Of a stretch of DNA of 64,000 nucleotides, positions 1 to 64,000 are shown piece by piece. The position numbers and the translations under genes are program-made. The DNA lies in contig OY759599.1 of NCBI GenBank assembly GCA_963662465.1, forward strand, positions 7,040,001 to 7,104,000. The letters are read 5' to 3'. This DNA is from Desulfatiglandales bacterium. Lineage in GTDB: Bacteria > Desulfobacterota > DSM-4660 > Desulfatiglandales > Desulfatiglandaceae. The notes beneath the pieces were generated by a model, which searched no databases, was not told where the DNA came from, and saw only the letters and a program-made list of their open reading frames with translations. The number at the start of each line of letters is the position of its first letter. Within the stretch, counting starts at the first letter, position 1.

Positions 1-123
1 AGCGGGAGACTTCCCTGTGAGTGAAAAGGTTGCTTCACAGTGCTTGAGTTTACCGATGCATCCATATGCTTTTGCAGAGAAAGAATAAAACGTTATGATT
101 CGGATACAAAATAGTGGGAGACG

Positions 124-438
124 TTGATGGATAATAAGAAGAAAAAAGCATTAGAATCCAAGGGGTATAGGGTCGGTTCTGCAGAAGATTTCCTGGGCCT
201 GAGCAGGGAAGAATCCCAATACATCGAACTCAAGTTGGGACTTAGCAAGGCGCTCGCCGAGTTGCGCAGACAGAGCAATTTAACCCAACTTCAGGTGGCC
301 AAAATTTTGAAATCAAGCCAATCAAGGATCGCCAAACTGGAAAGTGGGGACCCAAGCGTATCTCTGGACCTTCTTATCAAATCCCTACTTGCCATGGGTG
401 CTACAAAAAATGGTATTGCAAAAGCAATCAATGTATAG
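124..438 (+). CDS. XRE-family HTH protein (HigA-like antitoxin, no toxin partner seen in window)
   Basis: LTQLQVAKILKSSQSRIAKLESG helix-turn-helix; GGGAG RBS upstream. Confidence 0.75.
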   Translation: MMDNKKKKALESKGYRVGSAEDFLGLSREESQYIELKLGLSKALAELRRQSNLTQLQVAKILKSSQSRIAKLESGDPSVSLDLLIKSLLAMGATKNGIAKAINV

Positions 439-1778
439 AACCCAAGGTACGGTGGTGATCCTCTGGGCAACAAAGCGGGTATTAAAATAACGGTGAAGAA
501 TGTTCGTGCCAGTAGAGAGGTTGCTATTGCCGTTTGAGATATCCCCATCCTATCACCCTTTGAAGAATCAACAGAAACTCGCTTTGCGTCTTTAGTGCCT
601 GTGACTCAGCCATAAGATCAGAAGGTGACAACGTTATAAAAGAAACGCATGAATGCATGGGCGTCCCCCTACCCCTGAAAAGACAGGGATGAGGGATGAA
701 AGCTGAAAGCTGAAATTAGGGATGAAGGATGAAAAGATAGGAATAAAAAATGACGCCTGAAATCCACCACCTAGGAGCAAAAGACTGCGTAACCGGTTCA
801 TGCCACCTGATGCAGACAGCATCCGGCGTGAACATCCTCGTGGACTGCGGCAAGGCATATGGTCGTGACCCAGAACTCCCCTTCAACCAGTTTCCTGTTC
901 AACCCGGCGAGATCGACTACCTGTTTCTGACCCACGCCCACATCGATCACATCGGCAGGACGCCAGACCTGATCGATGCCGGATTCCAGGGCGAGATCAT
1001 CTGCACTCACGCCACCAAAGCCCTGTTGATTCCCATGCTCCATGATGCCATGTCGTTTTCAGATAGAACCGGCAAAGAAATCCACCGCATGGAAGGTCTT
1101 ATTGATGAACTGTCATGGGGATTTGAACTTCATGAAACGTTTTCCCTTAAACAGGGGATCACATTCAAGCTGGGCAATGCCGGCCACATCCTGGGATCAT
1201 GTTTTATCCGCTTTGAAGTCCCCAATGACACTTCCATAACCCAAAACCCAAAACTCAAAACCAAAAACCGCTGTTCCATCGTTTTCTCAGGAGACCTTGG
1301 ATGCACAAACACCCCCATCCTGCCGGACCCTGACCCGCCCGATGCCTGTGATCTTCTGGTGATGGAATCCACTTATGGAGATAGAAACCATACCGGCCGA
1401 GAAGACCGGGTTCACGCTTTGGAAAGATTGCTTCATAAAGCCCTTGAGGACAAAGGGATTGTTTATATTCCCGCGTTTTCCCTTGGGAGAACCCAGGAGC
1501 TGCTTTATGAGCTGGACCGGATCGGAACAAAGGTTCCGGTGTTTGTGGATTCTCCCCTTGGCCTTAAAATTACAAAAATTTATTCAAATCTTGAAGCGTT
1601 TTGGGATAAAGAAGCAAAGGCTCTCAAGGCAAAGGGCGACCATCCCATTGATTTTAAAAATCTTTATGCCGTGGAGAGATACCGGGATCATCAAAAGCTG
1701 CTGGATATCAAAGGCCCTGCCATCATCATAGCGGGTAGCGGCATGTGTACGGGCGGGCGTATTGTGGATCATCTGGAA

Positions 1779-3784
1779 CGCATAAGTCTAAATGTTGTGG
1801 GGTTTACTCTAACATATTGAAATTATTTCATCTGTTAAACGGTTCAGAATCAATATCCTAATCAAAGCGCATTTCGTGAGGCCAAACATTTTTTCCTGAA
1901 TTCGCCTTAGCGGAAAAAAGTTAGGGACTTTTTTTGATAAGTGTGCATAATCATAGTGCAACAGTCTATGTTAAATTAGAGAGGTTGCACATGATTAATA
2001 ATATTAAGAGAGCTTTGACAATGTTGGACAAAGCTCAAAACAGACTTGCAAGACAATGTTATTACGATCCAAAACAGTATCCTGAGATTTTCTTTGAAAT
2101 TGAGAAATGCATTAATGCCATCAGATCATGGATCAATGAAAGGGAGATGTTTCAATCATTGCAATATTTTTATGTAACATTGTCTGCTCTTATTGATGAA
2201 TTTGGTAGGTTAATAAGTCAATTATGGGATATTTGTAAGCCAATAAAAGGGAAAAAAAGCATTCCAAAAACACAACGGGATCGACAGAAAATTAGAATCT
2301 TTTATTCAATTCGTTCAATGATAAGTAATATTACTAAAAAATTGAATAATGTAAAAAGTCGTGATAGTACAATCAGTATTGCATTTGAGATAGGGATGTT
2401 AAAATCTTTTGATAAATCCATAATCGAAAATGTAAAAAAGAAAATGGAAGACCTTGTTTCTAAACGAGGAAATCAAACATATATCTTTCCTTATAATAAC
2501 ACCGAAAGCTATCATGCTCTCGTAAAAGATAGTAAGAAGTTTCGCATTGAAGTATTAGATAAACTCGATAAATATGATCACCACACAGGCCATAATTCAA
2601 CATGTTCTGGACCTAAAGAATATATTTTATCTGGTTTCCGCGGGAATCCTCGAAAAACAATAATGAATGGAGGAGAACAACAGACATTCCCAATCCGCAT
2701 GATACAATGCCGGAAGTGCAAACAAAAGTTCTCTCTTGTTCCCAGCTTTCTCCCAAGGGAAAAGAATTTTGGTATAGAGATTATTGGGCACGTATTTCGG
2801 AATATGTACCGTTTTAATGCGAGCATTCAAGGAGCCATCGAAAGCCTTAAAATTATTGGCAAAAAAAGTGTCAAAAGCAAACAGACCATCTTGAACTGGA
2901 ATCGATGGGCAGGAACACTTCATCCTGCAACAATACTAACAAGAGCAGGAGTGAAAGGCTCAGGATATCTACAGGAAGATGAGGGCTTTGAAAAAGAACC
3001 AAATTTAAGAACTTATTCTGTAGTTATGGTCGATCCTGAAAATTTATTAGTATGGCACTCCGATTATGTTGATCATGTTGATGAAGAAAACCTGTGCGGT
3101 TCATTTGAGGATTTTTTGCAAAAAATCGACTTCAAAATCCTTGGTGTAACAAAAGATAAGTGGAAAGCCTCAACCAATGCTATCAAGACCGTATTCCATA
3201 ACATTTGGGTCGGATATTGCCATCGTCATTGTTTGAAAAACTTCTACGATGCACTATCAAAATATCAAAAAGAATCAAAATGTACCGACCAAGAAGTGGA
3301 CAAGCTTTATAAAAAATTTAAGAAAGTTTTGAAAACATCCACATCTAAAGTTAACTTGGAAGTAAAGATTAAGGCATTAGATGACGATGCATTTTCTCAT
3401 CCATTACTAAAAAAGAGGGTAGTAGAATTAAAAGAAAATGCCACTCATTATACCTCTCATAAAAATAGAAATGGGATAAAACAAACAACCTCCATTGTTG
3501 ACAATTATTTAAAAGGAATCAAACGTAAACTAAAACAAATTGAGAGTTTTCGAGATAAGAAATGGGCAAGTCTTTTCTTTCGAGCACATGCGACTATCAG
3601 GAATTTTGTCCCATTTTTACCTGGCGCAAAAAATGCTCATAAAAGTCCCTTTGAATTAGCCAACGGCCAAACATTTGACTTACCTTGGATTCAAGTTATG
3701 AATGTTCATAATGCATTCTTGTTTACCGAAAACGCCTTTTAATTTTGATGGGTTATACAACCCCACAACATTTAGACTTATGCG
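1779..3784 (+). mobile_element. IS 'A' copy 1 (2006 bp)
   Basis: 26-bp perfect IR CGCATAAGTCTAAATGTTGTGGGGTT; 8-bp TSD ATCTGGAA at 1771-1778 and 3785-3792. Confidence 0.95.
1934..3742 (+). CDS. putative DDE transposase of IS 'A' (family unclear)
   Basis: Only long ORF between the IRs; CxxC plus acidic motifs; three near-identical copies in window. Confidence 0.85.
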   Translation: MISVHNHSATVYVKLERLHMINNIKRALTMLDKAQNRLARQCYYDPKQYPEIFFEIEKCINAIRSWINEREMFQSLQYFYVTLSALIDEFGRLISQLWDICKPIKGKKSIPKTQRDRQKIRIFYSIRSMISNITKKLNNVKSRDSTISIAFEIGMLKSFDKSIIENVKKKMEDLVSKRGNQTYIFPYNNTESYHALVKDSKKFRIEVLDKLDKYDHHTGHNSTCSGPKEYILSGFRGNPRKTIMNGGEQQTFPIRMIQCRKCKQKFSLVPSFLPREKNFGIEIIGHVFRNMYRFNASIQGAIESLKIIGKKSVKSKQTILNWNRWAGTLHPATILTRAGVKGSGYLQEDEGFEKEPNLRTYSVVMVDPENLLVWHSDYVDHVDEENLCGSFEDFLQKIDFKILGVTKDKWKASTNAIKTVFHNIWVGYCHRHCLKNFYDALSKYQKESKCTDQEVDKLYKKFKKVLKTSTSKVNLEVKIKALDDDAFSHPLLKKRVVELKENATHYTSHKNRNGIKQTTSIVDNYLKGIKRKLKQIESFRDKKWASLFFRAHATIRNFVPFLPGAKNAHKSPFELANGQTFDLPWIQVMNVHNAFLFTENAF

Positions 3785-4334
3785 ATCTGGAACATGGTCT
3801 TCAAGATTCAGCAAATGACATCTTTTTCGTGGGATACCAGGCAAAGGGAACACCCGGCAGGCGGATCATTGAAAAGAAAGTCCCCGTTAAAGCAGGCATC
3901 CATACCCTCACGGGCTATTCAGCCCATGCGGATCAGAGCATGCTGGTTAGCTGGGTAAAATCCATGCCTGAACCTCCGGGAGAGATAAGGCTGGTGCATG
4001 GGGAAGATCGTGCCCGGCATGCCCTTTCGGAAGCGCTCTATCCCCTAAAAACGACAATAAACCAAGCCTGACCTTATGTTGCGAGTTTCCCTAACTGCCT
4101 AAAGATATTGACATTTCGATATCTTGTTCAGGAACTGATGAAGTCCTTGCAATATTAGCATGTTAACCCATTTAATAGCTTTTCCGAAAAGTATTTCGCA
4201 ACATAATAATAGACGAAAAACGTTGATGTTCATATCGGGAGATTCGTTTTTGGATCATCAAACAGCGATCCATATTCGATCTGTCCGCAGCGAGCATTAC
4301 TGCGCATTCATTCTCAATAGATCGACTGTAGTGC

Positions 4335-5354
4335 CTACAGGGTGTCCAGCCAAGCCAGAGTTTTTCCCTTGGCTTCCCAGTCGATCAGGGTTTCTACCTT
4401 ATTATCAAAAGCGATCCTTGAAGCCGTAAATTCCATGAAGGTTTTCTGCAGATCTGCTTTAGCATTCAGGTCCAACCTTAAATAGCCCATGGTTGTTTGA
4501 AGATTTTCATGTCCAAGTCGGTTTTTAATCTCAGTGATGTCTTTTCCCTGCAATAGCATGTTTACTGCACAGGAATGCCGGAAGCTGTGGGCGGGGCTCA
4601 GTGTTTTGAGCCGTTTTTCCGACAATGCCATAGTGAGATACTTTTTGCATATTCGGTGAATGCCGTTGCGTGTCAATGCTTGTGCACGCTGATTGATGAA
4701 TAGGCAGTTCCGGTAAATGGGTCTGGGTGTCAGACGATACCGCTCAATGTAAAGGGTTATCAACTCCACGGTCTTTGGAAGAAGTCTGATTTGGCGATAG
4801 CGGTTTCCTTTGCCGAGAATAGCAAGGGTGCTGTTTTGCGAATCAAAATAGTCGAGCTTCAACCCCGCGATTTCACCTGCCCTGGACCCTGAGTCATAGA
4901 GAAGATGAAGAATGGCGTAATCTCTCACGCCCCCCGGTTTTTCCAGGTCAACCCCTTGAAAGACTTTGAGGATTTCATCCGGGGTAAGATATCCAATGAG
5001 CTTTTTTTGAGCGCGTTTCTGTGGAATGTTGCGTATGACCTGTGCGATACCTTTATGTTCAGGGTATATGAGCATGATCATTTTGGCAAAGGACTTAATG
5101 GCGGCCAGGCGCTGATTACGCGTTCTGGGGCAGTTGAGCCTTCGATCCTCGATGTGGTTCAGAAATGAAACAATCGTGTCAAATGAAAAATGTTCCATCT
5201 CAAGATGCCGGACTGAGACATGATGGTATCCGGCCGCGAAAGGAAGAAGCAAGGTAAACGCATCCCGATAGGAAGAGATGGTCTGCTGACTGACCCCTTT
5301 GAGACGGGGTAGATAATGATCAAAAAACTGGTGTATGGCGTCTGAGATCTTCAT
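4335..5354 (-). CDS. tyrosine recombinase (third gene of outer RIT)
   Basis: RDYAILHLLYDSGSR, HSFRH and LGHENLQTTMGY catalytic motifs. Confidence 0.92.
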   Translation of the reverse strand: MKISDAIHQFFDHYLPRLKGVSQQTISSYRDAFTLLLPFAAGYHHVSVRHLEMEHFSFDTIVSFLNHIEDRRLNCPRTRNQRLAAIKSFAKMIMLIYPEHKGIAQVIRNIPQKRAQKKLIGYLTPDEILKVFQGVDLEKPGGVRDYAILHLLYDSGSRAGEIAGLKLDYFDSQNSTLAILGKGNRYRQIRLLPKTVELITLYIERYRLTPRPIYRNCLFINQRAQALTRNGIHRICKKYLTMALSEKRLKTLSPAHSFRHSCAVNMLLQGKDITEIKNRLGHENLQTTMGYLRLDLNAKADLQKTFMEFTASRIAFDNKVETLIDWEAKGKTLAWLDTL

Positions 5355-5709
5355 ATGTCCTGAAGCTCCTTCATGTTGAAGTCGAGGAGTTGCCGGCGCT
5401 GATCGGCATCGGTGAACTTGAGATAGACGGCTGTGTAGCGATATTTTCGGTGACCCATATAAGCGGAAAGGATGGGCAAAGCAGACTGGGGATCCTCACC
5501 CCGGTCACAAATACTCTGGAGCGTGTTGACCGCGAAGGAATGCCGTAAGAAATCCAAACGTTTGGATTTGCTGCGTTATCCAAACCTAAATAAAATCCAA
5601 ACCTTTTCTTAAATAACCTGATATTTAAGTATTTTTATCGGAAAAGGTTTGGATTTTATTGCATAACGTATGACCTTTTTATCAAACAAATGAACAGGAG
5701 GTCATACGA

Positions 5710-6948
5710 ATGAATGTACAAAATCTGCGGGATAATTATCCCAAACTCATTTCCTACATGGAAACCAACGGTTACTCAAAAACTTACGTTGACAGTTTTA
5801 AAAGGGAGATTAAAAAAACTCTGGCGTCTGAGGATTCAGAGGAATGGTCATGTTATAAAGATGTATATTTGGGATACACCAAAAAATCATATTCTCCTAA
5901 CACTCTTCGCGATAAACGGACTGTCATTGGAGCCATTGAGCAGTTTGATGTTCATGACAGATACCCGAATGGAAGGTGCAGGCATCAACTCTTCGAAAGG
6001 GGTTCTTATCCCTTGTTGTCACCGGAATTCAAATCCGTCATCGATCTTTACCATGAAGTTGAAAAGAAACGTGGCAAGAAAAAATCTGCTACCGTTTATA
6101 CCGAATCCCATAATGCATCCACATTTTTCTTATCCCTTCAGCAAAAAGGAATTAACGGCCTGGGAAAGACTACAGAAGAAGCCGTGCTTTCAATATTTAT
6201 GTCCCCGGATGAAACCCTGCTCAAGAGCTGTTCTTACAAAAAAAACATTGCTGCGGTATTGAAGGCGTGTATCCCTTATCATCCAGAAACATGTCCTCAA
6301 ATTTTAGCCTTCCTTCCCGCTTTAAGGGAAACTCGAAAAAATATTCAGTACCTTACATCGAAGGAAATCCAGAAAGTTAAGGGCGTACTGGCTGATGGTG
6401 AAAATCTTCTTACGCTCCGTGACAAAGCAATTGGAATGCTTGCACTTTACACAGGCGTGCGTGGCTGTGATATTGCAGGATTGAAACTTGACGATATTGA
6501 CTGGAACAGGGATTTTATTGATATCAAACAGCAGAAAACAGCAATCCCTCTTGAACTTCCTTTAACAGCAGTTGTCGGAAATGCCATTTATGACTATCTG
6601 ACGTCAGAGCGCCCACGCACAGAAAGCAGATATATTTTTGTTTCCCAGCTTAAACCATATGAACAACTGAAAAACAAAAGCATTGGCAACGTGGCAGCTC
6701 TGATCATGAAAGCAGCAGGTATCCGGCAGTTAAAAGGCGATCGGAAAGGATTTCATATCTTCCGCCATCACTTTGCCACAGAACTTTTGGGGAACGGAGT
6801 TCCTCAGCCTGTTATCAGCAGGACACTTGGTCACACTTCACCAGATTCTCTTGAATCATACCTAAGAGCAGATTTCCCGCATTTGAAGGAATGTGCCATC
6901 AGCATAGAAGGTGTTCCTGTACCAAAGGAGGTGTTTTACCATGAATAA
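5710..6948 (+). CDS. tyrosine recombinase (first gene of inner RIT)
   Basis: RDKAIGMLALYTGVR, HIFRH, LGHTSPDSLESY. Confidence 0.92.
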   Translation: MNVQNLRDNYPKLISYMETNGYSKTYVDSFKREIKKTLASEDSEEWSCYKDVYLGYTKKSYSPNTLRDKRTVIGAIEQFDVHDRYPNGRCRHQLFERGSYPLLSPEFKSVIDLYHEVEKKRGKKKSATVYTESHNASTFFLSLQQKGINGLGKTTEEAVLSIFMSPDETLLKSCSYKKNIAAVLKACIPYHPETCPQILAFLPALRETRKNIQYLTSKEIQKVKGVLADGENLLTLRDKAIGMLALYTGVRGCDIAGLKLDDIDWNRDFIDIKQQKTAIPLELPLTAVVGNAIYDYLTSERPRTESRYIFVSQLKPYEQLKNKSIGNVAALIMKAAGIRQLKGDRKGFHIFRHHFATELLGNGVPQPVISRTLGHTSPDSLESYLRADFPHLKECAISIEGVPVPKEVFYHE

Positions 6949-7255
6949 ATTCACTTCTTTTCTTGCGCCGCTCATGCAGGCATATGTTTTCTATCAAAAA
7001 GCATCCGGACGTTGGAGTGAAGCTTCTTCTTATGGACCAAACCTCATCCTGTTTGACCGATACTGCAAGAAGCAACATCCGGAAGCTGCACTTCTATCTC
7101 AGGAAATGGTGAATGGATGGTGCCATCAGCGCGACACAGAATCCAACAATTCGTGCAGATCAAGAATCAATGTTGTTGTAAGTTTTATACGATACTTGAG
7201 AAAGCGCGGAAAAACAGATGTCATGGAGCCTGAAATTCCAAGGAAAGAGCGATGC

Positions 7256-9580
7256 CAGACCTCGTTAAGCCCCGGGCGGTTTTGCGGTGGTCCAATCGTG
7301 TTTTCAAGCAGTTAGAGTGTCTCTAATTGAGAATTGGACAGTCGAAGTTGCAAGATATTAATATAATTTTTGAAATTTTTTAATTTGTAAAAATTAATTG
7401 ACACTTCCGGAAGGATGGAATACTCTCGTTTCTGCAAACAATGAAGCGAGGCAATCATGACCCAGGGATTATTGTTCGATGATGTATCGAACGAAGATAA
7501 AGCGCTTAAATTCATCGGCCAGCGGCTCTATCTGAAATTTAAAGACGACATCGAAACGCACGTCAGCCTTTACCATAATGACGTCTTGGTAAAGACTGCT
7601 GACCTTTCTGACAAGGTGGCCAAAAGATTTTTTGTCGTCGAAGCCGCCGAGCTTGGCGCTACCAAAACCCATCTTGCAGAAGCGCTTAACATCAGCCGCC
7701 AGACCATCCATAACTACCAGGAAATAAAGAAACATTTCGGTCTTGAAGGCCTTATCCGCAACTATACGCCTTCAAAAGGTGCGACCTTGCGCCAGAACCG
7801 TGAAGCCCATGCCGATGAAGCTCTTAAAGGGAACAAGGCCAGGCAACTGGAGCAGATACGAAAAGGGGAGAGAGAGCGGCTGGATACACAAGTTGAACTC
7901 CCTTTCGGCGACCGCACTCTTGACCCGGAAGATCAACCCTTCAGCGAGAAACATGGCTGGGAAGCAACGCGCTATGCGGGCGTTTTTACTTACCTGATTA
8001 CTTTGATCCACCTCAATAACTGGGCGCGGATGACATCCTCCTTCTTGGGAAATAAATATAAGTTATTGTTTACTTTTGTCTTGATGATTGCAAAGAATAC
8101 CCGCTCCATCGAGCAACTGAAAAATCTTCACGGACGCGAAGCAGGTCTCATCCTTGGCATCCGGAATTTGCCAAGCAAAACAAAGGCGCGCGTATGGCTT
8201 TATGCTGCCTGCAAGTTGGATACAGCACGCCAGATGCTGTCTCATTTTACCCTCCAGCAAATTCGTTCCGGACTCGTCGGCACATGGCTGTGGTTTGTAG
8301 ACGGTCATTTGTTGCCTTATACCGGGAAAAACAAAGTACATAAAGCCTTCAATACGCAGCGGAGGATGATGGTTCCGGGTCGCAACAACATCGTTGCTTG
8401 CGATTCAAGCGGCAGGGTCATTGATTTTGAGATTCAGGAGGGAAAAGGCGATATCCGTAATTATCTTATTAAGTTAGGGATTAAATGGAAGGCAGAAGTC
8501 ACTCCAGGACCGGTGATGGTATTTGACCGGGAAGGGCAAGGGGGCAATTTTTTTTATGAAATGAATCTGGCAGGAGTCGGTTTTGTAACTTGGGAAAAGA
8601 ATGTTGACATCAATAAGCTCAAGGCGTTGGACGAAGAGTTGTTCACAGAAGAATTCAGTTTAAATGGCAAGTCATATCGGATATTTGAAGGGGAAAAGGT
8701 ATTCACCTGCGACGTAGATGAAAAGAAAACTGAAACTCTAACGATTAGGCGCATTTATCTATGGAATGTTTCCAGTAACCGCCGGACCTGCGCTCTGTCG
8801 AATGTTCCATCGGACAGAATGGGCACAGAGCAATGCGCAATGGCGATCCTCAACCGTTGGGGAGCCTCTGAAAACACCTTTAAGCATATAGGAGACAAAC
8901 ATCCCCTTAACTACCAACCGGGATATTCGTTTACTGAAAGTCAGAATCAGGAAATCGCCAATCCTGAACTCAAAGAGATCAAGACGAAGGCTTCCGGAAT
9001 TAAGGCAAAGCTTGTAGGACTGTATAAAAAGCTGTCAAAAAGCAACGAAGTCCTCAATAAAGATGGCAGTACTCGGAAAAACAGTGTCCGCCAAAATGTC
9101 CTTTCGCAGATCAAAGAAAAGGAGTCTGAGGTTGAAATCTTGAAGGGGAAAGTAAAACAACTCCCTGAAAGAGTGGATGTTTCATGGCTGGAGGATTACA
9201 CTTGTTTTCAGCGTATTTGTGATGAAAGCAAGTATTTATTTGACCTTGTGACCGCAAGCGTGTGGAATGCTCGCAAGCAAATGGTAGAGTGGCTTCTGCC
9301 GCTTTACGAAAACAAGAATGAGTATGTTGATCTATTCTATGCCATTACCAATTGCCATGGCTGGATAAGGAGCGACAATAAGAAAGTGACAGTACGTCTT
9401 GAGCCCCTCCAACAGCCCAGTCGTCTTGCCGCCCAAAAACAGTTTTGCCGGAAACTAAGTCAGTTGAGGGTAATCACCCCCCGCTGGAAAATTACTCCAG
9501 CTTGAAGTCGGAAATTCGCCCCTCAAATAGGCAAGTGTCCAAAAATCGGGGGGTAAAACCACCTCTCGTAACGAGGTCTG
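7256..9580 (+). mobile_element. IS 'B' copy 1 (2325 bp)
   Basis: 12-bp IR CAGACCTCGTTA; 5-bp TSD GATGC at 7251-7255 and 9581-9585. Confidence 0.95.
7457..9505 (+). CDS. putative DDE transposase of IS 'B'
   Basis: N-terminal HTH, FVDGH, VFDREG, RWGASENTFK; identical protein at 30727-32775. Confidence 0.85.
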   Translation: MTQGLLFDDVSNEDKALKFIGQRLYLKFKDDIETHVSLYHNDVLVKTADLSDKVAKRFFVVEAAELGATKTHLAEALNISRQTIHNYQEIKKHFGLEGLIRNYTPSKGATLRQNREAHADEALKGNKARQLEQIRKGERERLDTQVELPFGDRTLDPEDQPFSEKHGWEATRYAGVFTYLITLIHLNNWARMTSSFLGNKYKLLFTFVLMIAKNTRSIEQLKNLHGREAGLILGIRNLPSKTKARVWLYAACKLDTARQMLSHFTLQQIRSGLVGTWLWFVDGHLLPYTGKNKVHKAFNTQRRMMVPGRNNIVACDSSGRVIDFEIQEGKGDIRNYLIKLGIKWKAEVTPGPVMVFDREGQGGNFFYEMNLAGVGFVTWEKNVDINKLKALDEELFTEEFSLNGKSYRIFEGEKVFTCDVDEKKTETLTIRRIYLWNVSSNRRTCALSNVPSDRMGTEQCAMAILNRWGASENTFKHIGDKHPLNYQPGYSFTESQNQEIANPELKEIKTKASGIKAKLVGLYKKLSKSNEVLNKDGSTRKNSVRQNVLSQIKEKESEVEILKGKVKQLPERVDVSWLEDYTCFQRICDESKYLFDLVTASVWNARKQMVEWLLPLYENKNEYVDLFYAITNCHGWIRSDNKKVTVRLEPLQQPSRLAAQKQFCRKLSQLRVITPRWKITPA

Positions 9581-10225
9581 GATGCACATATATTCCCCAT
9601 TCTTTTACAGGTGTTGAGCTGGAAAATTTTTTCCATGCTTGTGATAGCCTGCCTTCAGTATCCCACACTCCCGAACAGCGATCACGGAAAATAACTATTC
9701 CTGTGTTCTTCCGTTTTCTTTACAGTAGTGGAATACGAACTTATGAGGCAAGAATGCTGAGGGTTAAGGACGTCGACTTGTGCAATGGGATTATGAATAT
9801 CCGTTATTCCAAGGGGAGTGCTCAGCACTACGTAGTGCTACATGACTCCATGAATAAACTTTTAAAAATATATGACGAAGCTATACGGAAGCAGTACCCT
9901 CACAGAACTTATTTTTTCCCTGCAAAAGGTAACACTTTCCATAAAAGGAAATGGGTACAGACAAATTTTCGGGAATTGTGGGATAAATATAATAGCTCTC
10001 ATGCTACTGCATATGAGCTCAGGCACCATTATGCCATAAAAAACATCAACCGCTGGACAGATGAAGGCTTTGGGTTTGATGCGAAACTGCTCTATCTCAG
10101 CAAAAGCATGGGACACAGCACACTGGAAAGCACAAAATATTATTATTCCCTTGTTCCCGGAATGGCTGACATCTTGGAAGAAAAAACAGGAATGGATTTC
10201 GAAAGCATTGTGCCGGAGGTGGATT

Positions 10226-11275
10226 ATGAAGAAAGCGACGAATGAGTCTGTTGTAATCGCACGCCATATCAATGCTTTTTTGAATGAATATGTTCCTTCC
10301 CAGAAAAGTCACAGCAGCCACACATTGAAATCCTATCAGTATGCTCTGGCTTTATATATCGGTTTTTTGGAGGCCAAAAAAGGAATAAGTACAGAAAGCT
10401 TGTGTGGTGGATGTTTCAGAAGAATAATAATCGAGGAATGGCTGCAATGGCTGATAGAAGTGCGTTGTTGCAGGCCGGAAACCTGTAACAACCGGTTAGC
10501 ATCCTTAAGAGCATTCCTAAAATACATGGCCAGTAGGGAAGTCCGCCTGCTGTACCTTTCCGAGGAGGCAACAAGAATTCCACGGAAAAAGGAAATACGC
10601 AAAAGAGTAAAAGGGATGAGCAAAAAAGCAGTACGGGTATTGTTATCGGTTCCGGATTTATCCAGAAAAACAGGGCGAAGGGATCTATCACTTATGATTG
10701 TCATATACAGCACTGCCGCCAGAATAGATGAAATACTGTCTTTAAAAACAGAACAACTTCATTTGGACGTGGAAAAGCCGAATATCACCATCATTGGAAA
10801 GGGAAGCAAAATAAGAACCCTGTATCTTCTACCTAAGGCTGTTGCACATTTAAAAAAATATCTGGGAGAATTTCATGGTGATACTCCAGATCCAGAAGCT
10901 TATGTTTTTTATTCAAGGAACACCGGATCACATGGGAAAATGAGTCAGACTGCAGTAAACAAGCAACTGAAAAAACATGCCAGAGCCGCCCATGAAATAT
11001 GTGATGAGGTACCACGAGATCTTCATGCGCATCAACTGAGACATGCAAAGGCCTCCCACTGGCTGGAAGATGGCATGAATATCGTACAAATTTCATTTCT
11101 TTTAGGGCATGAGCAGTTACAGACAACGATGATATATATGGACATTACCCTAGAGCAGGAATTGAAAGCCCTTGCAACACTTGAAGATGAAAACGACAAG
11201 AAGGTATCAAAGAAATGGAAAAATCAAAAAGATGGTCTGGCGGATTTCTGTGGCGTTAAGTCAATGAAGAAGTAA
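10226..11275 (+). CDS. tyrosine recombinase (third gene of inner RIT)
   Basis: YSTAAR, HQLRH, LGHEQLQTTMIY; ATG after GGAGG at 10226. Confidence 0.92.
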   Translation: MKKATNESVVIARHINAFLNEYVPSQKSHSSHTLKSYQYALALYIGFLEAKKGISTESLCGGCFRRIIIEEWLQWLIEVRCCRPETCNNRLASLRAFLKYMASREVRLLYLSEEATRIPRKKEIRKRVKGMSKKAVRVLLSVPDLSRKTGRRDLSLMIVIYSTAARIDEILSLKTEQLHLDVEKPNITIIGKGSKIRTLYLLPKAVAHLKKYLGEFHGDTPDPEAYVFYSRNTGSHGKMSQTAVNKQLKKHARAAHEICDEVPRDLHAHQLRHAKASHWLEDGMNIVQISFLLGHEQLQTTMIYMDITLEQELKALATLEDENDKKVSKKWKNQKDGLADFCGVKSMKK

Positions 11276-12124
11276 AAAATAAAATCCAAACTTTTTTGTA
11301 TCGAATTCCTTAAATATCAGACATCTTTAAAAAAGGTTTGGATTTTATTTAGGTTTGGATAACGTAGACTATGGGGTGTGGGTGCGCTGAATACCGTATT
11401 TCCAATGATGCGTCTTTTGTGTTTGAGGCAGATATCGTCCAGAGCCCCATGGAATGCAGCATATATGCGATTCGAATGCAAGATACCGCCCTTTGGGGCG
11501 GGCAAAAGCCACGGGCTTTCATTTTGAAGCTCCTGTTTTACAGACAGGTAATTGTTCATATGCTGAATTACGGTGGAAGAAAGGGCGATGAGCCGGTCTT
11601 TCCTGAACTTTGTTTTTTCTACATATAGGGTGCCGTCGTCTTTTCGGTAGTGCTGTTTTTTCAGCCGGAGAGGCTCGGAGATTCTCATGCCGCATTGAGC
11701 GAGAAGAAAGACAACCGTGTAAACCGTGAGATCGTTAAAGAAATATTTGGGGTTTTGTCTGATTTTTCGGTGTATGGCCCTCAGCATGCGCTGGATTTGG
11801 GAGGGAGAAAAAATGAAAGGTACGAATGCGTTTTCTCTTTGCAGGGGGAAATTCTCGAGCGGATTGTCCTCCAGTACCTGAACTCGAATGAGATAGTCGA
11901 AAAACCCCCGTGCGGTCATGATGATGCTATTGACGGATCGAGGTTCCAGTTTGAGAGATCTTTTGAATGCGAGAAAATCGAGAGGGCTGATCCGTTGTAT
12001 GCTGAGGCCCGTTTCTTCCATGAAAAGATCGAAAGGCCGCAGATTGCTTCGAAGATTTTTGTCTGTAAAACCCAGATCCCCGCGATAAGCCACATATGCT
12101 TCCAGTTGTTCTGAGATACCGCTT

Positions 12125-13294
12125 TTAAAGTGTTTCATGGAAAAGTCTCTTTCGCATCAATTGGGTGTGGATATGGATATAGTGCTGCGTTGTCTGAATG
12201 CGGTCATGGCCCAGCATCTCTTTGACCTGGAAAATGGAAGCCCCCGCTTCCAAAAGGTTCTGAGCGTAAGTGTGTCTGAGGCAGTAAGCGGATTCCGATA
12301 TGCCTGCATTGTGTAGACATGCGGAGATATCACGACTGACGATGGCCGGGTGAATAGGCCGATAGGGCGCCCTCAGGGTTATAAATAGAGCCCTGTGTTT
12401 AGTTTGCGGGCGTGCATGTTTTACACAAGCAACAACGGCTTTGAGGGCTTCATCGGGAAAAGGGAGATGCAACGGGACGGTATTCTTTCGATTGGTAATC
12501 CTGATTTCCTTTTTGGCAAATGAGATGTCATCCAATGTTAACAGACTGATCTCCTTGGGCCTGAGTCCAAGTGTATATGCCAGATAGAGCATGGCATTGC
12601 ACCGGATATCCCTGGGTCGTTCCCAGGATAGACTGGAAAAAAGATGATCAAGCTCCTTCGGCCGTAGAAATCTTGGCGGTTTAGCCTGAGCATAGAGAGG
12701 CGGGCCCGACAACAAGGTCGACAGATCTTTTTGAAGGATATTTCTCTAAAAGTAAAGATATTGCAGAAAACCGCGCAGACAACTCCTGTGAGTGCAATGG
12801 GTTTTGGGGTTGTATCCAGCGTTGTAATGCTTCAGAAATGAATCAATTTCCTGTATGGTAAGCGTGTTAAGATGATCATTATGCAGGTATCGGTGAAGTC
12901 CTGAAAAAACACGCCGGCAGGTACGGACCCTTTCCTCGGCCACATTGCGAGTGTTTTTGTAATGGGCCAGATATCCTTCATAGATCTCGGGTAATGCTTC
13001 AGTGGGTTTACGCACGGGCTCTATGAGCTGATGATTTTCATACAGGTACTGAGAAAGCCCCGTGATCGGCGCCAGGGGAACGTGTTTAAGTTGGGATTCA
13101 CACTGAAAGGCCTTGAGATTTTCGTATTTAAACACATCGTTGAAACCCATGCCCGCGGCATTGGCAAACGCAACCCAGTGTTTCAAAATCAACTGATAGA
13201 ATCTGATTGTGTGGGGACTGTACTGCCGGGAAGACATCCACTGTAGATATGCATCGATTTGCGGATTCAAATCATCTAAGTGCCGGCATTTCAT
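12125..13294 (-). pseudogene. tyrosine recombinase (first gene of outer RIT), one in-frame TAG at 12746-12748
   Basis: ORFs 12746-13294 and 12125-12715 share a frame; YTLGLR, CLRH, LGHDRIQTTQHY. Confidence 0.85.
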
Positions 13295-13322
13295 TTGGAC
13301 TCCTCCCGGAAAATATAAAAGC

Positions 13323-13625
13323 TTAATGCGCAACCAGTTTAAACTGCTTCCGGTATGCTTTAAGGGCATTGACGGTTTCCACAAAAGAGCTGTTTTCGCA
13401 TGTCATGACCATGTCGATGGTGTTGAAGTTTTTTCCGCAAAGAAAACATCTGGCCAGGTTGGTTTTCGGATTTGTGGCGGTTTGGAATTCACCGCAAATG
13501 GGACATAGGAATCGGAATTGACCTTCAGTCATCTTGCACGGAATTTTAAGAAGGTCCTCAATCAAAACAGAGATGGGGATGTGATTTCGCAACGCGAACA
13601 GTTCACTTCGGGTAAATTGTTTCAT
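13323..13625 (-). CDS. CHC2-type zinc-finger protein (primase Zn-binding-domain-like)
   Basis: FLCPIC...ARCFLCGKNFNTIDMVM...SFVETV. Confidence 0.75.
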   Translation of the reverse strand: MKQFTRSELFALRNHIPISVLIEDLLKIPCKMTEGQFRFLCPICGEFQTATNPKTNLARCFLCGKNFNTIDMVMTCENSSFVETVNALKAYRKQFKLVAH

Positions 13626-13734
13626 GGTGTCTCCTTTCAAAAACATGGTTTTCCGGGTTAAATACCCGCTTTATGCACGGAAAACGCGCACAAGGTGTTT
13701 ATAAATCCCACATTTCCAGAAGAAAGCCTATAAA

Positions 13735-13894
13735 GTCCTATTTTGCAATCACCACGATAAATCAGATAACTATCTGAAATAACATTTTAAAATGAATTTG
13801 ATGCGTCCATCTTTGCAATCACCATAAAAATGGACAGAACCTACCGATATAATTTTAGAAACATGATTTAACAGGTCCATCTTTGCAATTACCA
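13735..13894. repeat. three 20-bp direct repeats with exact 70-bp period
   Basis: GTCCATCTTTGCAATCACCA consensus at 13735, 13805 and 13875. Confidence 0.85.
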
Positions 13895-14606
13895 CTTTCA
13901 GCACCGGAAAACCCGCCGAAATGGCCTGGTAAAAGGATCGAAGGAAAGACGGCATACAACTCCATAAGAAAAGCCATTTTGCTTTTCCGAAATTCTTGGT
14001 CTAGAAGCAATACCCGTGAATGAATTGGCTTCACTTTTTCTGAGGCCAATCCTCAGTAAAGATAATCGTCAAAATAAAAAGAAATTCTATATAAAAGCGA
14101 GAAAAAACGATCTAATAAGGCCATACGGCTGATTTTAGCGAATAATGCCGCAATACGGAGCGGGACATTCGCTTCATACTCGTTTAAACTCTGATGGGTT
14201 CATGTAAAGACCAACTAATCAGAAAACTTAGACGAGGATAGAGTCATGATCAAAAGGGTTTCAGAAATTTTTTCCAAAATTGAAAGTGATTTTGAGTTTG
14301 CTCCTTTTGAAAAAATTATTCAACCGATCATTGAGGATGCTCTCAAAGAACATCAGAAAGACAAAGGGTGCGGCTCTTTTGAATCACGCATAAAAGCGAT
14401 AAATAATGGCATGTTAGGTGATCTGCAGACCAAGTTGCTGAGGTTTTTTTCGAGAATAACATCTCAGTAAAAAGCTATGTCCGGGTTTTCGCGTCCGTGG
14501 ACAGTGGATGGTGGAAAAGTGAAAAAAGTTTTTTTTGTTGGCTGTCATTTTTTTCTGGCGCTTCTTTCAGTTTCTTGCTATATGAGAATGGTGAGGGAGG
14601 AACACC

Positions 14607-15503
14607 ATGAACAGAGCAAGAGACAATCACCGATTTTGTGGGCGTGAGTTTGCCCCCCAAGACGTTTCCTTGATTCAGGAAGTGGTCAAGAGCTGTCCAG
14701 GAATCAGCCGAACAGAATTGTCGTATACGGTGAGCGAACTGCTGGAGTGGAGACGGCCTAATGGGGGTCTCAAAGGTCGGGAGTGCCTGAACTTTTTGGA
14801 GCGATTGGAAAGCGAGGGGTATTTCAGGCTTCCGGAGAGCCATGGGAACGGACCGAGGAAAGGTACGAGACGGCACATTGCTCCGGCAAAAGATTCTCCG
14901 GCTTGGGCCGGACTGTCTGGGAGTGTAGAGGCGTTTTCGCCCCTGGATATGGAACTGGTCAAAAGCGCGGAACAGCGCCGACTTTTCAAAGATCTTGTAA
15001 GCCGTTACCACTATCTTGGATATGCCATGCCCTTTGGAGCGAAGCTTCAATATCTGGTATACGTAACCCGTCCCATTCGACAAGTTGTCGGCTGTGTTCA
15101 ATTCTCCAGTCCAGCTTGGCGGATGAAGGCCAGGGATCAATGGATTGGCTGGGATGACGCGACACGCGGGCGAGATCTTCAGCAGATCGTAAACAACAGT
15201 CGATTGTTGGTCCTGCCAAGGATACGCAATCTGGCCAGTTCGCTGCTTTCGTGTGTTTTGAGTCGGCTTCGAGAGGACTGGCGGGTCCATTATGCAGTGG
15301 ATCCCTTGTTGGTGGAGACGCTGGTAGACCAAAAGCGTTATCATGGTGAGTGTTACCGGGCAGCCAACTGGATTGAACTGGGAAAGACCAGCGGTCGCGG
15401 ACGAATGGACAGAGCTGGTAAACGGTACGGAGCAGATGTGAAAACCATCCTGGTTTACCCACTGGTAAAAAATGCCGTCCGCCGGCTTAAAGGGGGGAGA
15501 TAG
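14607..15503 (+). CDS. DUF4338 (DruA-like) domain protein
   Basis: YHYLGY, ARDQWIGW, NNSRLLVLP, NLAS, LVETLVD, CYRAANW. Confidence 0.85.
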   Translation: MNRARDNHRFCGREFAPQDVSLIQEVVKSCPGISRTELSYTVSELLEWRRPNGGLKGRECLNFLERLESEGYFRLPESHGNGPRKGTRRHIAPAKDSPAWAGLSGSVEAFSPLDMELVKSAEQRRLFKDLVSRYHYLGYAMPFGAKLQYLVYVTRPIRQVVGCVQFSSPAWRMKARDQWIGWDDATRGRDLQQIVNNSRLLVLPRIRNLASSLLSCVLSRLREDWRVHYAVDPLLVETLVDQKRYHGECYRAANWIELGKTSGRGRMDRAGKRYGADVKTILVYPLVKNAVRRLKGGR

Positions 15504-15508
15504 CACTT

Positions 15509-17071
15509 ATGGGAGCAACTCCAGCACTTTCTTCCCTGGAATATCCTTATGGTCAGAGTCATGATTATTTTGAGCGCATCATAAGTATCCTTGATTCCGG
15601 TGAGGGAAATTCGATGGATATGAGCAAATTAGAACAGGAGCTTGAGAAGCGGGGGCGTGAGTTGATGCGCATTTTGCTTCAGGAACATCTTAATAACCGC
15701 AGCCCCGGCAAAAGCCGTGAACCTGTGAAGGATGTAGATGGAATCAAACGAATTGAAACACCTGCCCATGAACGAAAGATTGAAACAGTGTTCGGCAGGG
15801 TTGAGCTCAATCGTGCCGGATACGGCAATCAAGGATGTAAAAGTCTTCACCCGCTGGATGCCGAACTGAACCTTCCCCCAGAGATTTATTCATTGGAGCT
15901 ACAGCGAAGAGTAGCAGAAGACGCGGCAAAGAACTCTTTTGATGAGGTTGTGGAAACCATCGCTAAAACCACCGGCGGGAATGTGCCCAAACGCCAGGCC
16001 GAAGAAGTGGTTCAACGTGCAGCCCGGGACTTCGATGCATTTTATGAGACGCACAAATGCCGATGTTCAGAAGAAAAAGCTACAGGATCCGTGTTGGCAA
16101 TTACCGCTGATGGGAAGGGCGTGGTACTCCACGAAAGAGACCTCAGAGAAAAAACACGCAAAGCAGCTGAAAAACGCAGACAAAAGATGGAAAAGCGGCT
16201 CTCGCAAGGGGAAAAAAAGAATGCCAAACGTATGGCCACTGTAGCCGCTGTATACACTACCGATTCATTTGAGCGCAGTCCTGATGACCTGCTTTCCGAA
16301 AGCGGTCCTCGCATCAAAAAAATGAAACGGCCACCTATAGAAAATAAACGAGTTTGGGCCAGTCTTGAAAAAGAACCTGAAGAGGTTATTAAAGAGGCTT
16401 TTACCGAGGCTCAAAACCGGGACCCAAACCATAAGAAAAACTGGGTGGCATTGGTTGATGGAAACAATACTCAGATCAACATTCTGCGCAACATTGCCAA
16501 AACCCAAGGCATTGACCTGACCATCATTGTAGATGTTATTCATGTTATAGAATACCTTTGGAATGCCGGCAGAGTCTTTCATCCTGAATCCGGTCCAGAG
16601 CTCGAACAATGGGTCGAACATCGTCTGAGGAAAATTCTTGAGGGAAAGGCAGGACACATGGCTGGCGGGATGCGCCGAAGTGCCACAAGAAAAAAAATCA
16701 GCGAAAAAAAACGAGAACCTGTAGACAAATGCGCCACCTACCTGCTCAATAAATCTCCTTATCTCAAATATAACCGCTATCTTTCCAAGGGTTTTCCTAT
16801 TGGAACCGGCGTTATTGAGGGAGCATGCCGGCATCTTGTAAAAGACCGGATGGAAATTACAGGGGCTAAATGGACCCTTCAGGGAGCCGAAGCAGTATTA
16901 CGGTTACGAGCCTTACGTTCAAGCAAGGACTTCGATGAGTACTGGACTTTTCATGAGGATTATGAGTACAAACGAAATCATCAAGCACTCTATGCTGATG
17001 GCTCGGTTCCTGCCACAACAAACTCAAAGTCATCTACTAAAAACACCGGCCATCTTAAAATAATCAAGTAA
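15509..17071 (+). CDS. ISKra4-family DDE transposase
   Basis: PLDAELNLP, ADGKGV, LVDG, DVIHVIEYLW, PIGTGVIEGACRHLVKDRM. Confidence 0.9.
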   Translation: MGATPALSSLEYPYGQSHDYFERIISILDSGEGNSMDMSKLEQELEKRGRELMRILLQEHLNNRSPGKSREPVKDVDGIKRIETPAHERKIETVFGRVELNRAGYGNQGCKSLHPLDAELNLPPEIYSLELQRRVAEDAAKNSFDEVVETIAKTTGGNVPKRQAEEVVQRAARDFDAFYETHKCRCSEEKATGSVLAITADGKGVVLHERDLREKTRKAAEKRRQKMEKRLSQGEKKNAKRMATVAAVYTTDSFERSPDDLLSESGPRIKKMKRPPIENKRVWASLEKEPEEVIKEAFTEAQNRDPNHKKNWVALVDGNNTQINILRNIAKTQGIDLTIIVDVIHVIEYLWNAGRVFHPESGPELEQWVEHRLRKILEGKAGHMAGGMRRSATRKKISEKKREPVDKCATYLLNKSPYLKYNRYLSKGFPIGTGVIEGACRHLVKDRMEITGAKWTLQGAEAVLRLRALRSSKDFDEYWTFHEDYEYKRNHQALYADGSVPATTNSKSSTKNTGHLKIIK

Positions 17072-17873
17072 ACTCTCAACAGACGAATCAATAGAATAGC
17101 AACCACGGGATCGTCATATCGAAAAATGCAAAAGAGCCACACCCAAAGACAAATACAGGAAAGGCACGATTCTGACGCCGGTTGTTTTGGTTTGGCTATG
17201 CTTTGCATTAGCTTTGCGTCGAAACTTGAATTACGACAAAACTTTGAACTGGCTGGTCGCCGGTATGCGCTGGAAGGATTTGGATTTCCATGGAAAATTT
17301 GTAAAAGCAGGCACGATTAGCCATGCTCGATCCAAAATGGGAATTGACGTCTTTCGTACCATTTTTTACAGATTTGCTTCGACTTTCAAAGACATTGAAC
17401 CTCCTGATTTTCATGGAATGAGAACCGCTATGTTTGATGGTACCTCCTTGACAATGCCGGACACTGAAAGCAATTGGCAAAAGTTTGGAAAACACAACTC
17501 GGGAAGAGGCTACGGCGCATTCCCGCAAATGAGATTGGTTGCATTAATGGGTCTGACTGCCCGTCGAATTATAGATATTGCTTATGCTCCCTACAAAGGA
17601 AAAAAGACCGGCGAAAGAACCTTGATGTTTCAAATCCTGAAAAGATGTTCAATAGAAAGCGCATTATTGCTTTTTGATGCTGGATTTTACTCATTTGATT
17701 TGGCCAATTATATGTTCGAGAATGGGATTCAACACATTATGAAAATAGCAAAATCGGGAAAATTAAAACCAATTCCTGGTTCCCAAATGCTTGACGGCAG
17801 TTATCTGAGCAAAATTGACGGGAAAATCGTTGAATCGGAAGACCCGAAAACCGGCCGGAAAAAATGGAAAAAG

Positions 17874-19879
17874 CGCATAAGTCTAAATGTTGTGGGGTTT
17901 ACTCTAACATATTGAAATTATTTCATCTGTTAAACGGTTCCGAATCAATATCCTAATCAAAGCGCATTTCGTGAGGCCAAACATTTTTTCCTGAATTCGC
18001 CTTAGCGGAAAAAAGTTAGGGACTTTTTTTGATAAGTGTGCATAATCATAGTGCAACAGTCTATGTTAAATTAGAGAGGTTGCACATGATTAATAATATT
18101 AAGAGAGCTTTGACAATGTTGGACAAAGCTCAAAACAGACTTGCAAGACAATGTTATTACGATCCAAAACAGTATCCTGAGATTTTCTTTGAAATTGAGA
18201 AATGCATTAATGCCATCAGATCATGGATCAATGAAAGGGAGATGTTTCAATCATTGCAATATTTTTATGTAACATTGTCTGCTCTTATTGATGAACTTGG
18301 TAGGTTAATAAGTCAATTATGGGATATTTGTAAGCCAATAAAAGGGAAAAAAAGCATTCCAAAAACACAACGGGATCGACAGAAAATTAGAATCTTTTAT
18401 TCAATTCGTTCAATGATAAGTAATATTACTAAAAAATTGAATAATGTAAAAAGTCGTGATAGTACAATCAGTATTGCATTTGAGATAGGGATGTTAAAAT
18501 CTTTTGATAAATCCATAATCGAAAATGTAAAAAAGAAAATGGAAGACCTTGTTTCTAAACGAGGAAATCAAACATATATCTTTCCTTATAATAACACCGA
18601 AAGCTATCATGCTCTCGTAAAAGATAGTAAGAAGTTTCGCATTGAAGTATTAGATAAACTCGATAAATATGATCACCACACAGGCCATAATTCAACATGT
18701 TCTGGACCTAAAGAATATATTTTATCTGGTTTCCGCGGGAATCCTCGAAAAACAATAATGAATGGAGGAGAACAACAGACATTCCCAATCCGCATGATAC
18801 AATGCCGGAAGTGCAAACAAAAGTTCTCTCTTGTTCCCAGCTTTCTCCCAAGGGAAAAGAATTTTGGTATAGAGATTATTGGGCACGTATTTCGGAATAT
18901 GTACCGTTTTAATGCGAGCATTCAAGGAGCCATCGAAAGCCTTAAAATTATTGGCAAAAAAAGTGTCAAAAGCAAACAAACCATCTTGAACTGGAATCGA
19001 TGGGCAGGAACACTTCATCCTGCAACAATACTAACAAGAGCAGGAGTGAAAGGCTCAGGATATCTACAGGAAGATGAGGGCTTTGAAAAAGAACCAAATT
19101 TAAGAACTTATTCTGTAGTTATGGTCGATCCTGAAAATTTATTAGTATGGCACTCCGATTATGTTGATCATGTTGATGAAGAAAACCTGTGCGGTTCATT
19201 TGAGGATTTTTTGCAAAAAATCGACTTCAAAATCCTTGGTGTAACAAAAGATAAGTGGAAAGCCTCAACCAATGCTATCAAGACCGTATTCCATAACATT
19301 TGGGTCGGATATTGCCATCGTCATTGTTTGAAAAACTTCTACGATGCACTATCAAAATATCAAAAAGAATCAAAATGTACCGACCAAGAAGTGGACAAGT
19401 TTTATAAAAAATTTAAGAAAGTTTTGAAAACATCCACATCTAAAGTTAACTTGGAAGTAAAGATTAAGGCATTAGATGACGATGCATTTTCTCATCCATT
19501 ACTAAAAAAGAGGGTAGTAGAATTAAAAGAAAATGCCACTCATTATACCTCTCATAAAAATAGAAATGGGATAAAACAAACAACCTCCATTGTTGACAAT
19601 TATTTAAAAGGAATCAAACGTAAACTAAAACAAATTGAGAGTTTTCGAGATAAGAAATGGGCAAGTCTTTTCTTTCGAGCACATGCGACTATCAGGAATT
19701 TTGTCCCATTTTTACCTGGCGCAAAAAATGCTCATAAAAGTCCCTTTGAATTAGCCAACGGCCAAACATTTGACTTACCTTGGATTCAAGTTATGAATGT
19801 TCATAATGCATTCTTGTTTACCGAAAACGCCTTTTAATTTTGATGGGTTATACAACCCCACAACATTTAGACTTATGCG
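17874..19879 (+). mobile_element. IS 'A' copy 2 (transposase 18029-19837)
   Basis: Same 26-bp IR; 8-bp TSD GGAAAAAG at 17866-17873 and 19880-19887. Confidence 0.95.
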
Positions 19880-20586
19880 GGAAAAAGGTTGAAATAATCG
19901 TTCGTGTAATTCATTTCCAAATTCCAGGTTTTTGACCTGTACGTTTAATTACAAGCCTCTTGGATTCAGATATCAGCGCAAAAGAGATTGTCACCCATTA
20001 TCATAAGCGCTGGGATATAGAAATTGCTTTTGATGAAATTAAAACTCATCAGTGCGCTACTCTTAAAGGGCAAATGCCGACCATAATTCGTAGTAAACGC
20101 AGTGATTTGGTTGAACAGGAATTGTATTCAATAATGATCGTATACAATCTGATTCGCTCTTTGATCCAAGAAGCAACAAACATGGAAGGCGGTGATCCTT
20201 TGTTGATCAGTTTCGTAGATACTGTCGATCTTATCATACAAAGTGCCCCACTCATGAGTATGATAACGGGAAAGAGAAAAGAAAAGCGGTCTTTTCTGCT
20301 TAAAATGATCGCAGAATCAAAAATTGATAGACCACGCAGACCCAGACGTAATCCACGGGTCATAAAAGTAAAAATGTCTAATTTCAAACGAAAGCGTAGC
20401 AAGGATAAATCGCAAACCGTCCATTTCAATCAAGATGTGGAAGTCCTGTACAAAAAGGCAGCATGAACATCATTCATTCACGGGTATTGGGTCTAGAAGC
20501 AGGATGAAAAATTGACTGGATAGCCGTCTTATGAAAGGGCTGGAGGGGAAGTCTTATGGGAAGGTCTGTTCAGGGTCAATGTTAAT

Positions 20587-21054
20587 CTAAAAGGAGTTTT
20601 CAGGATAAACCGTTTCATGTATCCTGACGATAATCGGTTCCATGTTTGCAACGGGTATGTCAGTCACGGGAATCAGTTTGTAATACCCTGATATCAAAGT
20701 TCTTTGCTGATTTTTCGCGTCCATTTTTGCAACGCTTGATGCGATTGGCCCGTCAGAGCGCTGTCTCCTGTTGATATTGCGTTCCCGCTGTTTTTCTCTG
20801 TTTCGCTGGGCGTATTCTGGATTCTTTTTCCTGTACTGCTTCCAATATCCCGTGTTATGCTTTAACCATTCCGTCTTACAAGCGGCCTGGTCGTTGCGGT
20901 AGTCTTCATCACTGGCTAATTTACGGCGCTGCCAGTCGTTTTTTCGTGCTCTCTGGCATTCTTTTTGAGTGCAGTGTTTTTGATTAGGATGCCTCGCGCT
21001 AATGACAAACGAGCGCCCACAATGTTTGCATTTTCTCCGTTTCATAAAGACCAC
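20587..21054 (-). CDS. hypothetical basic Cys-rich protein of the outer RIT-like element
   Basis: CKHC...HC...C motif, CAGGAGG RBS, lies inside the element ends. Confidence 0.6.
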   Translation of the reverse strand: MVFMKRRKCKHCGRSFVISARHPNQKHCTQKECQRARKNDWQRRKLASDEDYRNDQAACKTEWLKHNTGYWKQYRKKNPEYAQRNREKQRERNINRRQRSDGPIASSVAKMDAKNQQRTLISGYYKLIPVTDIPVANMEPIIVRIHETVYPENSF

Positions 21055-21576
21055 CTCCTGAACAGAAGCTACAGGTCTTTGCCTAAAACGGTCAATTTAT
21101 TCAAATTGTTAAAACGGTAATGATCGCTCGCATGAAATGGTGGCAGCCGGTCATAAAAAAGCCACCATCTTTTACGGCAGGTAAAGCGGAAGGGCTACCA
21201 TTCAAATCCTCTTGTCTCATACGCAATAAAAAACCGCCGGTCCATGGGCGGGGTAAGCGGGGTACGGATTTATCAATCCTTAGGGCGGGATCAGCGGGGT
21301 ACTGGCAACATAATCAGACTCGCAACATAATGACCCCACTCCTACAAAACCCAAAACCATCTTTGCTCTCTTCGTTACCTTCTGTAAAAAGCCCTTAAAA
21401 AAAATCCTGTAAAATCCTGTAAATCCTGTAAATCCTGTCAAAAAAGATCGGAAAATCGAAAGAAACGCATGAATGCATGGGCGTCCCCCTACCCTTTGCA
21501 ACGTCCCCCATTACATGCCCTTGACGGTTAGAGAGGTAACAACCTTACAAACCTGCCAACGTCCCCATTAAGTATT

Positions 21577-21720
21577 TATGGGATATTGGACGATCGGGCC
21601 GTCCAGCACTACTTTGAACTGGGCTGTGAGGTCGAAGGCCTGGGCCGCGGGCATGTTAAGCGAATCAAGGATCAGGTGCGAAACGCTTCTCAAAACCGGC
21701 AAGAAGAAACGGGGGTAAGT
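21577..21720 (+). pseudogene. 3'-end fragment of nucleotide-sugar dehydrogenase
   Basis: Translates GILDDRAVQHYFELGCEVEGLGRGHVKRIKD, matching the C-terminus of 44039-45724. Confidence 0.85.
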
Positions 21721-21724
21721 CAAA

Positions 21725-21961
21725 ATGGAAACCATAATTGAGCTAAATGACAAAAAGATGCAGTTGAAGGAGTGTATTGCCCAAATAGAGAAAACGGGCA
21801 AAACTCTAATTATTTCCCGCGGCAAAAAGCCGGTGGCCAAGTTGATACCACACAAAAGCAAGGACCCGCTCAGTATGGACCCGACGTTGAGGGGTGCTTT
21901 TTTTGTCGATGACCCGATGGCTCCCCTGTCGGAAGCTGATTGGCCCGAGGCGTTTCGATGA
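21725..21961 (+). CDS. Phd/YefM-type antitoxin
   Basis: LIISRGKKPVAKLIP; ATGA overlap with the PIN gene. Confidence 0.8.
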   Translation: METIIELNDKKMQLKECIAQIEKTGKTLIISRGKKPVAKLIPHKSKDPLSMDPTLRGAFFVDDPMAPLSEADWPEAFR

Positions 21962-22344
21962 TTCTACTCGATACGCACGCCATTGTTTGGCTTGCTTCAG
22001 ACCAGGATCGGTTTACGGAGAAGGGGCGAGCATTGATCAGGGATAATGCGGGCCAGCTGTATGTCTCTGTTGTGTCTGCGTGGGAGATATCCATGTTGCA
22101 CAAACGAAATCGCCTGCAACTGCCCATGGAGCCGGAACAGTATGTTGATCGCCTCATCAAACAGCATGATTTGAACGAAGTGCCTTTGGAGCGAAAAGTT
22201 GTTCAGCTTTCTGTTCGTTTGCCTGATATCCACAATGATCCCTTCGATCGGGTGCTCATTGCTCTGTGCCGGGAAGAGGGATGGCTTCTTCTGTCAAAGG
22301 ACAAAATTATTCGGAAGTACCCGAGCGTACAGATTGCATGGTGA
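21958..22344 (+). CDS. vapC: VapC/PIN toxin
   Basis: ILLDTHAIVW, SAWEI, HNDPFDRVLIA. Confidence 0.9.
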   Translation: MILLDTHAIVWLASDQDRFTEKGRALIRDNAGQLYVSVVSAWEISMLHKRNRLQLPMEPEQYVDRLIKQHDLNEVPLERKVVQLSVRLPDIHNDPFDRVLIALCREEGWLLLSKDKIIRKYPSVQIAW

Positions 22345-22584
22345 ACAATTAATCCCGAGGTAACAAGTCTTGAACAAGGACCGGATAAACGGACACCTTC
22401 ACCTTTAAGCTTTTATAAAAACAGCGTAATCTGTGAAATCCGCCTGCCCCGTTCAATTTTTACCCCGTTGAACCTTCTTTTTCCTTTGTTTAACTGGAGC
22501 ACGCCAGTGACGAGTGGAACGTATTTAACCGGGGTGCCAAAAAAACTAAAGGTTCACCAGTAAAGTAACAAAAGCACCAACGTT

Positions 22585-22710
22585 ATGTAAGAGTTGGCAA
22601 CTCAAAACCCAAAACTCAAAACCCAACACCATCTTTGCTCTCTTCGTTACCTTTTGTAAAAAGCCCTTAAAAAAAATCCTGTAAAATCCTGTAAATCCTG
22701 TCTAAAAAAA
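22585..22710 (+). repeat. composite ~130-bp repeat block (CAAAACC heptamers + CTTTGCTCTCTTCGTTACCTTCTGT + AATCCTGT repeats)
   Basis: Further full or partial copies at ~21345, 29533, 41935, 45730, 47033, 47377 and 49086. Confidence 0.9.
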
Positions 22711-22765
22711 ATGGAACAAGAAGACCTGACCCACAAAATTATCGGCTGTGCCTACAAAGTATACA

Positions 22766-24563
22766 CAGCAATTCCCGCTTAGATTCTAAAGGCGCTAGGA
22801 CAGTACCTTTTGGCATTTCCTTTTCGTAAAGCTTTACGTTGAATGAATAGCCTGAAAAGGCTTTTTTCTCCAATTTTTAAAATAAAACAGGAATTTTTTT
22901 GGCAATTCTCAGAAAAAGCTGGACTTTCAGATCAACTTGGCCGATGATTACTGCCTATGGGAATCAGAAGCCAAAAAGGAAGAAAAGAGAGAGGCAAGAT
23001 TGGAGTTCGCAAGCATCTTAATGCAGATGCAATTTTCAAGCGTCTGCATAAAGATTTTTCTGAAGTCTCTGACTGCCGTGAGGATCCCGATATTACTATT
23101 GCGGATGCCTTGATGTCCGGGTTTGCAATGTTTTCGCTCAAGGAGCCATCGTTGCTTGCCTTTGATGAAAGAAGAAAAACCGATAGTAATCTTGGGAACA
23201 TATACCATATTGGAAAGATCCCATGTGACAGTACGATGCGCACCATTCTTGATGAAGTGCTCGCAGAAGAACTTCGGAAACCGTATAGGAATATCTTCTG
23301 GGAACTGCAAAGGGGAAAGGTGCTTGAACGTATGGTATTTTTCGAAGGTTGTTATCTTCTATCTTTGGATGGAACGGGTTTCTTCTCATCGAAGAAACTT
23401 TCCTCTGATAGTTGTTTGGTAAAAGTATCGAAAAAAACCGGCGAAAAAACCTATTATCAGCAGATGTTGGGGGCAGCAATTGTCCATCCGGATTTCAAAG
23501 AGGTCATTCCGCTTGCTCCGGAATTCATAGTCAAGCAGGATGGCCAAAGCAAGAACGACTGTGAGCGTAATGCCGCGAAACGTTTCTTGCAAAAGCTAAA
23601 AGAGGAGCATCCCCATCTGCCTATCATTATAACAGAGGACGCGTTAAGTTCGAATGCACCCCACATTGAAGAAATACAAAAGCAAAATTTTCATTATATT
23701 CTGGGAGTTAAAAAAGGAGATCACCATTTCTTGTTTAATCACGTCGAACAAGCGCGGATAAATGGTGACGTCACTGAATTCGAATTGGTCGATAAAGAGG
23801 ATCCGGAAAAAATACATCGTTTCCGATTTATTAACCAGGTACCTCTCAATGCCTCTAACAAGAATATGCTGGTTAACTTTCTGGAATATTGGGAAATTAC
23901 ACCGAAAAAAACAAAACATTTTAGTTGGGTGACAGATTTTTTAATAGGAAAGGACAATGCATACCAGCTAATGCGAGGCGGCCGTGCGAGATGGAAGATC
24001 GAAAATGAAACCTTCAATACTCTTAAGAACCAAGGATATCATTTTGAACACAACTACGGGCTCGGCAAGAAGAATCTGAGTGTTGTTTTTGCGATGCTCA
24101 TGATGCTGGCATTCTTGGTGGATCAAACTCAACAGCTTTGTTGCCCTCTATTTATAGCCGCATGGCATAAACTCGGCTCAAAAAGGGAATTGTGGGAACG
24201 GATGAGAGCTTTGTTTAGAGATTTTGAATTCAAATCGATGAGGATGCTCTATGAAGCCCTCTATTATGGCGTAAAGTTTCAAGCGCCAGTTATTCTATAT
24301 AACAGTGGTTAAATTTGTCATGCCCAAGTTCGCATACAAAAATGCTCTCATTAATAAAAAACTGGAGATTCCGGAAATGGATATCTCTGCCCTAACTCGT
24401 GCTTTTATGCTCTTACTCTTGTCAAAGAAGCTCAACCTGCAAGAAATCGAGGGAGGTAATAGTGGATTTAATACAATTTTTCTGAAAAGGATCTGATCTC
24501 AGGGTTTGTTTTTGAAATATGTTTTTCAAACTCTGTGAGTAAATTCTTGACCGGGAATTGCTG
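22766..24563 (+). mobile_element. IS (1798 bp), probably ISNCY/IS4-like
   Basis: IR CAGCAATTCCCG; 9-bp TSD AAGTATACA at 22757-22765 and 24564-24572. Confidence 0.93.
22957..24312 (+). CDS. DDE transposase
   Basis: SLDGTG, TEDAL, RARWKIENETFNTLKNQGY. Confidence 0.9.
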   Translation: MGIRSQKGRKERGKIGVRKHLNADAIFKRLHKDFSEVSDCREDPDITIADALMSGFAMFSLKEPSLLAFDERRKTDSNLGNIYHIGKIPCDSTMRTILDEVLAEELRKPYRNIFWELQRGKVLERMVFFEGCYLLSLDGTGFFSSKKLSSDSCLVKVSKKTGEKTYYQQMLGAAIVHPDFKEVIPLAPEFIVKQDGQSKNDCERNAAKRFLQKLKEEHPHLPIIITEDALSSNAPHIEEIQKQNFHYILGVKKGDHHFLFNHVEQARINGDVTEFELVDKEDPEKIHRFRFINQVPLNASNKNMLVNFLEYWEITPKKTKHFSWVTDFLIGKDNAYQLMRGGRARWKIENETFNTLKNQGYHFEHNYGLGKKNLSVVFAMLMMLAFLVDQTQQLCCPLFIAAWHKLGSKRELWERMRALFRDFEFKSMRMLYEALYYGVKFQAPVILYNSG

Positions 24564-25015
24564 AAGTATACAACAGACTGGGCTTCGGCTTCCTGGAAAG
24601 CATTTACCACAAAGCCATGCTCATCGAACTCGCAAGGGCCGGACTAAAAGCAGAATCTGAAAAAGGCTTAACCGTTCATTATGATGAGATGGTTATTGGA
24701 GAGTTCTCAGCGGACATATTTGTGGAAAATGAAATCATCGTAGAACTCAAAGCGGTTGAGCGGCTGATGAAAGTGCATGAAGTGCAAGTGGTGAACTACC
24801 TAACAGCATCGAAAAATGAAATTGGCCTGCTAATCAACTTCGGCCCAACAGGCGTCAAAGCTACCCGCAAATACCGAAAACCCCTCAAACAGGCACAAAG
24901 AATCAACCAGAAAAAGAAACCCAAAAAAAATCCTGTTAATCCTGTCTAAAAAAAATACAAAAAATTGTATCCAGTCAGAAACTGGGCACCTAAATTCTCA
25001 CTGCAAAAAAAACCG

Positions 25016-25044
25016 TTGACATCTTCCCCGTCTTCGCCTAGTGT
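25016..25044 (+). promoter_or_regulatory. candidate sigma70 promoter (near-leaderless MarR transcript)
   Basis: TTGACA-17-TAGTGT, ATG 7 nt downstream. Confidence 0.5.
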
Positions 25045-25051
25045 TCGCCCC

Positions 25052-25438
25052 ATGAACCATCTTTACGAACAAGAAATACGCTACAAAGTCCTGAAACTCC
25101 TGGCATCCAAGGCCAATCTCTCCCAGCGGGAAATGGCCAAACAAATGGGCATCAGCCTGGGGAAAACCAACTATGTCCTCACAGAACTGGCCAACAAGGG
25201 CATCATCAAAATAAAACGATTCAAAAGCGCCCCCAGCAAAGTCCCTTACACCTACACGCTGACACCCCAAGGCCTTGAAGAGAAGGCCAAAATAACCCTC
25301 AAATTCCTGAAACGGAAACTCTCTGAATACGAAGAGATCAAGCGACAGATAAAAGAGATTGCAAAAGAAGCCGAAAAAGACAAAGTTCTCGATGCCACAG
25401 GCGCCGACACAAACGAAGTATTGGCTCAAATCATTTAA
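25052..25438 (+). CDS. EPS-associated MarR-family regulator
   Basis: SQREMAKQMGISLGKTNY...YTLTPQGLEEK; lies ahead of the sugar genes. Confidence 0.85.
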   Translation: MNHLYEQEIRYKVLKLLASKANLSQREMAKQMGISLGKTNYVLTELANKGIIKIKRFKSAPSKVPYTYTLTPQGLEEKAKITLKFLKRKLSEYEEIKRQIKEIAKEAEKDKVLDATGADTNEVLAQII

Positions 25439-25663
25439 CGAAAGAAAACAGCAATTATTCCAGTCATATAAATGATTTTCCGTTATGGAAATCAAAGAGC
25501 GGAGCCGTCTCCGAAGGCTGAGCCCCCCGAGAATTCGGGTGCCTGAATTTTAATGCAACACCCCTTTGCTCCAACAATAAATCCCCTTCGTTTTCTTCGT
25601 TACCTTCTGTAAAAAACAAATCCTTGAAATCCTGTTAATCCTGTCAAAAAAAAAGGCCTAAAA

Positions 25664-27304
25664 ATGAAAATTACCCAACCCAACATCGCCGTCATCGGCT
25701 CCGGCTACTGGGGCAAGAACCTTGTTCGCAACTACCACCAGCTCGGCGCCCTCAAGCTCATCTGCGACAAAAACGAAACCGTCCTTTCCAGTTTTTTGGA
25801 ACAATACCCCGGTATCGACACCTGCTTTGCCCTAAATGATGTCCTGTCCCGTGAAGACATTCAAGGCATCGTCATTGCTACCCCGGCGGAGACCCACTAC
25901 ACCCTGGCACGGGAAGCGCTACTCGCCGGCAAGCATGTTTATATCGAAAAGCCCCTGGTACTCAAAGAGGAAGATGGGCAGGATCTGATCCGACTGGCCA
26001 AAGAGAGCGATCTGGTTCTGATGGTCGGCCACCTGCTTCAGTACCATCCGGTCTTCCTCAAACTGAAGGACATGGCCGTCTCCGGTGAACTGGGCAGGAT
26101 CAACTACATCTATTCCCATCGGCTCAATTTAGGCAAAATCCGCCGGGAAGAAAATATCCTCTGGTCCTTTGCCCCCCACGATATCTCCATGATCCTCTCC
26201 CTGGCCGGCGAAGAACCGGATGCGGTCATGGCCACGGGCGGCAACTACCTTCACAAAAAAATCGCTGATGTCACCACCACGCACATGGAGTTCCCCTCCG
26301 GCCTCCGTGCCCACATCTTCGTCTCCTGGCTGCATCCCTTCAAGGTTCAGCAACTGGTGGTGGTCGGGGACAAAAAGATGGCGGTATTTGACGACACCCT
26401 GCCCTGGGAAGACAAACTGCTGCTCTACCCCCACGAAATCAACTGGCGGAACAACATCCCCGTCCCGTCCAAAGCGGAAGCCGAAAGGGTCGATATCCCC
26501 CAGGCGGAACCCCTCCGTATGGAATGCGAACATTTTCTCCAGTGCATTGCCGACGGACGGAACCCACAAACGGACGGGGCTGAAGGGCTGCGGGTTTTGC
26601 GGATCCTGAATGCCGCCCAGCGGTCGCTGGATGTTGAGGGGGAAAAGATTGATCTCGCGCAAAGACGCAAAGGCGCAAAGAAGTTAGAGGACGGAAGACG
26701 TGGGGTGGAACCGGCAACCGACAACCGGCAACCGACAACTGATTTCTTTGTTCACGAAACCGCGATCATCGACGACGGCTGCGAAATCGGCAAAGGATGC
26801 AAAATCTGGCATTTTTCCCATATCCTGTCCAACACAACCCTGGGCGAAAACTGCAATATCGGGCAAAACGTGGTGATCGGTCCCGATGTCGCCATCGGCA
26901 AAGGGTGTAAAATTCAGAACAATGTTTCCGTTTACAAAGGCGTTACCCTGGAAGACGGTGTTTTCTGCGGACCGTCCATGGTCTTTACCAACATCTACAA
27001 CCCAAGGGCCGAAATCCGGAAGATGGACTAGGTCCGCCCGACCCTGGTGAAACACGGCGCGACCCTGGGGGCCAACTGCACCATCGTATGTGGAACCACC
27101 ATCGGGGAATACGGCTTTGTGGGCGCCGGCGCCGTGATCACCCACAATGTTCCGGACCATGCCCTTATGCTAGGCAACCCCGCTCGCCGCGTCGGATGGA
27201 TGTGCCAATGCGGAGAACGCCTGACTGACGATCTGGATTGCCTGGCCTGCGGCAAAACCTATGAAAAAAACGAAGACGGCTTAAAAGAAATTAGACAGGA
27301 TTAA
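25664..27304 (+). pseudogene. Gfo/Idh/MocA oxidoreductase fused to hexapeptide N-acetyltransferase (WbpB/WbpD-like), in-frame TAG at 27029
   Basis: [32 protein letters not shown]; frame continues to [12 protein letters not shown] and GNPAR. Confidence 0.88.
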
Positions 27305-27456
27305 CAGGATCAACAAGATTAAAAACAAGAAAACAATCCTGCAAAATTCTGTTAATCCTGTCAGAAAACAGTCTTTTGTTGAAAAAACCTTTCAGATGTG
27401 TATAAGAACTTGCCTTCTTTGTAAAGCATCCGGTAATATTTGATAATCTTCTTGAG

Positions 27457-27990
27457 ATGATGGGGTCGAATGCTGAAATTGTCTATGTTGATAAAATCGT
27501 TCCCGATGCTTACCATGGAACTGAGCTTAAAACAGCTCTAAAAATACTCAGAGGAAAGAACTTTATTCCGAGCAGAGGGAAAGAAACATATTTAGGGGAT
27601 GGCGTATATTTTTACGAAAGCTCATTATGGCACGCCAGACAATGGTGTCAAAGGCGTTTTCCTGGTTTAAGACATGGTGTAATTTGTGCTGCAATCAATT
27701 TAAGGAGGTGTTTGGACCTCCATAATTACGAACACCGCAAGCTTCTTCAGCAAGTAAGATTAAACTTGGAAATGAAAGGTTACAAAAAATTAACCGACAC
27801 TTTTTTGATAAACTTCTGCGCTACCAACATAAAAGAATTTGACACCGTTAGATGGACATACACCGCAACTGGCGGCAAATATGGCAAAATATATCCAGGA
27901 TCAAGAATAGATGATTTTTCACAGCTCATAATTTGCGTAAGAAACCAGGAATCAATTCTCAGCATTGAACTGGCTGATGAGGGGGGCTGA
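27457..27990 (+). CDS. putative ADP-ribosyltransferase-fold toxin
   Basis: AYHGT, YLGDGVYFYE, QLIICVRN; first gene of a triad ending in a SecB-like gene. Confidence 0.65.
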   Translation: MMGSNAEIVYVDKIVPDAYHGTELKTALKILRGKNFIPSRGKETYLGDGVYFYESSLWHARQWCQRRFPGLRHGVICAAINLRRCLDLHNYEHRKLLQQVRLNLEMKGYKKLTDTFLINFCATNIKEFDTVRWTYTATGGKYGKIYPGSRIDDFSQLIICVRNQESILSIELADEGG

Positions 27991-27992
27991 AA

Positions 27993-28265
27993 ATGGAAAA
28001 TGAGTTAAGAGATTTCAGGCAAAAAATAGTTCAGTATTTTTCCGAAATAAGCGATGACCAACTCCGTAAAGATATGGAAAAGGCCGGATATGAGGTTTAT
28101 AAAAATGTAGACGTCCATATTTTGAGCGATGCTGTTTCTGAAGAAGAATTTACATTTTCGGTAAAGAGCAGAACAGCCAGGACTGCCTTCAACAAAGTAG
28201 ACCTTAGGTTTCATAACGTTTTTACGCCAGACAACTATCCATATAATTTCAAGATTGCTGCTTAA
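27993..28265 (+). CDS. putative antitoxin with aromatic C-terminal tail ending in AA
   Basis: 90 aa, lies between toxin and SecB-like gene; ends PDNYPYNFKIAA. Confidence 0.6.
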   Translation: MENELRDFRQKIVQYFSEISDDQLRKDMEKAGYEVYKNVDVHILSDAVSEEEFTFSVKSRTARTAFNKVDLRFHNVFTPDNYPYNFKIAA

Positions 28266-28280
28266 AGGCGCCTTCATAAA

Positions 28281-28745
28281 ATGATGACAAGTCAGGCACA
28301 ATTCAAACACCATCCCATCTGTTTGAGGGATGTGCGGGTTATAGAACTATACATCAGAGGAAATATCCATCCTGATGAAATCAACGAAGAGCAAGCAGCG
28401 AGGAACTCATCAATTAACGTTGGTCATTCTGAATACGACACGGCAAACCATCGTATAGTTGTGGGTCTCACTTTAGAACTCAAAGAGGGTGAGGAAAAGG
28501 AAAGTGAATTGCCCTATTTCCTCAAGGTTGAATTAGCAGCCTTGTTCGAAGTTGATGAGTCTAAGTTCGACAAAGAACACATTTATGATTGGGCTAGAAG
28601 GAACGCGCCATTTATTCTTTTTCCATACCTAAGAGAAGAAGCTTATGCTCTCACAATAAGGGCTGGTTATAAGCCGTTAATTCTTCCTCTTCTTGAAGTT
28701 CCTACATTTCAATCCGAAAGAATGGCTCCAACAGCTGAACTGTGA
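28281..28745 (+). CDS. SecB-like chaperone
   Basis: LKVELAALFEV...NAPFILFPYLRE...LTIRAGYKPLILPLL. Confidence 0.85.
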   Translation: MMTSQAQFKHHPICLRDVRVIELYIRGNIHPDEINEEQAARNSSINVGHSEYDTANHRIVVGLTLELKEGEEKESELPYFLKVELAALFEVDESKFDKEHIYDWARRNAPFILFPYLREEAYALTIRAGYKPLILPLLEVPTFQSERMAPTAEL

Positions 28746-28813
28746 GCAATTCTTTTCGCAAAAGAAATCCTGTAAAATCCTGTTAATCCTGTCAAAAAAA
28801 CCGGAGAACCGTT

Positions 28814-29986
28814 GATGCAACAGAAACAACCCAATGCAACCATCAACAACGCCTCCTCTCCTCTCGGCGTGTCCACCTCCCCCAGCGGAGAGGCGTTCCC
28901 TTTGATCTTTTTGGAAAATTCCGTACCTGAACCGGGGCATTTCCCCCGTGGAGGCTGAAGATCCGGATGTGGCGCCCTTGATTCAACGGTGTGTACAGGA
29001 CAAAAAGACCCTCACCGCCACCTTTACCTACGACGCCCTGTCCCTTGCGGACGTGGTGGTAGTGGATGTTCAGTGCGATTACCACAAGGAGAGCCTGGGG
29101 AATGTTCGTCAGGGACATGCCGACATAGAGGCGCTGGAAGAGAGTCTCAAGATTATCGGAGAGAAGATTGAACCGCACTGTCTGGTCTTGATCGAAACGA
29201 CCGTTCCTCCCGGCACCACGGAGTATGTGGCATACCCCATCATAAAAAAGGCCTTTGAAGCGCGCGGCCTTTTTCAGAGATCAGATGTCGAAGATCAGCG
29301 ATCAGAGCAGGCAAATCCCGAATCAGAGCCCCAATCTCAGTCCTCCTTGCCCCGTGAAATTCACGTCAGTGACGAGCGCAGCGAATTTCACCGGGGTGAC
29401 CTCCGACCTCTGACCTCTGTCCTCTGACGTCTGTCCTCTGTCCTCTGACGTTTGTCCTCCGTCCTATGGGTCGGATAGTGGCCGCCTCCAAAATTATTCA
29501 AGCGCTTGAATCGGAGAAGCCGGCGACAGATAGATGTAAGAGTTGGAAACTCAAAACCCAACACCATCTTTGCTCTCTTCGTTACCTTCTGTAAAAAGCC
29601 CTTAACAAATATCCTGTAAAATCCTGCCTGCCCCGTAGCTCCGGCAGATGGTACTGGGGTTAATCCTGTCTAAAAAAAGGTCCCGGTTTTTCAGGAACCA
29701 GGACAAACTGAAGGAAACCGCCGTTCAGGATGACCTGGATCAGACCCTGTCCGGAGCTGATGCCATTATCCTGGCCGTACGACACCAGGCCTATCTTGAT
29801 CTGGAGCCGGATAAGGTGGTGAAAATGATCGGTGGTCCGGCGGCCGTGGTGGACTGCTTCGGGGTGTCGGACGACGACGCCATCAAGCGGTATTTCGAGT
29901 TGGGCTGCGAAGTGAAAGGTCTCGGCCGAGGGCACATCAAACGCATTAAAGATGAGGTTCGAAACGCTTTTCAAAACCAGCAATAA
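28814..29986 (+). pseudogene. degraded second copy of nucleotide-sugar dehydrogenase
   Basis: Four collinear pieces (28814-28902, 28903-29270, 29466-29496, 29679-29986) match 44039-45724. Confidence 0.9.
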
Positions 29987-30141
29987 AGAAAATGGCTACA
30001 GGCAGTAGGAAATGGGGGCCTTTTCGAACCTATAACCCATGGCCTATCGCCTATCAGCCATTACCAAAATCCTGAAAATCCTGTAAATCCTGTCTAAAGA
30101 AGAAGAGCTATGTTCAACAAAATATTAAGGAAAGGGTTTAC

Positions 30142-33100
30142 ATGGATATTAAAAACGCAAAAATCCTGGTTATCGGTGGCGCAGGCTTTATCGGCAGTCA
30201 TGTTGTGGCGGAATTGCTCAAAACAGATGTTGCTGAAATCCTCATCTAAGACAATTTTACAAGAGGAAAACACGACAACATATCCCCGTACCTCGGCGAT
30301 CCACGCTGTACGGTCTACCCCAATGGCGGTGATATTCGGGATACCGATGTGCTGGCCGATGCCATGACGGGGTTGATGACGTTGTACACCTCGCCGCCAT
30401 GTGGCTGCTCCACTGCAAGGATTACCCCCGGACGGCCTTTCATGTAAACATTGAGGGCACATTTAATGTCTTGGAGGCCTGCGTTAAAAGCAATGTGAAA
30501 CGGCTGGTTTATTCTTCTTCCGCCTCTTTGTATGGCGATGCTGTTGAAGTCCCTATGACCGAGGAGCATCCGTTCAATAAATGTGCTTGCCCTTCAATCC
30601 GATATCAACGACGAATTTTACAATGTTGGTACTGGCGTACAAACCAGTATACAGACCTCGTTACGAGAGGTGGTTTTACCCCCCGATTTTTGGACACTTG
30701 CCTATTTGAGGGGCGAATTTCCGACTTCAAGCTGGAGTAATTTTCCAGCGGGGGGTGATTACCCTCAACTGACTTAGTTTCCGGCAAAACTGTTTTTGGG
30801 CGGCAAGACGACTGGGCTGTTGGAGGGGCTCAAGACGTACTGTCACTTTCTTATTGTCGCTCCTTATCCAGCCATGGCAATTGGTAATGGCATAGAATAG
30901 ATCAACATACTCATTCTTGTTTTCGTAAAGCGGCAGAAGCCACTCTACCATTTGCTTGCGAGCATTCCACACGCTTGCGGTCACAAGGTCAAATAAATAC
31001 TTGCTTTCATCACAAATACGCTGAAAACAAGTGTAATCCTCCAGCCATGAAACATCCACTCTTTCAGGGAGTTGTTTTACTTTCCCCTTCAAGATTTCAA
31101 CCTCAGACTCCTTTTCTTTGATCTGCGAAAGGACATTTTGGCGGACACTGTTTTTCCGAGTACTGCCATCTTTATTGAGGACTTCGTTGCTTTTTGACAG
31201 CTTTTTATACAGTCCTACAAGCTTTGCCTTAATTCCGGAAGCCTTCGTCTTGATCTCTTTGAGTTCAGGATTGGCGATTTCCTGATTCTGACTTTCAGTA
31301 AACGAATATCCCGGTTGGTAGTTAAGGGGATGTTTGTCTCCTATATGCTTAAAGGTGTTTTCAGAGGCTCCCCAACGGTTGAGGATCGCCATTGCGCATT
31401 GCTCTGTGCCCATTCTGTCCGATGGAACATTCGACAGAGCGCAGGTCCGGCGGTTACTGGAAACATTCCATAGATAAATGCGCCTAATCGTTAGAGTTTC
31501 AGTTTTCTTTTCATCTACGTCGCAGGTGAATACCTTTTCCCCTTCAAATATCCGATATGACTTGCCATTTAAACTGAATTCTTCTGTGAACAACTCTTCG
31601 TCCAACGCCTTGAGCTTATTGATGTCAACATTCTTTTCCCAAGTTACAAAACCGACTCCTGCCAGATTCATTTCATAAAAAAAATTGCCCCCTTGCCCTT
31701 CCCGGTCAAATACCATCACCGGTCCTGGAGTGACTTCTGCCTTCCATTTAATCCCTAACTTAATAAGATAATTACGGATATCGCCTTTTCCCTCCTGAAT
31801 CTCAAAATCAATGACCCTGCCGCTTGAATCGCAAGCAACGATGTTGTTGCGACCCGGAACCATCATCCTCCGCTGCGTATTGAAGGCTTTATGTACTTTG
31901 TTTTTCCCGGTATAAGGCAACAAATGACCGTCTACAAACCACAGCCATGTGCCGACGAGTCCGGAACGAATTTGCTGGAGGGTAAAATGAGACAGCATCT
32001 GGCGTGCTGTATCCAACTTGCAGGCAGCATAAAGCCATACGCGCGCCTTTGTTTTGCTTGGCAAATTCCGGATGCCAAGGATGAGACCTGCTTCGCGTCC
32101 GTGAAGATTTTTCAGTTGCTCGATGGAGCGGGTATTCTTTGCAATCATCAAGACAAAAGTAAACAATAACTTATATTTATTTCCCAAGAAGGAGGATGTC
32201 ATCCGCGCCCAGTTATTGAGGTGGATCAAAGTAATCAGGTAAGTAAAAACGCCCGCATAGCGCGTTGCTTCCCAGCCATGTTTCTCGCTGAAGGGTTGAT
32301 CTTCCGGGTCAAGAGTGCGGTCGCCGAAAGGGAGTTCAACTTGTGTATCCAGCCGCTCTCTCTCCCCTTTTCGTATCTGCTCCAGTTGCCTGGCCTTGTT
32401 CCCTTTAAGAGCTTCATCGGCATGGGCTTCACGGTTCTGGCGCAAGGTCGCACCTTTTGAAGGCGTATAGTTGCGGATAAGGCCTTCAAGACCGAAATGT
32501 TTCTTTATTTCCTGGTAGTTATGGATGGTCTGGCGGCTGATGTTAAGCGCTTCTGCAAGATGGGTTTTGGTAGCGCCAAGCTCGGCGGCTTCGACGACAA
32601 AAAATCTTTTGGCCACCTTGTCAGAAAGGTCAGCAGTCTTTACCAAGACGTCATTATGGTAAAGGCTGACGTGCGTTTCGATGTCGTCTTTAAATTTCAG
32701 ATAGAGCCGCTGGCCGATGAATTTAAGCGCTTTATCTTCGTTCGATACATCATCGAACAATAATCCCTGGGTCATGATTGCCTCGCTTCATTGTTTGCAG
32801 AAACGAGAGTATTCCATCCTTCCGGAAGTGTCAATTAATTTTTACAAATTAAAAAATTTCAAAAATTATATTAATATCTTGCAACTTCGACTGTCCAATT
32901 CTCAATTAGAGACACTCTAACTGCTTGAAAACACGATTGGACCACCGCAAAACCGCCCGGGGCTTAACGAGGTCTGGTATAAAAGAATTGTGTGACCTGA
33001 TCCTGAAACTGAAGGAATCAGACTTGAAGGTCACCTACAGACCCTACAGCGCTGAAGATGCCCGCCGGCTCGTCCAGAACCGGATCGGTAGTCCCGACAA

Positions 33101-33206
33101 AGCTGAACGGGATCTGGGATTTCGTTACAAGGATTCCCTTCGGGAGGGGCTTTTGAAGTTGATTGAGTGGAGAGAGGAAAATGGGAAACTGAAAGCTCAA
33201 AACTGA
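30142..33206 (+). pseudogene. NAD-dependent epimerase/dehydratase (nonsense, frameshift, internal deletion, IS)
   Basis: GGAGFIGSH, VYSSSAS, YNVGTGVQTSI|KELC; TAA at 30247; YxxxK region absent. Confidence 0.88.
30652..32976 (-). mobile_element. IS 'B' copy 2 (transposase 30727-32775)
   Basis: IR CAGACCTCGTTA; TSD GTATA at 30647-30651 and 32977-32981. Confidence 0.95.
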
Positions 33207-35729
33207 TCCGCGGATTACGCAGATTGCGCAGATTATTTGTATCGGACCTGATTGCGGAGCTGCACAATAGGTCTAATTCGCATGTACTCGGAAATTTTAA
33301 ATGATAAAACAGAAATCCAAAAAATCCTGTTAATCCTGTCTGAAAATTGGAGAACATATGAAAATTCCCCTCATTAAACCCTACATCACCCAGGAAGTGA
33401 AAGACAAAGTCTGCGAAGTCCTGGACAGCGGTTACCTCACCGAAGGGCCGGTGACCCGTGAATTCGAGGAAGCCTTTCGATCGTATATCGGCTGCAACCA
33501 TGCCATACCGTCACTTCCTGTACGACCGGCCTGGAGATGGCGTTGCGCGTCCTGAATATCGGCCCTGGAGACGAAGTCATCGTACCGGATTACACCTACC
33601 CGGCCACCGCTGATGTGGTGGCCATTGTGGGTGCTAAGATCGTGATTGTGGATGTGTCCAAAGAAACCATGCTGATCGACTAAGATAAGATCGAATCTGC
33701 GATCACCGAAAAAACCAAAGCAATTATTCCGGTTTCAGGTTTTGGAAATCCGCTCGACTATGAATGTCTTGCTCAAATCAACGAAAAATTCGGGGTCTAT
33801 ATTGTTGAAGACGCGGCCTGCTCCATAACCCCGAATGGGCCGACTGGATGTTTTCATACGCATAAGTCTAAATGTTGTGGGGTTGTATAACCCATCAAAA
33901 TTAAAAGGCGTTTTCGGTAAACAAGAATGCATTATGAACATTCATAACTTGAATCCAAGGTAAGTCAAATGTTTGGCCGTTGGCTAATTCAAAGGGACTT
34001 TTATGAGCATTTTTTGCGCCAGGTAAAAATGGGACAAAATTCCTGATAGTCGCATGTGCTCGAAAGAAAAGACTTGCCCATTTCTTATCTCGAAAACTCT
34101 CAATTTGTTTTAGTTTACGTTTGATTCCTTTTAAATAATTGTCAACAATGGAGGTTGTTTGTTTTATCCCATTTCTATTTTTATGAGAGGTATAATGAGT
34201 GGCATTTTCTTTTAATTCTACTACCCTCTTTTTTAGTAATGGATGAGAAAATGCATCGTCATCTAATGCCTTAATCTTTACTTCCAAGTTAACTTTAGAT
34301 GTGGATGTTTTCAAAACTTTCTTAAATTTTTTATAAAGCTTGTCCACTTCTTGGTCGGTACATTTTGATTCTTTTTGATATTTTGATAGTGCATCGTAGA
34401 AGTTTTTCAAACAATGACGATGGCAATATCCGACCCAAATGTTATGGAATACGGTCTTGATAGCATTGGTTGAGGCTTTCCACTTATCTTTTGTTACACC
34501 AAGGATTTTGAAGTCGATTTTTTGCAAAAAATCCTCAAATGAACCGCACAGGTTTTCTTCATCAACATGATCAACATAATCGGAGTGCCATACTAATAAA
34601 TTTTCAGGATCGACCATAACTACAGAATAAGTTCTTAAATTTGGTTCTTTTTCAAAGCCCTCATCTTCCTGTAGATATCCTGAGCCTTTCACTCCTGCTC
34701 TTGTTAGTATTGTTGCAGGATGAAGTGTTCCTGCCCATCGATTCCAGTTCAAGATGGTCTGTTTGCTTTTGACACTTTTTTTGCCAATAATTTTAAGGCT
34801 TTCGATGGCTCCTTGAATGCTCGCATTAAAACGGTACATATTCCGAAATACGTGCCCAATAATCTCTATACCAAAATTCTTTTCCCTTGGGAGAAAGCTG
34901 GGAACAAGAGAGAACTTTTGTTTGCACTTCCGGCATTGTATCATGCGGATTGGGAATGTCTGTTGTTCTCCTCCATTCATTATTGTTTTTCGAGGATTCC
35001 CGCGGAAACCAGATAAAATATATTCTTTAGGTCCAGAACATGTTGAATTATGGCCTGTGTGGTGATCATATTTATCGAGTTTATCTAATACTTCAATGCG
35101 AAACTTCTTACTATCTTTTACGAGAGCATGATAGCTTTCGGTGTTATTATAAGGAAAGATATATGTTTGATTTCCTCGTTTAGAAACAAGGTCTTCCATT
35201 TTCTTTTTTACATTTTCGATTATGGATTTATCAAAAGATTTTAACATCCCTATCTCAAATGCAATACTGATTGTACTATCACGACTTTTTACATTATTCA
35301 ATTTTTTAGTAATATTACTTATCATTGAACGAATTGAATAAAAGATTCTAATTTTCTGTCGATCCCGTTGTGTTTTTGGAATGCTTTTTTTCCCTTTTAT
35401 TGGCTTACAAATATCCCATAATTGACTTATTAACCTACCAAATTCATCAATAAGAGCAGACAATGTTACATAAAAATATTGCAATGATTGAAACATCTCC
35501 CTTTCATTGATCCATGATCTGATGGCATTAATGCATTTCTCAATTTCAAAGAAAATCTCAGGATACTGTTTTGGATCGTAATAACATTGTCTTGCAAGTC
35601 TGTTTTGAGCTTTGTCCAACATTGTCAAAGCTCTCTTAATATTATTAATCATGTGCAACCTCTCTAATTTAACATAGACTGTTGCACTATGATTATGCAC
35701 ACTTATCAAAAAAAGTCCCTAACTTTTTT

Positions 35730-37672
35730 GAGAGGTTTGCGCTGTACCGTTTTTGTGCCGTACCGGGGGTGTTCTGGGCCCCAAAAAAACGCGGGCGCGA
35801 GGTCTGAGAGGGCGACATGGCAGCAGAATATTATGGTTTCCAAAGACATACCCCAAAAACCCGATAATTGGACATGCTAATCCCTTTAACTTTAAATTAA
35901 ATCATTTATTTATAACTATTTTAAATAAATTGGATTAGGCGGCTCTGGCTATTGGCCGTACAAGGGAGCGCATTTGCTCAATACGGCCAGCCCTTACATG
36001 ACCAAGGGCCATTGCCATCATTACGGCGGTGGCCAAGCAAACTCTTGTTTGCATTTTGGCTTGGCCGCGTATGTAATGTTTCTCAAAACCAAAATCATTA
36101 TCGATCCGACTGTTGATTCTCTCCAAAGAAGAACGCCGATTATACGCTCGGTCCCAACCCTGCGTACCATAGGGAATGGGTGTGAAGATTCGCCGATCTT
36201 CCTCAGTGATATTTATTCTGACAATTCGCCCATAATCTCCGGGATTAACTTGCCCCGCAGATGAACACTCTCCACATCCTTCACAGGAAAAGCCGTTTGC
36301 AGCTGCGGGACAACGATATTTCAGGGTATTGCGATTTTTTTCAAAGCCACAAAAAGCCATGTCCCGCTGTTCTCCAGTAGCCGGACAAATACAATGGACT
36401 GTCCCTTTCTCAGTATACACAATGGTATCTGCCCGGTCAGGATAAAGAGGTCGTGTGATCGGTTTTGCAGGATCGTATCCCGGCTCATTCTTTTCATCTC
36501 TCCACAGTTCACGGGTATCAATGCCGGGCCGAATCCCATATTCATCCAACAGCTGAGCCTTAGTTTTGCCGGAATCCAAACCACGGTCCGCCACAAAATC
36601 ATCACAGCGCTCGCCAAGCTGCGGTGTTTCCTCAAAAATTTCTTTGATCATGCTTCGCAGTTCCTTGTGTTCCGAATGCGAGGCAGGTGTTACATGAACT
36701 GCCACCGGAATTTCATATAGGGTATCAGCGATCAAATGAAGGCCATATCCAAACCAGCTTTTTACTTTTGTCCACTGCTTTCCGGTTTTACTGTCTGTCC
36801 CTTTCGTTTCATGCTTGCCCCAATCTGCATCCGTATCGGAGGTTTCACCGGTTTTCCGGCTTTCTTGTCCCGTACTATAACTGTTGATAGCCTTGCCGTC
36901 ATACCCTAAATGACAACCAAAATCAGGGAGTTCTGTCATTAAGGATTCTCGAAGCCCACGCACCATGCCGCTGACCATATTACCATATTCTTCCAGTTCT
37001 ATGACGCTCCTTAAAAATCTTGAGAAATTCCAACTACCTGGAACCAAAAAATATGCATTTCCGCTCTCAGACCGTATGATTTCCATTCGGCCCGTTTCCT
37101 CATTGCGTCTCAGTTCAGCTACCGGTTTTTTTTGCCTCGGCAGAATATCAAATCCGCATGCCTCTAATAACGCCGGATTCCTGGACAATTCGCGAATCAA
37201 AGATTCAATGGATGCATGCTGGAACACGACTCCCGCAATAAGCGCGTTCCACATTGCGCGTATCGGAAAATCATCTCTCCCATTGCCGCGACGCTTTTCA
37301 AGTGCCGCTACAATATTCTCATCAGGCAGATTATCGCGCACCAGATAGAAACGGTCCAAATCCGAGCGTGCTTCGACATCATTCCACGAAAAAAGAAACG
37401 GACTCACTGCTGCCAAGTTTCGGCCTCCATCAAATATTTAAAGAAACACTCTATCCTGTTATCTGATGAAGGCATTGTACAATATTTTGTATTAAAATCA
37501 AGGTATTCCGACAAGTTCTTTCGCTTGGGGTGAAAAAATGGAAAATTCCGACTCGATCTAGCTAAGTGCTTGATTTCAGGATGCCCACCCATCTTTTTTT
37601 TGGGGTAATGTTTTTTTGACACTGCCAAATCCCTCCAGGATACCAGAGACTTAAGCACAGCGCAAACCCCTC
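35730..37672 (-). mobile_element. IS1182/IS5-like element, 1943 bp
   Basis: IR GAG(A/G)GGTTTGCGCTGT; 6-bp TTTTTT duplication. Confidence 0.92.
35935..37416 (-). CDS. DDE transposase (IS1182-like)
   Basis: YDGK, WFGYGLHL, ADRGLD, YNRRSSLERINSR. Confidence 0.88.
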   Translation of the reverse strand: MAAVSPFLFSWNDVEARSDLDRFYLVRDNLPDENIVAALEKRRGNGRDDFPIRAMWNALIAGVVFQHASIESLIRELSRNPALLEACGFDILPRQKKPVAELRRNEETGRMEIIRSESGNAYFLVPGSWNFSRFLRSVIELEEYGNMVSGMVRGLRESLMTELPDFGCHLGYDGKAINSYSTGQESRKTGETSDTDADWGKHETKGTDSKTGKQWTKVKSWFGYGLHLIADTLYEIPVAVHVTPASHSEHKELRSMIKEIFEETPQLGERCDDFVADRGLDSGKTKAQLLDEYGIRPGIDTRELWRDEKNEPGYDPAKPITRPLYPDRADTIVYTEKGTVHCICPATGEQRDMAFCGFEKNRNTLKYRCPAAANGFSCEGCGECSSAGQVNPGDYGRIVRINITEEDRRIFTPIPYGTQGWDRAYNRRSSLERINSRIDNDFGFEKHYIRGQAKMQTRVCLATAVMMAMALGHVRAGRIEQMRSLVRPIARAA

Positions 37673-38328
37673 TTTTTTCCGCTAAGGCGAATTCAGGAAA
37701 AAATGTTTGGCCTCACGAAATGCGCTTTGATTAGGATATTGATTCGGAACCGTTTAACAGATGAAATAATTTCAATATGTTAGAGTAAACCCCACAACAT
37801 TTAGACTTATGCGTTTTCATATAAACATTTCGGCATGGGGGTCAACGATTCGAGGCTCTCCACGGACTTCGCCCGGATCGGCACCAACTACAAACTCAGC
37901 AACATCCTGGCGGCGGTCGGTTTGGTTCAGATGAATCATGTTGACGAACTGCTCAACCAACGACTTGAATTGTCTCAAAATTACATCGAACTCCTTCAAG
38001 GTCAGAAACAGGTTGTCATTCCCAAAACCACGGCCCAGGGAAAACACTCCCGGCAATCCTTCTGCATCTACGTAAACAATCGCGACCAAATCATGAAGCA
38101 GATGCGGGACCAGAGCATCGAGGTGCAGATCGGCACCTACGCCCTTCATCTCCACCCGGCATTCGTCCCCAGCGATTTCTGCCACATCCAAGGCGACATG
38201 GCCGGGAGCAAATATGCTTTTGATCATTGTCTTACCCTGCCACTCTATCATGAGTTAACGAAAACAGACCAGGAAACTGTCGTCGATATTCTGAAGCATT
38301 TTCTGTAAAATATACACCTTATGTTCAT

Positions 38329-38643
38329 ATGAAAAGCCCCATTCAGTTCCCGTCTATGGCTCTTTACGAAAGCAACCGCAAGCATAAAGAACCCTGGCAA
38401 CCCGGTGCGCGCGGGTCACTCTGCCCTCCTAACCTTCATCCTCTGGCGCAGAAACTGCTTGACGAAAGCGATCTTTTGGGGAATAAGAGATACGCGGTTT
38501 ACGAGGGGAAAGCCTTTTGTGCTCAACAACATACGGAAGGCAGGTGGCATGGGTATCCGGTACTGTGGAGGGAAGTCCCGGAAGCCGTCAGGAGAAAATG
38601 GCTGAACGAGGGTAAAATCGTGCGCCGGGATCTCAAGACGTGA
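38329..38643 (+). CDS. hypothetical small basic protein (candidate toxin/nuclease)
   Basis: KHK, GSLCP and WHGYP motifs; 25 bp ahead of the IrrE-like gene. Confidence 0.55.
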   Translation: MKSPIQFPSMALYESNRKHKEPWQPGARGSLCPPNLHPLAQKLLDESDLLGNKRYAVYEGKAFCAQQHTEGRWHGYPVLWREVPEAVRRKWLNEGKIVRRDLKT

Positions 38644-38668
38644 AGATATCTGAGCATGGGATAAAGAA

Positions 38669-40231
38669 ATGAATACCTGGAAAGCCTGTTTTGGGAAAAA
38701 AGAAGAATTCGCCATTGCCGTTGATTTTGTGCCGGACCCGGATCAGGGACAAGGGGCTACGGCAGAGGATACCGCCTCCTGGGGATCGTTGGAGATTTGG
38801 GTCAAGGGGCAAAACCTTTGCGAGCACATCGAGGATGGCCGGATCATGCCGTCTGTGAACTGGTACCTGCTTCCTTTTCTGGAATGGCTTTCCCAATGCT
38901 GGGATCCCCTGTTGCATGAACAGAAGCTTCCCATAAAGCAGAGTGATGCCAAAAATACCGCATGGGCTTCTTTTCAGAGCCTTTTCCAGCCTCCCATCGG
39001 TTACGATGACAACCAGGCCTCGGAATGGGATAAAAAATGGCATGAGTGGATGACTCGGCACAGTCTTCTAATGGCCAGGGACGGAGGTCTTTTTCCGGAT
39101 CTTTTCATTCGGCGGTATCGCGATCAGATAGAACTATCATGGGGAGAGATTCTGCACCCCGGCGCCCCCCAGGGTTTCCGCTTTTGCGTTCCTGGTGGGT
39201 TTGTGCGGTTGTCGCCTGCCTCGGTTTCAGAACCCCTTTTCGAGCTATTGAAAGGTTCAGCCCAATTCCTAATGGACCGATGCGCCGGTTCAGAGAGGAT
39301 AGAAATCCTAAGCCAGGCTATTCAGCGTATTCCGCAGGCTGATCAAACAGCGCGTTTGGCGTGGCTGGCGGGTTTGGACCTGGAAATCGGGAAAGCCATA
39401 GGCCGATGGAATCGATTTGTGGAAAGGGTTACCGATACACTCAGCGAGGCAGGCAAACGCCTTTTTTCAGAAAGCCAATCTCTCGCAAATATCGTTATAA
39501 CAGGATCTTGTGATGCAGCCATGATGTTCGGTTCTCTTGCGCCGACCATAGAGGAAGAGGATGTGGTGGTGATCGCCCGCAAGATGATCGAAGCCGCGGA
39601 GCAGAAACAGCATGCCGAAGTATTGGAGCGATTGACAAGACCCGTTCAGTTGGATGACGATCCATCGCCCCCGTGGGAACAGGGCTACAATTTGGCAATG
39701 GCTTTGTACGAGGAAATGCCCGTCAGCCAGAGCGGCGGGTCTGTTGATGTGGCAGGCGTGCTAAGGGGATTGGGTATTCATTTTGGGGAGATCTCCTTGA
39801 CAGACGGCGAGATCCGCGCAATCAGCCTGGCTGGCCCTCGTCATCAGCCGACCATTCTGCTCAATACCAATAACCCTACAAATCAGTACGATTCAGGCCG
39901 GCGATTCACCTTTGCTCATGAACTGTGTCATCTTCTTTATGACCGGACATATGGCATGAAACTGGCAATGGCGTCAGGCCCGTGGGCGCCCAGGGATATC
40001 GAAAGACGCGCCAATGCCTTTGCAGCTATGTTTATCATGCCCACCCACTTGGTAAGGGAACTGTTCGGACGGCTGACGAGTTCCAGGATAACCATCCAGG
40101 AGATTCTGGAAATGGCCGCGACACTGAAGGCGAGTGTGGTCGGCGTGATCGATCATTTGAAGAACCTCGGGTTTATTGATGAAGACGCACAGGAAAGGTT
40201 GAAGGAAGAGGCCGCCAAAGCCCATTCGTAA
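38669..40231 (+). CDS. ImmA/IrrE (DUF955) metallopeptidase with long N-terminal region
   Basis: RRFTFAHELCH and ERRANAFAAMFIMP. Confidence 0.85.
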   Translation: MNTWKACFGKKEEFAIAVDFVPDPDQGQGATAEDTASWGSLEIWVKGQNLCEHIEDGRIMPSVNWYLLPFLEWLSQCWDPLLHEQKLPIKQSDAKNTAWASFQSLFQPPIGYDDNQASEWDKKWHEWMTRHSLLMARDGGLFPDLFIRRYRDQIELSWGEILHPGAPQGFRFCVPGGFVRLSPASVSEPLFELLKGSAQFLMDRCAGSERIEILSQAIQRIPQADQTARLAWLAGLDLEIGKAIGRWNRFVERVTDTLSEAGKRLFSESQSLANIVITGSCDAAMMFGSLAPTIEEEDVVVIARKMIEAAEQKQHAEVLERLTRPVQLDDDPSPPWEQGYNLAMALYEEMPVSQSGGSVDVAGVLRGLGIHFGEISLTDGEIRAISLAGPRHQPTILLNTNNPTNQYDSGRRFTFAHELCHLLYDRTYGMKLAMASGPWAPRDIERRANAFAAMFIMPTHLVRELFGRLTSSRITIQEILEMAATLKASVVGVIDHLKNLGFIDEDAQERLKEEAAKAHS

Positions 40232-40249
40232 ACACAAGATAAATATTGC

Positions 40250-40620
40250 CTGTACTGGCAGAGACTGATAGACAACCTCTATATCAAAGAAATCTTTGCA
40301 CCCGTATGGGATGGTGTTAAGGGTGTTTGGATGCGTGATATATTCTGGAATGTCTTTTTGAAACATGGCCACAATCTTCAAAAACCCGAAGATTATATTA
40401 ATCATTCCATGACTTTTGAGGCAAAGACTTTCCTTCATGGTCTCTTATTGGTAGAAGACAAGATTAGCATGGCTCATGGTCTTGAAGTGAGGGTCCTTTT
40501 TTTGGACAACGATCCGGTTGATTTTGCTATGCGTGTTCCTGTTCGTTTGAAATTGAAGCATCTGGCAAATATAGAACGAATTAATGAAAATGAGCCCGGA
40601 TCGAAACAGGAGTTGTATTG
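40250..40620 (+). pseudogene. internal fragment of asparagine-synthase-like amidotransferase
   Basis: FEAKTFLHGLLLVEDKISMAHGLEVRV.FLD. Confidence 0.8.
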
Positions 40621-40940
40621 GCTCTCGGCGCATGGCGGTGTTGGAAGGAACCCAGCGCAGGATACAAGGCCTGGATAAGCTGAAAAATCACAACTCCAAT
40701 GCGAGCCAAGCAGTAAACCAATGCGGTGAGGGGTGTATGTGAGCCTTCACTTAAGCTTCCGCTGTATTGGGAAGGCTGTTTGAGGAAAGCCACGAGAAAC
40801 TAAATTAATTAAAGAGCGTCCCCCTGCCCATGTATGCCATGCGCCATGCTCCCTGCGCTATGCGATATCGCGTCCCCCTGCCCTAATGGGGTGGAACAAA
40901 ATCACACTGCCATTCCCTGGCATTGGTCAATTATTTTGCA

Positions 40941-40969
40941 TTGACAAAGGCACCATTATGACGTACATT
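40941..40969 (+). promoter_or_regulatory. sigma70 promoter of DUF1778-GNAT pair
   Basis: TTGACA-17-TACATT. Confidence 0.6.
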
Positions 40970-41008
40970 TATGCAGCGTGTTGATAAAAAACTCAGGGAA
41001 ACTTTACC

Positions 41009-41296
41009 ATGGATGCAGCAACTCAAAATAGAAACGAGCGGATCAACCTCCGTGTGAAAAGCAGCGCAAAGCGCCTCTTAACGCGTGCAGCCGATTTTGA
41101 GGGCAAGACCGTCAGTCATTTTATATTGACCAGTGCCTTGAAGCGTGCAGAGGAAACCGTCCAGGAGCATCAGATGATGGCGTTGAATACGAAAAATTCA
41201 AGGGCCTTTTTTGATGCGCTGGCCGCTCCGGTGCGTTTTAACCGCAAATTGACCGCAGCTCTTGAAGAATATGATAAGCGCGTCATCAGCAAATGA
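41009..41296 (+). CDS. DUF1778 RHH antitoxin
   Basis: ERINLRV...RAA...SHFIL...FFDAL; ATGA overlap. Confidence 0.88.
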   Translation: MDAATQNRNERINLRVKSSAKRLLTRAADFEGKTVSHFILTSALKRAEETVQEHQMMALNTKNSRAFFDALAAPVRFNRKLTAALEEYDKRVISK

Positions 41297-41835
41297 CGAA
41301 TTTCCGGAATCTGGTCATAGCGCCGCTGAACGCCGCTCATGACAGAGTCGGTTTCCGCTGTAACGTAGAAGCATTGGATCAGTATATTCATAAGCAGGCA
41401 GGGCAGGATATCAGACGCCGCATCAGTCGTATTTTTGTTGCAGCGCTGCCGGACAACCCCAAAGAGGTAATGGGTTATTACAGCCTGAGCACATTATCCA
41501 TTGAACTGAGGCAATTGCCTGAAAAGCTGGCCAGGAAGCTGCCGAAGCATCCAGTCCCCGCTGCTCTGATTGGCAGACTGGCAGTCAGTAAAAATGCCCA
41601 GGGATTTGGCATCGGCAAAATGCTGCTGGTAGATGCTATTAAGCGAACCCTGTCGGTCAGTGACCAGATCGCAATCTATGCCATTGTTGTTGATGCCATT
41701 AACGACAACGCCAAAGGCTTTTATGAGCAATTCGGGTTTGCCCGCTTAAGCGATGACAGTCCAAGACTGTTTCTGCCTTTAAAATCTTTTGAAGACAACC
41801 CAGTACCCATTAACCCAATACCCAGTGCCTATTAA
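41293..41835 (+). CDS. GNAT acetyltransferase toxin (TacT/AtaT-like)
   Basis: FRC..EALD, LIGRLAV..QGFGIG, VDA..AKGFY. Confidence 0.9.
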   Translation: MTNFRNLVIAPLNAAHDRVGFRCNVEALDQYIHKQAGQDIRRRISRIFVAALPDNPKEVMGYYSLSTLSIELRQLPEKLARKLPKHPVPAALIGRLAVSKNAQGFGIGKMLLVDAIKRTLSVSDQIAIYAIVVDAINDNAKGFYEQFGFARLSDDSPRLFLPLKSFEDNPVPINPIPSAY

Positions 41836-42019
41836 CACGTCCTTCAGACCGCATCGACTGCCCAGAATTCAGCATTCAGCATTCAGCATTCAGAAAAAGC
41901 TATTTATTTTCTTATGGATGTCCCCCATTGCTACAAAGCCCTAAGCAAATATCCTGTAAAATCCTGCCTGCCCCGTAGCTCCGGCAGATGGTACTGGGGT
42001 TAATCCTGTCAAAAAAAAA

Positions 42020-42315
42020 GGTCCCGGTTTTTCAGGAATCAGGACAAACTGAAGGAAACCGCTGTTCAGGATGACCTGAATAAGACCCTGTTCGGAGCCG
42101 ATGCCGTTATTTTGGCGGTGCGACACCGGGCCTATCTTGATTTGGATCCGGATGGGGTGGTGGAAATGATCGGTGGTCCGGCGGCCGTGGTGGATTGTTT
42201 CGGGGTGTTGGAGGATGTAGCCATCAAGCGCTATTTTGAACTGTGCTGTGAGGTCAAAGGTCTCGGCCGGGGGCATGTGAAACGAATCAAGGATGCGGTC
42301 AGAGATGCTGCGTAA
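42020..42315 (+). pseudogene. 3'-end fragment of nucleotide-sugar dehydrogenase
   Basis: Begins GGTCCCGGTTTTTCAGG as at 45429; ends KDAVRDAA*. Confidence 0.9.
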
Positions 42316-42379
42316 GACAGCTTATCAACAAAAAATCCTAAAAATCCCGTAAATCCTGTCAAAAATGAAAAGGCCTTAG

Positions 42380-42869
42380 CCGAAAAGACCATCGAAGATA
42401 TCCATCTCCATTTTGGAGAACCCAAAAGAGCCCCTATAAAGAGGTATCGAGAATTCGTCGAGAGAGGGATCAAACAGGCCTGGCCGACTCGCCTGAGGCT
42501 CTCGAAGGCGGGCGTGGGAAGGAGGACGCGAGGATCTTTGGGAGTGGTGATTTGATTGATGAGGTTCTCGATAACTCGAATGAATCCTATGAATTGAAGA
42601 AGAGGAACAAGAGTTTGTTGGATGATTTGATTCAGCGTGTAATGTCCGATATGCCTTTGGAAATGGCCCAATTAAAGTCACCGAAGAGAGACTCAAGAAC
42701 AAGCAAAATAAAGTTGATCATAAGTTTTTTGGCGGTGAACCAACTCGGAATGAGCGCTACAACTGTAGCCGAAAAACTGGATATTACCGGTATGGCGGTC
42801 GGAAAGTGCGCGGATAGAGCAGAAAAAAGGTTTGACACACAACGAATAATAGCGGAATATCTCCAATAA
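42380..42869 (+). pseudogene. C-terminal remnant of a probable Y1/REP-associated transposase with HTH
   Basis: YREFVERG, GSGD.IDEVL, HTH GMSATTVAEKLDITGMAV; directly followed by a GCGTCCCC end. Confidence 0.55.
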
Positions 42870-42910
42870 GTTTACAAGTTGACAGCGTCCCCCTTTCAGG
42901 AGTCTAAGCG

Positions 42911-43141
42911 ATGAGCTGGAAAAACCGAATTGTTGCCAATCCGGATGTCCTTGTTGGAAAGCCTGTTATAAAAGGTACCCGCTTAGCCGTAGAATTCATT
43001 ATAGATCTCTTGGCTCAAGGCTGGACTGAAAACGATATTATGGAAAATTATCCGGGTGTGATGCGTGAAGATATTGCGTCTTGCCTGAGTTATGCTGGAG
43101 AAGTGCTGAAAGCAGAAAAAGTCTTCGCAATGAGTGCGTGA
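42911..43141 (+). CDS. DUF433 antitoxin
   Basis: GKPVIKGTRLAV...YP...DIASCLSYA. Confidence 0.9.
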   Translation: MSWKNRIVANPDVLVGKPVIKGTRLAVEFIIDLLAQGWTENDIMENYPGVMREDIASCLSYAGEVLKAEKVFAMSA

Positions 43142-43143
43142 GG

Positions 43144-43530
43144 ATGCGCATCCTTGCTGACGAAAATTTTCCTGGCATAGCCGTTGACGAATTAAGAAAG
43201 CGCGGTCACAATGTGGTCTGGGTGCGCACTGAAAAGCCCGGGATCGGGGATCGTGTCATCCTGGAGTGGGCACAGACTGAGGAGAGGCTCCTTGTCACAT
43301 TGGATAAAGACTTTGGCGAATTAGCCTTCGGTAGAGATCTTGCTGCACGGTGCGGCGTTGTGCTTTTCAGGATGAAGATTTCCAATGCAAGGACAGGTTC
43401 GATGAGGATTGTTGATATCTTGGAGAGTCGCTCTGACTGGCCTGCGCATTTTTCTGTTGTTGAGGACGACCGTATCCGTATGCGGCCGCTTTCACCGACC
43501 TATCGCACCCGACTCATACCAACCAGCTAA
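43144..43530 (+). CDS. DUF5615 PIN-like toxin
   Basis: MRILADEN...LVTLDKDFGEL. Confidence 0.88.
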   Translation: MRILADENFPGIAVDELRKRGHNVVWVRTEKPGIGDRVILEWAQTEERLLVTLDKDFGELAFGRDLAARCGVVLFRMKISNARTGSMRIVDILESRSDWPAHFSVVEDDRIRMRPLSPTYRTRLIPTS

Positions 43531-43847
43531 TTCCATAAGTTACAAGTTGATAACGTCCCCCATCCACATCTTCAGCTGTCTGAACGTCCAAAACAGACAA
43601 CTGTCGCTGAGAACAAGACAACTTACGGAAATAATTAAGCTCATGCCCTTTTCTGTTGTTGAGGACGACCGTATCCGTATGCGGCCGCTTTCACCGACCT
43701 ATCGCACCCGACTCATACCAACCAGCTAATTCCATAAGTTACAAGTTGATAACGTCCCCCATCCACATCTTCAGCTGTCTGAACGTCCAAAACAGACAAC
43801 TGTCGCTGAGAACAAGACAACTTACGGAAATAATTAAGCTCATGCCC
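43450..43847. repeat. 199-bp tandem duplication
   Basis: 43450-43648 is repeated at 43649-43847. Confidence 0.95.
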
Positions 43848-44038
43848 TTCATGGTAAAACCCGTATTCCGATCGTCCATCCCCCATGAGCCATCATCCCC
43901 ATCTCGAGTTACTGAATTACAAATGGACGTCCCCCATTGTGCACTAAACAAAAATCCTGTAAAATCCTGTTAATCCTGCCTGCCCCGTGAAACCCGTTTT
44001 TTTGTTTCATTGGGGTCTAAAAAACCGGAGAACCGTTG

Positions 44039-45724
44039 ATGCAACAAAAACAACCCAATGCAACCATTAACAACGCCTCCTCTCCTCTCGGCGTGTCCAC
44101 CTCCCCCAGCGGAGAGGCGTTCCCCTTGCCGCAGACCGAGGACTATAACCAGGAATTCAAGAGACTCAAGAAACTGGTGAATGAACAACGGCTCAAGGGC
44201 CGGGAAATTGTCGTTGTCATGGGTGTGGGGTTTGTAGGCGCTGTTATGGCGGGTGTGGTTGCCGACTCGGTGAATCGGGAAACGGGGGAATCCAGGTATT
44301 TCGTTATCGGCATGCAGCGGCCTTCTCCCCGATCTTTCTGGAAAATTCCGTACCTCAACCGGGGCATTTCCCCCGTGGAGGCTGAAGATCCGGATGTGGC
44401 GCCCTTGATTCAACGGTGTGTACAGGACAAGCAGACCCTCACCGCCACCTTTACCTACGACGCCCTGTCGCTTGCGGATGTGGTGGTAGTGGATGTTCAG
44501 TGCGATTACCACAAGGAGAGCCTGGGGAATGTTCGTCAGGGACATGCCGACATAGAGGCGCTGGAAGAGAGTCTCAAGATTATCGGAGAGAAGATTGAAC
44601 CGCACTGTCTGGTCTTGATCGAAACGACCGTTCCTCCCGGCACCACGGAGTATGTGGCTTTCCCCACTATCAAAAAGGCCTTTGAGAAAAGGGGTCTAAG
44701 AGATGCGGAACCGCTCCTGGCCCATTCCTTTGAGCGGGTCATGCCGGGTCGGGAATACGTTGCCTCCATCCGCGACTTCTGGCGGGTCTGCTCCGGTATC
44801 AACCAAGAATCCAGGGAGCGGGTGGAACTGTTTTTGTCCAACATCCTGAATGTGGATAAGTTCCCCCTGACCGTGCTGGACCGGCCTATCGAAAGCGAGA
44901 CCTGCAAGATCGTAGAGAATTCTTACCGGGCCACCATTCTGGCATTCATGGACGAATGGAGCCGGTTTTCCGAGAAAAACGGGGTTGACCTCATCAAGGT
45001 CGTGAAGGCCATCAAGGTGCGACCCACGCACGCCAACATGATCTTCCCAGGCCCGGGTATTGGGGGATACTGCCTTCCGAAAGACGGCGGTCTTGGCGTC
45101 TGGGCCTATCATACGCTTATGGGGTTTGAAGATGATATCTTCAAGATCACCCCCATGGCCATCGACATCAACGATACCCGTGCCCTGCATGTGGCCCAGT
45201 TGGTGCGTGATGCGCTGCGGAATATGGGACGGATCGTGGCCGCCTCCAAAATTGCGGTATTGGGCGTCTCCTACCGGGAAGATGTGGGCGACACGCGTTA
45301 CAGCGGTTCAGAGATGGTCGTCCGGAAACTCACGGAGATGGGCGCGGATGTGGTGGTTCATGACCCGTATGTCAGCCACTGGTGGGAGCTGGAAAAGCAG
45401 GATACCTATCCCTCTCCCGGCCATTCGTGGTCCCGGTTTTTCAGGAATCAGGACAAACTGAGGGAAACCGCCGTCCAGGATGACCTGAATAAGACCCTGC
45501 CCGGAGCCGATGCCGTTATTTTGGCGGTGAGACATCAGGCTTATCTCAATCTGGACCCGGATGGGGTGGTGGAAATGATCGGGGGACCCGCAGCCGTGCT
45601 GGATTGCTTCGGGGTGTTGGACGATGCGGCCATCAAGCGGTATTTTGAGTTGGGTTGCGAGGTCAAGGGACTTGGTCGGGGGCATATTAAGCGGATTAAG
45701 GATGCGGTCAGAGCTTCTGCGTAG
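44039..45724 (+). CDS. nucleotide-sugar dehydrogenase (UDP-glucose/GDP-mannose dehydrogenase family), intact
   Basis: GVGFVG, ETTVPPGTT, ERVMPG, KIVENSYR, PGPGIGGYCLPKD, HDP. Confidence 0.92.
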   Translation: MQQKQPNATINNASSPLGVSTSPSGEAFPLPQTEDYNQEFKRLKKLVNEQRLKGREIVVVMGVGFVGAVMAGVVADSVNRETGESRYFVIGMQRPSPRSFWKIPYLNRGISPVEAEDPDVAPLIQRCVQDKQTLTATFTYDALSLADVVVVDVQCDYHKESLGNVRQGHADIEALEESLKIIGEKIEPHCLVLIETTVPPGTTEYVAFPTIKKAFEKRGLRDAEPLLAHSFERVMPGREYVASIRDFWRVCSGINQESRERVELFLSNILNVDKFPLTVLDRPIESETCKIVENSYRATILAFMDEWSRFSEKNGVDLIKVVKAIKVRPTHANMIFPGPGIGGYCLPKDGGLGVWAYHTLMGFEDDIFKITPMAIDINDTRALHVAQLVRDALRNMGRIVAASKIAVLGVSYREDVGDTRYSGSEMVVRKLTEMGADVVVHDPYVSHWWELEKQDTYPSPGHSWSRFFRNQDKLRETAVQDDLNKTLPGADAVILAVRHQAYLNLDPDGVVEMIGGPAAVLDCFGVLDDAAIKRYFELGCEVKGLGRGHIKRIKDAVRASA

Positions 45725-46158
45725 GGAACTATAAATGTAAGAGTTGGCAACTCAAAACCCAAAACCCAAAACTCAAAACCCAAAACCATCTTTGCTCTCT
45801 TCGTTACCTTCTGTAAAAAGCCCTTAAAAAAAATCCTGTAAAATCCTGTTAATCCTGTCTAAAAAAGAGTTATAGAATTATGAGCAATGTCCCCCATTCC
45901 CCTCTATCTCACAGAGGATGACCAAAAGAAAATTGCGGCTGCTATCGGGGATAGACCATAGCCTAATACCTATCGCCCATAGGGGGAGGAATATGAGGGA
46001 AACCAGTGGCATTATGAACTGGGAGAGAAAGGGGCTGCTTACAGTGCCAATTTTGCCCCCAAAAATGTACTTCTAAGCCCAGAAAACGCATATATTTTTG
46101 ACTTAAACATTGAATAATCAATAGGATAGTTTGGTCAGACCTCAGACTGCAGCATGAC

Positions 46159-47013
46159 ATGAGCGCAGAAAATAAAATTCAGTTATTTCAAAACCAAAGC
46201 GTAAGAACACATTGGGATGAAGAACAAGAAAAATGGTTTTTTTCTATTGTGGATGTTATTGCAATTTTAACGGAGCAAAAAGATTATCAAGGAGCAAGAA
46301 ATTACTGGAAAGTATTAAAACATAGACTTGTAAAAGAAGGAAACGAAACGGTTACAAATTGTAACCGTTTGAAAATGATTGCCAAAGATGGCAAAATGCG
46401 AATGACTGATGTAGCTGATACTCAACAGCTATTACGTCTTATCCAATCTGTTCCATCGCCGAAAGCAGAGCCTTTTAAAATCTGGTTGGCAAAAGTAGGT
46501 GCACAGCGGATAGACGAAATAGAGGATCCCGAACTATCTTTTGAACGTGCTATGGAAACCTACCTTGCAAAAGGATACTCCAGGGAGTGGATAAACCAAC
46601 GCCTGAAAAGTATTGAAGTTAGAAAAGAACTAACAGACGAATGGCAAGAAAGAGGAATGAAACAAGGCTTGGAATACGCCATTTTAACCAATGAACTCAC
46701 TCAAGCCTGGGCCGGAAAAAATGTAAAAGAATACAAGAAATACAAAGGGTTGAAAAAGGAAAACTTGCGAGATAATATGAGCAACCTTGAACTGGTTTTG
46801 AATATGCTTGCAGAAGCTTCTACAGCAGAAATATCGAAAGAAAAGATACCAAAAGGATTAGAAGAAAATAAGGATATTGCTCGTAAAGGTGGTAATGCTG
46901 CTAAAAAAGCAAGATTGGAGATTGAAAAACAAACAGGGAAACCAGTCGTAACAACTAAAAATGCAAACAACCTTTTAGACAAACCTAATCATGAAAATAT
47001 TGAAAATGAGTAA
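46159..47013 (+). CDS. Bro-N domain protein (antirepressor-like)
   Basis: WFFSIVDVI, ARNYWKVLK, QSVPSPKAEPFKIWL; low GC. Confidence 0.8.
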   Translation: MSAENKIQLFQNQSVRTHWDEEQEKWFFSIVDVIAILTEQKDYQGARNYWKVLKHRLVKEGNETVTNCNRLKMIAKDGKMRMTDVADTQQLLRLIQSVPSPKAEPFKIWLAKVGAQRIDEIEDPELSFERAMETYLAKGYSREWINQRLKSIEVRKELTDEWQERGMKQGLEYAILTNELTQAWAGKNVKEYKKYKGLKKENLRDNMSNLELVLNMLAEASTAEISKEKIPKGLEENKDIARKGGNAAKKARLEIEKQTGKPVVTTKNANNLLDKPNHENIENE

Positions 47014-47109
47014 ATCATTAGGCTTTTACACCTTCGTTTCCTTCGTTACCTTCTGTAAAAAGCCCTTAAAAAAAATCCTGTAAAATCCTGTAAATCCTGT
47101 CTAAAAAAA

Positions 47110-47371
47110 GGAAACCGCCGTTCAGGATGACCTGAATAAGCCCCTGTCCGGAGCCAATGCCGTTATTTTGGCGGTGCGACACCGTGCCTATCTTGATCTG
47201 GACCCGGATGGGGTGGTGAAAATGACCGGTGGTCCAGCGGCCGTGGTGGACTGCTTCGGTTTCTTGGACGATGCGGCCATCAAGCGGTATTTTGAGTTGG
47301 GTTGCGAGGTCAAGGGACTTGGGCGGGGGCATATTAAGCGGATTAAGGATGCGGTCAGAGCTTCTGCGTAG
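47110..47371 (+). pseudogene. 3'-end fragment of nucleotide-sugar dehydrogenase
   Basis: Ends KDAVRASA* followed by the same downstream block as the intact gene. Confidence 0.9.
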
Positions 47372-47528
47372 GGAACTATAAATGTAAGAGTTGGCAACTC
47401 AAAACCCAAAACCCAAAACCCAAAACTCAAAACCCAAAACCCAAAACCATCTTTGCTCTCTTCGTTACCTTCTGTAAAAAGCCCTTAAAAAAAATCCTGT
47501 AAAATCCTGTAAATCCTGTCTAAAAAAA

Positions 47529-47617
47529 GGTCCCGGTTTTTCAGGAACCAGGAGAAACTGAAGGAAACCGCCGTCCAGGATGACCTGAATAAGCCCCTGT
47601 TCGGAGCTGATGCCGTT
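47529..47617 (+). pseudogene. short dehydrogenase fragment
   Basis: Starts at the same GGTCCCGG junction and is truncated after ~90 bp. Confidence 0.85.
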
Positions 47618-47864
47618 TTACACTATCACGGTAATAGGAAAATCGAAAGAAACGCATGAATGCATGGGCGTCCCCCTGCCCACAGAAAACATCCTAACCC
47701 CTGCGGCTTTCCGCTTCGGGTGCCTTTGTAATCCGGCTTGTCGAAGATGCCGAAATGCGGTGTCCCGTGAAATTGACGAAGTCAAGAGCGGAGCTCATTA
47801 GGATAGCTTGCCCGATCCCAGCCCCCCAATGGATGCCCCCCTTATGATGTGTAAGCCCTAATGC

Positions 47865-47904
47865 TTGACAGCTTCCAAAACGATGTGTATACATGATGTA
47901 TATC
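47865..47904 (+). promoter_or_regulatory. vapBC promoter with overlapping operator-like repeats
   Basis: TTGACA-17-TATACA overlapping TGTATACATGATGTATAT. Confidence 0.6.
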
Positions 47905-47925
47905 CATTGCGCTGCAGGAGGTGCT

Positions 47926-48156
47926 ATGAATACAGCCAAAATCTTTAGGAGCGGAAATTCTCAGGCAGTACGCTTGCCAAAAGATTTCCAGTTTAATGTA
48001 TCTGAAGTCGAGATTTATCGCAGGGGGGATGAGGTGGTCCTGCGAAAGAAGCTTCAGAATCTATCCAGGGTTTTTGACCTGCTAACCGACATGTCCGATG
48101 ATTTCATGGAAGACGGTCGTAATCAGCCTCCCATGCAGGAGAGAGAACCGTTTTGA
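47926..48156 (+). CDS. vapB: AbrB-fold VapB antitoxin
   Basis: TAKIFRSGNSQAVRLPKDFQF. Confidence 0.92.
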   Translation: MNTAKIFRSGNSQAVRLPKDFQFNVSEVEIYRRGDEVVLRKKLQNLSRVFDLLTDMSDDFMEDGRNQPPMQEREPF

Positions 48157-48557
48157 TATATATGTTGGACACGGACATTTGCATTTACACGATCAAACGC
48201 AAACCAAGCAGTGTTGTGAATCGACTTGAACAGCTTAAGCCTGGCGAACTTGCAATGTCTGCCATCACTTTTGCGGAGTTGGTGAATGGGGCAAAGAAAA
48301 GCAAGTATGTTGAAGCAAATATGGAGCGGCTCAATGCCTTGGGTGAATTGATCGACGTCCGACCGTTTGATAAACAGGCTGCCCTTTTTTACGGAAGTGT
48401 TCGCTCCAGCCTTGAGAAGAGAGGAGAAGTGATCGGCGGAAACGATCTCTTGATAGCGGCTCATGCACTAAGTCTCAACTGGACCCTGGTTACGAATAAC
48501 GAAAAGGAATTCAGACGGGTTGAAGGATTGAGAGTTGAAAATTGGGTCGATGCATAA
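48153..48557 (+). CDS. vapC: VapC PIN toxin
   Basis: YMLDTDICIY, DLLIAAHA, LVTNNEKEF.RV.GL. Confidence 0.93.
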   Translation: MIYMLDTDICIYTIKRKPSSVVNRLEQLKPGELAMSAITFAELVNGAKKSKYVEANMERLNALGELIDVRPFDKQAALFYGSVRSSLEKRGEVIGGNDLLIAAHALSLNWTLVTNNEKEFRRVEGLRVENWVDA

Positions 48558-49192
48558 TCGTGTTGATTTACAAAAGAAAATCCAGTGAGTTAAGTCCAGA
48601 ATCGTCTCTTGCTCCTTCGGTTTTGTGCGGTTTCTGTCATCTGTCAGCTGAACGCTGCGATCTGTTTTTCCGGCCCTTCGACCTCTGACTTCTGGTTCTT
48701 AAAGGCCTCTTTTTGACCCCCAAAAGGGGTGTTTAAGGTCCAGAAACCCCCTGTATTGTGGGGTAACATGCCGATATTAAGGGATTCAGCTTGGTCAGAT
48801 CCCCAATCCGACCCCTGCCTTCCCCGTGAAACCTCTTTTGTATTTGTTTCACCGGAGCTTCATCGGGCTGCTAAAAAAGAGCAGTGGAATAGTAGCAGCG
48901 TTCCCCACGTCCCCCGTTGAACTAAATACCTGCCTATGGGAGGCAAACGCTCCGGATTCCTTTTCTCCGTTTTCTTAAAGGCGCCTTTTTGGGGTCAAAA
49001 AGCGTGTTTTAAGGTTGATTTTTGGGTTTTTTTTAGGCTTAACCTATTGAATAAATGGGAATGTTCCTGGTCCGACCCCGACCCTATAAATGCAAGAGTT
49101 GGCAACTCAAAACCCAAAACCATCTTTGCTCTTTTCGTTATCTTCTGTAAAAAGCCCTTAAAAAAAATCCTGTAAAATCCTGTCTAAAAAAA

Positions 49193-49515
49193 GGTCCCTG
49201 TTTTTCAGGAACCAGGAGAAACTGAAGGAAACCGCCGTTCAGGATGACCTGAATAAGCCCCTGTCCGGAGCCGATGCCGTTATTTTGGCGGTGCGACACC
49301 GGGCCTATCTTGATCTGGACCCGGATGGGGTGGTGGAAATGATCGGTGGTCCGGCGACTGTGGTGGACTGCTTCGGGGTGTTGGACGATGCGGCCATCAA
49401 GCGGTATTTCGAGTTGGGTTGTGAGGTCAAGGGACTTGGGCGGGGGCATATTAAGCGGATTAAGGACCGGGTGCGGGCTTCAATAAAAGCTGAAGAACCA
49501 AAAACTCCAAAATAA
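49193..49515 (+). pseudogene. 3'-end fragment of nucleotide-sugar dehydrogenase
   Basis: Same junction; ends KDRVRASIKAEEPKTPK*. Confidence 0.9.
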
Positions 49516-49790
49516 GGCAGTAATTTATAAACTTACTGATTGAGAAAAACCATTTTCAGGTGTTGGGTGATTGTGTTGCGTGAAAACCCGCGTCTCCCGC
49601 GTGGCCCCGTGCTCAGGGACGAGCCAAGCAGGCTGGGGCTTGGGTACAGGACGAAAATCCTTTACACAAAATCGATTAATTGTTTATGATCATGATTTGC
49701 AGAGAATTACAGTGTTAATGTCCTCTTCGGCAAACGCGGTTTTTGGAGGAGCGCGTCGTGAACAATCCTGATATTCAGACCTCAATATTC

Positions 49791-49864
49791 TGACAGGATT
49801 AACAGGATTGACAGGATAAAAGAAAATGGATGTAAGTATCCATAAAATCATGTAAATCCTGTCA
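49791..49864. repeat. MITE/REPIN-like doublet GACAGGATT...AATCCTGTC
   Basis: Related doublets at 57536-57600 and 27294-27362. Confidence 0.8.
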
Positions 49865-50411
49865 AAAAACCTGAAAAAAATGGTTCCTTACACTAAAATT
49901 GGACGTTCATTGGCTTTCAGCTTCTCGAAACATCAAATACTTATGTTTATAATGAGCGTATGACAGGCCATGATGGGCCACAAAACGTCCATTTTTCGTG
50001 TCTTAAAACGAATATGGAATGGGGGACGTGGGCAACTTTGTAAACTTATTAGACAGGATTTACGGGATTCTCAGGATAATTTCTTGGTTTGCATTTTCAA
50101 TTCCCGCCTGCCCGCAATGCTTCGCAACCTGCCCGCCAGTGCCAGGGGATGGCAGGCGGGCGCGAGGCGGACGGAGACGAAATTGAAAATACCAAATCGC
50201 TTCGCGAAAGGGGAAGGGACAGAGGACGGACGACGGAAGACAGGGGACAGGGGACAGAGGGCGGATGACAGAGGACAGAGCGCCGGGGGCATGATTTGTC
50301 ATGCCCTTTTCTTTCTTGACTTTTGAGAAGAAAGCGTTCTCATTTCATACAAAAGAAGGGGCTACATGATTCCGTCCAGATATCTCAACTATATTTTCAG
50401 GGGGATGAAAA

Positions 50412-50675
50412 ATGGAAATTGAAGAAATAAATGTCACAAAGGTGAAACAAAATCTATTTAAAATTCCAAAAGCCAGGCTCCCTGAGATTAACGATTTTAT
50501 AGAGTTCATATTGTCGAAAACTGAATCAAACGGATTAAAACAAGTAGAGAAACTCGAGGGCATATGGAAAGGTCTGGGTTTTGAACGGATCTCTGATCTG
50601 GATAACAGTATTCGTGGAATTCGTGATGAGTCAGAAAAAGCAATGCTGGACAGGATGGCAAAGTGCAATACTTAG
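50412..50675 (+). CDS. putative antitoxin (DUF2281-like)
   Basis: EINDFIEFI...LEGIWKG; overlaps the PIN gene. Confidence 0.65.
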   Translation: MEIEEINVTKVKQNLFKIPKARLPEINDFIEFILSKTESNGLKQVEKLEGIWKGLGFERISDLDNSIRGIRDESEKAMLDRMAKCNT

Positions 50676-51052
50676 CAGATACTGTCGCGATTATCAGGCA
50701 TTTTGCAAGTGTAGGCAGAATTGGAAAAGCAGCAAAGTCAATCCTTCGGGATGCCGATAATGGAAAAAACAAAATACTGATGTCAATTATTTCCATGGTT
50801 GAAATTCTTTATTTGTCAGAGCGCAACAGAATTCCATTGAATCTGGAAGAAGCGAGACGTAAACTCCTACGCTTGGACAACTATGAAATTGTCGATTTAG
50901 ATCTTGGTATTGTCGAAACGGCAAGAACTGTTCAAGGATTGGAACTTCACGACCGACTCATTGTTGCAACCGCCTTATCTTTGAATGTACCGATATTGAC
51001 CAGTGATCAAATCATCCGTGATTCCGGGCAAATTGATGTAATCTGGAGCTAA
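50663..51052 (+). CDS. PIN-domain toxin
   Basis: YLADT, SMVEI, ELHDRLIVATA, LTSD. Confidence 0.88.
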   Translation: MQYLADTVAIIRHFASVGRIGKAAKSILRDADNGKNKILMSIISMVEILYLSERNRIPLNLEEARRKLLRLDNYEIVDLDLGIVETARTVQGLELHDRLIVATALSLNVPILTSDQIIRDSGQIDVIWS

Positions 51053-51601
51053 CGCCGCATAGCCGCACAAAATGCCTTTTGGCGCAAAGGCGCGAAGGTT
51101 TTGCTGTTTTTTTTGTGATAGACTTTCAGAAAATAAGCCACAGAATAATCCCTACTTATAAAGGTCTCTTTCCGTTGAGTATTTCAGAAACGGTCGATTT
51201 GGCGCCTAAAATTCCGACCAAGTCTTTCTGTTTCAAAGCATTTTGATCCATGAGGAATTTCAACAGGTCAACACCGCCGCGACGTTCCACTGGAAAGTTT
51301 TCCGACTCATAATATTCAATCAAAACCGATAGGGAACTGCGGAACGTCCTTTATATATTTACATTCTGCTGTTCGCCTTTTTACCGATAATGCCTCAAAT
51401 TGAACCTGACTCACTTGGGAGGAGCGAATACGGTGACGGGCTCTTGTCATCTTCTTCAGGTGAATGGGTTGAATATTCTGGTGGATTGCGGATTGGCGCA
51501 AGGGGCTGACTACGTTGCGCCCATGGATTCGTGGCCGGTCTCTCCGGGGGAGGTTGATTTTGTATTTTTGACCCACGCGCATATCGACCATATCGGGCGG
51601 G

Positions 51602-52130
51602 TGCCGGGTCCGCAGATTACGCAGATTGGCGCAGATTAGATACGGATGAAAGACCAAAGGACATATAGGATTATTGGGTGTGCGATGGAGGTGCAGTCCG
51701 CAGATTACGCAGATTACACGGATTGTTGAACAACGTGAAGGACGAACGAACATATAAAATAATTGGTGCAGCCATGGAAGTGCATAAGGAGTTGGGGTGT
51801 GGTTTCCTTGAGGCGGTGTATCAGGAGGCGTTGAGGAGGGAGTTTGATCTGCAGGGGATTCCGAATGTGGCTCAGCCTTTGATTGGGATTTGCTACAAAG
51901 GGAAACCTCTGGATAAGAAATATCAGCCCGATTATGTTTGCTATGAAGAGATTGTAGTAGAGATTAAAGCCCTTGCTACTTTGACGAGCCTGGATGAGGC
52001 CCAGCTTATTAACTATCTGAAGGCCACAGGCCTTGCCGTCGGCCTTTTGATTAATTTTGGTGCGAAATCTCTCCAATACAAGAGACGTGTCTATAATCTG
52101 CGTGAATCTGCGTAATCTGCGGACCCGGCA
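51602..52130 (+). mobile_element. GxxExxY cassette bounded by 26-bp perfect inverted repeats
   Basis: TGCCGGGTCCGCAGATTACGCAGATT at 51602-51627, reverse complement at 52105-52130. Confidence 0.75.
51735..52115 (+). CDS. GxxExxY protein (PD-(D/E)xK-like), intact
   Basis: GCGFLEAVY, PDYVC...VEIKA, QLINYLKAT, GLLINFG. Confidence 0.92.
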   Translation: MKDERTYKIIGAAMEVHKELGCGFLEAVYQEALRREFDLQGIPNVAQPLIGICYKGKPLDKKYQPDYVCYEEIVVEIKALATLTSLDEAQLINYLKATGLAVGLLINFGAKSLQYKRRVYNLRESA

Positions 52131-52554
52131 TGTGCACGGGCGGCAGGATTGTGGACCATTTGCGGTCAGGCATCGAGGATGCGCGCAATGATGTCTTGTT
52201 TGTGGGATACCAGGCCAGGGGTACGCTTGGCAGGGACCTCATTCGGTATGGCCGGCGGCCCGGCGGATATGTGGTTATTGACGGGGAGCGGCATGAGATT
52301 CATGCCCGAATTCATGAGTTGACCGGCTATTCGGCCCATGCCGATCAGCTGGGGCTGGTTGCGTGGGTGGGGGGTATGGGGGAGATGCCCAGAGAGATAC
52401 GGTTTGTGCATGGGGAGGAAGGGGCCAGGAGGGCTTTGGAAGGTGTGCTGGGGGCCGGAGGTCGGAGGTCGGAGGTCGGGAGATAGAGATGGAGAAAAAA
52501 GACAGGAGTGGGGGGGGCTGGGATCGGAAGGACGGGCTTTTCTCTCTGACAAGA

Positions 52555-52690
52555 GGGTCGCTCGCGATTTTTCCATGACTTGACGATGAACAGCCTGCTG
52601 TTCAGCCATGGCGATGATTCTTTCTGCCGAGCCCGGGGCGACCTTTTCATATTGAGCCGGCGATTCCGCCGGAGGCAATGGTCCCTGGTG
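52555..52690 (-). pseudogene. DUF2335-like fragment
   Basis: GPLPPA...YEKVAPGSAERIIAMAEQQAVHR, truncated. Confidence 0.65.
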
Positions 52691-52781
52691 ATGATAAAAA
52701 GTTTGCTAAGTTGCGGTAACGCTTGTTCGGTTGCTTTTGTGTGTATTAGCGGGGATATTTTTGTTTTTCGATCCGGGTGAT

Positions 52782-53027
52782 TTAGCCCTGAGAAGTTAAA
52801 CGTCGCTCGTGTTCGGCCATGGCTGCCTTCAAATCTGATGCGACGGCTTTCCAGTCTGAAGACATTGCTTCATGATCAGCTTGTTCAGGGGTAAGGGAAG
52901 TGTTGTATTCACTTAAGGTAGTTCCCAAATCCAATATACGCGCCATGCCTTCTATGAAGCTGGGATTTGCAAACAGAAAATATTTTTGCATAAAAAACCT
53001 CCTTTGCATGCAATATAACAACTCCAT
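52782..53027 (-). CDS. hypothetical protein
   Basis: PSFIEGMARILDLG...D.EAM.SDW.AV..DL; GGAGG precedes the internal ATG. Confidence 0.6.
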   Translation of the reverse strand: MELLYCMQRRFFMQKYFLFANPSFIEGMARILDLGTTLSEYNTSLTPEQADHEAMSSDWKAVASDLKAAMAEHERRLTSQG

Positions 53028-53423
53028 TTCTAAGAAATCAAGAAAAAACCGGGTGAAAGGCTGCGGGACATCCTATAAGAAAATAAGAAACTCTCGCGCA
53101 GAGACGCAGAGACGCAGAGAAGGGACAGATGTCAGAGGTCCGAGGTCAGATGTCAGAGTGTGGGGAATGGGGGACGTAGCTACTTTTGTAACTTTATTTT
53201 AGGTTTTCACGCACAGTGAAATAAAGGAAAGAACGTGAACAGGGAAAGTCCAGCGAAAGCAACTACCTTTGGGCACGCGGCCGTGAAGAATATCATTAAG
53301 GGAATACGCAATGGAAGAAGTCTGGAATCCACACGATTTAGAGTTCAGAAAACTCTTGAAGTCACAATTTGTTTGGTTCTATTATAGGGGAAATTTGAGT
53401 CACATCTTTTATGGAGGGGTAAG

Positions 53424-53651
53424 ATGGGAACCGAACAGATTACCATGCAGATCGATGATGAGGCTGCACGCGCCTTCAGGTCCGCATCTTCTATAGATCG
53501 GCGAAAACTGGAGGCCCTTGTCAGCATCCAGCTCCTTGAAGCAACGAGATCAAAGGATTCCTTGAAAGAGCTGATGAGCGGAATCAGTCGAAAGGCGAGG
53601 GAAAGGGGGCTTACACCGGAAATCTTGCAGGAAATACTCAATGCCCGGTAA
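53424..53651 (+). CDS. putative antitoxin
   Basis: Ends ARERGLTPEILQEIL; overlaps a PIN gene start. Confidence 0.7.
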   Translation: MGTEQITMQIDDEAARAFRSASSIDRRKLEALVSIQLLEATRSKDSLKELMSGISRKARERGLTPEILQEILNAR

Positions 53652-53866
53652 GCCGCGGTATGTGTTTGACACGAATGTAATGGTCAGTGCCCTTCTGTTT
53701 GATCAATCAAAGCCGGCCCAGGCCTTTAACGCCGCCCTTGACCGAGGCAGCATTCTTCTTTCCCATTCTGTTCTGAAGGAACTAACGGAGGTCCTTGGGA
53801 GGGAAAAGCTGCGCCCATTTGGTTCCTGAAGAACGAGAGCAATTTATTATTGCTCTTCTCAAAGAG
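53641..53866 (+). pseudogene. PIN toxin, frameshifted and truncated
   Basis: RYVFDTNVMVSALL...ELTEVL.REK, then runs into REP-like repeats. Confidence 0.8.
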
Positions 53867-54274
53867 TCCCCAACGGGGCGTGACATACCAGCCCGGGGCA
53901 ACGCCCTGGGAACAGGTTGTAAAGATCGTCGAGCCCTGAAAGGGCTTGACATTATACACATAATTTACAGGCAGCCTAATTTATGTAACGCCCTTTCAGG
54001 GCTGATGTTGTTGTTAAACCCTCACCCAGGGCGTTGCCCCGGGCTGATATGTAATGCCCTTTCAGGGCTAGAGCAGAAAGGTATCAATTCAGTTGCGAAG
54101 CACCATAACGCAGTAGATTCGGTAAAAGAGGCGCTCCCGAAGGGTTCAACTTTTTCCCTGAAAGTCCCTGAATTATTGACAGCATTTCGGTGTTTGCAGG
54201 GGGTGTGCATTTATTGCATAACATTTTAATATTTCATTATTTTTATTCAATTTCAAGAAAGTTGAATGCAGCTT

Positions 54275-54495
54275 TTAGGTGCAATACGAAGGTAATCATC
54301 CTGATTGCGAATCACATGGTCATGGAACGATTTCCGCCACGGCGAGAACCCCAAACGTTTTGTAATGGATCCTTTCCATTGCTTGATGATCCGGGATACC
54401 GTAGGGGCGACCTGTGGTCGCCCGTTAACCTGTGGTCGCCCGTCATTTGTAAACGGGCGAACATAAGGCGGGCGAACACAGTTCGCCCCTACATC
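54275..54495 (-). pseudogene. REP-associated tyrosine transposase fragment with GTAG-type REPs
   Basis: IIKQWKG...W.KSFHDHVIRN; GTAGGGGCGACCTGTGGTCGCCC hairpin. Confidence 0.7.
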
Positions 54496-54607
54496 GTACC
54501 CCTGCAACCGGTTACGTTTTCGTGTTGGGTATTTGGAGGCATTTACCTGGGAACATTGAGCAAAGATCGTCGAGCCCTGTAAGGGCTTGATATACATGGG
54601 AGATCGC

Positions 54608-55063
54608 ATGGCCCAATCACTCGCGAAGATAGCATTACACCTCGTGTACAGTACGAAAAATCGGGAACCCTGGATTAAAGACTTGAGTTTGCGGTCTCGC
54701 TTGCACGCCTATCTTGCCGGGGCGTGTAGAGCGGTAGGCAGCGAAGCATACCGCGTGGGGGGCACCGATGATCACGTTCATATCGCATGTACATTGCCGC
54801 GAACGTTAACCGTAAGCAAATTGCTGGAGGAGATCAAGAAATCGTCATCGATATGGGTGAAGAAGCAGGATGACCAACTTCGATTGTTTGCTTGGCAGGC
54901 CGGATACGGTGCTTTTTCCGTTGGAACGTCGCAGGTACCCGTGCTGATGAACTACATTGACAATCAACTGGAACACCACCATTCAAGCACCTTTAAAGAG
55001 GAATTTCTGAACTTCCTCAACCGCTATGGAATTGAATACGATGAACGATATCTCTGGGACTGA
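54608..55063 (+). CDS. tnpA: IS200/RAYT-type HUH (Y1) transposase, intact
   Basis: HLVYSTKNR, DHVH, WQAGYGAFSV, YIDNQ.EHH. Confidence 0.92.
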   Translation: MAQSLAKIALHLVYSTKNREPWIKDLSLRSRLHAYLAGACRAVGSEAYRVGGTDDHVHIACTLPRTLTVSKLLEEIKKSSSIWVKKQDDQLRLFAWQAGYGAFSVGTSQVPVLMNYIDNQLEHHHSSTFKEEFLNFLNRYGIEYDERYLWD

Positions 55064-55513
55064 AAGGGGTGTCACGCCCTTTCAGGGCTTCGGTTTTTGT
55101 GGATTTAAACCCAGGGCGTTGCCCTGGGCTGGTATGTATTGCCCTTTCAGGGCAAAAAATTGAAATGGTCAAAAATTGATTAATAAACCAATATTTGAAG
55201 GGTTATGCAGGTGGGGTGGGGCCAAGCTAACCGATTAGAATGATTAGTGATACTATGAAAACAAGACCCTGTGGAGCCATCGGGACGTCCATAAGTTTAT
55301 AAGAAACTCGCGCAAAGGCGCCAAGCCGCAAAGAAGAGACGAAAGATGACGGAAGACGAAGGACAGCGGTGAGACGACAGATGGCCTCTCCCTACTGGGC
55401 ATGGAGATAATTGCTGGGAAATTGTTCATGGAAGAATCCAGAGGACGGGGAGGGACTGAGGGACAAAGAGACTAAGGGCCGCAGGGATTTGATTTGAAAA
55501 TAATCGGTGATTT

Positions 55514-55849
55514 TTATTCCACCCAAATAAGCCGACGGGCTATGGCGCAGGCCTTTGCAAGGGTTTGCCTGTCAAGTGTGCCGATTTTTTTCACCAGTCG
55601 TTTTTTGTCCAGGCTTCTCAGTTGATCGAGCATGATCTTGGAATCCCTGTCGAGCCCACCTGTACCACGGAGAATGAACATTTCAAAGGGATATACCTTG
55701 CCGGTTGAAGAGGTTATGGGAGCAACAATCAATCTGGGCGAACTGTGATTCATGGCATTTACCGAAATGATGAGTCCTGGCCTGGTCTTGCCGATTTCGG
55801 TTTGTACCGTGGGGTCCAGATTCACAAGATAGATGTCTCCCTGATTCAT
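55514..55849 (-). CDS. mazF: PemK/MazF toxin
   Basis: QGDIYLVNLDP..EIGKTRP, VAPITS, DQLRSLDKKRL. Confidence 0.92.
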   Translation of the reverse strand: MNQGDIYLVNLDPTVQTEIGKTRPGLIISVNAMNHSSPRLIVAPITSSTGKVYPFEMFILRGTGGLDRDSKIMLDQLRSLDKKRLVKKIGTLDRQTLAKACAIARRLIWVE

Positions 55850-55850
55850 T

Positions 55851-56093
55851 TCAACGCCATCCCTCTGTGTCCAATGGTTTCCAGTCGTTGATGGCGGCTT
55901 CACGTGCTTTGTCGGTTGCAGCCTCGGCAAATTCCAGACGCAACGCCTTTTCTTCACTTTCCCGTATCTTTCTTAGAACTTCGCGCTTCAATAATTCATT
56001 GACAGCTCGGCTTTTTTGACGGTTGGGTACCAGTTGGCCAAAACTTTCCCATGTCTCCCGTTCAAGGGTTAAATTTACTCTGATCTGTTCCAT
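55851..56093 (-). CDS. antitoxin partner of MazF
   Basis: RHH-like N-terminus, acidic C-terminus, adjacent to mazF. Confidence 0.75.
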   Translation of the reverse strand: MEQIRVNLTLERETWESFGQLVPNRQKSRAVNELLKREVLRKIRESEEKALRLEFAEAATDKAREAAINDWKPLDTEGWR

Positions 56094-56327
56094 CTGTCCC
56101 CCCTTTGTTCATTTATATCCATAGGGCCTGTATTGTAATACAGTGAAGTCAGGATTTCAATCAGAAACAGGCTTGAGGTCGTGGGGCTGCGGGATGTCCA
56201 TGTGGGCCGGGGTCAGGCTTTCCTTATTGTCGTTATTGGGTATTGGAAATCAAATGGGCGAATTGTACTTGACTGTCAATATTGCATATTATAATGTGAG
56301 ATAAAATCAAATTGTGCATAATATAAT

Positions 56328-56645
56328 ATGGAAAAAATATTAATATCCCATAACCGCCATTGGGAAACCCCCTATCAGGGGCTGTACCCGAGACAGATGT
56401 TCCAGAAGCTGGTCAGGCAGCTATCAGCAAGGCATATCCAGGTATTGCAGGGGATCCGGAGAAGCGGTAAATCCACGGTGTTCAAGCTGATGATCAATCA
56501 TCTTTCAGCATTGCACGACCCCATGGAAATCTTGTACCTGAACCTTGAGGACCCGTTTTTCATCCAGTTCAGCCAGTCGCCTGAAAAACTCTACGACGTC
56601 ATCGATACGGCCCGAAAATTGACGGGGCAGGAAGGCCGGAAGTAG
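56328..56645 (+). pseudogene. N-terminal fragment of AAA+ ATPase (AAA_14-like)
   Basis: Walker A GIRRSGKST, ILYLNLED; ends before Walker B. Confidence 0.75.
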
Positions 56646-56658
56646 GCGGTTCGAAGCG

Positions 56659-56766
56659 TTAGGCGTGCCCTTTTCCCCTAGAGCTTTTCTGTTGTTTATG
56701 GATAAAATATAGAAAAGCCAAACCAAATATGATCATTATCAACCCACCTAAGATGACAGAATACAT
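56659..56766 (-). CDS. 35-aa single-TM peptide
   Basis: MYSVILGGLIMIIFGLAFLYFIHK...; AGGAGG RBS; abuts the upstream gene. Confidence 0.5.
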   Translation of the reverse strand: MYSVILGGLIMIIFGLAFLYFIHKQQKSSRGKGHA

Positions 56767-56964
56767 CTATGCCTCCTTTTCGATAAATATGGCTAATAAG
56801 TATACGAAAACAGAAATAATTACGCCCAAAAAAACCAATATCGGGTTTATTTTAAGTTGATGAAACAAAGGTGCAATGACTGAAGCGGCGAAAATGATCT
56901 TGCCAGTATCAGTTAGAATGTCTGCAATCCTTTTCTTTTGTTTTTCGTTCAGAATCATAGCCAT
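56767..56964 (-). CDS. small two-TM membrane protein
   Basis: QKKRIADILTDTGKIIFA plus two hydrophobic segments. Confidence 0.6.
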   Translation of the reverse strand: MAMILNEKQKKRIADILTDTGKIIFAASVIAPLFHQLKINPILVFLGVIISVFVYLLAIFIEKEA

Positions 56965-58065
56965 TCGCTTCCCATTTCTTTAACTTTATACTCAGATTGG
57001 AGTTGTGTCAATTTAAAAAGAAGCTTCTGGACGGAGAGCGAACAGAACCTGTCAAGAGAAATTTGGGACAGACCCCATTTACTCTTTTTCACCATGAAGG
57101 ACATGAAGGGCGTGAAGATTGACGCGGGCTTGTAATGACGGAACCAAAAATCATCCATCTGGGCGGTGAACATGCGGATGGGGTCGGGCCGGGGTAAGTA
57201 CTCAATATGTAAGGAAGAATATCTAATTTTCCCCTTTAAAACGGGCCTATATTGATCTTTTCGGGGCCAAAAAGTTTGTTTTTCTTTGAGATTATGGCGA
57301 GAGCAAAGCGACATTTTATTCCGGGGTACATCTGGCATATCCCTATAAGGCGATGATAACGGTGCACCCGCAGCGTTGGACGGATGATCCATTTCAATGG
57401 ACTAAGGAGCTGGTTTGGCAGAATTTGAAGAATTTGGTGAAGCGCTTTTTGATCCACAGATCACGCAGATGAAACGACCGCAACAACGGTTTCACGGCGC
57501 AGGCAGAGACGCGGAGAGAACAGACCTCAATATTCTGACAGGATTAACGGGATAAAAGAAAAGGGTCATCAGTATCTTGAAAATCGTGTAAATCCTGTCA
57601 AAATAACAGCGTTGGCTCGGCAGCTTAAACGGCAAAAGCCCGCTCTGGGAAAAAAATTGGACACGGATGAACACAGATGAACGCGGATAGTTTATTGCAG
57701 AATAAAAGGGTGGAGGACGGAAGGCTGAGGACGGAAGGCAGAGGACGGAGAGCCGGAGATTAGAAAGCCGAAGGGAAACGAATCAATCCCATTTGGTCGA
57801 AATGATGATCGAAAGCGAAGACCTCCGTGATGTTTAAGCGCTTCATCAGCGCATACGAGGTGCAATCTGTAAATGACCCCATTTTATCGACGTTGTACTT
57901 CTCGAACGTATCCCAAGCTTCCTTTGGGCTACGGCCACAAGCCGGGACAAAATGTTTGAATACGATTCAAAAGATTGAATGATTGATCGGAAATTGAGGA
58001 AACAACAAGAGTGAAACCGAAAAAAAACAACCATGGGAGGCGAATTTATAAAATGGCAATTTCAG

Positions 58066-58173
58066 CGACCAGGGCAACCACAGGGGGTTGCCCCTACGGG
58101 AGACCGCGATAACCGGTAAAACCAGATTGGCATTGACCTCGATGTCCCGTAGGGGCAGGCCCCTGTGCCTGCC
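58066..58173. repeat. GTAG-type REP hairpins
   Basis: GGGCAACCACAGGGGGTTGCCCCTAC and GTAGGGGCAGGCCCCTGTGCCTGCCC. Confidence 0.7.
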
Positions 58174-58364
58174 CTGTCCCCATGCCTACCGAGTCCCGTA
58201 TCCACCCCCAAAACAACCCATAATACGCAACCCAGGCGTGGGCAACCGGAAATCGAGGAAGCGACAAGGTAACTTTTTTGTATTGCACCCTTCCAAACTC
58301 TGGTGGGGATGGATGGATGGATGAAAGTCAGGCATTGGTCAGGCTGTCCCGCTTTGTGTCCGTA

Positions 58365-58634
58365 GCCTTCCTTTGCGATGGTATCATCGATCCAAATCAT
58401 GTCAAGAACATGTTCCGCTATGAGAATATCAATCATTGCTTTGTACTGAATGGTTGGAGCATATCCGATATTCATGAGAAGGAGGGTAAACAGCTCATCC
58501 AAAATATAATTGGATGTGACAAGCTTACGCCTGCTGGTAATCTCGTTTCTGAACCTTATTGCGCTGAGATGCTCCTTATCGGCTTTATCAGCCAGGGCAT
58601 CCCAGGCACTGGTATCGACAAAGAGCTGATTCAC
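58365..58634 (-). pseudogene. PIN toxin, 3'-truncated
   Basis: LFVDTSAW.AL, VTSNYILDE; loses homology after DDTIAKE. Confidence 0.75.
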
Positions 58635-58897
58635 GACTGCTTTCCGTAAAGATAGAGGTCGTGGTCTCGGGCTGCGTCTCTTAAACAACCGGGCACGGCA
58701 TCATCCCCAAGAGACTCGAACGTTTGCCATCCCTTTTCGGAGGGACTTGTATCTTCAATCATGTCGGACGCCGCTTGGATGCGAATTTCTCCGGGTTTCA
58801 TTTCGACCTGTAATCGTGCCCCCAAACCTGCCTTATGCAGCCAACGCTTATCTATCCAAACGCCTTGACTGACATTTAGAATTTGTCTTTCCTGCAT
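58631..58897 (-). CDS. putative AbrB-like antitoxin
   Basis: Ends DAARDHDLYLYG, GTGA overlap with the PIN gene; TTGACA-17-TAGAAT promoter at 58936-58964. Confidence 0.7.
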   Translation of the reverse strand: MQERQILNVSQGVWIDKRWLHKAGLGARLQVEMKPGEIRIQAASDMIEDTSPSEKGWQTFESLGDDAVPGCLRDAARDHDLYLYGKQS

Positions 58898-58983
58898 GGC
58901 GCAACTCCTTTGTAAAAAATACTTAGATTGCCCAGATTCTAATCCCCTGATCCTATTTTGTCAACAATATGGGCGCGTAGAGG

Positions 58984-60904
58984 CAGGGTGAATTTATTCT
59001 TCCGAATTATCCAAATAAAATATAAAAGTTGCGCTACATTATGGACAGAAACCCTCGGATGGTGTATATACTGTGACAGGCACCAAACCAATTCGGGGTT
59101 TAAATTCTTGAACGTTAAGCAAGTCCGCATTCAAATAGTCCGCCCGCTTGAAGAACAACGCTTTCAGCATCTGATGTAGTCGCATCATTATTTGGGCGCT
59201 CTTCCCAAGATCAGCGAAACCCTCTGGTATACAGCTAGACTAAATAGTGAGTGGATTGCGCTTGTCAGTTTTTCTGCTCCCGCTTTGAAATGTACACCAA
59301 GGGACAGCTGGATCGGATGGAATTTTCGCCATCAATACGATCGACTGAAACTGGTAACCAATAACAGTCGTTTTCTAATTTTGCCCGAATGGCATATTCC
59401 GAATCTCGCATCCCGTATCCTTTCATTATGTCGGAAGCGAATGCAGGCTGATTGGCAGGAGCGTTTCGGGCATCCGGTTGTACTCCTGGAAACCTTTGTG
59501 GACCCAAAGCAATTCCACGGAACCGTATATCGAGCGTCCAATTGGATATATGTTGGTAAAACAAAGGGTTTTCATCGAACTCGCCAAGGCTACAGCGATA
59601 AAGCGGATTCACCGAAAATGGTTTTTCTTAAACCATTGGTTTCCAATGTTCAAGCACTGTTATCCCGACCTGTTCTCAAAAAACCATATCTTACAGGAGG
59701 TTACAAAATCATGCTCAGTGCGGAACATATGAAATCTCTACCCGACTTTTTTGCTCAAATTCCCGACCCGCGTCGATCCCAGGGACGACGTCACAGGCTC
59801 TCCACTGTTCTGGCCATTGCCACCGCCGCAACACTGTGCGGAATGCGCGGTTATCTGGCGATATCCGATTGGGTAAATGGTCTTGGACAAAAAGCCCTTG
59901 AGCGTTTCCGTTGCCGATATGAAAATAAGCGCTATGTAGCTCCCAGTCAGTCTACTATCCGTGATGTTCTGGTTCGCGTTGACCCCACAGAACTCGACAA
60001 AGCTCTCCAGCGTTGGAATCTGCTTTACGGTGAACAGGACGAAAGCTTGGCCATCGATGGAAAAACCATGTGTAATGCCATCGATGAACAAGGTTATCAG
60101 ACTCACATCATGAGTGCTGTCGGCCATCAAACTAAGACCTGTTACACCCAAAAAAAGTCGGTTCTCTCCCTGTAGAAGGCAAAGACGAACTCAAGCGAAC
60201 CAATGAAATCAAAACGGCTGCCCCTTTACTGGACGCGATTGATATCGAAGGCAAAGTCATTTCAGCTGATGCACTGCTAACCCAAAGGGCTTTTGCTAAA
60301 TATTTGGTTTAGCAACGCAACGCCCATTACCATTTCATCGCCAAAAACAACCAGCCCACATTACTTCAAGACATTTCCCTGTATTTTGAGGACTGCAACG
60401 ATCCTGATTTCATACAACACGATGCTCCCGATCATGGTCGCATCGAAGTGCGCAAAATATGGACGACTACCGAACTTAACCTATACCTGGATTTCCCGTA
60501 TGTCGGCCAGGCTTTTATGATCCAGAGAGAAGTTATAAACAAGAAAACCGGTAAATGCACAGTTGAGGTTGCTTACGGCATAACGAGTCAAGCACCTGAT
60601 CAGGCGAATCCCGAACGTGTACTTTCTATCAATCGCGGTCACTGGACCATTGAAAACGAGTGCCATTACATCATCGACTGGAACTACGACGAAGATCGAA
60701 GCCGAATAAGAACCGGCAATGGTCCTGAAAACATGACCAGGCTGCGTAGATTCGCAGTTGGCATCATTAAGGCGAAAGGCGTTCGCAGTGTAGCTCAGAA
60801 AATGCGCCAGCTCACGCAGAACGTAAGGGGTGTCTTCGACTATCTCAAGATGACCAAAAATTCAGTGCCCCAAGCGTGATACCTGTTAGAACAAATTTAC
60901 CGTG
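58984..60904 (+). mobile_element. ISAs1-family element (1921 bp)
   Basis: Imperfect 17-bp IR CAGGGTGAATTTATTCT; 10-bp TSD CGCGTAGAGG at 58974-58983 and 60905-60914. Confidence 0.9.
59108..60879 (+). pseudogene. DUF4338-ISAs1 transposase fusion with two TAG stops and a frameshift at AAAAAAAG
   Basis: NNSRFLILP, IPDPR, AIDGKT, ADALLTQ, RGHWTIEN, DEDRSR; TAG at 59177 and 60310. Confidence 0.85.
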
Positions 60905-61052
60905 CGCGTAGAGGGCGGAGGGCAGAAGACAGTTTTGAGTTTTGGGTTTTGGGTTTTGAGTTGAAGGGAAAGGGCGGAGGTCGGAGGGCAGTTTTGGGTT
61001 TTGGGTTTTGGGTTTTGAGTTTTGGGTTGAAGGGAAAGGGCGGAGGTGAGCC

Positions 61053-61391
61053 TTATCCTTTGCTGGATGCTGAAATGAGGTGCTCATTTTTGAATTTCTT
61101 GAGATCCAACACATCAAAGGCATACGCACGGCCGGCCTTGCAGGCCGTCAAACGCCCCTTTTTAATCCACCTTCTCAGCGTTACCTCTGAGATCCCGAGA
61201 TATTCTGAAGCCTCCTTCAGATTCAATGGCTTTAACGCGATTTCAGTTTGCCACTGCTTCAGATCCAGCACCTCAGGGGAGTCTTGATGTGTCCCCATTA
61301 TCCCATATTTTAAAATGTACACGCCCAGCTTTTCCTTTTCTTTTTCAGGAAGCTGGTAGATTGAATCAATGACGTTTTCTGCAGTTTGCAT
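61053..61391 (-). CDS. excisionase-like HTH protein (probable antitoxin)
   Basis: LNLKEASEYLGISEVTLRRWIKKG. Confidence 0.75.
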   Translation of the reverse strand: MQTAENVIDSIYQLPEKEKEKLGVYILKYGIMGTHQDSPEVLDLKQWQTEIALKPLNLKEASEYLGISEVTLRRWIKKGRLTACKAGRAYAFDVLDLKKFKNEHLISASSKG

Positions 61392-61393
61392 GG

Positions 61394-61678
61394 TTACCTC
61401 CATGTTTCTTTAAGATATTTCTTGAGATCTCTGTAGAAGTTCTCGTGAGGGCCTGTCTATAGAACAAGTGAATCGTCTTCAAGTTTATAAGCCATTAGCG
61501 TCAAATGGCGACCCATGCTGAACTTGTATACTCGAAAACCGTCCAAATCTCCTTTTTTCGATTCACCGATGGTCGGATTCGTGACGATATCCTCAACGGC
61601 ATCCAACACAACCTGTTGAAAATGCCTTGGAAGCTTTTTTATATACTTTTTGAATGGCGGCATCTGAAGAATCTTCAT
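61394..61678 (-). pseudogene. RelE/ParE toxin with an in-frame TAG
   Basis: GESKKGDL..RVYKF...LVL*TGPHENFYRDLK. Confidence 0.8.
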
Positions 61679-61898
61679 GTCTGTAAGTTATCATAGGTTA
61701 TCATATCTTGTCAATGTAAACGAGATCAGAAGTTGGAATAATCTGAAACCCCCGGACAAAACCTCCTTAGCCTGGTGGATCGAAAAGGCATTGACGCAGT
61801 TGCCTGATCTAAAAAAGAAGTAACTCGCGCAGAGACGCGGAGGGAAGAAGGGTTTTTTTGTTTTTTTCGTAATTCCAGGGACATCTACTTCGGTAGTA

Positions 61899-62252
61899 TC
61901 AGGTAAAGCTTTCCTCTTTAATTCCGAATGCTTTGGCCAGTTTCTCCCTGGTTGCTTTGCGATAGACAGCGCCCTGTCGTTCCCATTTTGCCACCGTAGC
62001 CTGTTTCACCCCAATTCGGTTGGCCAGGTCCTCCTGAGTCCACCCTTTGTCGAGCCGCTCTCGTTTTACTGGATTCATGAATATATACGCTTCCGCTTCA
62101 TCTTGCTCATAAAGCGGTTGTGATGGGGCTTCATGGATGTCCCGCAAATCGGATTCATCCTGCAGTCGTTCCATGATTTTGCCAAACTCCTCCACGGGCA
62201 GCACCACAAATTTAACTTTCCCATTTTCGCTTATGGTCTGATATTCCATCAT
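61899..62252 (-). CDS. XRE HTH antitoxin
   Basis: WTQEDLANRIGVKQATVAKWE. Confidence 0.85.
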   Translation of the reverse strand: MMEYQTISENGKVKFVVLPVEEFGKIMERLQDESDLRDIHEAPSQPLYEQDEAEAYIFMNPVKRERLDKGWTQEDLANRIGVKQATVAKWERQGAVYRKATREKLAKAFGIKEESFT

Positions 62253-62512
62253 TACCTCTTGTAAACATCGCCTCTCGGGCGGATTTTGACGACTTCTATG
62301 ATCAATTGGTTATCTTCCCGCATATAAAGCACGCGATACTGTCCTACTCTCAGGCGGTATCCCTTCTTTCCCTGCAAGACGTCGACATCAAGGGTGAGAT
62401 CATCCGGATCTGCGGCAAGCTGATGCAACTGGTCCACTATGGCCGATTTGGCTTTGCGCGGCAACCGCGCGAGGTAGTTTCGTGCCTGACGTCTGTATTT
62501 CAATGTGTGCAT
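62252..62512 (-). CDS. RelE/ParE (HigB-like) toxin
   Basis: YRLRVGQYRVLY...RGDVYK. Confidence 0.9.
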   Translation of the reverse strand: MHTLKYRRQARNYLARLPRKAKSAIVDQLHQLAADPDDLTLDVDVLQGKKGYRLRVGQYRVLYMREDNQLIIEVVKIRPRGDVYKR

Positions 62513-62517
62513 CTTTT

Positions 62518-62545
62518 ATTATAGCCTTAAAAGATATATTGTCAA
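62518..62545 (-). promoter_or_regulatory. consensus sigma70 promoter, leaderless transcript
   Basis: TTGACA-16-TATAAT immediately before the toxin start. Confidence 0.7.
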
Positions 62546-62561
62546 TAGAGGGGATCAGGCG

Positions 62562-64000
62562 GAGAGGTTTGCGCTGTACCGTTTTTGTGCCGTACCGGGG
62601 GTGTTCTGGGCCCCAAAAAAACGCGGGCGCGAGGTCTGAGAGGGCGACATGGCAGCAGAATATTATGGTTTCCAAAGACATACCCCAAAAACCCGATAAT
62701 TGGACATGCTAATCCCTTTAAATTTAAATTAAATCATTTATTTATAACTATTTTAAATAAATTGGATTAGGCGGCTCTGGCTATTGGCCGTACAAGGGAG
62801 CGCATTTGCTCAATACGGCCAGCCCTTACATGACCAAGGGCCATTGCCATCATTACGGCGGTGGCCAAGCAAACTCTTGTTTGCATTTTGGCTTGGCCGC
62901 GTATGTAATGTTTCTCAAAACCAAAATCATTATCGATCCGACTGTTGATTCTCTCCAAAGAAGAACGCCGATTATACGCTCGGTCCCAACCCTGCGTACC
63001 ATAGGGAATGGGTGTGAAGATTCGCCGATCTTCCTCAGTGATATTTATTCTGACAATTCGCCCATAATCTCCGGGATTAACTTGCCCCGCAGATGAACAC
63101 TCTCCACATCCTTCACAGGAAAAGCCGTTTGCAGCTGCGGGACAACGATATTTCAGGGTATTGCGATTTTTTTCAAAGCCACAAAAAGCCATGTCCCGCT
63201 GTTCTCCAGTAGCCGGACAAATACAATGGACTGTCCCTTTCTCAGTATACACAATGGTATCTGCCCGGTCAGGATAAAGAGGTCGTGTGATCGGTTTTGC
63301 AGGATCGTATCCCGGCTCATTCTTTTCATCTCTCCACAGTTCACGGGTATCAATGCCGGGCCGAATCCCATATTCATCCAACAGCTGAGCCTTAGTTTTG
63401 CCGGAATCCAAACCACGGTCCGCCACAAAATCATCACAGCGCTCGCCAAGCTGCGGTGTTTCCTCAAAAATTTCTTTGATCATGCTTCGCAGTTCCTTGT
63501 GTTCCGAATGCGAGGCAGGTGTTACATGAACTGCCACCGGAATTTCATATAGGGTATCAGCGATCAAATGAAGGCCATATCCAAACCAGCTTTTTACTTT
63601 TGTCCACTGCTTTCCGGTTTTACTGTCTGTCCCTTTCGTTTCATGCTTGCCCCAATCTGCATCCGTATCGGAGGTTTCACCGGTTTTCCGGCTTTCTTGT
63701 CCCGTACTATAACTGTTGATAGCCTTGCCGTCATACCCTAAATGACAACCAAAATCAGGGAGTTCTGTCATTAAGGATTCTCGAAGCCCACGCACCATGC
63801 CGCTGACCATATTACCATATTCTTCCAGTTCTATGACGCTCCTTAAAAATCTTGAGAAATTCCAACTACCTGGAACCAAAAAATATGCATTTCCGCTCTC
63901 AGACCGTATGATTTCCATTCGGCCCGTTTCCTCATTGCGTCTCAGTTCAGCTACCGGTTTTTTTTGCCTCGGCAGAATATCAAATCCGCATGCCTCTAAT
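62562..64000 (-). mobile_element. second copy of the IS1182-like element (cut by window end)
   Basis: Near-identical to 35730 onward; IR GAGAGGTTTGCGCTGT. Confidence 0.93.

Follow-up and report, generated by a model that had tools for sequence, protein, structure and literature searches.

Recombination in the conserved part of rhs and cdiA genes displaces their 3' ends, which collect downstream together with their individual cargo; the orphan ends encode diverse toxins, accompanied by immunity genes, that are selected for diversity. Serial stacking reportedly takes place at fda too, where ICESt1, ICESt3 and cis-mobilizable elements are said to be separated by repeats of the end of the target gene, the repeats being short att sites that a tyrosine integrase generates. 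In the case of the e14 element in icd, the reading frame of the live gene continues into the insertion and a 5'-truncated, synonymously diverged copy of the C-terminal part (icdC) remains at the far end; recombination between the two copies gives chimeric genes (PMC13626634). The e14 element has an integrase of its own, a fixed att site and a single relic.

The locus described here lies in a window of 64,000 nucleotides (the whole stretch of DNA that was analysed) from the genome of a Desulfatiglandales bacterium, a single 8.16-Mb contig. It contains one intact gene (44039-45724, + strand) that encodes a WbpA-like nucleotide-sugar dehydrogenase of 561 amino acids with UDPG_MGDP_dh N-terminal, central and C-terminal domains and a match to TIGR03026; the lineage's core copy, at genome 5873944-5875563, is a paralogue with 73% identity to it. 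A BLAST search of the gene region against the window recovered six copies of its 3' end besides, each of them 5'-truncated. These correspond to the six extra ends that had been listed in the initial annotation, and the C-terminal peptides given for them there were reproduced when the tails were aligned and translated. The locus resembles e14/icd in having an intact 561-amino-acid reading frame, with its three domains, and truncated copies downstream (at 47110, 47529 and 49193), but its units are just 0.4-2 kb long and lack a recombinase gene, its relics are many and their crossover points vary. It differs from the islands at fda in that the repeats are mosaics of about 300 nt and the arrays have no linked integrase. 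Like rhs and cdiA it may be seen as a place where displaced ends with cargo of their own accumulate downstream through recombination in a conserved part, by analogy, although the ends here all encode the C-terminus of the same enzyme.

The tails, all on the + strand, fall into at least four 3'-end types, nearly all differences between them being synonymous. The tail at 29679-29986 has a type 2 end (…VRNAFQNQQ; 83.6% identity to the gene region over 29679-29958, E 1e-82) and that at 42020-42315 a type 3 end (…VRDAA; 86.8% over 42020-42314, E 6e-100), while the tail at 49193-49515 is of type 1 to about nucleotide 270 and then has its own end (…VRASIKAEEPK; 91.2% over 49193-49466, E 3e-109). In these three, and in the tail at 47529-47633, the junction corresponds to gene position 1394; the last copy was expected from the initial annotation and does exist, but it covers merely the first 90-105 nt or so (92.1% over 47529-47617) and is ended by a short module at 47634-47681. 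The copy at 47110-47392 (type 1; 90.7%, E 2e-169 over 47110-47527 with the repeat block after it included) was likewise present, and represents the same junction minus 34 nt: it begins 34 nt further in, the deletion is flanked by AAGG, and an identical junction occurs in the congeneric genome G010. The sixth (type 4, 21580-21696; 76.3% over 21580-21672, E 1e-13) is a divergent short tail within a cassette at 21527-22590. It had been placed at 21577; it comprises only the last 117 nt or so and does not stand directly behind a repeat block, from which some 130 nt separate it.

The repeat block is a module of about 130 bp. The reference copy (45735-45870, +) consists of ATGTAAGAGTTGGCAACTC, (AAAACCC)n, a part ending in …CTTCTGTAAAAAGCCC, three AATCCTGT words, C and poly(A), and a repeat search found a 118-nt block in seven copies in the window at 72-100% identity. 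Other copies, on the same strand, are at 21320-21446 (ending in the AATCCTGT-word arm; 21345-21429 is 98.8% identical to 45774-45858), at 22585-22709 (92%) and, from the repeat search and BLAST, at 46991-47108, 47382-47527 and 49083-49192; by the same means an arm was found upstream of the intact gene (43947-43987, +). The module at 29534-29678 (+), preceded by a 38-nt linker that starts with the palindrome ATTCAAGCGCTTGAAT, has a 39-nt insertion in its arm, and the arm at 41932-42019 (+), 91% identical to 29592-29691, has the same one, so that the tails at 29679 and 42020 have an arm variant in common (91% over 100 nt) but different 3' ends. A short recurrent module (…GGAAAATCGAAAGAAACGCATGAATGCATGGGCGTCCCCCT.CCC; 21447-21494, +) is found also at 47634-47681 (96%) and after a copy truncated at gene position 920 in the 8.11-Mb locus. 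Four tails (29679, 42020, 47529 and 49193) do begin at the identical base after the poly(A) end of the module, as was originally noted: AATCCTGTC(T)A7-9 followed by GGTCCC is letter-identical in position in all four. A promoter scan detected no promoter on the + strand in the module, and Rfam and tRNA scans of the array gave no match.

Cargo differs from tail to tail, as Pfam confirmed behind 21580, 29679, 42020, 47529 and the intact gene, and the array's cargo is all encoded by the + strand. The type 4 tail is followed in its cassette by genes for a Phd antitoxin (21725-21961) and a PIN toxin (21940-22344), and copies of this cassette occur at genome 7031520-7032573 (98%) and in G010. A degraded epimerase gene follows 29679 and DUF433 and DUF5615 genes follow 42020. 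A Bro-N domain gene (46159-47013, +) lies after the intact dehydrogenase gene, the same cassette being present after the gene in two paralogous loci, and a cassette at 47682-49085 (+; MazE-like antitoxin, 47893-48156; PIN toxin, 48153-48557) matches genome 7019179-7020582 at 99.8% identity. These are all small genes, and Pfam found no recombinase domain in the reading frames between the tails.

Small cassettes, often toxin-antitoxin pairs, mostly in one orientation and in variable order are features in common with integron arrays and with attC clusters that lack an integrase. The difference is that this array is punctuated by a direct word-repeat arm rather than by attC hairpins and that no IntI gene adjoins it, the intI genes being elsewhere. 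An integron in the strict sense was rejected: none of the six tyrosine recombinase reading frames in the window exceeds 69 bits on TIGR02249 (cut-off 265), and the matches above the cut-off, at genome 3.29, 4.43, 4.98, 6.13 and 6.79 Mb, are at least 200 kb from the array. A crude attC screen (RYYYAAC..GTTRRRY with a fold-energy filter, in place of a proper attC model) gave seven sites in the 95-kb array, or 14 on both strands, as compared with 0-6 per stretch in 12 controls; the sites of the array all lay away from cassette boundaries, several of them inside genes. A link to the trio of recombinases in the window was also discarded, since the other copy of this trio is at 282 kb and the other arrays lack one. 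The initial annotation had proposed an integron-like accretion process without IntI or attC, in which units integrate repeatedly at this gene. The array of module, tail and cargo is there and IntI is absent from it; repeated integration is the part of the proposal that the data do not support. Accretion at this particular gene is not borne out either: three of the six tails precede it on the 5' side, and the whole arrangement is found in three paralogous loci.

These loci have the gene, the module and the Bro-N cassette in common at 96-97% identity. Beyond the window, BLAST across the genome located, at about 48-56 kb and 8.105-8.124 Mb, two further near-full copies of the gene, two that begin only at gene position 920 and three additional tails with the 1394 junction; 5' fragments of the gene are present at 7.005 Mb. 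A broken body and the copies that start at positions 920, 1394 and 1428 make a graded truncation series. The 5' part of a broken second copy is at 28791-29495 (+); it matches 44015-44128 and 44331-44685 at 96-97% identity, has lost 202 nt by deletion, contains inverted heptamer-word arrays at 29259-29464 (fold z -1.4 for 29262-29466, not significant) and retains gene positions 1188-1218 as a fragment at 29465-29495. The region 28791-29830 and genome 8123040-8124253 are positional homologues (28904-29827 matched 8123335-8124253). In G010, a different species of the genus, some cassettes are 98-100% identical to those here while other common parts are about 93-95% identical. The initial annotation held that a fixed cassette order in relatives would speak against accretion; the order in G010 is different, with cassettes 93-100% identical.

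The divergence of the tails provides information about their history. They differ mainly at synonymous sites, the initial annotation having noted many third-position differences: between types, pS in the 3' third is 0.5-0.9 and pN 0.04-0.17, a pattern that supports their origin from anciently diverged alleles under purifying selection. The open frame is kept in all six of the long tails that were aligned (four in the window and two in the 8.1-Mb locus). Because the differences are mainly synonymous, the tails evolved inside working genes. Close pairs show relaxed constraint (49193 versus 8115768: pN 0.054, pS 0.08). All of the near-full copies in the genome carry type 1 and the core copy represents a fifth type, so types 2, 3 and 4 have no full-length counterpart here. 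Among public proteins, the full-length P0004 (560 amino acids) has a type 3 C-terminus (...AVRDSA), truncated proteins have type 2 and type 3 ends, and one of these, P0002, ends in ...EVRNAFQNQQ. The tails are also mosaic. The first 75 nt or so of every tail are nearly invariant, and divergence from the majority then starts at about 86, 147, 197, 205 or 271 in different tails, which points to homologous recombination instead of the fixed crossover base that had been envisaged. The tail at 42020 illustrates this well: its arm variant is that of 29679, its 3' end that of genome copy 8121741, which is itself without the 39-nt insertion, and its pS in the 3' third is 0.16 to that copy versus 0.74 to 29679.

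We infer that one inherited junction, together with homologous recombination within the tails, produced the array, and not repeated site-specific integration; the 39-nt insertion, the 34-nt deletion and the positional homologues make descent a better explanation of the common junction than independent integrations at one base. There is in our judgement about an even chance that the tails are relics of earlier or foreign gene-end alleles, displaced by homologous recombination in the last 300 bases or so of the gene, and the new DNA brought in by that recombination would have comprised tail, cargo genes and repeat module. Illegitimate joining would have created the module-tail junction on one or a few occasions, a candidate progenitor being the broken copy at 28791-29986, in which a module stands in place of gene positions 1219-1393. 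It may then have been inherited and spread by recombination between directly repeated modules or tails, through either unequal crossover or the excision and Campbell-type reinsertion of circles. Whenever a relic tail crossed over with the live gene, the former 3' end of the latter and the cargo downstream of it would come to lie behind a module, and arm-side deletions (to positions 920, 1394 and 1428) may later have eroded the copies. The three tails upstream of the intact gene mean that extra rearrangements are needed under this explanation, which is drawn from sequence comparison, with unitigs as the raw-data support for the array. If the displaced-ends reading holds, a surface-glycan locus diversifies by the stacking of small cassettes, and the handles for recombination are the last 300 bases of a housekeeping-type gene and a portable 130-bp repeat rather than an element-borne integrase. 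This would be a homology-driven counterpart of integrons and island accretion, and the relic tails would be a dated record of past alleles from which closed genomes of sister strains could give the direct history of exchange. On that reading, too, the widespread, undescribed GxxExxY repeat arms would be tied to large-scale genome shuffling.

A purely internal history, with repeated duplication, loss of 5' parts beside the arm and gene conversion among old paralogues, would require neither import nor stepwise accretion. We think this rather unlikely: the 96-97% identity across the three loci, the graded truncations and the AAGG microhomology at the 34-nt deletion are in its favour, and the 1394 form could derive from the 920 form by deletion between similar sites and one change in the A-run, but types 2, 3 and 4 show purifying selection and saturated synonymous change without full-length counterparts here, these end types occur in proteins of other organisms, and cassettes 98-100% identical are found in a different species of the genus whose other common parts are about 93-95% identical. 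An assembly artefact, in which the variants of a single gene end in several strains would have been piled up as a spurious array, is highly improbable. Short-read unitigs break at every repeat and so leave the order of units unconfirmed; the genome is nevertheless one contig, each tail has its own unique flanks, unitig depths from a public, probable source sample match copy number (about 47x for single-copy 42277-43479 and 81x for two-copy 47682-49085), and the independent assembly G010 has the same module-tail junction. The displaced-ends reading is favoured by X3, another sample with the same organism label, in which a unitig of depth 22.5 whose shorter side is 57 nt joins the gene body (to 45421) to the start of a 49193-like tail; a paralogous locus in X3 could also be its source.

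The remaining alternative, which we regard as unlikely, is a dedicated recombination system that acts on the arms, with either the GxxExxY nuclease encoded with the same arms, the most plausible enzyme, or a recombinase in trans cutting or exchanging strands at the arm 3' end. Equally unlikely is its corollary, that such a system joins the arm end to a preferred TGG.SCCGGTTTTYC, giving the repeated same-base integration of the initial annotation. Such a system would account for the sharp, constant ends of modules that have at least four left contexts and many right ones, and for the agreement of the two internal junction sites, 920 and 1394, at 11 of the 13 letters of TGG.(S)CCGGTTTT(T)C, an agreement that may stem from enzymatic recognition and not from deletion driven by homology. 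The conserved first 75 nt would be expected of a selected recombination site too, intact GxxExxY genes begin directly on arm poly(A), and similarity end points cluster at arm ends (19 of 131 versus 4.1 +/- 2.0 expected, a partly circular excess as the arms are themselves repeats). Set against these points are the junction variants that are common by descent, the varying onset of divergence and the absence of the junction from 80 other genomes of the family (42 of the 80 with completeness of 90% or more and contamination of 5% or less, and many of the 80 fragmented) and from JGI metagenome contigs searched with two patterns. A pseudo-palindrome across the junction (arm words versus TTTTTCAGGAACCAGGA) was dismissed as a structural signal, its DNA folding no better than shuffles (z -0.6 and -0.7), whereas true gene-less hairpins of the window reach -4.0 and -4.6.

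These hairpins (27290-27369, z -4.6; 49788-49870, z -4.0) are of the ACAGGATT/AATCCTGT arm family. In its arm the module has the word repeats that form the arms of GxxExxY (PDDEXK_3) nuclease cassettes. In an unrelated phylum ACAGGATT/AATCCTGT words flank a GxxExxY gene (L034; 128 bits on TIGR04256), and gene-less hairpins occur in many phyla. The genome has 35 forward and eight reverse AATCCTGT-family arms, concentrated, largely in one orientation, in the three paralogous glycan/toxin-antitoxin loci, and TIGR04256 identifies GxxExxY genes associated with them. Intact examples begin directly on arm poly(A) at genome 7021919 and 8119339 (140 bits for the latter). The gene at 22711-24949 (+) starts in the same way, but an IS4-type insertion sequence (22763-24564) interrupts it, and the remaining 3' part (24617-24949; 92 bits) is followed by an arm at 24913-24953, orientation unchanged. 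Around genes of the AATCCTGT family the arms are direct (22669 and 24913; genome 8119315 and 8119759), whereas the inverted layout is seen in the CGCAGATTA-word cassette at 51610-52125 (gene at 51678-52115; 137 bits) and the two hairpins. In contrast to known GxxExxY cassettes, most AATCCTGT arms here are solitary and direct, flank ordinary genes and are fused to tails. The 17-nt arm pattern alone occurs in at least 124 stretches of a collection of contigs from many genomes, about the chance expectation for a 17-mer by simple arithmetic; only inverted pairs are informative, and these make up 10 of 80 among the loci listed. The suggestion that the arm is a per-gene leader was abandoned: 13 of 37 arms have a reading frame of at least 50 amino acids that begins in the next 45 nt, and so do 45% of positions taken at random.

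We know of no activity for GxxExxY proteins, and the papers found for GxxExxY, PDDEXK_3 or PF13366 make no mention of a repeat element in their titles or the opening lines of their abstracts. It is doubtful that AATCCTGT-word arms and the enclosed nuclease form a new cassette-recombination system, integron-like without IntI or attC, in which the arm 3' end is an enzyme-made breakpoint. If they do, the system would capture genes and gene ends, fuse neighbours in frame and shuffle toxin-antitoxin and glycan genes within and between genomes. One gene in the window (25664-27031, +), which we take to be WbpB/WbpD-like, is a fusion of an oxidoreductase and a hexapeptide acetyltransferase, the halves joined via in-frame CAACCGR word repeats. 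A Y1_Tnp (IS200-like) gene was identified by Pfam at 54587-55063.

The genome is a single contig of 8.16 Mb, and the window (bases 7040001-7104000; G+C content 45%) carries one intact WbpA-like nucleotide-sugar dehydrogenase gene, encoding 561 amino acids (44039-45724) and matching all three UDPG_MGDP_dh domains and TIGR03026. Beside it, between 21 and 50 kb, are six dehydrogenase 3' ends without a 5' part. They lie at 29679-29958 (83.6% in BLAST against the gene, E 1e-82), 42020-42314 (86.8%, E 6e-100), 47110-47527, together with the repeat adjoining its 3' side (90.7%, E 2e-169), 47529-47617 (92.1%), 49193-49466 (91.2%, E 3e-109) and 21580-21672 (76.3%, E 1e-13). The initial annotation had counted six extra ends, and the BLAST comparisons bear this out; the pattern is real and non-trivial, and its observation that four of them start at one identical base after the poly(A) of a repeat was also borne out. 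The tails at 29679, 42020, 47529 and 49193 begin at gene position 1394, immediately 3' of the poly(A) of a repeat module, and the 47110 tail has this junction minus 34 nt, with AAGG flanking the deletion. The 21580 tail is the last ~117 nt only, and the motif at its join differs from the module junction. A second dehydrogenase copy is broken, with its 5' part at 28791-29495, and four multi-copy insertion sequences break up the region (22763-24564, 30651-32980, 33859-35729 and 35730-37672). A 199-nt perfect tandem duplication (100% identity) occupies 43450-43848, just 5' of the intact gene. On the minus strand, the module-tail junction (49193-49213, 47531-47553) resembles an intrinsic terminator, with an 8-bp hairpin followed by T7.

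A repeat search found seven copies of the module (~118-146 nt) in the window. It starts with ATGTAAGAGTTGGCAAC and ends with AATCCTGT(N)AATCCTGTC(T)A5-10; its ends are sharp and the flanking sequences differ on both left and right. The word-repeat 3' part, or arm, is kin to the arms of GxxExxY (PDDEXK_3) nuclease cassettes. Tandem AATCCTGT words give 81 genome matches (63 forward, 18 reverse), 74 of them inside three paralogous loci, and an exact arm 17-mer is present in 35 forward and 8 reverse copies; by our own arithmetic, single matches to this 17-mer, which is present in many phyla, are at about the level of chance. Among the matches listed, the inverted pair GACAGGATT...AATCCTGTC, spaced by 36-450 nt, was seen in 10 of 80 loci, and at one locus from another genome (L034) an inverted arm pair surrounds a GxxExxY gene (TIGR04256, 128 bits). 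The window itself has a canonical inverted-arm GxxExxY cassette at 51610-52125, its gene (TIGR04256, 137 bits) lying between CGCAGATTA-word arms, and two gene-less hairpins of the AATCCTGT/AATCCTGTC arm family (fold z -4.6 and -4.0). What is unusual is that AATCCTGT-family arms in this genome are chiefly solitary and in direct orientation; even the GxxExxY genes of this family lie between direct arms (at 22669 and 24913 in the window, and at genome positions 8119315 and 8119759). A literature search on the GxxExxY/PDDEXK_3 repeat element, judged on titles and the starts of abstracts, found no paper. A lone CGCAGATTA-word arm lies at 33207-33237.

Word repeats also occur in frame inside coding sequence (window 26700-26740; genome 53560-53669 and 8110977-8111052). 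CAACCGR words at 26700-26740 connect the oxidoreductase and acetyltransferase halves of a single ORF, and GACCTCY/GTCCTCY words lengthen the 8.11-Mb dehydrogenase copy by ~30 residues, giving an open frame of 585 aa. Related repeats have been inserted at dehydrogenase position ~655: in two copies they form inverted arrays, and in another two a one-sided array that stays in frame. A small insert that starts CCTGCCTGCCCCG and ends ...GGGGT lies within AATCCTGT arms at several sites (window 43970-44015, 29620-29660 and 41960-42000; 10650-10810 in L009, a locus from another genome), and these arms look like its target. A second recurrent motif of ~30 nt, GTAACAAAAGYRCCAACGTCCCCCATTAC (for example at 21503, 41920 and 43929), has 20 of its 47 genome core copies within the 100-kb stretch at 7.00-7.09 Mb, where it is often near the left boundaries of toxin-antitoxin cassettes.

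Copies of the dehydrogenase family that are 93-97% identical, with the same junctions, are found also at genome ~48-56 kb and 8.105-8.124 Mb, with fragments at 7.005 Mb. Across the genome, the 1394 junction is carried by seven tails and its 34-nt-shorter form by one; two copies are cut at position 920, also exactly at module poly(A), and two short tails are of type 4 (see below). Gene order is common to the three loci: an oxidoreductase/acetyltransferase fusion comes first, then a DegT aminotransferase, toxin-antitoxin pairs, the dehydrogenase, the Bro-N cassette and a truncated dehydrogenase, with more glycan genes after these. Window 28904-29827 is the positional homologue of genome 8123335-8124253. 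A dehydrogenase match was present in 29 of 30 genomes of the same order, the best matches being 68-78% identical where there is an ortholog-like copy; the core copy of the present genome (5873944-5875563) falls in that range too. Close extra paralogues with orphan tails were found in just one of the 30, the congeneric genome G010 (8 contigs); their absence elsewhere is weak evidence because most of those genomes are fragmented MAGs. G010 has a module-tail junction with a 34-nt deletion identical to that in the window, and its cassettes are 93-100% identical to those at 7.01-7.09 Mb and 8.116 Mb here. A comparison of cassette order among relatives, which had been proposed at the outset, revealed a changed order in G010: its HTH cassette comes before Phd-PIN, the reverse of the order here, and the G010 tail unit is flanked by cassettes that have different neighbours here. 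The Bro-N and VapBC cassettes are also present, little changed, in unitigs from a marine metagenome run. In another sample with the same organism label, a unitig runs from the body of the gene into a tail start like that of 49193; it has 57 nt on its shorter side, fits tail exchange and could come from a paralogue.

The tails are near-identical over their first ~100 nt and divide into types over their last ~100 nt. The full copies belong to type 1, together with 47110, 8115768, the tail of G010 and, until ~nt 270, 49193. Tail 29679 and the copy cut at position 920 are of type 2, 42020 and 8121741 of type 3, and the short tails of type 4. Six long tails were aligned, four of them from the window and the other two from the 8.1-Mb locus, and the reading frame is open in every one. 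Between types, pS in the 3' third is 0.5-0.9 and pN just 0.04-0.17, and this high pS with low pN indicates that the differences arose in working genes; pN/pS comparison of close tail pairs points to relaxed constraint. Near-full genes in this genome carry type 1 only. The type-3 ending is found on a public protein of 560 aa (P0004), and type-2 and type-3 endings on public truncated proteins. Departure from the majority sequence varies by tail (~86, 147, 197, 205 and 271). A 39-nt arm insertion is common to 29679, with its type-2 end, and 42020, with its type-3 end, and is absent from the type-3 tail 8121741; a shared insertion with differing ends is direct evidence of exchange within tails.

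We favour a sequence of events in which the junction spread, and tails were displaced, by recombination. One or a few illegitimate joins would have created the module-tail junction, a candidate progenitor being the broken copy at 28791-29986, where a linker and module stand in place of gene positions 1219-1393. The junction would then have spread as directly repeated modules and tails recombined, crossovers between relic tail and live gene may have stranded former live ends and their downstream cargo behind the module, and arm-side deletions would have eroded the copies. The main rival is an enzyme that acts at the arm end and makes the module-tail joins, a reading that agrees with the sharpness of the module's ends, with the first 75 nt being almost invariant among the tails and with the likeness of two internal junction sites (11 of 13 letters). 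Internal duplication and erosion alone would explain the graded truncations, and do not account for the lack of full-length genes of types 2-4 here together with the purifying-selection signature of those types. Misassembly of the array is unlikely: the genome assembles into a single contig, the depths of unitigs match copy numbers (47x for single copy, 81x for two copies) and the junction occurs also in the independent assembly of G010.

The array resembles an integron in its layout and toxin-antitoxin cargo, but by membership it is not one. A profile search of the recombinase ORFs in the window found no IntI at the array, a crude attC screen over the array found no site at cassette boundaries, and the true intI genes of the genome are elsewhere, away from the array. 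Of the integron-like accretion originally suggested, stacked units of module, tail and cargo with no IntI at the array and no convincing attC at the boundaries are upheld; repeated integration at one base is not, the shared junction variants favouring descent and the varying divergence points homologous recombination. The closest parallels are e14 in icd and the fda gene, at whose 3' end elements reportedly accrete in tandem. Both systems have an integrase and a fixed site. The e14 element carries a replacement 3' end for icd, and icdC is a relic (PMC13626634). Displaced ends and accretion are themselves known; here they would occur without an element-borne integrase, on GxxExxY-type repeat modules. 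The genome does contain a true integron (4413960-4425224), which adjoins intI (4425408-4426355); its seven cassettes are identical, each being 1609 bp long and having an attC of 131 nt (GTCCAAC...GTTGGAC).

Elsewhere in the window, a run of three consecutive tyrosine recombinase genes (5710-11275) resembles a recombinase-in-trio element, with an insertion sequence at 7457-9505; a second copy of the trio lies at genome 282098-285330, and further broken recombinase genes at window 11317-13384. A beta-CASP/metallo-beta-lactamase RNase gene (750-1820 and 3745-4071) is interrupted by an insertion sequence of 1.87 kb (ORF 1934-3742) that has ~25 near-identical copies in the genome. An Acido-Lenti-1 RNA match (54025-54069; 39.5 bits against a gathering score of 37) lies ~500 nt 5' of an IS200-like Y1 transposase gene (54587-55063), and the ORF at 59192-60175 joins a DruA-like (Druantia) segment to a DDE_Tnp_1-associated domain.

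Follow-up and report, generated by a model that had tools for sequence, protein, structure and literature searches.

A GxxExxY gene between inverted arms of short tandem units forms a recurring cassette that interrupts a beta-CASP MBL pseudogene in a Desulfatiglandales bacterium

The window analyzed here, a stretch of 64,000 nucleotides from a Desulfatiglandales bacterium, contains a 518-nt cassette in which an intact GxxExxY gene lies between inverted arms of short tandem units, inside a broken MBL gene. The cassette is real and horizontally mobile, and from its structure and that of its relatives we infer a mechanism. Our leading interpretation, held with slightly less than even confidence, is that of a selfish cassette which replaced approximately 744 nt of the MBL gene, now a pseudogene, and whose predicted nuclease would recognize the tandem units of the arms and cleave the DNA where the cassette ends; such cleavage would drive the cassette's own copying as well as the loss of adjoining host DNA. 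It is likely that the GxxExxY nuclease acts on its own arms, which would make the cassette an undescribed kind of selfish DNA.

The original prediction described an intact GxxExxY ORF enclosed by perfect 26-bp inverted repeats, and these were confirmed as the core of a longer structure. An inverted-repeat search returned arms at 51602-51643 and 52089-52130 (I1; 42 nt, 90% complementary, 445 nt between them), in which 51602-51627 (TGCCGGGTCCGCAGATTACGCAGATT) and 52105-52130 are reverse complements without a mismatch. The 9-nt tandem units proposed for the arms were recovered by TRF as three period-9 arrays, two of 3.0 copies each (51611-51638 and 52094-52121) and one of 2.1 copies (51699-51717). 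Local alignment of the upstream flank with the reverse complement of the downstream flank scored 64, against a mean of 16.2 (sd 2.0, maximum 23) for the 100 dinucleotide shuffles that define the chance level of arm pairing at this locus; the inverted arms are far above chance. An independent assembly of the likely source run covers 50300-52833 with zero differences. The features are listed in Table 1.

Table 1. Features of the cassette and of the interrupted MBL gene (positions of the window).
Feature	Position	Strand	Description
MBL 5' remnant	51400..51607	+	Lactamase_B 1.9e-12; ends ...THAHIDHIGRVP; host sequence stops at 51607
Whole cassette	51608..52125	+	518 nt; contig of run X4 joins 51607 to 52126 ("skips 518")
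Outer left arm L1	51608..51643	+	GTC and three CGCAGAT units, 9- and 10-nt spacing; best partner of right arm (I1)
GxxExxY 5' stub	51646..51696	+	17 codons, ATG start, broken after ...GAGGTGCAG
Inner left arm L2	51696..51724	+	Two CGCAGAT units and one CACGGAT unit, 9-nt spacing
GxxExxY / PDDEXK_3 gene, intact	51735..52115	+	126 aa, GTG start, TAA stop within right arm
Right arm R	52089..52125	-	Three inverted units; codes for the gene's last codons (NLRESA, then stop)
MBL 3' remnant	52127..52486	+	GMCTGGRI...; Beta-Casp end 4.3e-12, RMMBL 1.3e-10

Two components had been overlooked, namely the second copy of the left arm (L2) and the 17-codon stub that precedes it. L2 contains 20 nt identical to L1 (D1) and 20 nt with 100% complementarity to the right arm (I2), while the stub (MKDQRTYRIIGCAMEVQ) is the 51-nt 5' fragment of a different GxxExxY gene, matching the resident gene at 36 of 51 nt and residues 1-16 of the window protein with a tblastn E-value of 1.5e-6. 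The locus keeps the remains of at least two cassette lineages. Because the pairing of L1 with R (42 nt, 90%) is better than that of L2 with R (20 nt), L1 and R have the appearance of a single cassette's two ends.

The ORF at 51678-52115 matched PF13366 (3.2e-38, 131.1 bits, cut-off 22) and TIGR04256 (3.5e-40, 137 bits, cut-off 35), and the gene start was set at GTG 51735 by alignment to relatives. All 12 invariant columns of the family are present in the window protein, including G23, E26, Y29, D66, E76 and K78, and it has the GxxExxY motif as well as the catalytic D...E.K signature of the PD-(D/E)xK fold. The likeness to this fold that had been claimed is well borne out, as all 74 aligned sequences, the window's included, share the D66/E76/K78 triad, and the AlphaFold2 model of the window protein (pLDDT 93.9) resembles Cas4, lambda exonuclease and RecB-type nuclease domains in Foldseek, the nearest solved fold being that of Cas4 SSO0001 (E 1.3e-5, TMq 0.50). 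These best structural matches (4ic1, 3slp and 4r5q; TMq 0.50-0.56) share the triad with GxxExxY but extend over only about 100 residues at 13-21% identity, the protein of 126 aa consisting of the nuclease core alone. The Fe-S cysteines of Cas4 presumably have no counterpart among the GxxExxY invariant columns. None of the PDB chains matched the window protein by sequence at a meaningful E-value, and it had no PADLOC or PHROGs match among defense and phage libraries. In agreement with the claim that no transposase lies inside, PDDEXK_3 was the sole Pfam match of the cassette: four other overlapping ORFs were without any match, and no gene of a recognized transposase or recombinase family was found by Pfam among all ORFs in or over the cassette. 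Neither Pfam nor Rfam revealed an intron or intein around the GxxExxY gene. GxxExxY/PDDEXK_3 is a large orphan family across Bacteria, and the single review table that names it gives its function as "Unknown" (PMC3424549).

The flanks had been described as the two ends of an MBL hydrolase lacking about 250 codons, and measurement between the break points in an intact 424-aa homologue puts the missing stretch at 248 aa (744 nt). The 5' remnant bears the THAHIDH motif and covers positions 5-61 of the Lactamase_B profile, the 3' remnant covers positions 84-120 of the 120 of Beta-Casp plus RMMBL, and the two together do not make up the complete MBL, Beta-Casp and RMMBL architecture, being approximately 248 aa short of intact homologues of 424-440 aa. 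The closest intact MBL proteins are 58-65% identical. An assignment to type VII CRISPR Cas14 (NF045584) was rejected, since the fragments scored 66.7 and 90.9 bits against a cut-off of 800, which reflects generic beta-CASP resemblance only. A Beta-Casp search for the missing middle elsewhere in the same genome returned other paralogues only. The break in the host gene falls, on both sides and to the nucleotide, at the outer end of an arm. The CCGG reported for the two cassette/host junctions is present at both of them, but it does not hold as a general target or duplication, because other copies end in GATCC and have unrelated flanks; the palindromic host flank of 4-6 nt (TGCCGG...CCGGCA) may be due to chance or microhomology. 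Since the MBL flanks are 744 nt apart in the intact gene, a target duplication is unreadable here. The interrupted gene is one of several decaying MBL paralogues in what could be called a mobile-element graveyard, a region that is also rich in toxin-antitoxin pairs and has a Y1_Tnp ORF at 54587-55063, outside the cassette and 2.5 kb from it.

Element-free MBL alleles exist in metagenomes. In run X8, contig sequence continues past 51607 into MBL coding sequence, (VP)DLIEAGFEGE, and ...DGPMAVLAGS leads up to 52127, while an 838-nt contig of run X4 touches both flanks with 742 nt unplaced, where 744 nt were expected. With a 1098-nt contig of run X6 included, the unplaced stretches, which would be the MBL middle, measure 742-782 nt. 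The empty-site alleles that had been anticipated were thus found in metagenome contigs reading into the missing middle, but not in five genomes of the same genus, in which a search with 47500-56500 found no orthologous MBL site and matched scattered repeats and MBL paralogues at 68-70% DNA identity. Contigs of runs X5 and X6 carry the identical 30-nt right arm, but there it abuts 52400 and not 52126; with the right arm in common, the two joints represent two junctions from the same cassette end. The contigs of the likely source run, X1, show the filled form only. A joint excising the cassette and restoring the gene was absent from the contigs of X1 and X3, which is a weak negative given that contigs drop rare variants, and no excision product, circle junction or target duplication was seen for the cassette.

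Conservation of the gene-plus-arm unit extends across phyla. Homologous loci were gathered with a single-protein query, and a locus was taken as positive when its upstream flank aligned with the reverse complement of its downstream flank at a score of at least 30. By this measure inverted arms are present in 61 of 75 scorable loci and in 0 of 62 controls displaced by 500 nt (control maximum 23), as would be expected if homologues were generally flanked by inverted tandem repeats. The arm consensus, (A/G)TC-CGCAGAT-NN-CGCAGAT-NN(N)-CGCAGAT, occurs in Acidobacteriota, Verrucomicrobiota, Planctomycetota, Chloroflexota, Nitrospirota, Proteobacteria and others. Three clean units are present in both arms at 31 loci, where the first period is invariably 9 and the second either 9 or 10; the cores of left and right arms agree at 94%, a figure partly forced by the search pattern, whereas the spacers agree at 57% of positions, compared with 41% between elements. 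Because the cores are conserved and the spacers are not, the arms would be protein-binding iterons and not a stem, and GxxExxY would be the protein that reads them. The repeats also co-vary with the protein tree, as had been proposed, as unit type, scored in 10 states over 60 typed rows, changes 11 times where 300 shuffles of the labels give 15-17 changes, although joint inheritance of a gene and its flanks would produce such covariation without any binding. At some loci the layout differs, either with the arms reversed, so that their outer ends point toward the gene, or with hairpins on both sides, as in the copy at 108665, and therefore the gene inside the element is not the sole arrangement.

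Presence and absence at a defined site were observed between sdhA and sdhB, where, out of 31 genomes of one family, 4 have a sister cassette and at least 14 have an empty site, its flanks lying 2-127 nt apart. One of the four, G051, has CACAGAT units in both arms and its three relatives have CGCAGAT; the intergenic spacers are too divergent to reveal a target duplication. The original prediction of a GxxExxY element family consequently stands as regards a discrete, recurring cassette that comes and goes, but less so as regards GxxExxY as its mobilizer, because arrays abound without the gene and neither excision nor duplication was seen. The genome studied here has 14 CGCAGATTA arrays with the common end GATCCGCAGATTAC, gene-less arm pairs among them. 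Of 301 genomes sampled from the phylum, 62 have a homologue (E <= 1e-20) and 239 do not; the triple-unit pattern occurs in 15 genomes of each group, so that arrays go with the gene as an enrichment, not as a rule.

It is somewhat unlikely that the hairpins are an independent miniature repeat family moved by another enzyme or by host processes, with GxxExxY as a passenger or homing-type parasite in the hairpin loop and the arms as the halves of its landing site. Numerous arrays in genomes with zero PF13366 match would fit such a family: G105 is 99% complete and has 29 of them, uniform gene-less hairpins of about 120 nt, G170 has 12, and G236 also has arrays. The same can be said of G059 and G056 in the sdh family (nine and six arm matches, no PF13366 gene found), of the gene-less arm pairs and hairpins with short unrelated loops that are common in runs X3, X4 and X8, of the single-copy cassettes of G042 and G043 (one PF13366 match each), which lack dispersed copies, and of the hairpin-each-side layout mentioned above; G050, in the sdh family, has the gene without CGCAGAT arms. 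However, the element-free alleles, both at the MBL site and between sdhA and sdhB, have no hairpin at the site, which indicates that the cassette brings its own arms. Besides, the arms extend over both the start and the stop codon of the GxxExxY gene, dispersed arm matches number 16-27 in the three sdh-family genomes with CGCAGAT cassettes and are absent from most cassette-free genomes, and MAGs may lose a gene to assembly gaps.

Returning to the selfish cassette that we favor, the arrangement in the window can be compared with L020, which is among the closest relatives (77% identical) and consists of nested cassettes. There, matched outer arm pairs surround 5' stubs that end after codon 16/17, the break lying in two cases exactly where the window stub ends, and 3' stubs that start at or just past the NFG motif (residues 104-109). 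Because these 5' and 3' stubs lie within matched outer arms, each incomer replaced the middle of a resident gene. At the MBL locus, a first cassette (L1 and the stub) most likely landed in the MBL gene; a second one (L2, the gene and R) would then have displaced the central and 3' portions of the gene carried by the first, in the manner of L020; and host DNA from the right end to 52126 would have been lost via either an end-initiated adjacent deletion or integration between two separate sites. A bolder version, which we regard as doubtful, is that GxxExxY cassettes are a new class of mobile elements whose sole protein is a minimal PD-(D/E)xK nuclease reading iteron-like units of 9-10 nt at either end, the gene-less hairpins of many phyla being non-autonomous derivatives. 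"Ends-out" integration between two sites would in that case replace the intervening DNA, and hence the MBL middle as well as the gene middles in L020.

The insertion could also have been mobile while the loss of the MBL middle was unrelated to it, resulting from decay, from a separate deletion or from recombination between two copies 744 nt apart that left a composite cassette. This seems unlikely, even though the region is heavily rearranged: the window has a 602-aa DUF6431 element in triplicate, with one copy splitting a paralogous MBL gene at 750-4071, as well as several DDE transposases, tyrosine recombinases, IS copies and many truncated sugar-metabolism genes, and other MBL paralogues are likewise broken. 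The two lineages in the cassette (L1 and the stub versus L2 and the gene) are what recombination of two inserted copies would leave, and the host sequences at 52126 and 52400 are alike at 11 of 14 nt, so the form in X5 and X6 could be a later deletion between short direct repeats. Nevertheless, unrelated loss has to contend with the exact coincidence of both host break points with the outer arm ends, with the better pairing of R with L1 than with L2, and with the repeated replacement of gene middles in L020.

Orientation and position of the cassettes could suggest a role at the RNA level. ORF-bearing intervening sequences (IVSs) of 23S rRNA encode proteins of the S23p/four-helix-bundle family. 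A comparable RNA-level cassette would be co-transcribed with its host, its arms would pair, and RNase III or the encoded nuclease would release a small mRNA, the repeats being a processing or translational-control signal. We consider this clearly improbable. It would be in keeping with the predominance of co-oriented neighbors (upstream 29 loci co-oriented, 3 opposite and 36 ambiguous; downstream 25, 7 and 34), with cassettes between operon genes (sdhA/sdhB, and gltB/gltD in seven Verrucomicrobiota loci; three Terriglobia loci have the cassette after a tRNA), and with a cassette gene that has no room for its own promoter and whose ATG and stop are overlapped by the arms. The helix-45 IVS of Coxiella burnetii is described as a selfish element of 428 nt with one ORF (PMC4990558); the cassette is similar to it in size (approximately 0.4-0.5 kb) and in layout, with one small ORF and inverted repeats within a host transcript. 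Unlike it, the present cassette interrupts a protein-coding gene, with relatives situated between the genes of operons, and its ORF family differs; no rRNA was found in the window by Rfam, and the insertion is not one in a 23S helix. Moreover, with just 57% spacer complementarity within a cassette, a stem would consist of 7-bp helices interrupted by 2-3-nt loops, a stem does not need direct-orientation uniformity of units within an arm, Rfam gave no family match on the cassette, and spread to new sites and nested copies would be left unexplained.

That GxxExxY is an ordinary, vertically kept host gene, such as a repair or defense nuclease, with the repeats as regulatory sites, is highly improbable: the single-copy operon positions conserved in whole clades (gltB/gltD; G042 and G043), a copy at 112465 shared with relative G010 and the rarity of the family on plasmids (8 of 72,556 records) would suit it, but the filled and empty sdhA/sdhB sites, the unrelated insertion sites with the same ends in different phyla, the position inside a coding gene here, the nested copies and the lack of a PADLOC or PHROGs match all speak against it. 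The 112465 copy is at the same site in both genomes, with 87% DNA identity, and the two gene-bearing CGCAGATTA cassettes of the present genome encode proteins just 64-65% identical; these values do not establish recent movement in the present genome.

IS elements and MITEs are characterized by terminal inverted repeats, by short derivatives without a gene and by deletions of host DNA that start precisely at an element end. The cassette resembles them in its inverted arms (42 nt, 90%), its gene-less derivatives and the junctions at 52126 and 52400, and it shares with classical transposons the filled and empty alleles seen between sdhA and sdhB, but it has no recognized transposase, no target duplication was found for it, and its ends are iterated units. 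We found no published account of the gene-plus-arm cassette, and the passages on GxxExxY/PDDEXK_3 that we consulted are silent on repeats and mobility. The closest parallel is given by the REPIN-RAYT systems, described as a small enzyme gene between its own inverted cognate repeats, with gene-less inverted doublets scattered between genes and a repeat type that follows the enzyme lineage (Bertels and Rainey 2011, PMC3116915). However, the enzyme there is an HUH/Y1 tyrosine transposase (PF01797) and here a PDDEXK_3 protein, the repeat there is one imperfect palindrome of 20-25 nt and here three direct units of 9-10 nt per arm, and in the present case the arms overlap the start and stop codons and co-occurrence of repeat and gene across genomes is partial. 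Ssn nucleases, which are reported to cut NTS/SRM repeats specifically in vitro, similarly tie a small nuclease gene to a multi-copy short repeat, although Ssn, a GIY-YIG enzyme, is of unrelated fold and has single-stranded DNA close to a hairpin-type repeat as its target (Chenal et al. 2025, PMC11893778).

The conserved flank motif, with inverted arms in each of which three CGCAGAT units face the same side of the helix, gives GxxExxY a candidate substrate. The present locus shows in addition that genes can be destroyed by such cassettes, and it links them with deletions whose start is exactly at a cassette end. If the nuclease does act on the arms, it would be the third enzyme class partnered with short genomic repeats, after the HUH transposases (RAYT) and the GIY-YIG nucleases (Ssn), the widespread intergenic hairpins of tandem units would be explained, and a very small sequence-directed nuclease might become available.

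The window holds an intact GxxExxY gene between inverted arms of short tandem units, as the original prediction had proposed: the two arms pair over 42 nt (90% complementary), their outer 26 nt (TGCCGGGTCCGCAGATTACGCAGATT) are perfect mirror copies, and the flank-versus-flank alignment scored 64, compared with 16.2 ± 2.0 (maximum 23) for 100 dinucleotide shuffles. The ORF matches PF13366 (PDDEXK_3; 3.2e-38) and TIGR04256 (GxxExxY; 3.5e-40), starts at the GTG at 51735 according to alignment with paralogues, which gives 126 aa, and has its TAA stop within the right arm (R). No recognised transposase lies inside, also in agreement with the original prediction; the four other ORFs overlapping the cassette had no Pfam match. 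Comparison with contigs of two public sequencing runs (X8, X4) shows that host sequence in the window ends at 51607 and restarts at 52126/52127, so that the cassette measures 518 nt; a separate assembly of the run that is the likely source matches 50300-52833 at every position. Two features had escaped earlier notice, a duplicate of the left arm and the 5' stub of another GxxExxY gene, giving the order L1, stub, L2, gene, R. The stub is identical to the resident gene at only 36/51 nt, and R pairs better with L1 (42 nt, 90%) than with L2 (20 nt only). The cassette therefore contains remains of two lineages.

Coordinates of features in the window and in the nested locus L020 (a slash marks a break point)
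Feature	Coordinates	Remarks
Arms of the inverted repeat	51602-51643, 52089-52130	
Period-9 CGCAGATTA arrays	51611-51638, 51699-51717, 52094-52121	Tandem Repeats Finder
L1 left arm	51608-51643	first of two left-arm copies
5' stub of another GxxExxY gene		51 nt between L1 and L2; ATG..., MKDQRTYRIIGCAMEVQ
L2 left arm	51696-51724	second left-arm copy
L020 5' stubs		17 codons; ends ...GAGATACAG/TCC and ...GAAGTACA/ATCC; within outer arm pairs
L020 inner arms and one complete gene		within outer arm pairs
L020 3' stubs		start at or just past NFG motif (KSLEYKR..., NFGSKSL..., KSLEHKRFIYTK*); right arm after each
Paralogous beta-CASP MBL gene	750-1820, 1934-3742, 3745-4071	602-aa ORF interrupts it past position 97 of the Beta-Casp profile
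602-aa ORF, further copies	18029-19837, 33901-35709(-)	identical Pfam rows, weak DUF6431 match
Further GxxExxY gene (AATCCTGT units)	24617-24949	7064557-7064850 of the genome; first ~30 profile positions absent
DDE-transposase ORF	22957-24312	just before the further GxxExxY gene
Acido-Lenti-1 RNA	54025-54069	39.5 bits
IS200-like Y1_Tnp ORF	54587-55063	5.1e-24

The host is a metallo-beta-lactamase (MBL) gene of the beta-CASP group, whose left part carries the Lactamase_B match with THAHIDH and runs to ...HIGRVP at 51607, and whose right part begins with GMCTGGRI at 52127 and comprises the end of Beta-Casp and RMMBL. Intact homologues have 424-440 aa, and the stretch between the break points measures 248 aa (744 nt) in one of them, in agreement with the roughly 250 codons said to be missing. 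The best NCBIfam name for these flanks, Cas14, was dropped, as its 66.7 and 90.9 bits compare with a cut-off of 800. The CCGG reported at both junctions is real at this locus but was not found at other copies of the cassette. As to the empty-site alleles that had been anticipated, five genomes of the same genus showed no orthologous MBL site, but X8 contigs with flank identity of at least 85% run on from 51607 into ...DLIEAGFEGE and arrive at 52127 from ...DGPMAVLAGS, both of them stretches of MBL coding sequence that the window lacks. A contig of 838 nt from X4 covers the 40 nt up to 51607 and the 56 nt from 52126 onwards, and its 742 unplaced nt (744 expected), whose location within the contig is not given, are compatible with an intact allele. 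Short metagenome contigs of X5 and X6 carry the final 30 nt of the right arm unchanged, but there the arm meets the host at 52400 and not at 52126; the host sequences at these two junctions (CGGCATGTGCACGG, CGGTTTGTGCATGG) are alike at 11/14 nt, and the joint may be either a second junction formed from that end of the cassette or a small deletion that came later. Contigs of X3, X4 and X8 contain arm pairs without a gene, their loops 12-36 nt long, and no excised form was seen among the contigs of the likely source run.

The same combination of gene and arms extends far beyond this organism. Scanning a single genome for each species gave 80 loci, with relatives 53-77% identical, in Thermodesulfobacteriota, Acidobacteriota, Verrucomicrobiota, Planctomycetota, Chloroflexota, Nitrospirota, Bacteroidota, Proteobacteria and others. 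The expected enrichment of inverted repeats around homologues was found, in that 61 of 75 loci whose flanks were long enough had an upstream/downstream match score of at least 30, a score reached by no control out of 62 shifted by 500 nt (maximum 23). Most arms have the same sequence as those of the window, (A/G)TC followed by three CGCAGAT cores, and they overlap the ends of the ORF, whose ATG is often that of CGCAGATG and whose stop codon is frequently supplied by the TAA in TAATCTGCGGA; at some loci the arms are reversed, or a full hairpin stands on each side of the gene. At the 31 loci where each arm has three clean units, the first period is 9 throughout, the second is 9 or 10, and the cores agree at 94%, a value partly forced by the search pattern, while left and right spacers agree at only 57% within a cassette versus 41% between cassettes. 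Because the cores are conserved about one helical turn apart and the spacers are free, the sequences suggest that the arms are putative protein-binding iterons and were not selected to form a stem. Minor clades use CACGAAT, CGCGAAT, CACAGAT, CACAAAT or CACGGAT units, and unit type indeed co-varies with the protein tree, requiring 11 changes among 74 proteins versus 15-17 in 300 label shuffles. Joint inheritance of gene and flanks would give the same covariation, which thus shows that the two are inherited as a unit but not that the protein binds the repeats.

The genome of the window, a single contig of 8.16 Mb in which the window occupies 7,040,001-7,104,000, has 12 PF13366 matches, and all near-complete copies are flanked by inverted-orientation tandem units of 7-10 nt, related genes having related units (CGCAGATTA, CGCAGAGA, CACGAAA, AATCCTGT/ACAGGATT). 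It also has 14 CGCAGATTA arrays that share the end GATCCGCAGATTAC; a gene is present in only two. Some of these units lie inside long ORFs at 99602-100438 and 113671-115119 of the genome: a UDP-GlcNAc 2-epimerase-like ORF reads PQITPITQI across the array, its Epimerase_2 match beginning only at residue 40, and an O-antigen-ligase-like ORF stays open through an arm pair without a gene at 114558-114722. Near the two contig ends, at 96.6-99.6 kb and 8.156-8.159 Mb, one set of arrays and adjoining ORFs appears twice, always 8,059,659 nt apart, as either a large duplication or an overlap from circular assembly. The window itself contains dozens of other tandem arrays with periods of 7-10 nt, mostly between small genes (50216-50280, 52456-52479 and 53097-53158, for example), with unit types such as GGACAGA, CGGAGGT, CGCAGAGA, CAGAGGT, AACCCAA and AAATCCTGT. 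The further GxxExxY gene of the window has near-identical copies at 7021931 and 7036341 of the genome. The sole Rfam gathering-level match in the window, an Acido-Lenti-1 RNA, lies about 0.5 kb upstream of the Y1_Tnp ORF and may be a hairpin tied to that transposase.

Replacement of the middle of a gene is not peculiar to the MBL locus but a recurrent outcome, as the nested cassettes of L020 indicate. Gene stubs next to extra arms recur in the closest clade: among 76 loci searched, 5' GxxExxY stubs were found at L018, L020 (twice), L021 and the window, and 3' stubs at L020 (twice) and L055. At 813-1965 of L020, three to four layers of cassettes lie one inside another; their outer arm pairs can be matched, and one pair shares a mirrored internal insert of 35 nt, seen as an inverted flank match of score 86. 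Since 5' and 3' stubs lie in matched arms, each incomer replaced the middle of the resident gene, about codons 18-108, and the 5' break point is common to the L020 stubs and the window stub (...GAGGTGCAG/TCC). This suggests either integration between two separate sites or insertion followed by a deletion initiated at the cassette end. Most likely, a first cassette (L1 and stub) would have entered the MBL gene and a second (L2, gene, R) would then have overwritten most of its GxxExxY gene, the host DNA between 51607 and 52126 being lost in one of the two insertions or by deletion from the right end. A rival course, which likewise involves two cassettes, is that they inserted 744 nt apart and then recombined; the L020 stubs point instead to replacement by an incomer. 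That the MBL middle was lost by unrelated decay would suit a window that is a graveyard of mobile elements, with DDE transposases, tyrosine recombinases, toxin-antitoxin pairs and truncated sugar-metabolism genes, but the recurrence at L020 argues against it. Three 602-aa DUF6431 elements also occur there, one inside a paralogous MBL gene, and because of these three copies the ORF is probably an active insertion sequence.

The cassettes occupy unrelated sites, between gltB and gltD at seven Verrucomicrobiota loci, between sdhA and sdhB at three betaproteobacterial loci and after a tRNA at three Terriglobia loci. Neighbouring genes are mostly co-oriented (29 versus 3 upstream, 25 versus 7 downstream), about half of the loci being ambiguous by the criterion used. 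Among 31 genomes of the family to which one sdh carrier belongs, the sdhA|sdhB site is filled in 4, and its flanks are 2-127 nt apart in at least 14. The units of both arms are CACAGAT in one of the four cassettes (in G051) and CGCAGAT in the other three, so that every unit of either arm has changed in concert. The three CGCAGAT carriers contain 16-27 dispersed short arm matches and most non-carriers none; the exceptions, G059 and G056, have 9 and 6, with no PF13366 gene found. Relatives are rare on plasmids (8/72,556 records).

All 74 sequences aligned share 12 invariant columns, including G23, E26 and Y29 of the name motif and D66, E76 and K78 of the PD-(D/E)xK triad. A confident AlphaFold2 model (pLDDT 93.9, pTM 0.87) has as its best solved neighbours Cas4 SSO0001 (E 1.3e-5, TMq 0.50), lambda exonuclease and RecB-type nuclease domains, and Hjc as a weaker one; there was no sequence-level PDB match and none in PADLOC or PHROGs. 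The premise that GxxExxY lacks an established function holds in a superfamily table, where it is entered as 'Unknown' (PMC3424549), and it is named elsewhere as a reverse transcriptase neighbour (PMC8934634). Freely accessible articles yielded nothing on GxxExxY repeats or mobility. The nearest described designs are REPIN-RAYT (PMC3116915), Ssn-NTS (PMC11893778) and the ORF-bearing 23S rRNA intervening sequences (PMC4990558), each alike in outline but with a defining enzyme feature that the cassette does not have.

Whether GxxExxY moves the cassette was addressed in 301 genomes of the phylum, in which the exact triple-unit pattern occurred in 30 (reversed control pattern, 0/301) and a homologue (E <= 1e-20) in 62; the pattern was present in 15/62 genomes with a homologue versus 15/239 without. 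PF13366 had zero matches in G105 (29 arrays, 99% complete), G170 (12 arrays) and G236, and therefore arrays can abound without the gene. In G105, at least 29 arrays (L126-L135 among them) follow one uniform hairpin design of about 120 nt with no gene inside: GGA, then three CGCAGAT units spaced 10 nt apart, a loop rich in AT, a right arm that is imperfect, and TCC. In such genomes the gene may have been lost or left unassembled. Alternatively, another enzyme may move the arrays, or the gene may have settled in hairpins that are independent of it, and the gene-less arrays thus weaken the original prediction on this point, leaving GxxExxY as a plausible, putative mobiliser. The other part of that prediction stands: the window element is a real, discrete, horizontally moving cassette that destroyed a gene here, and it is strongly tied to a conserved iterated motif.
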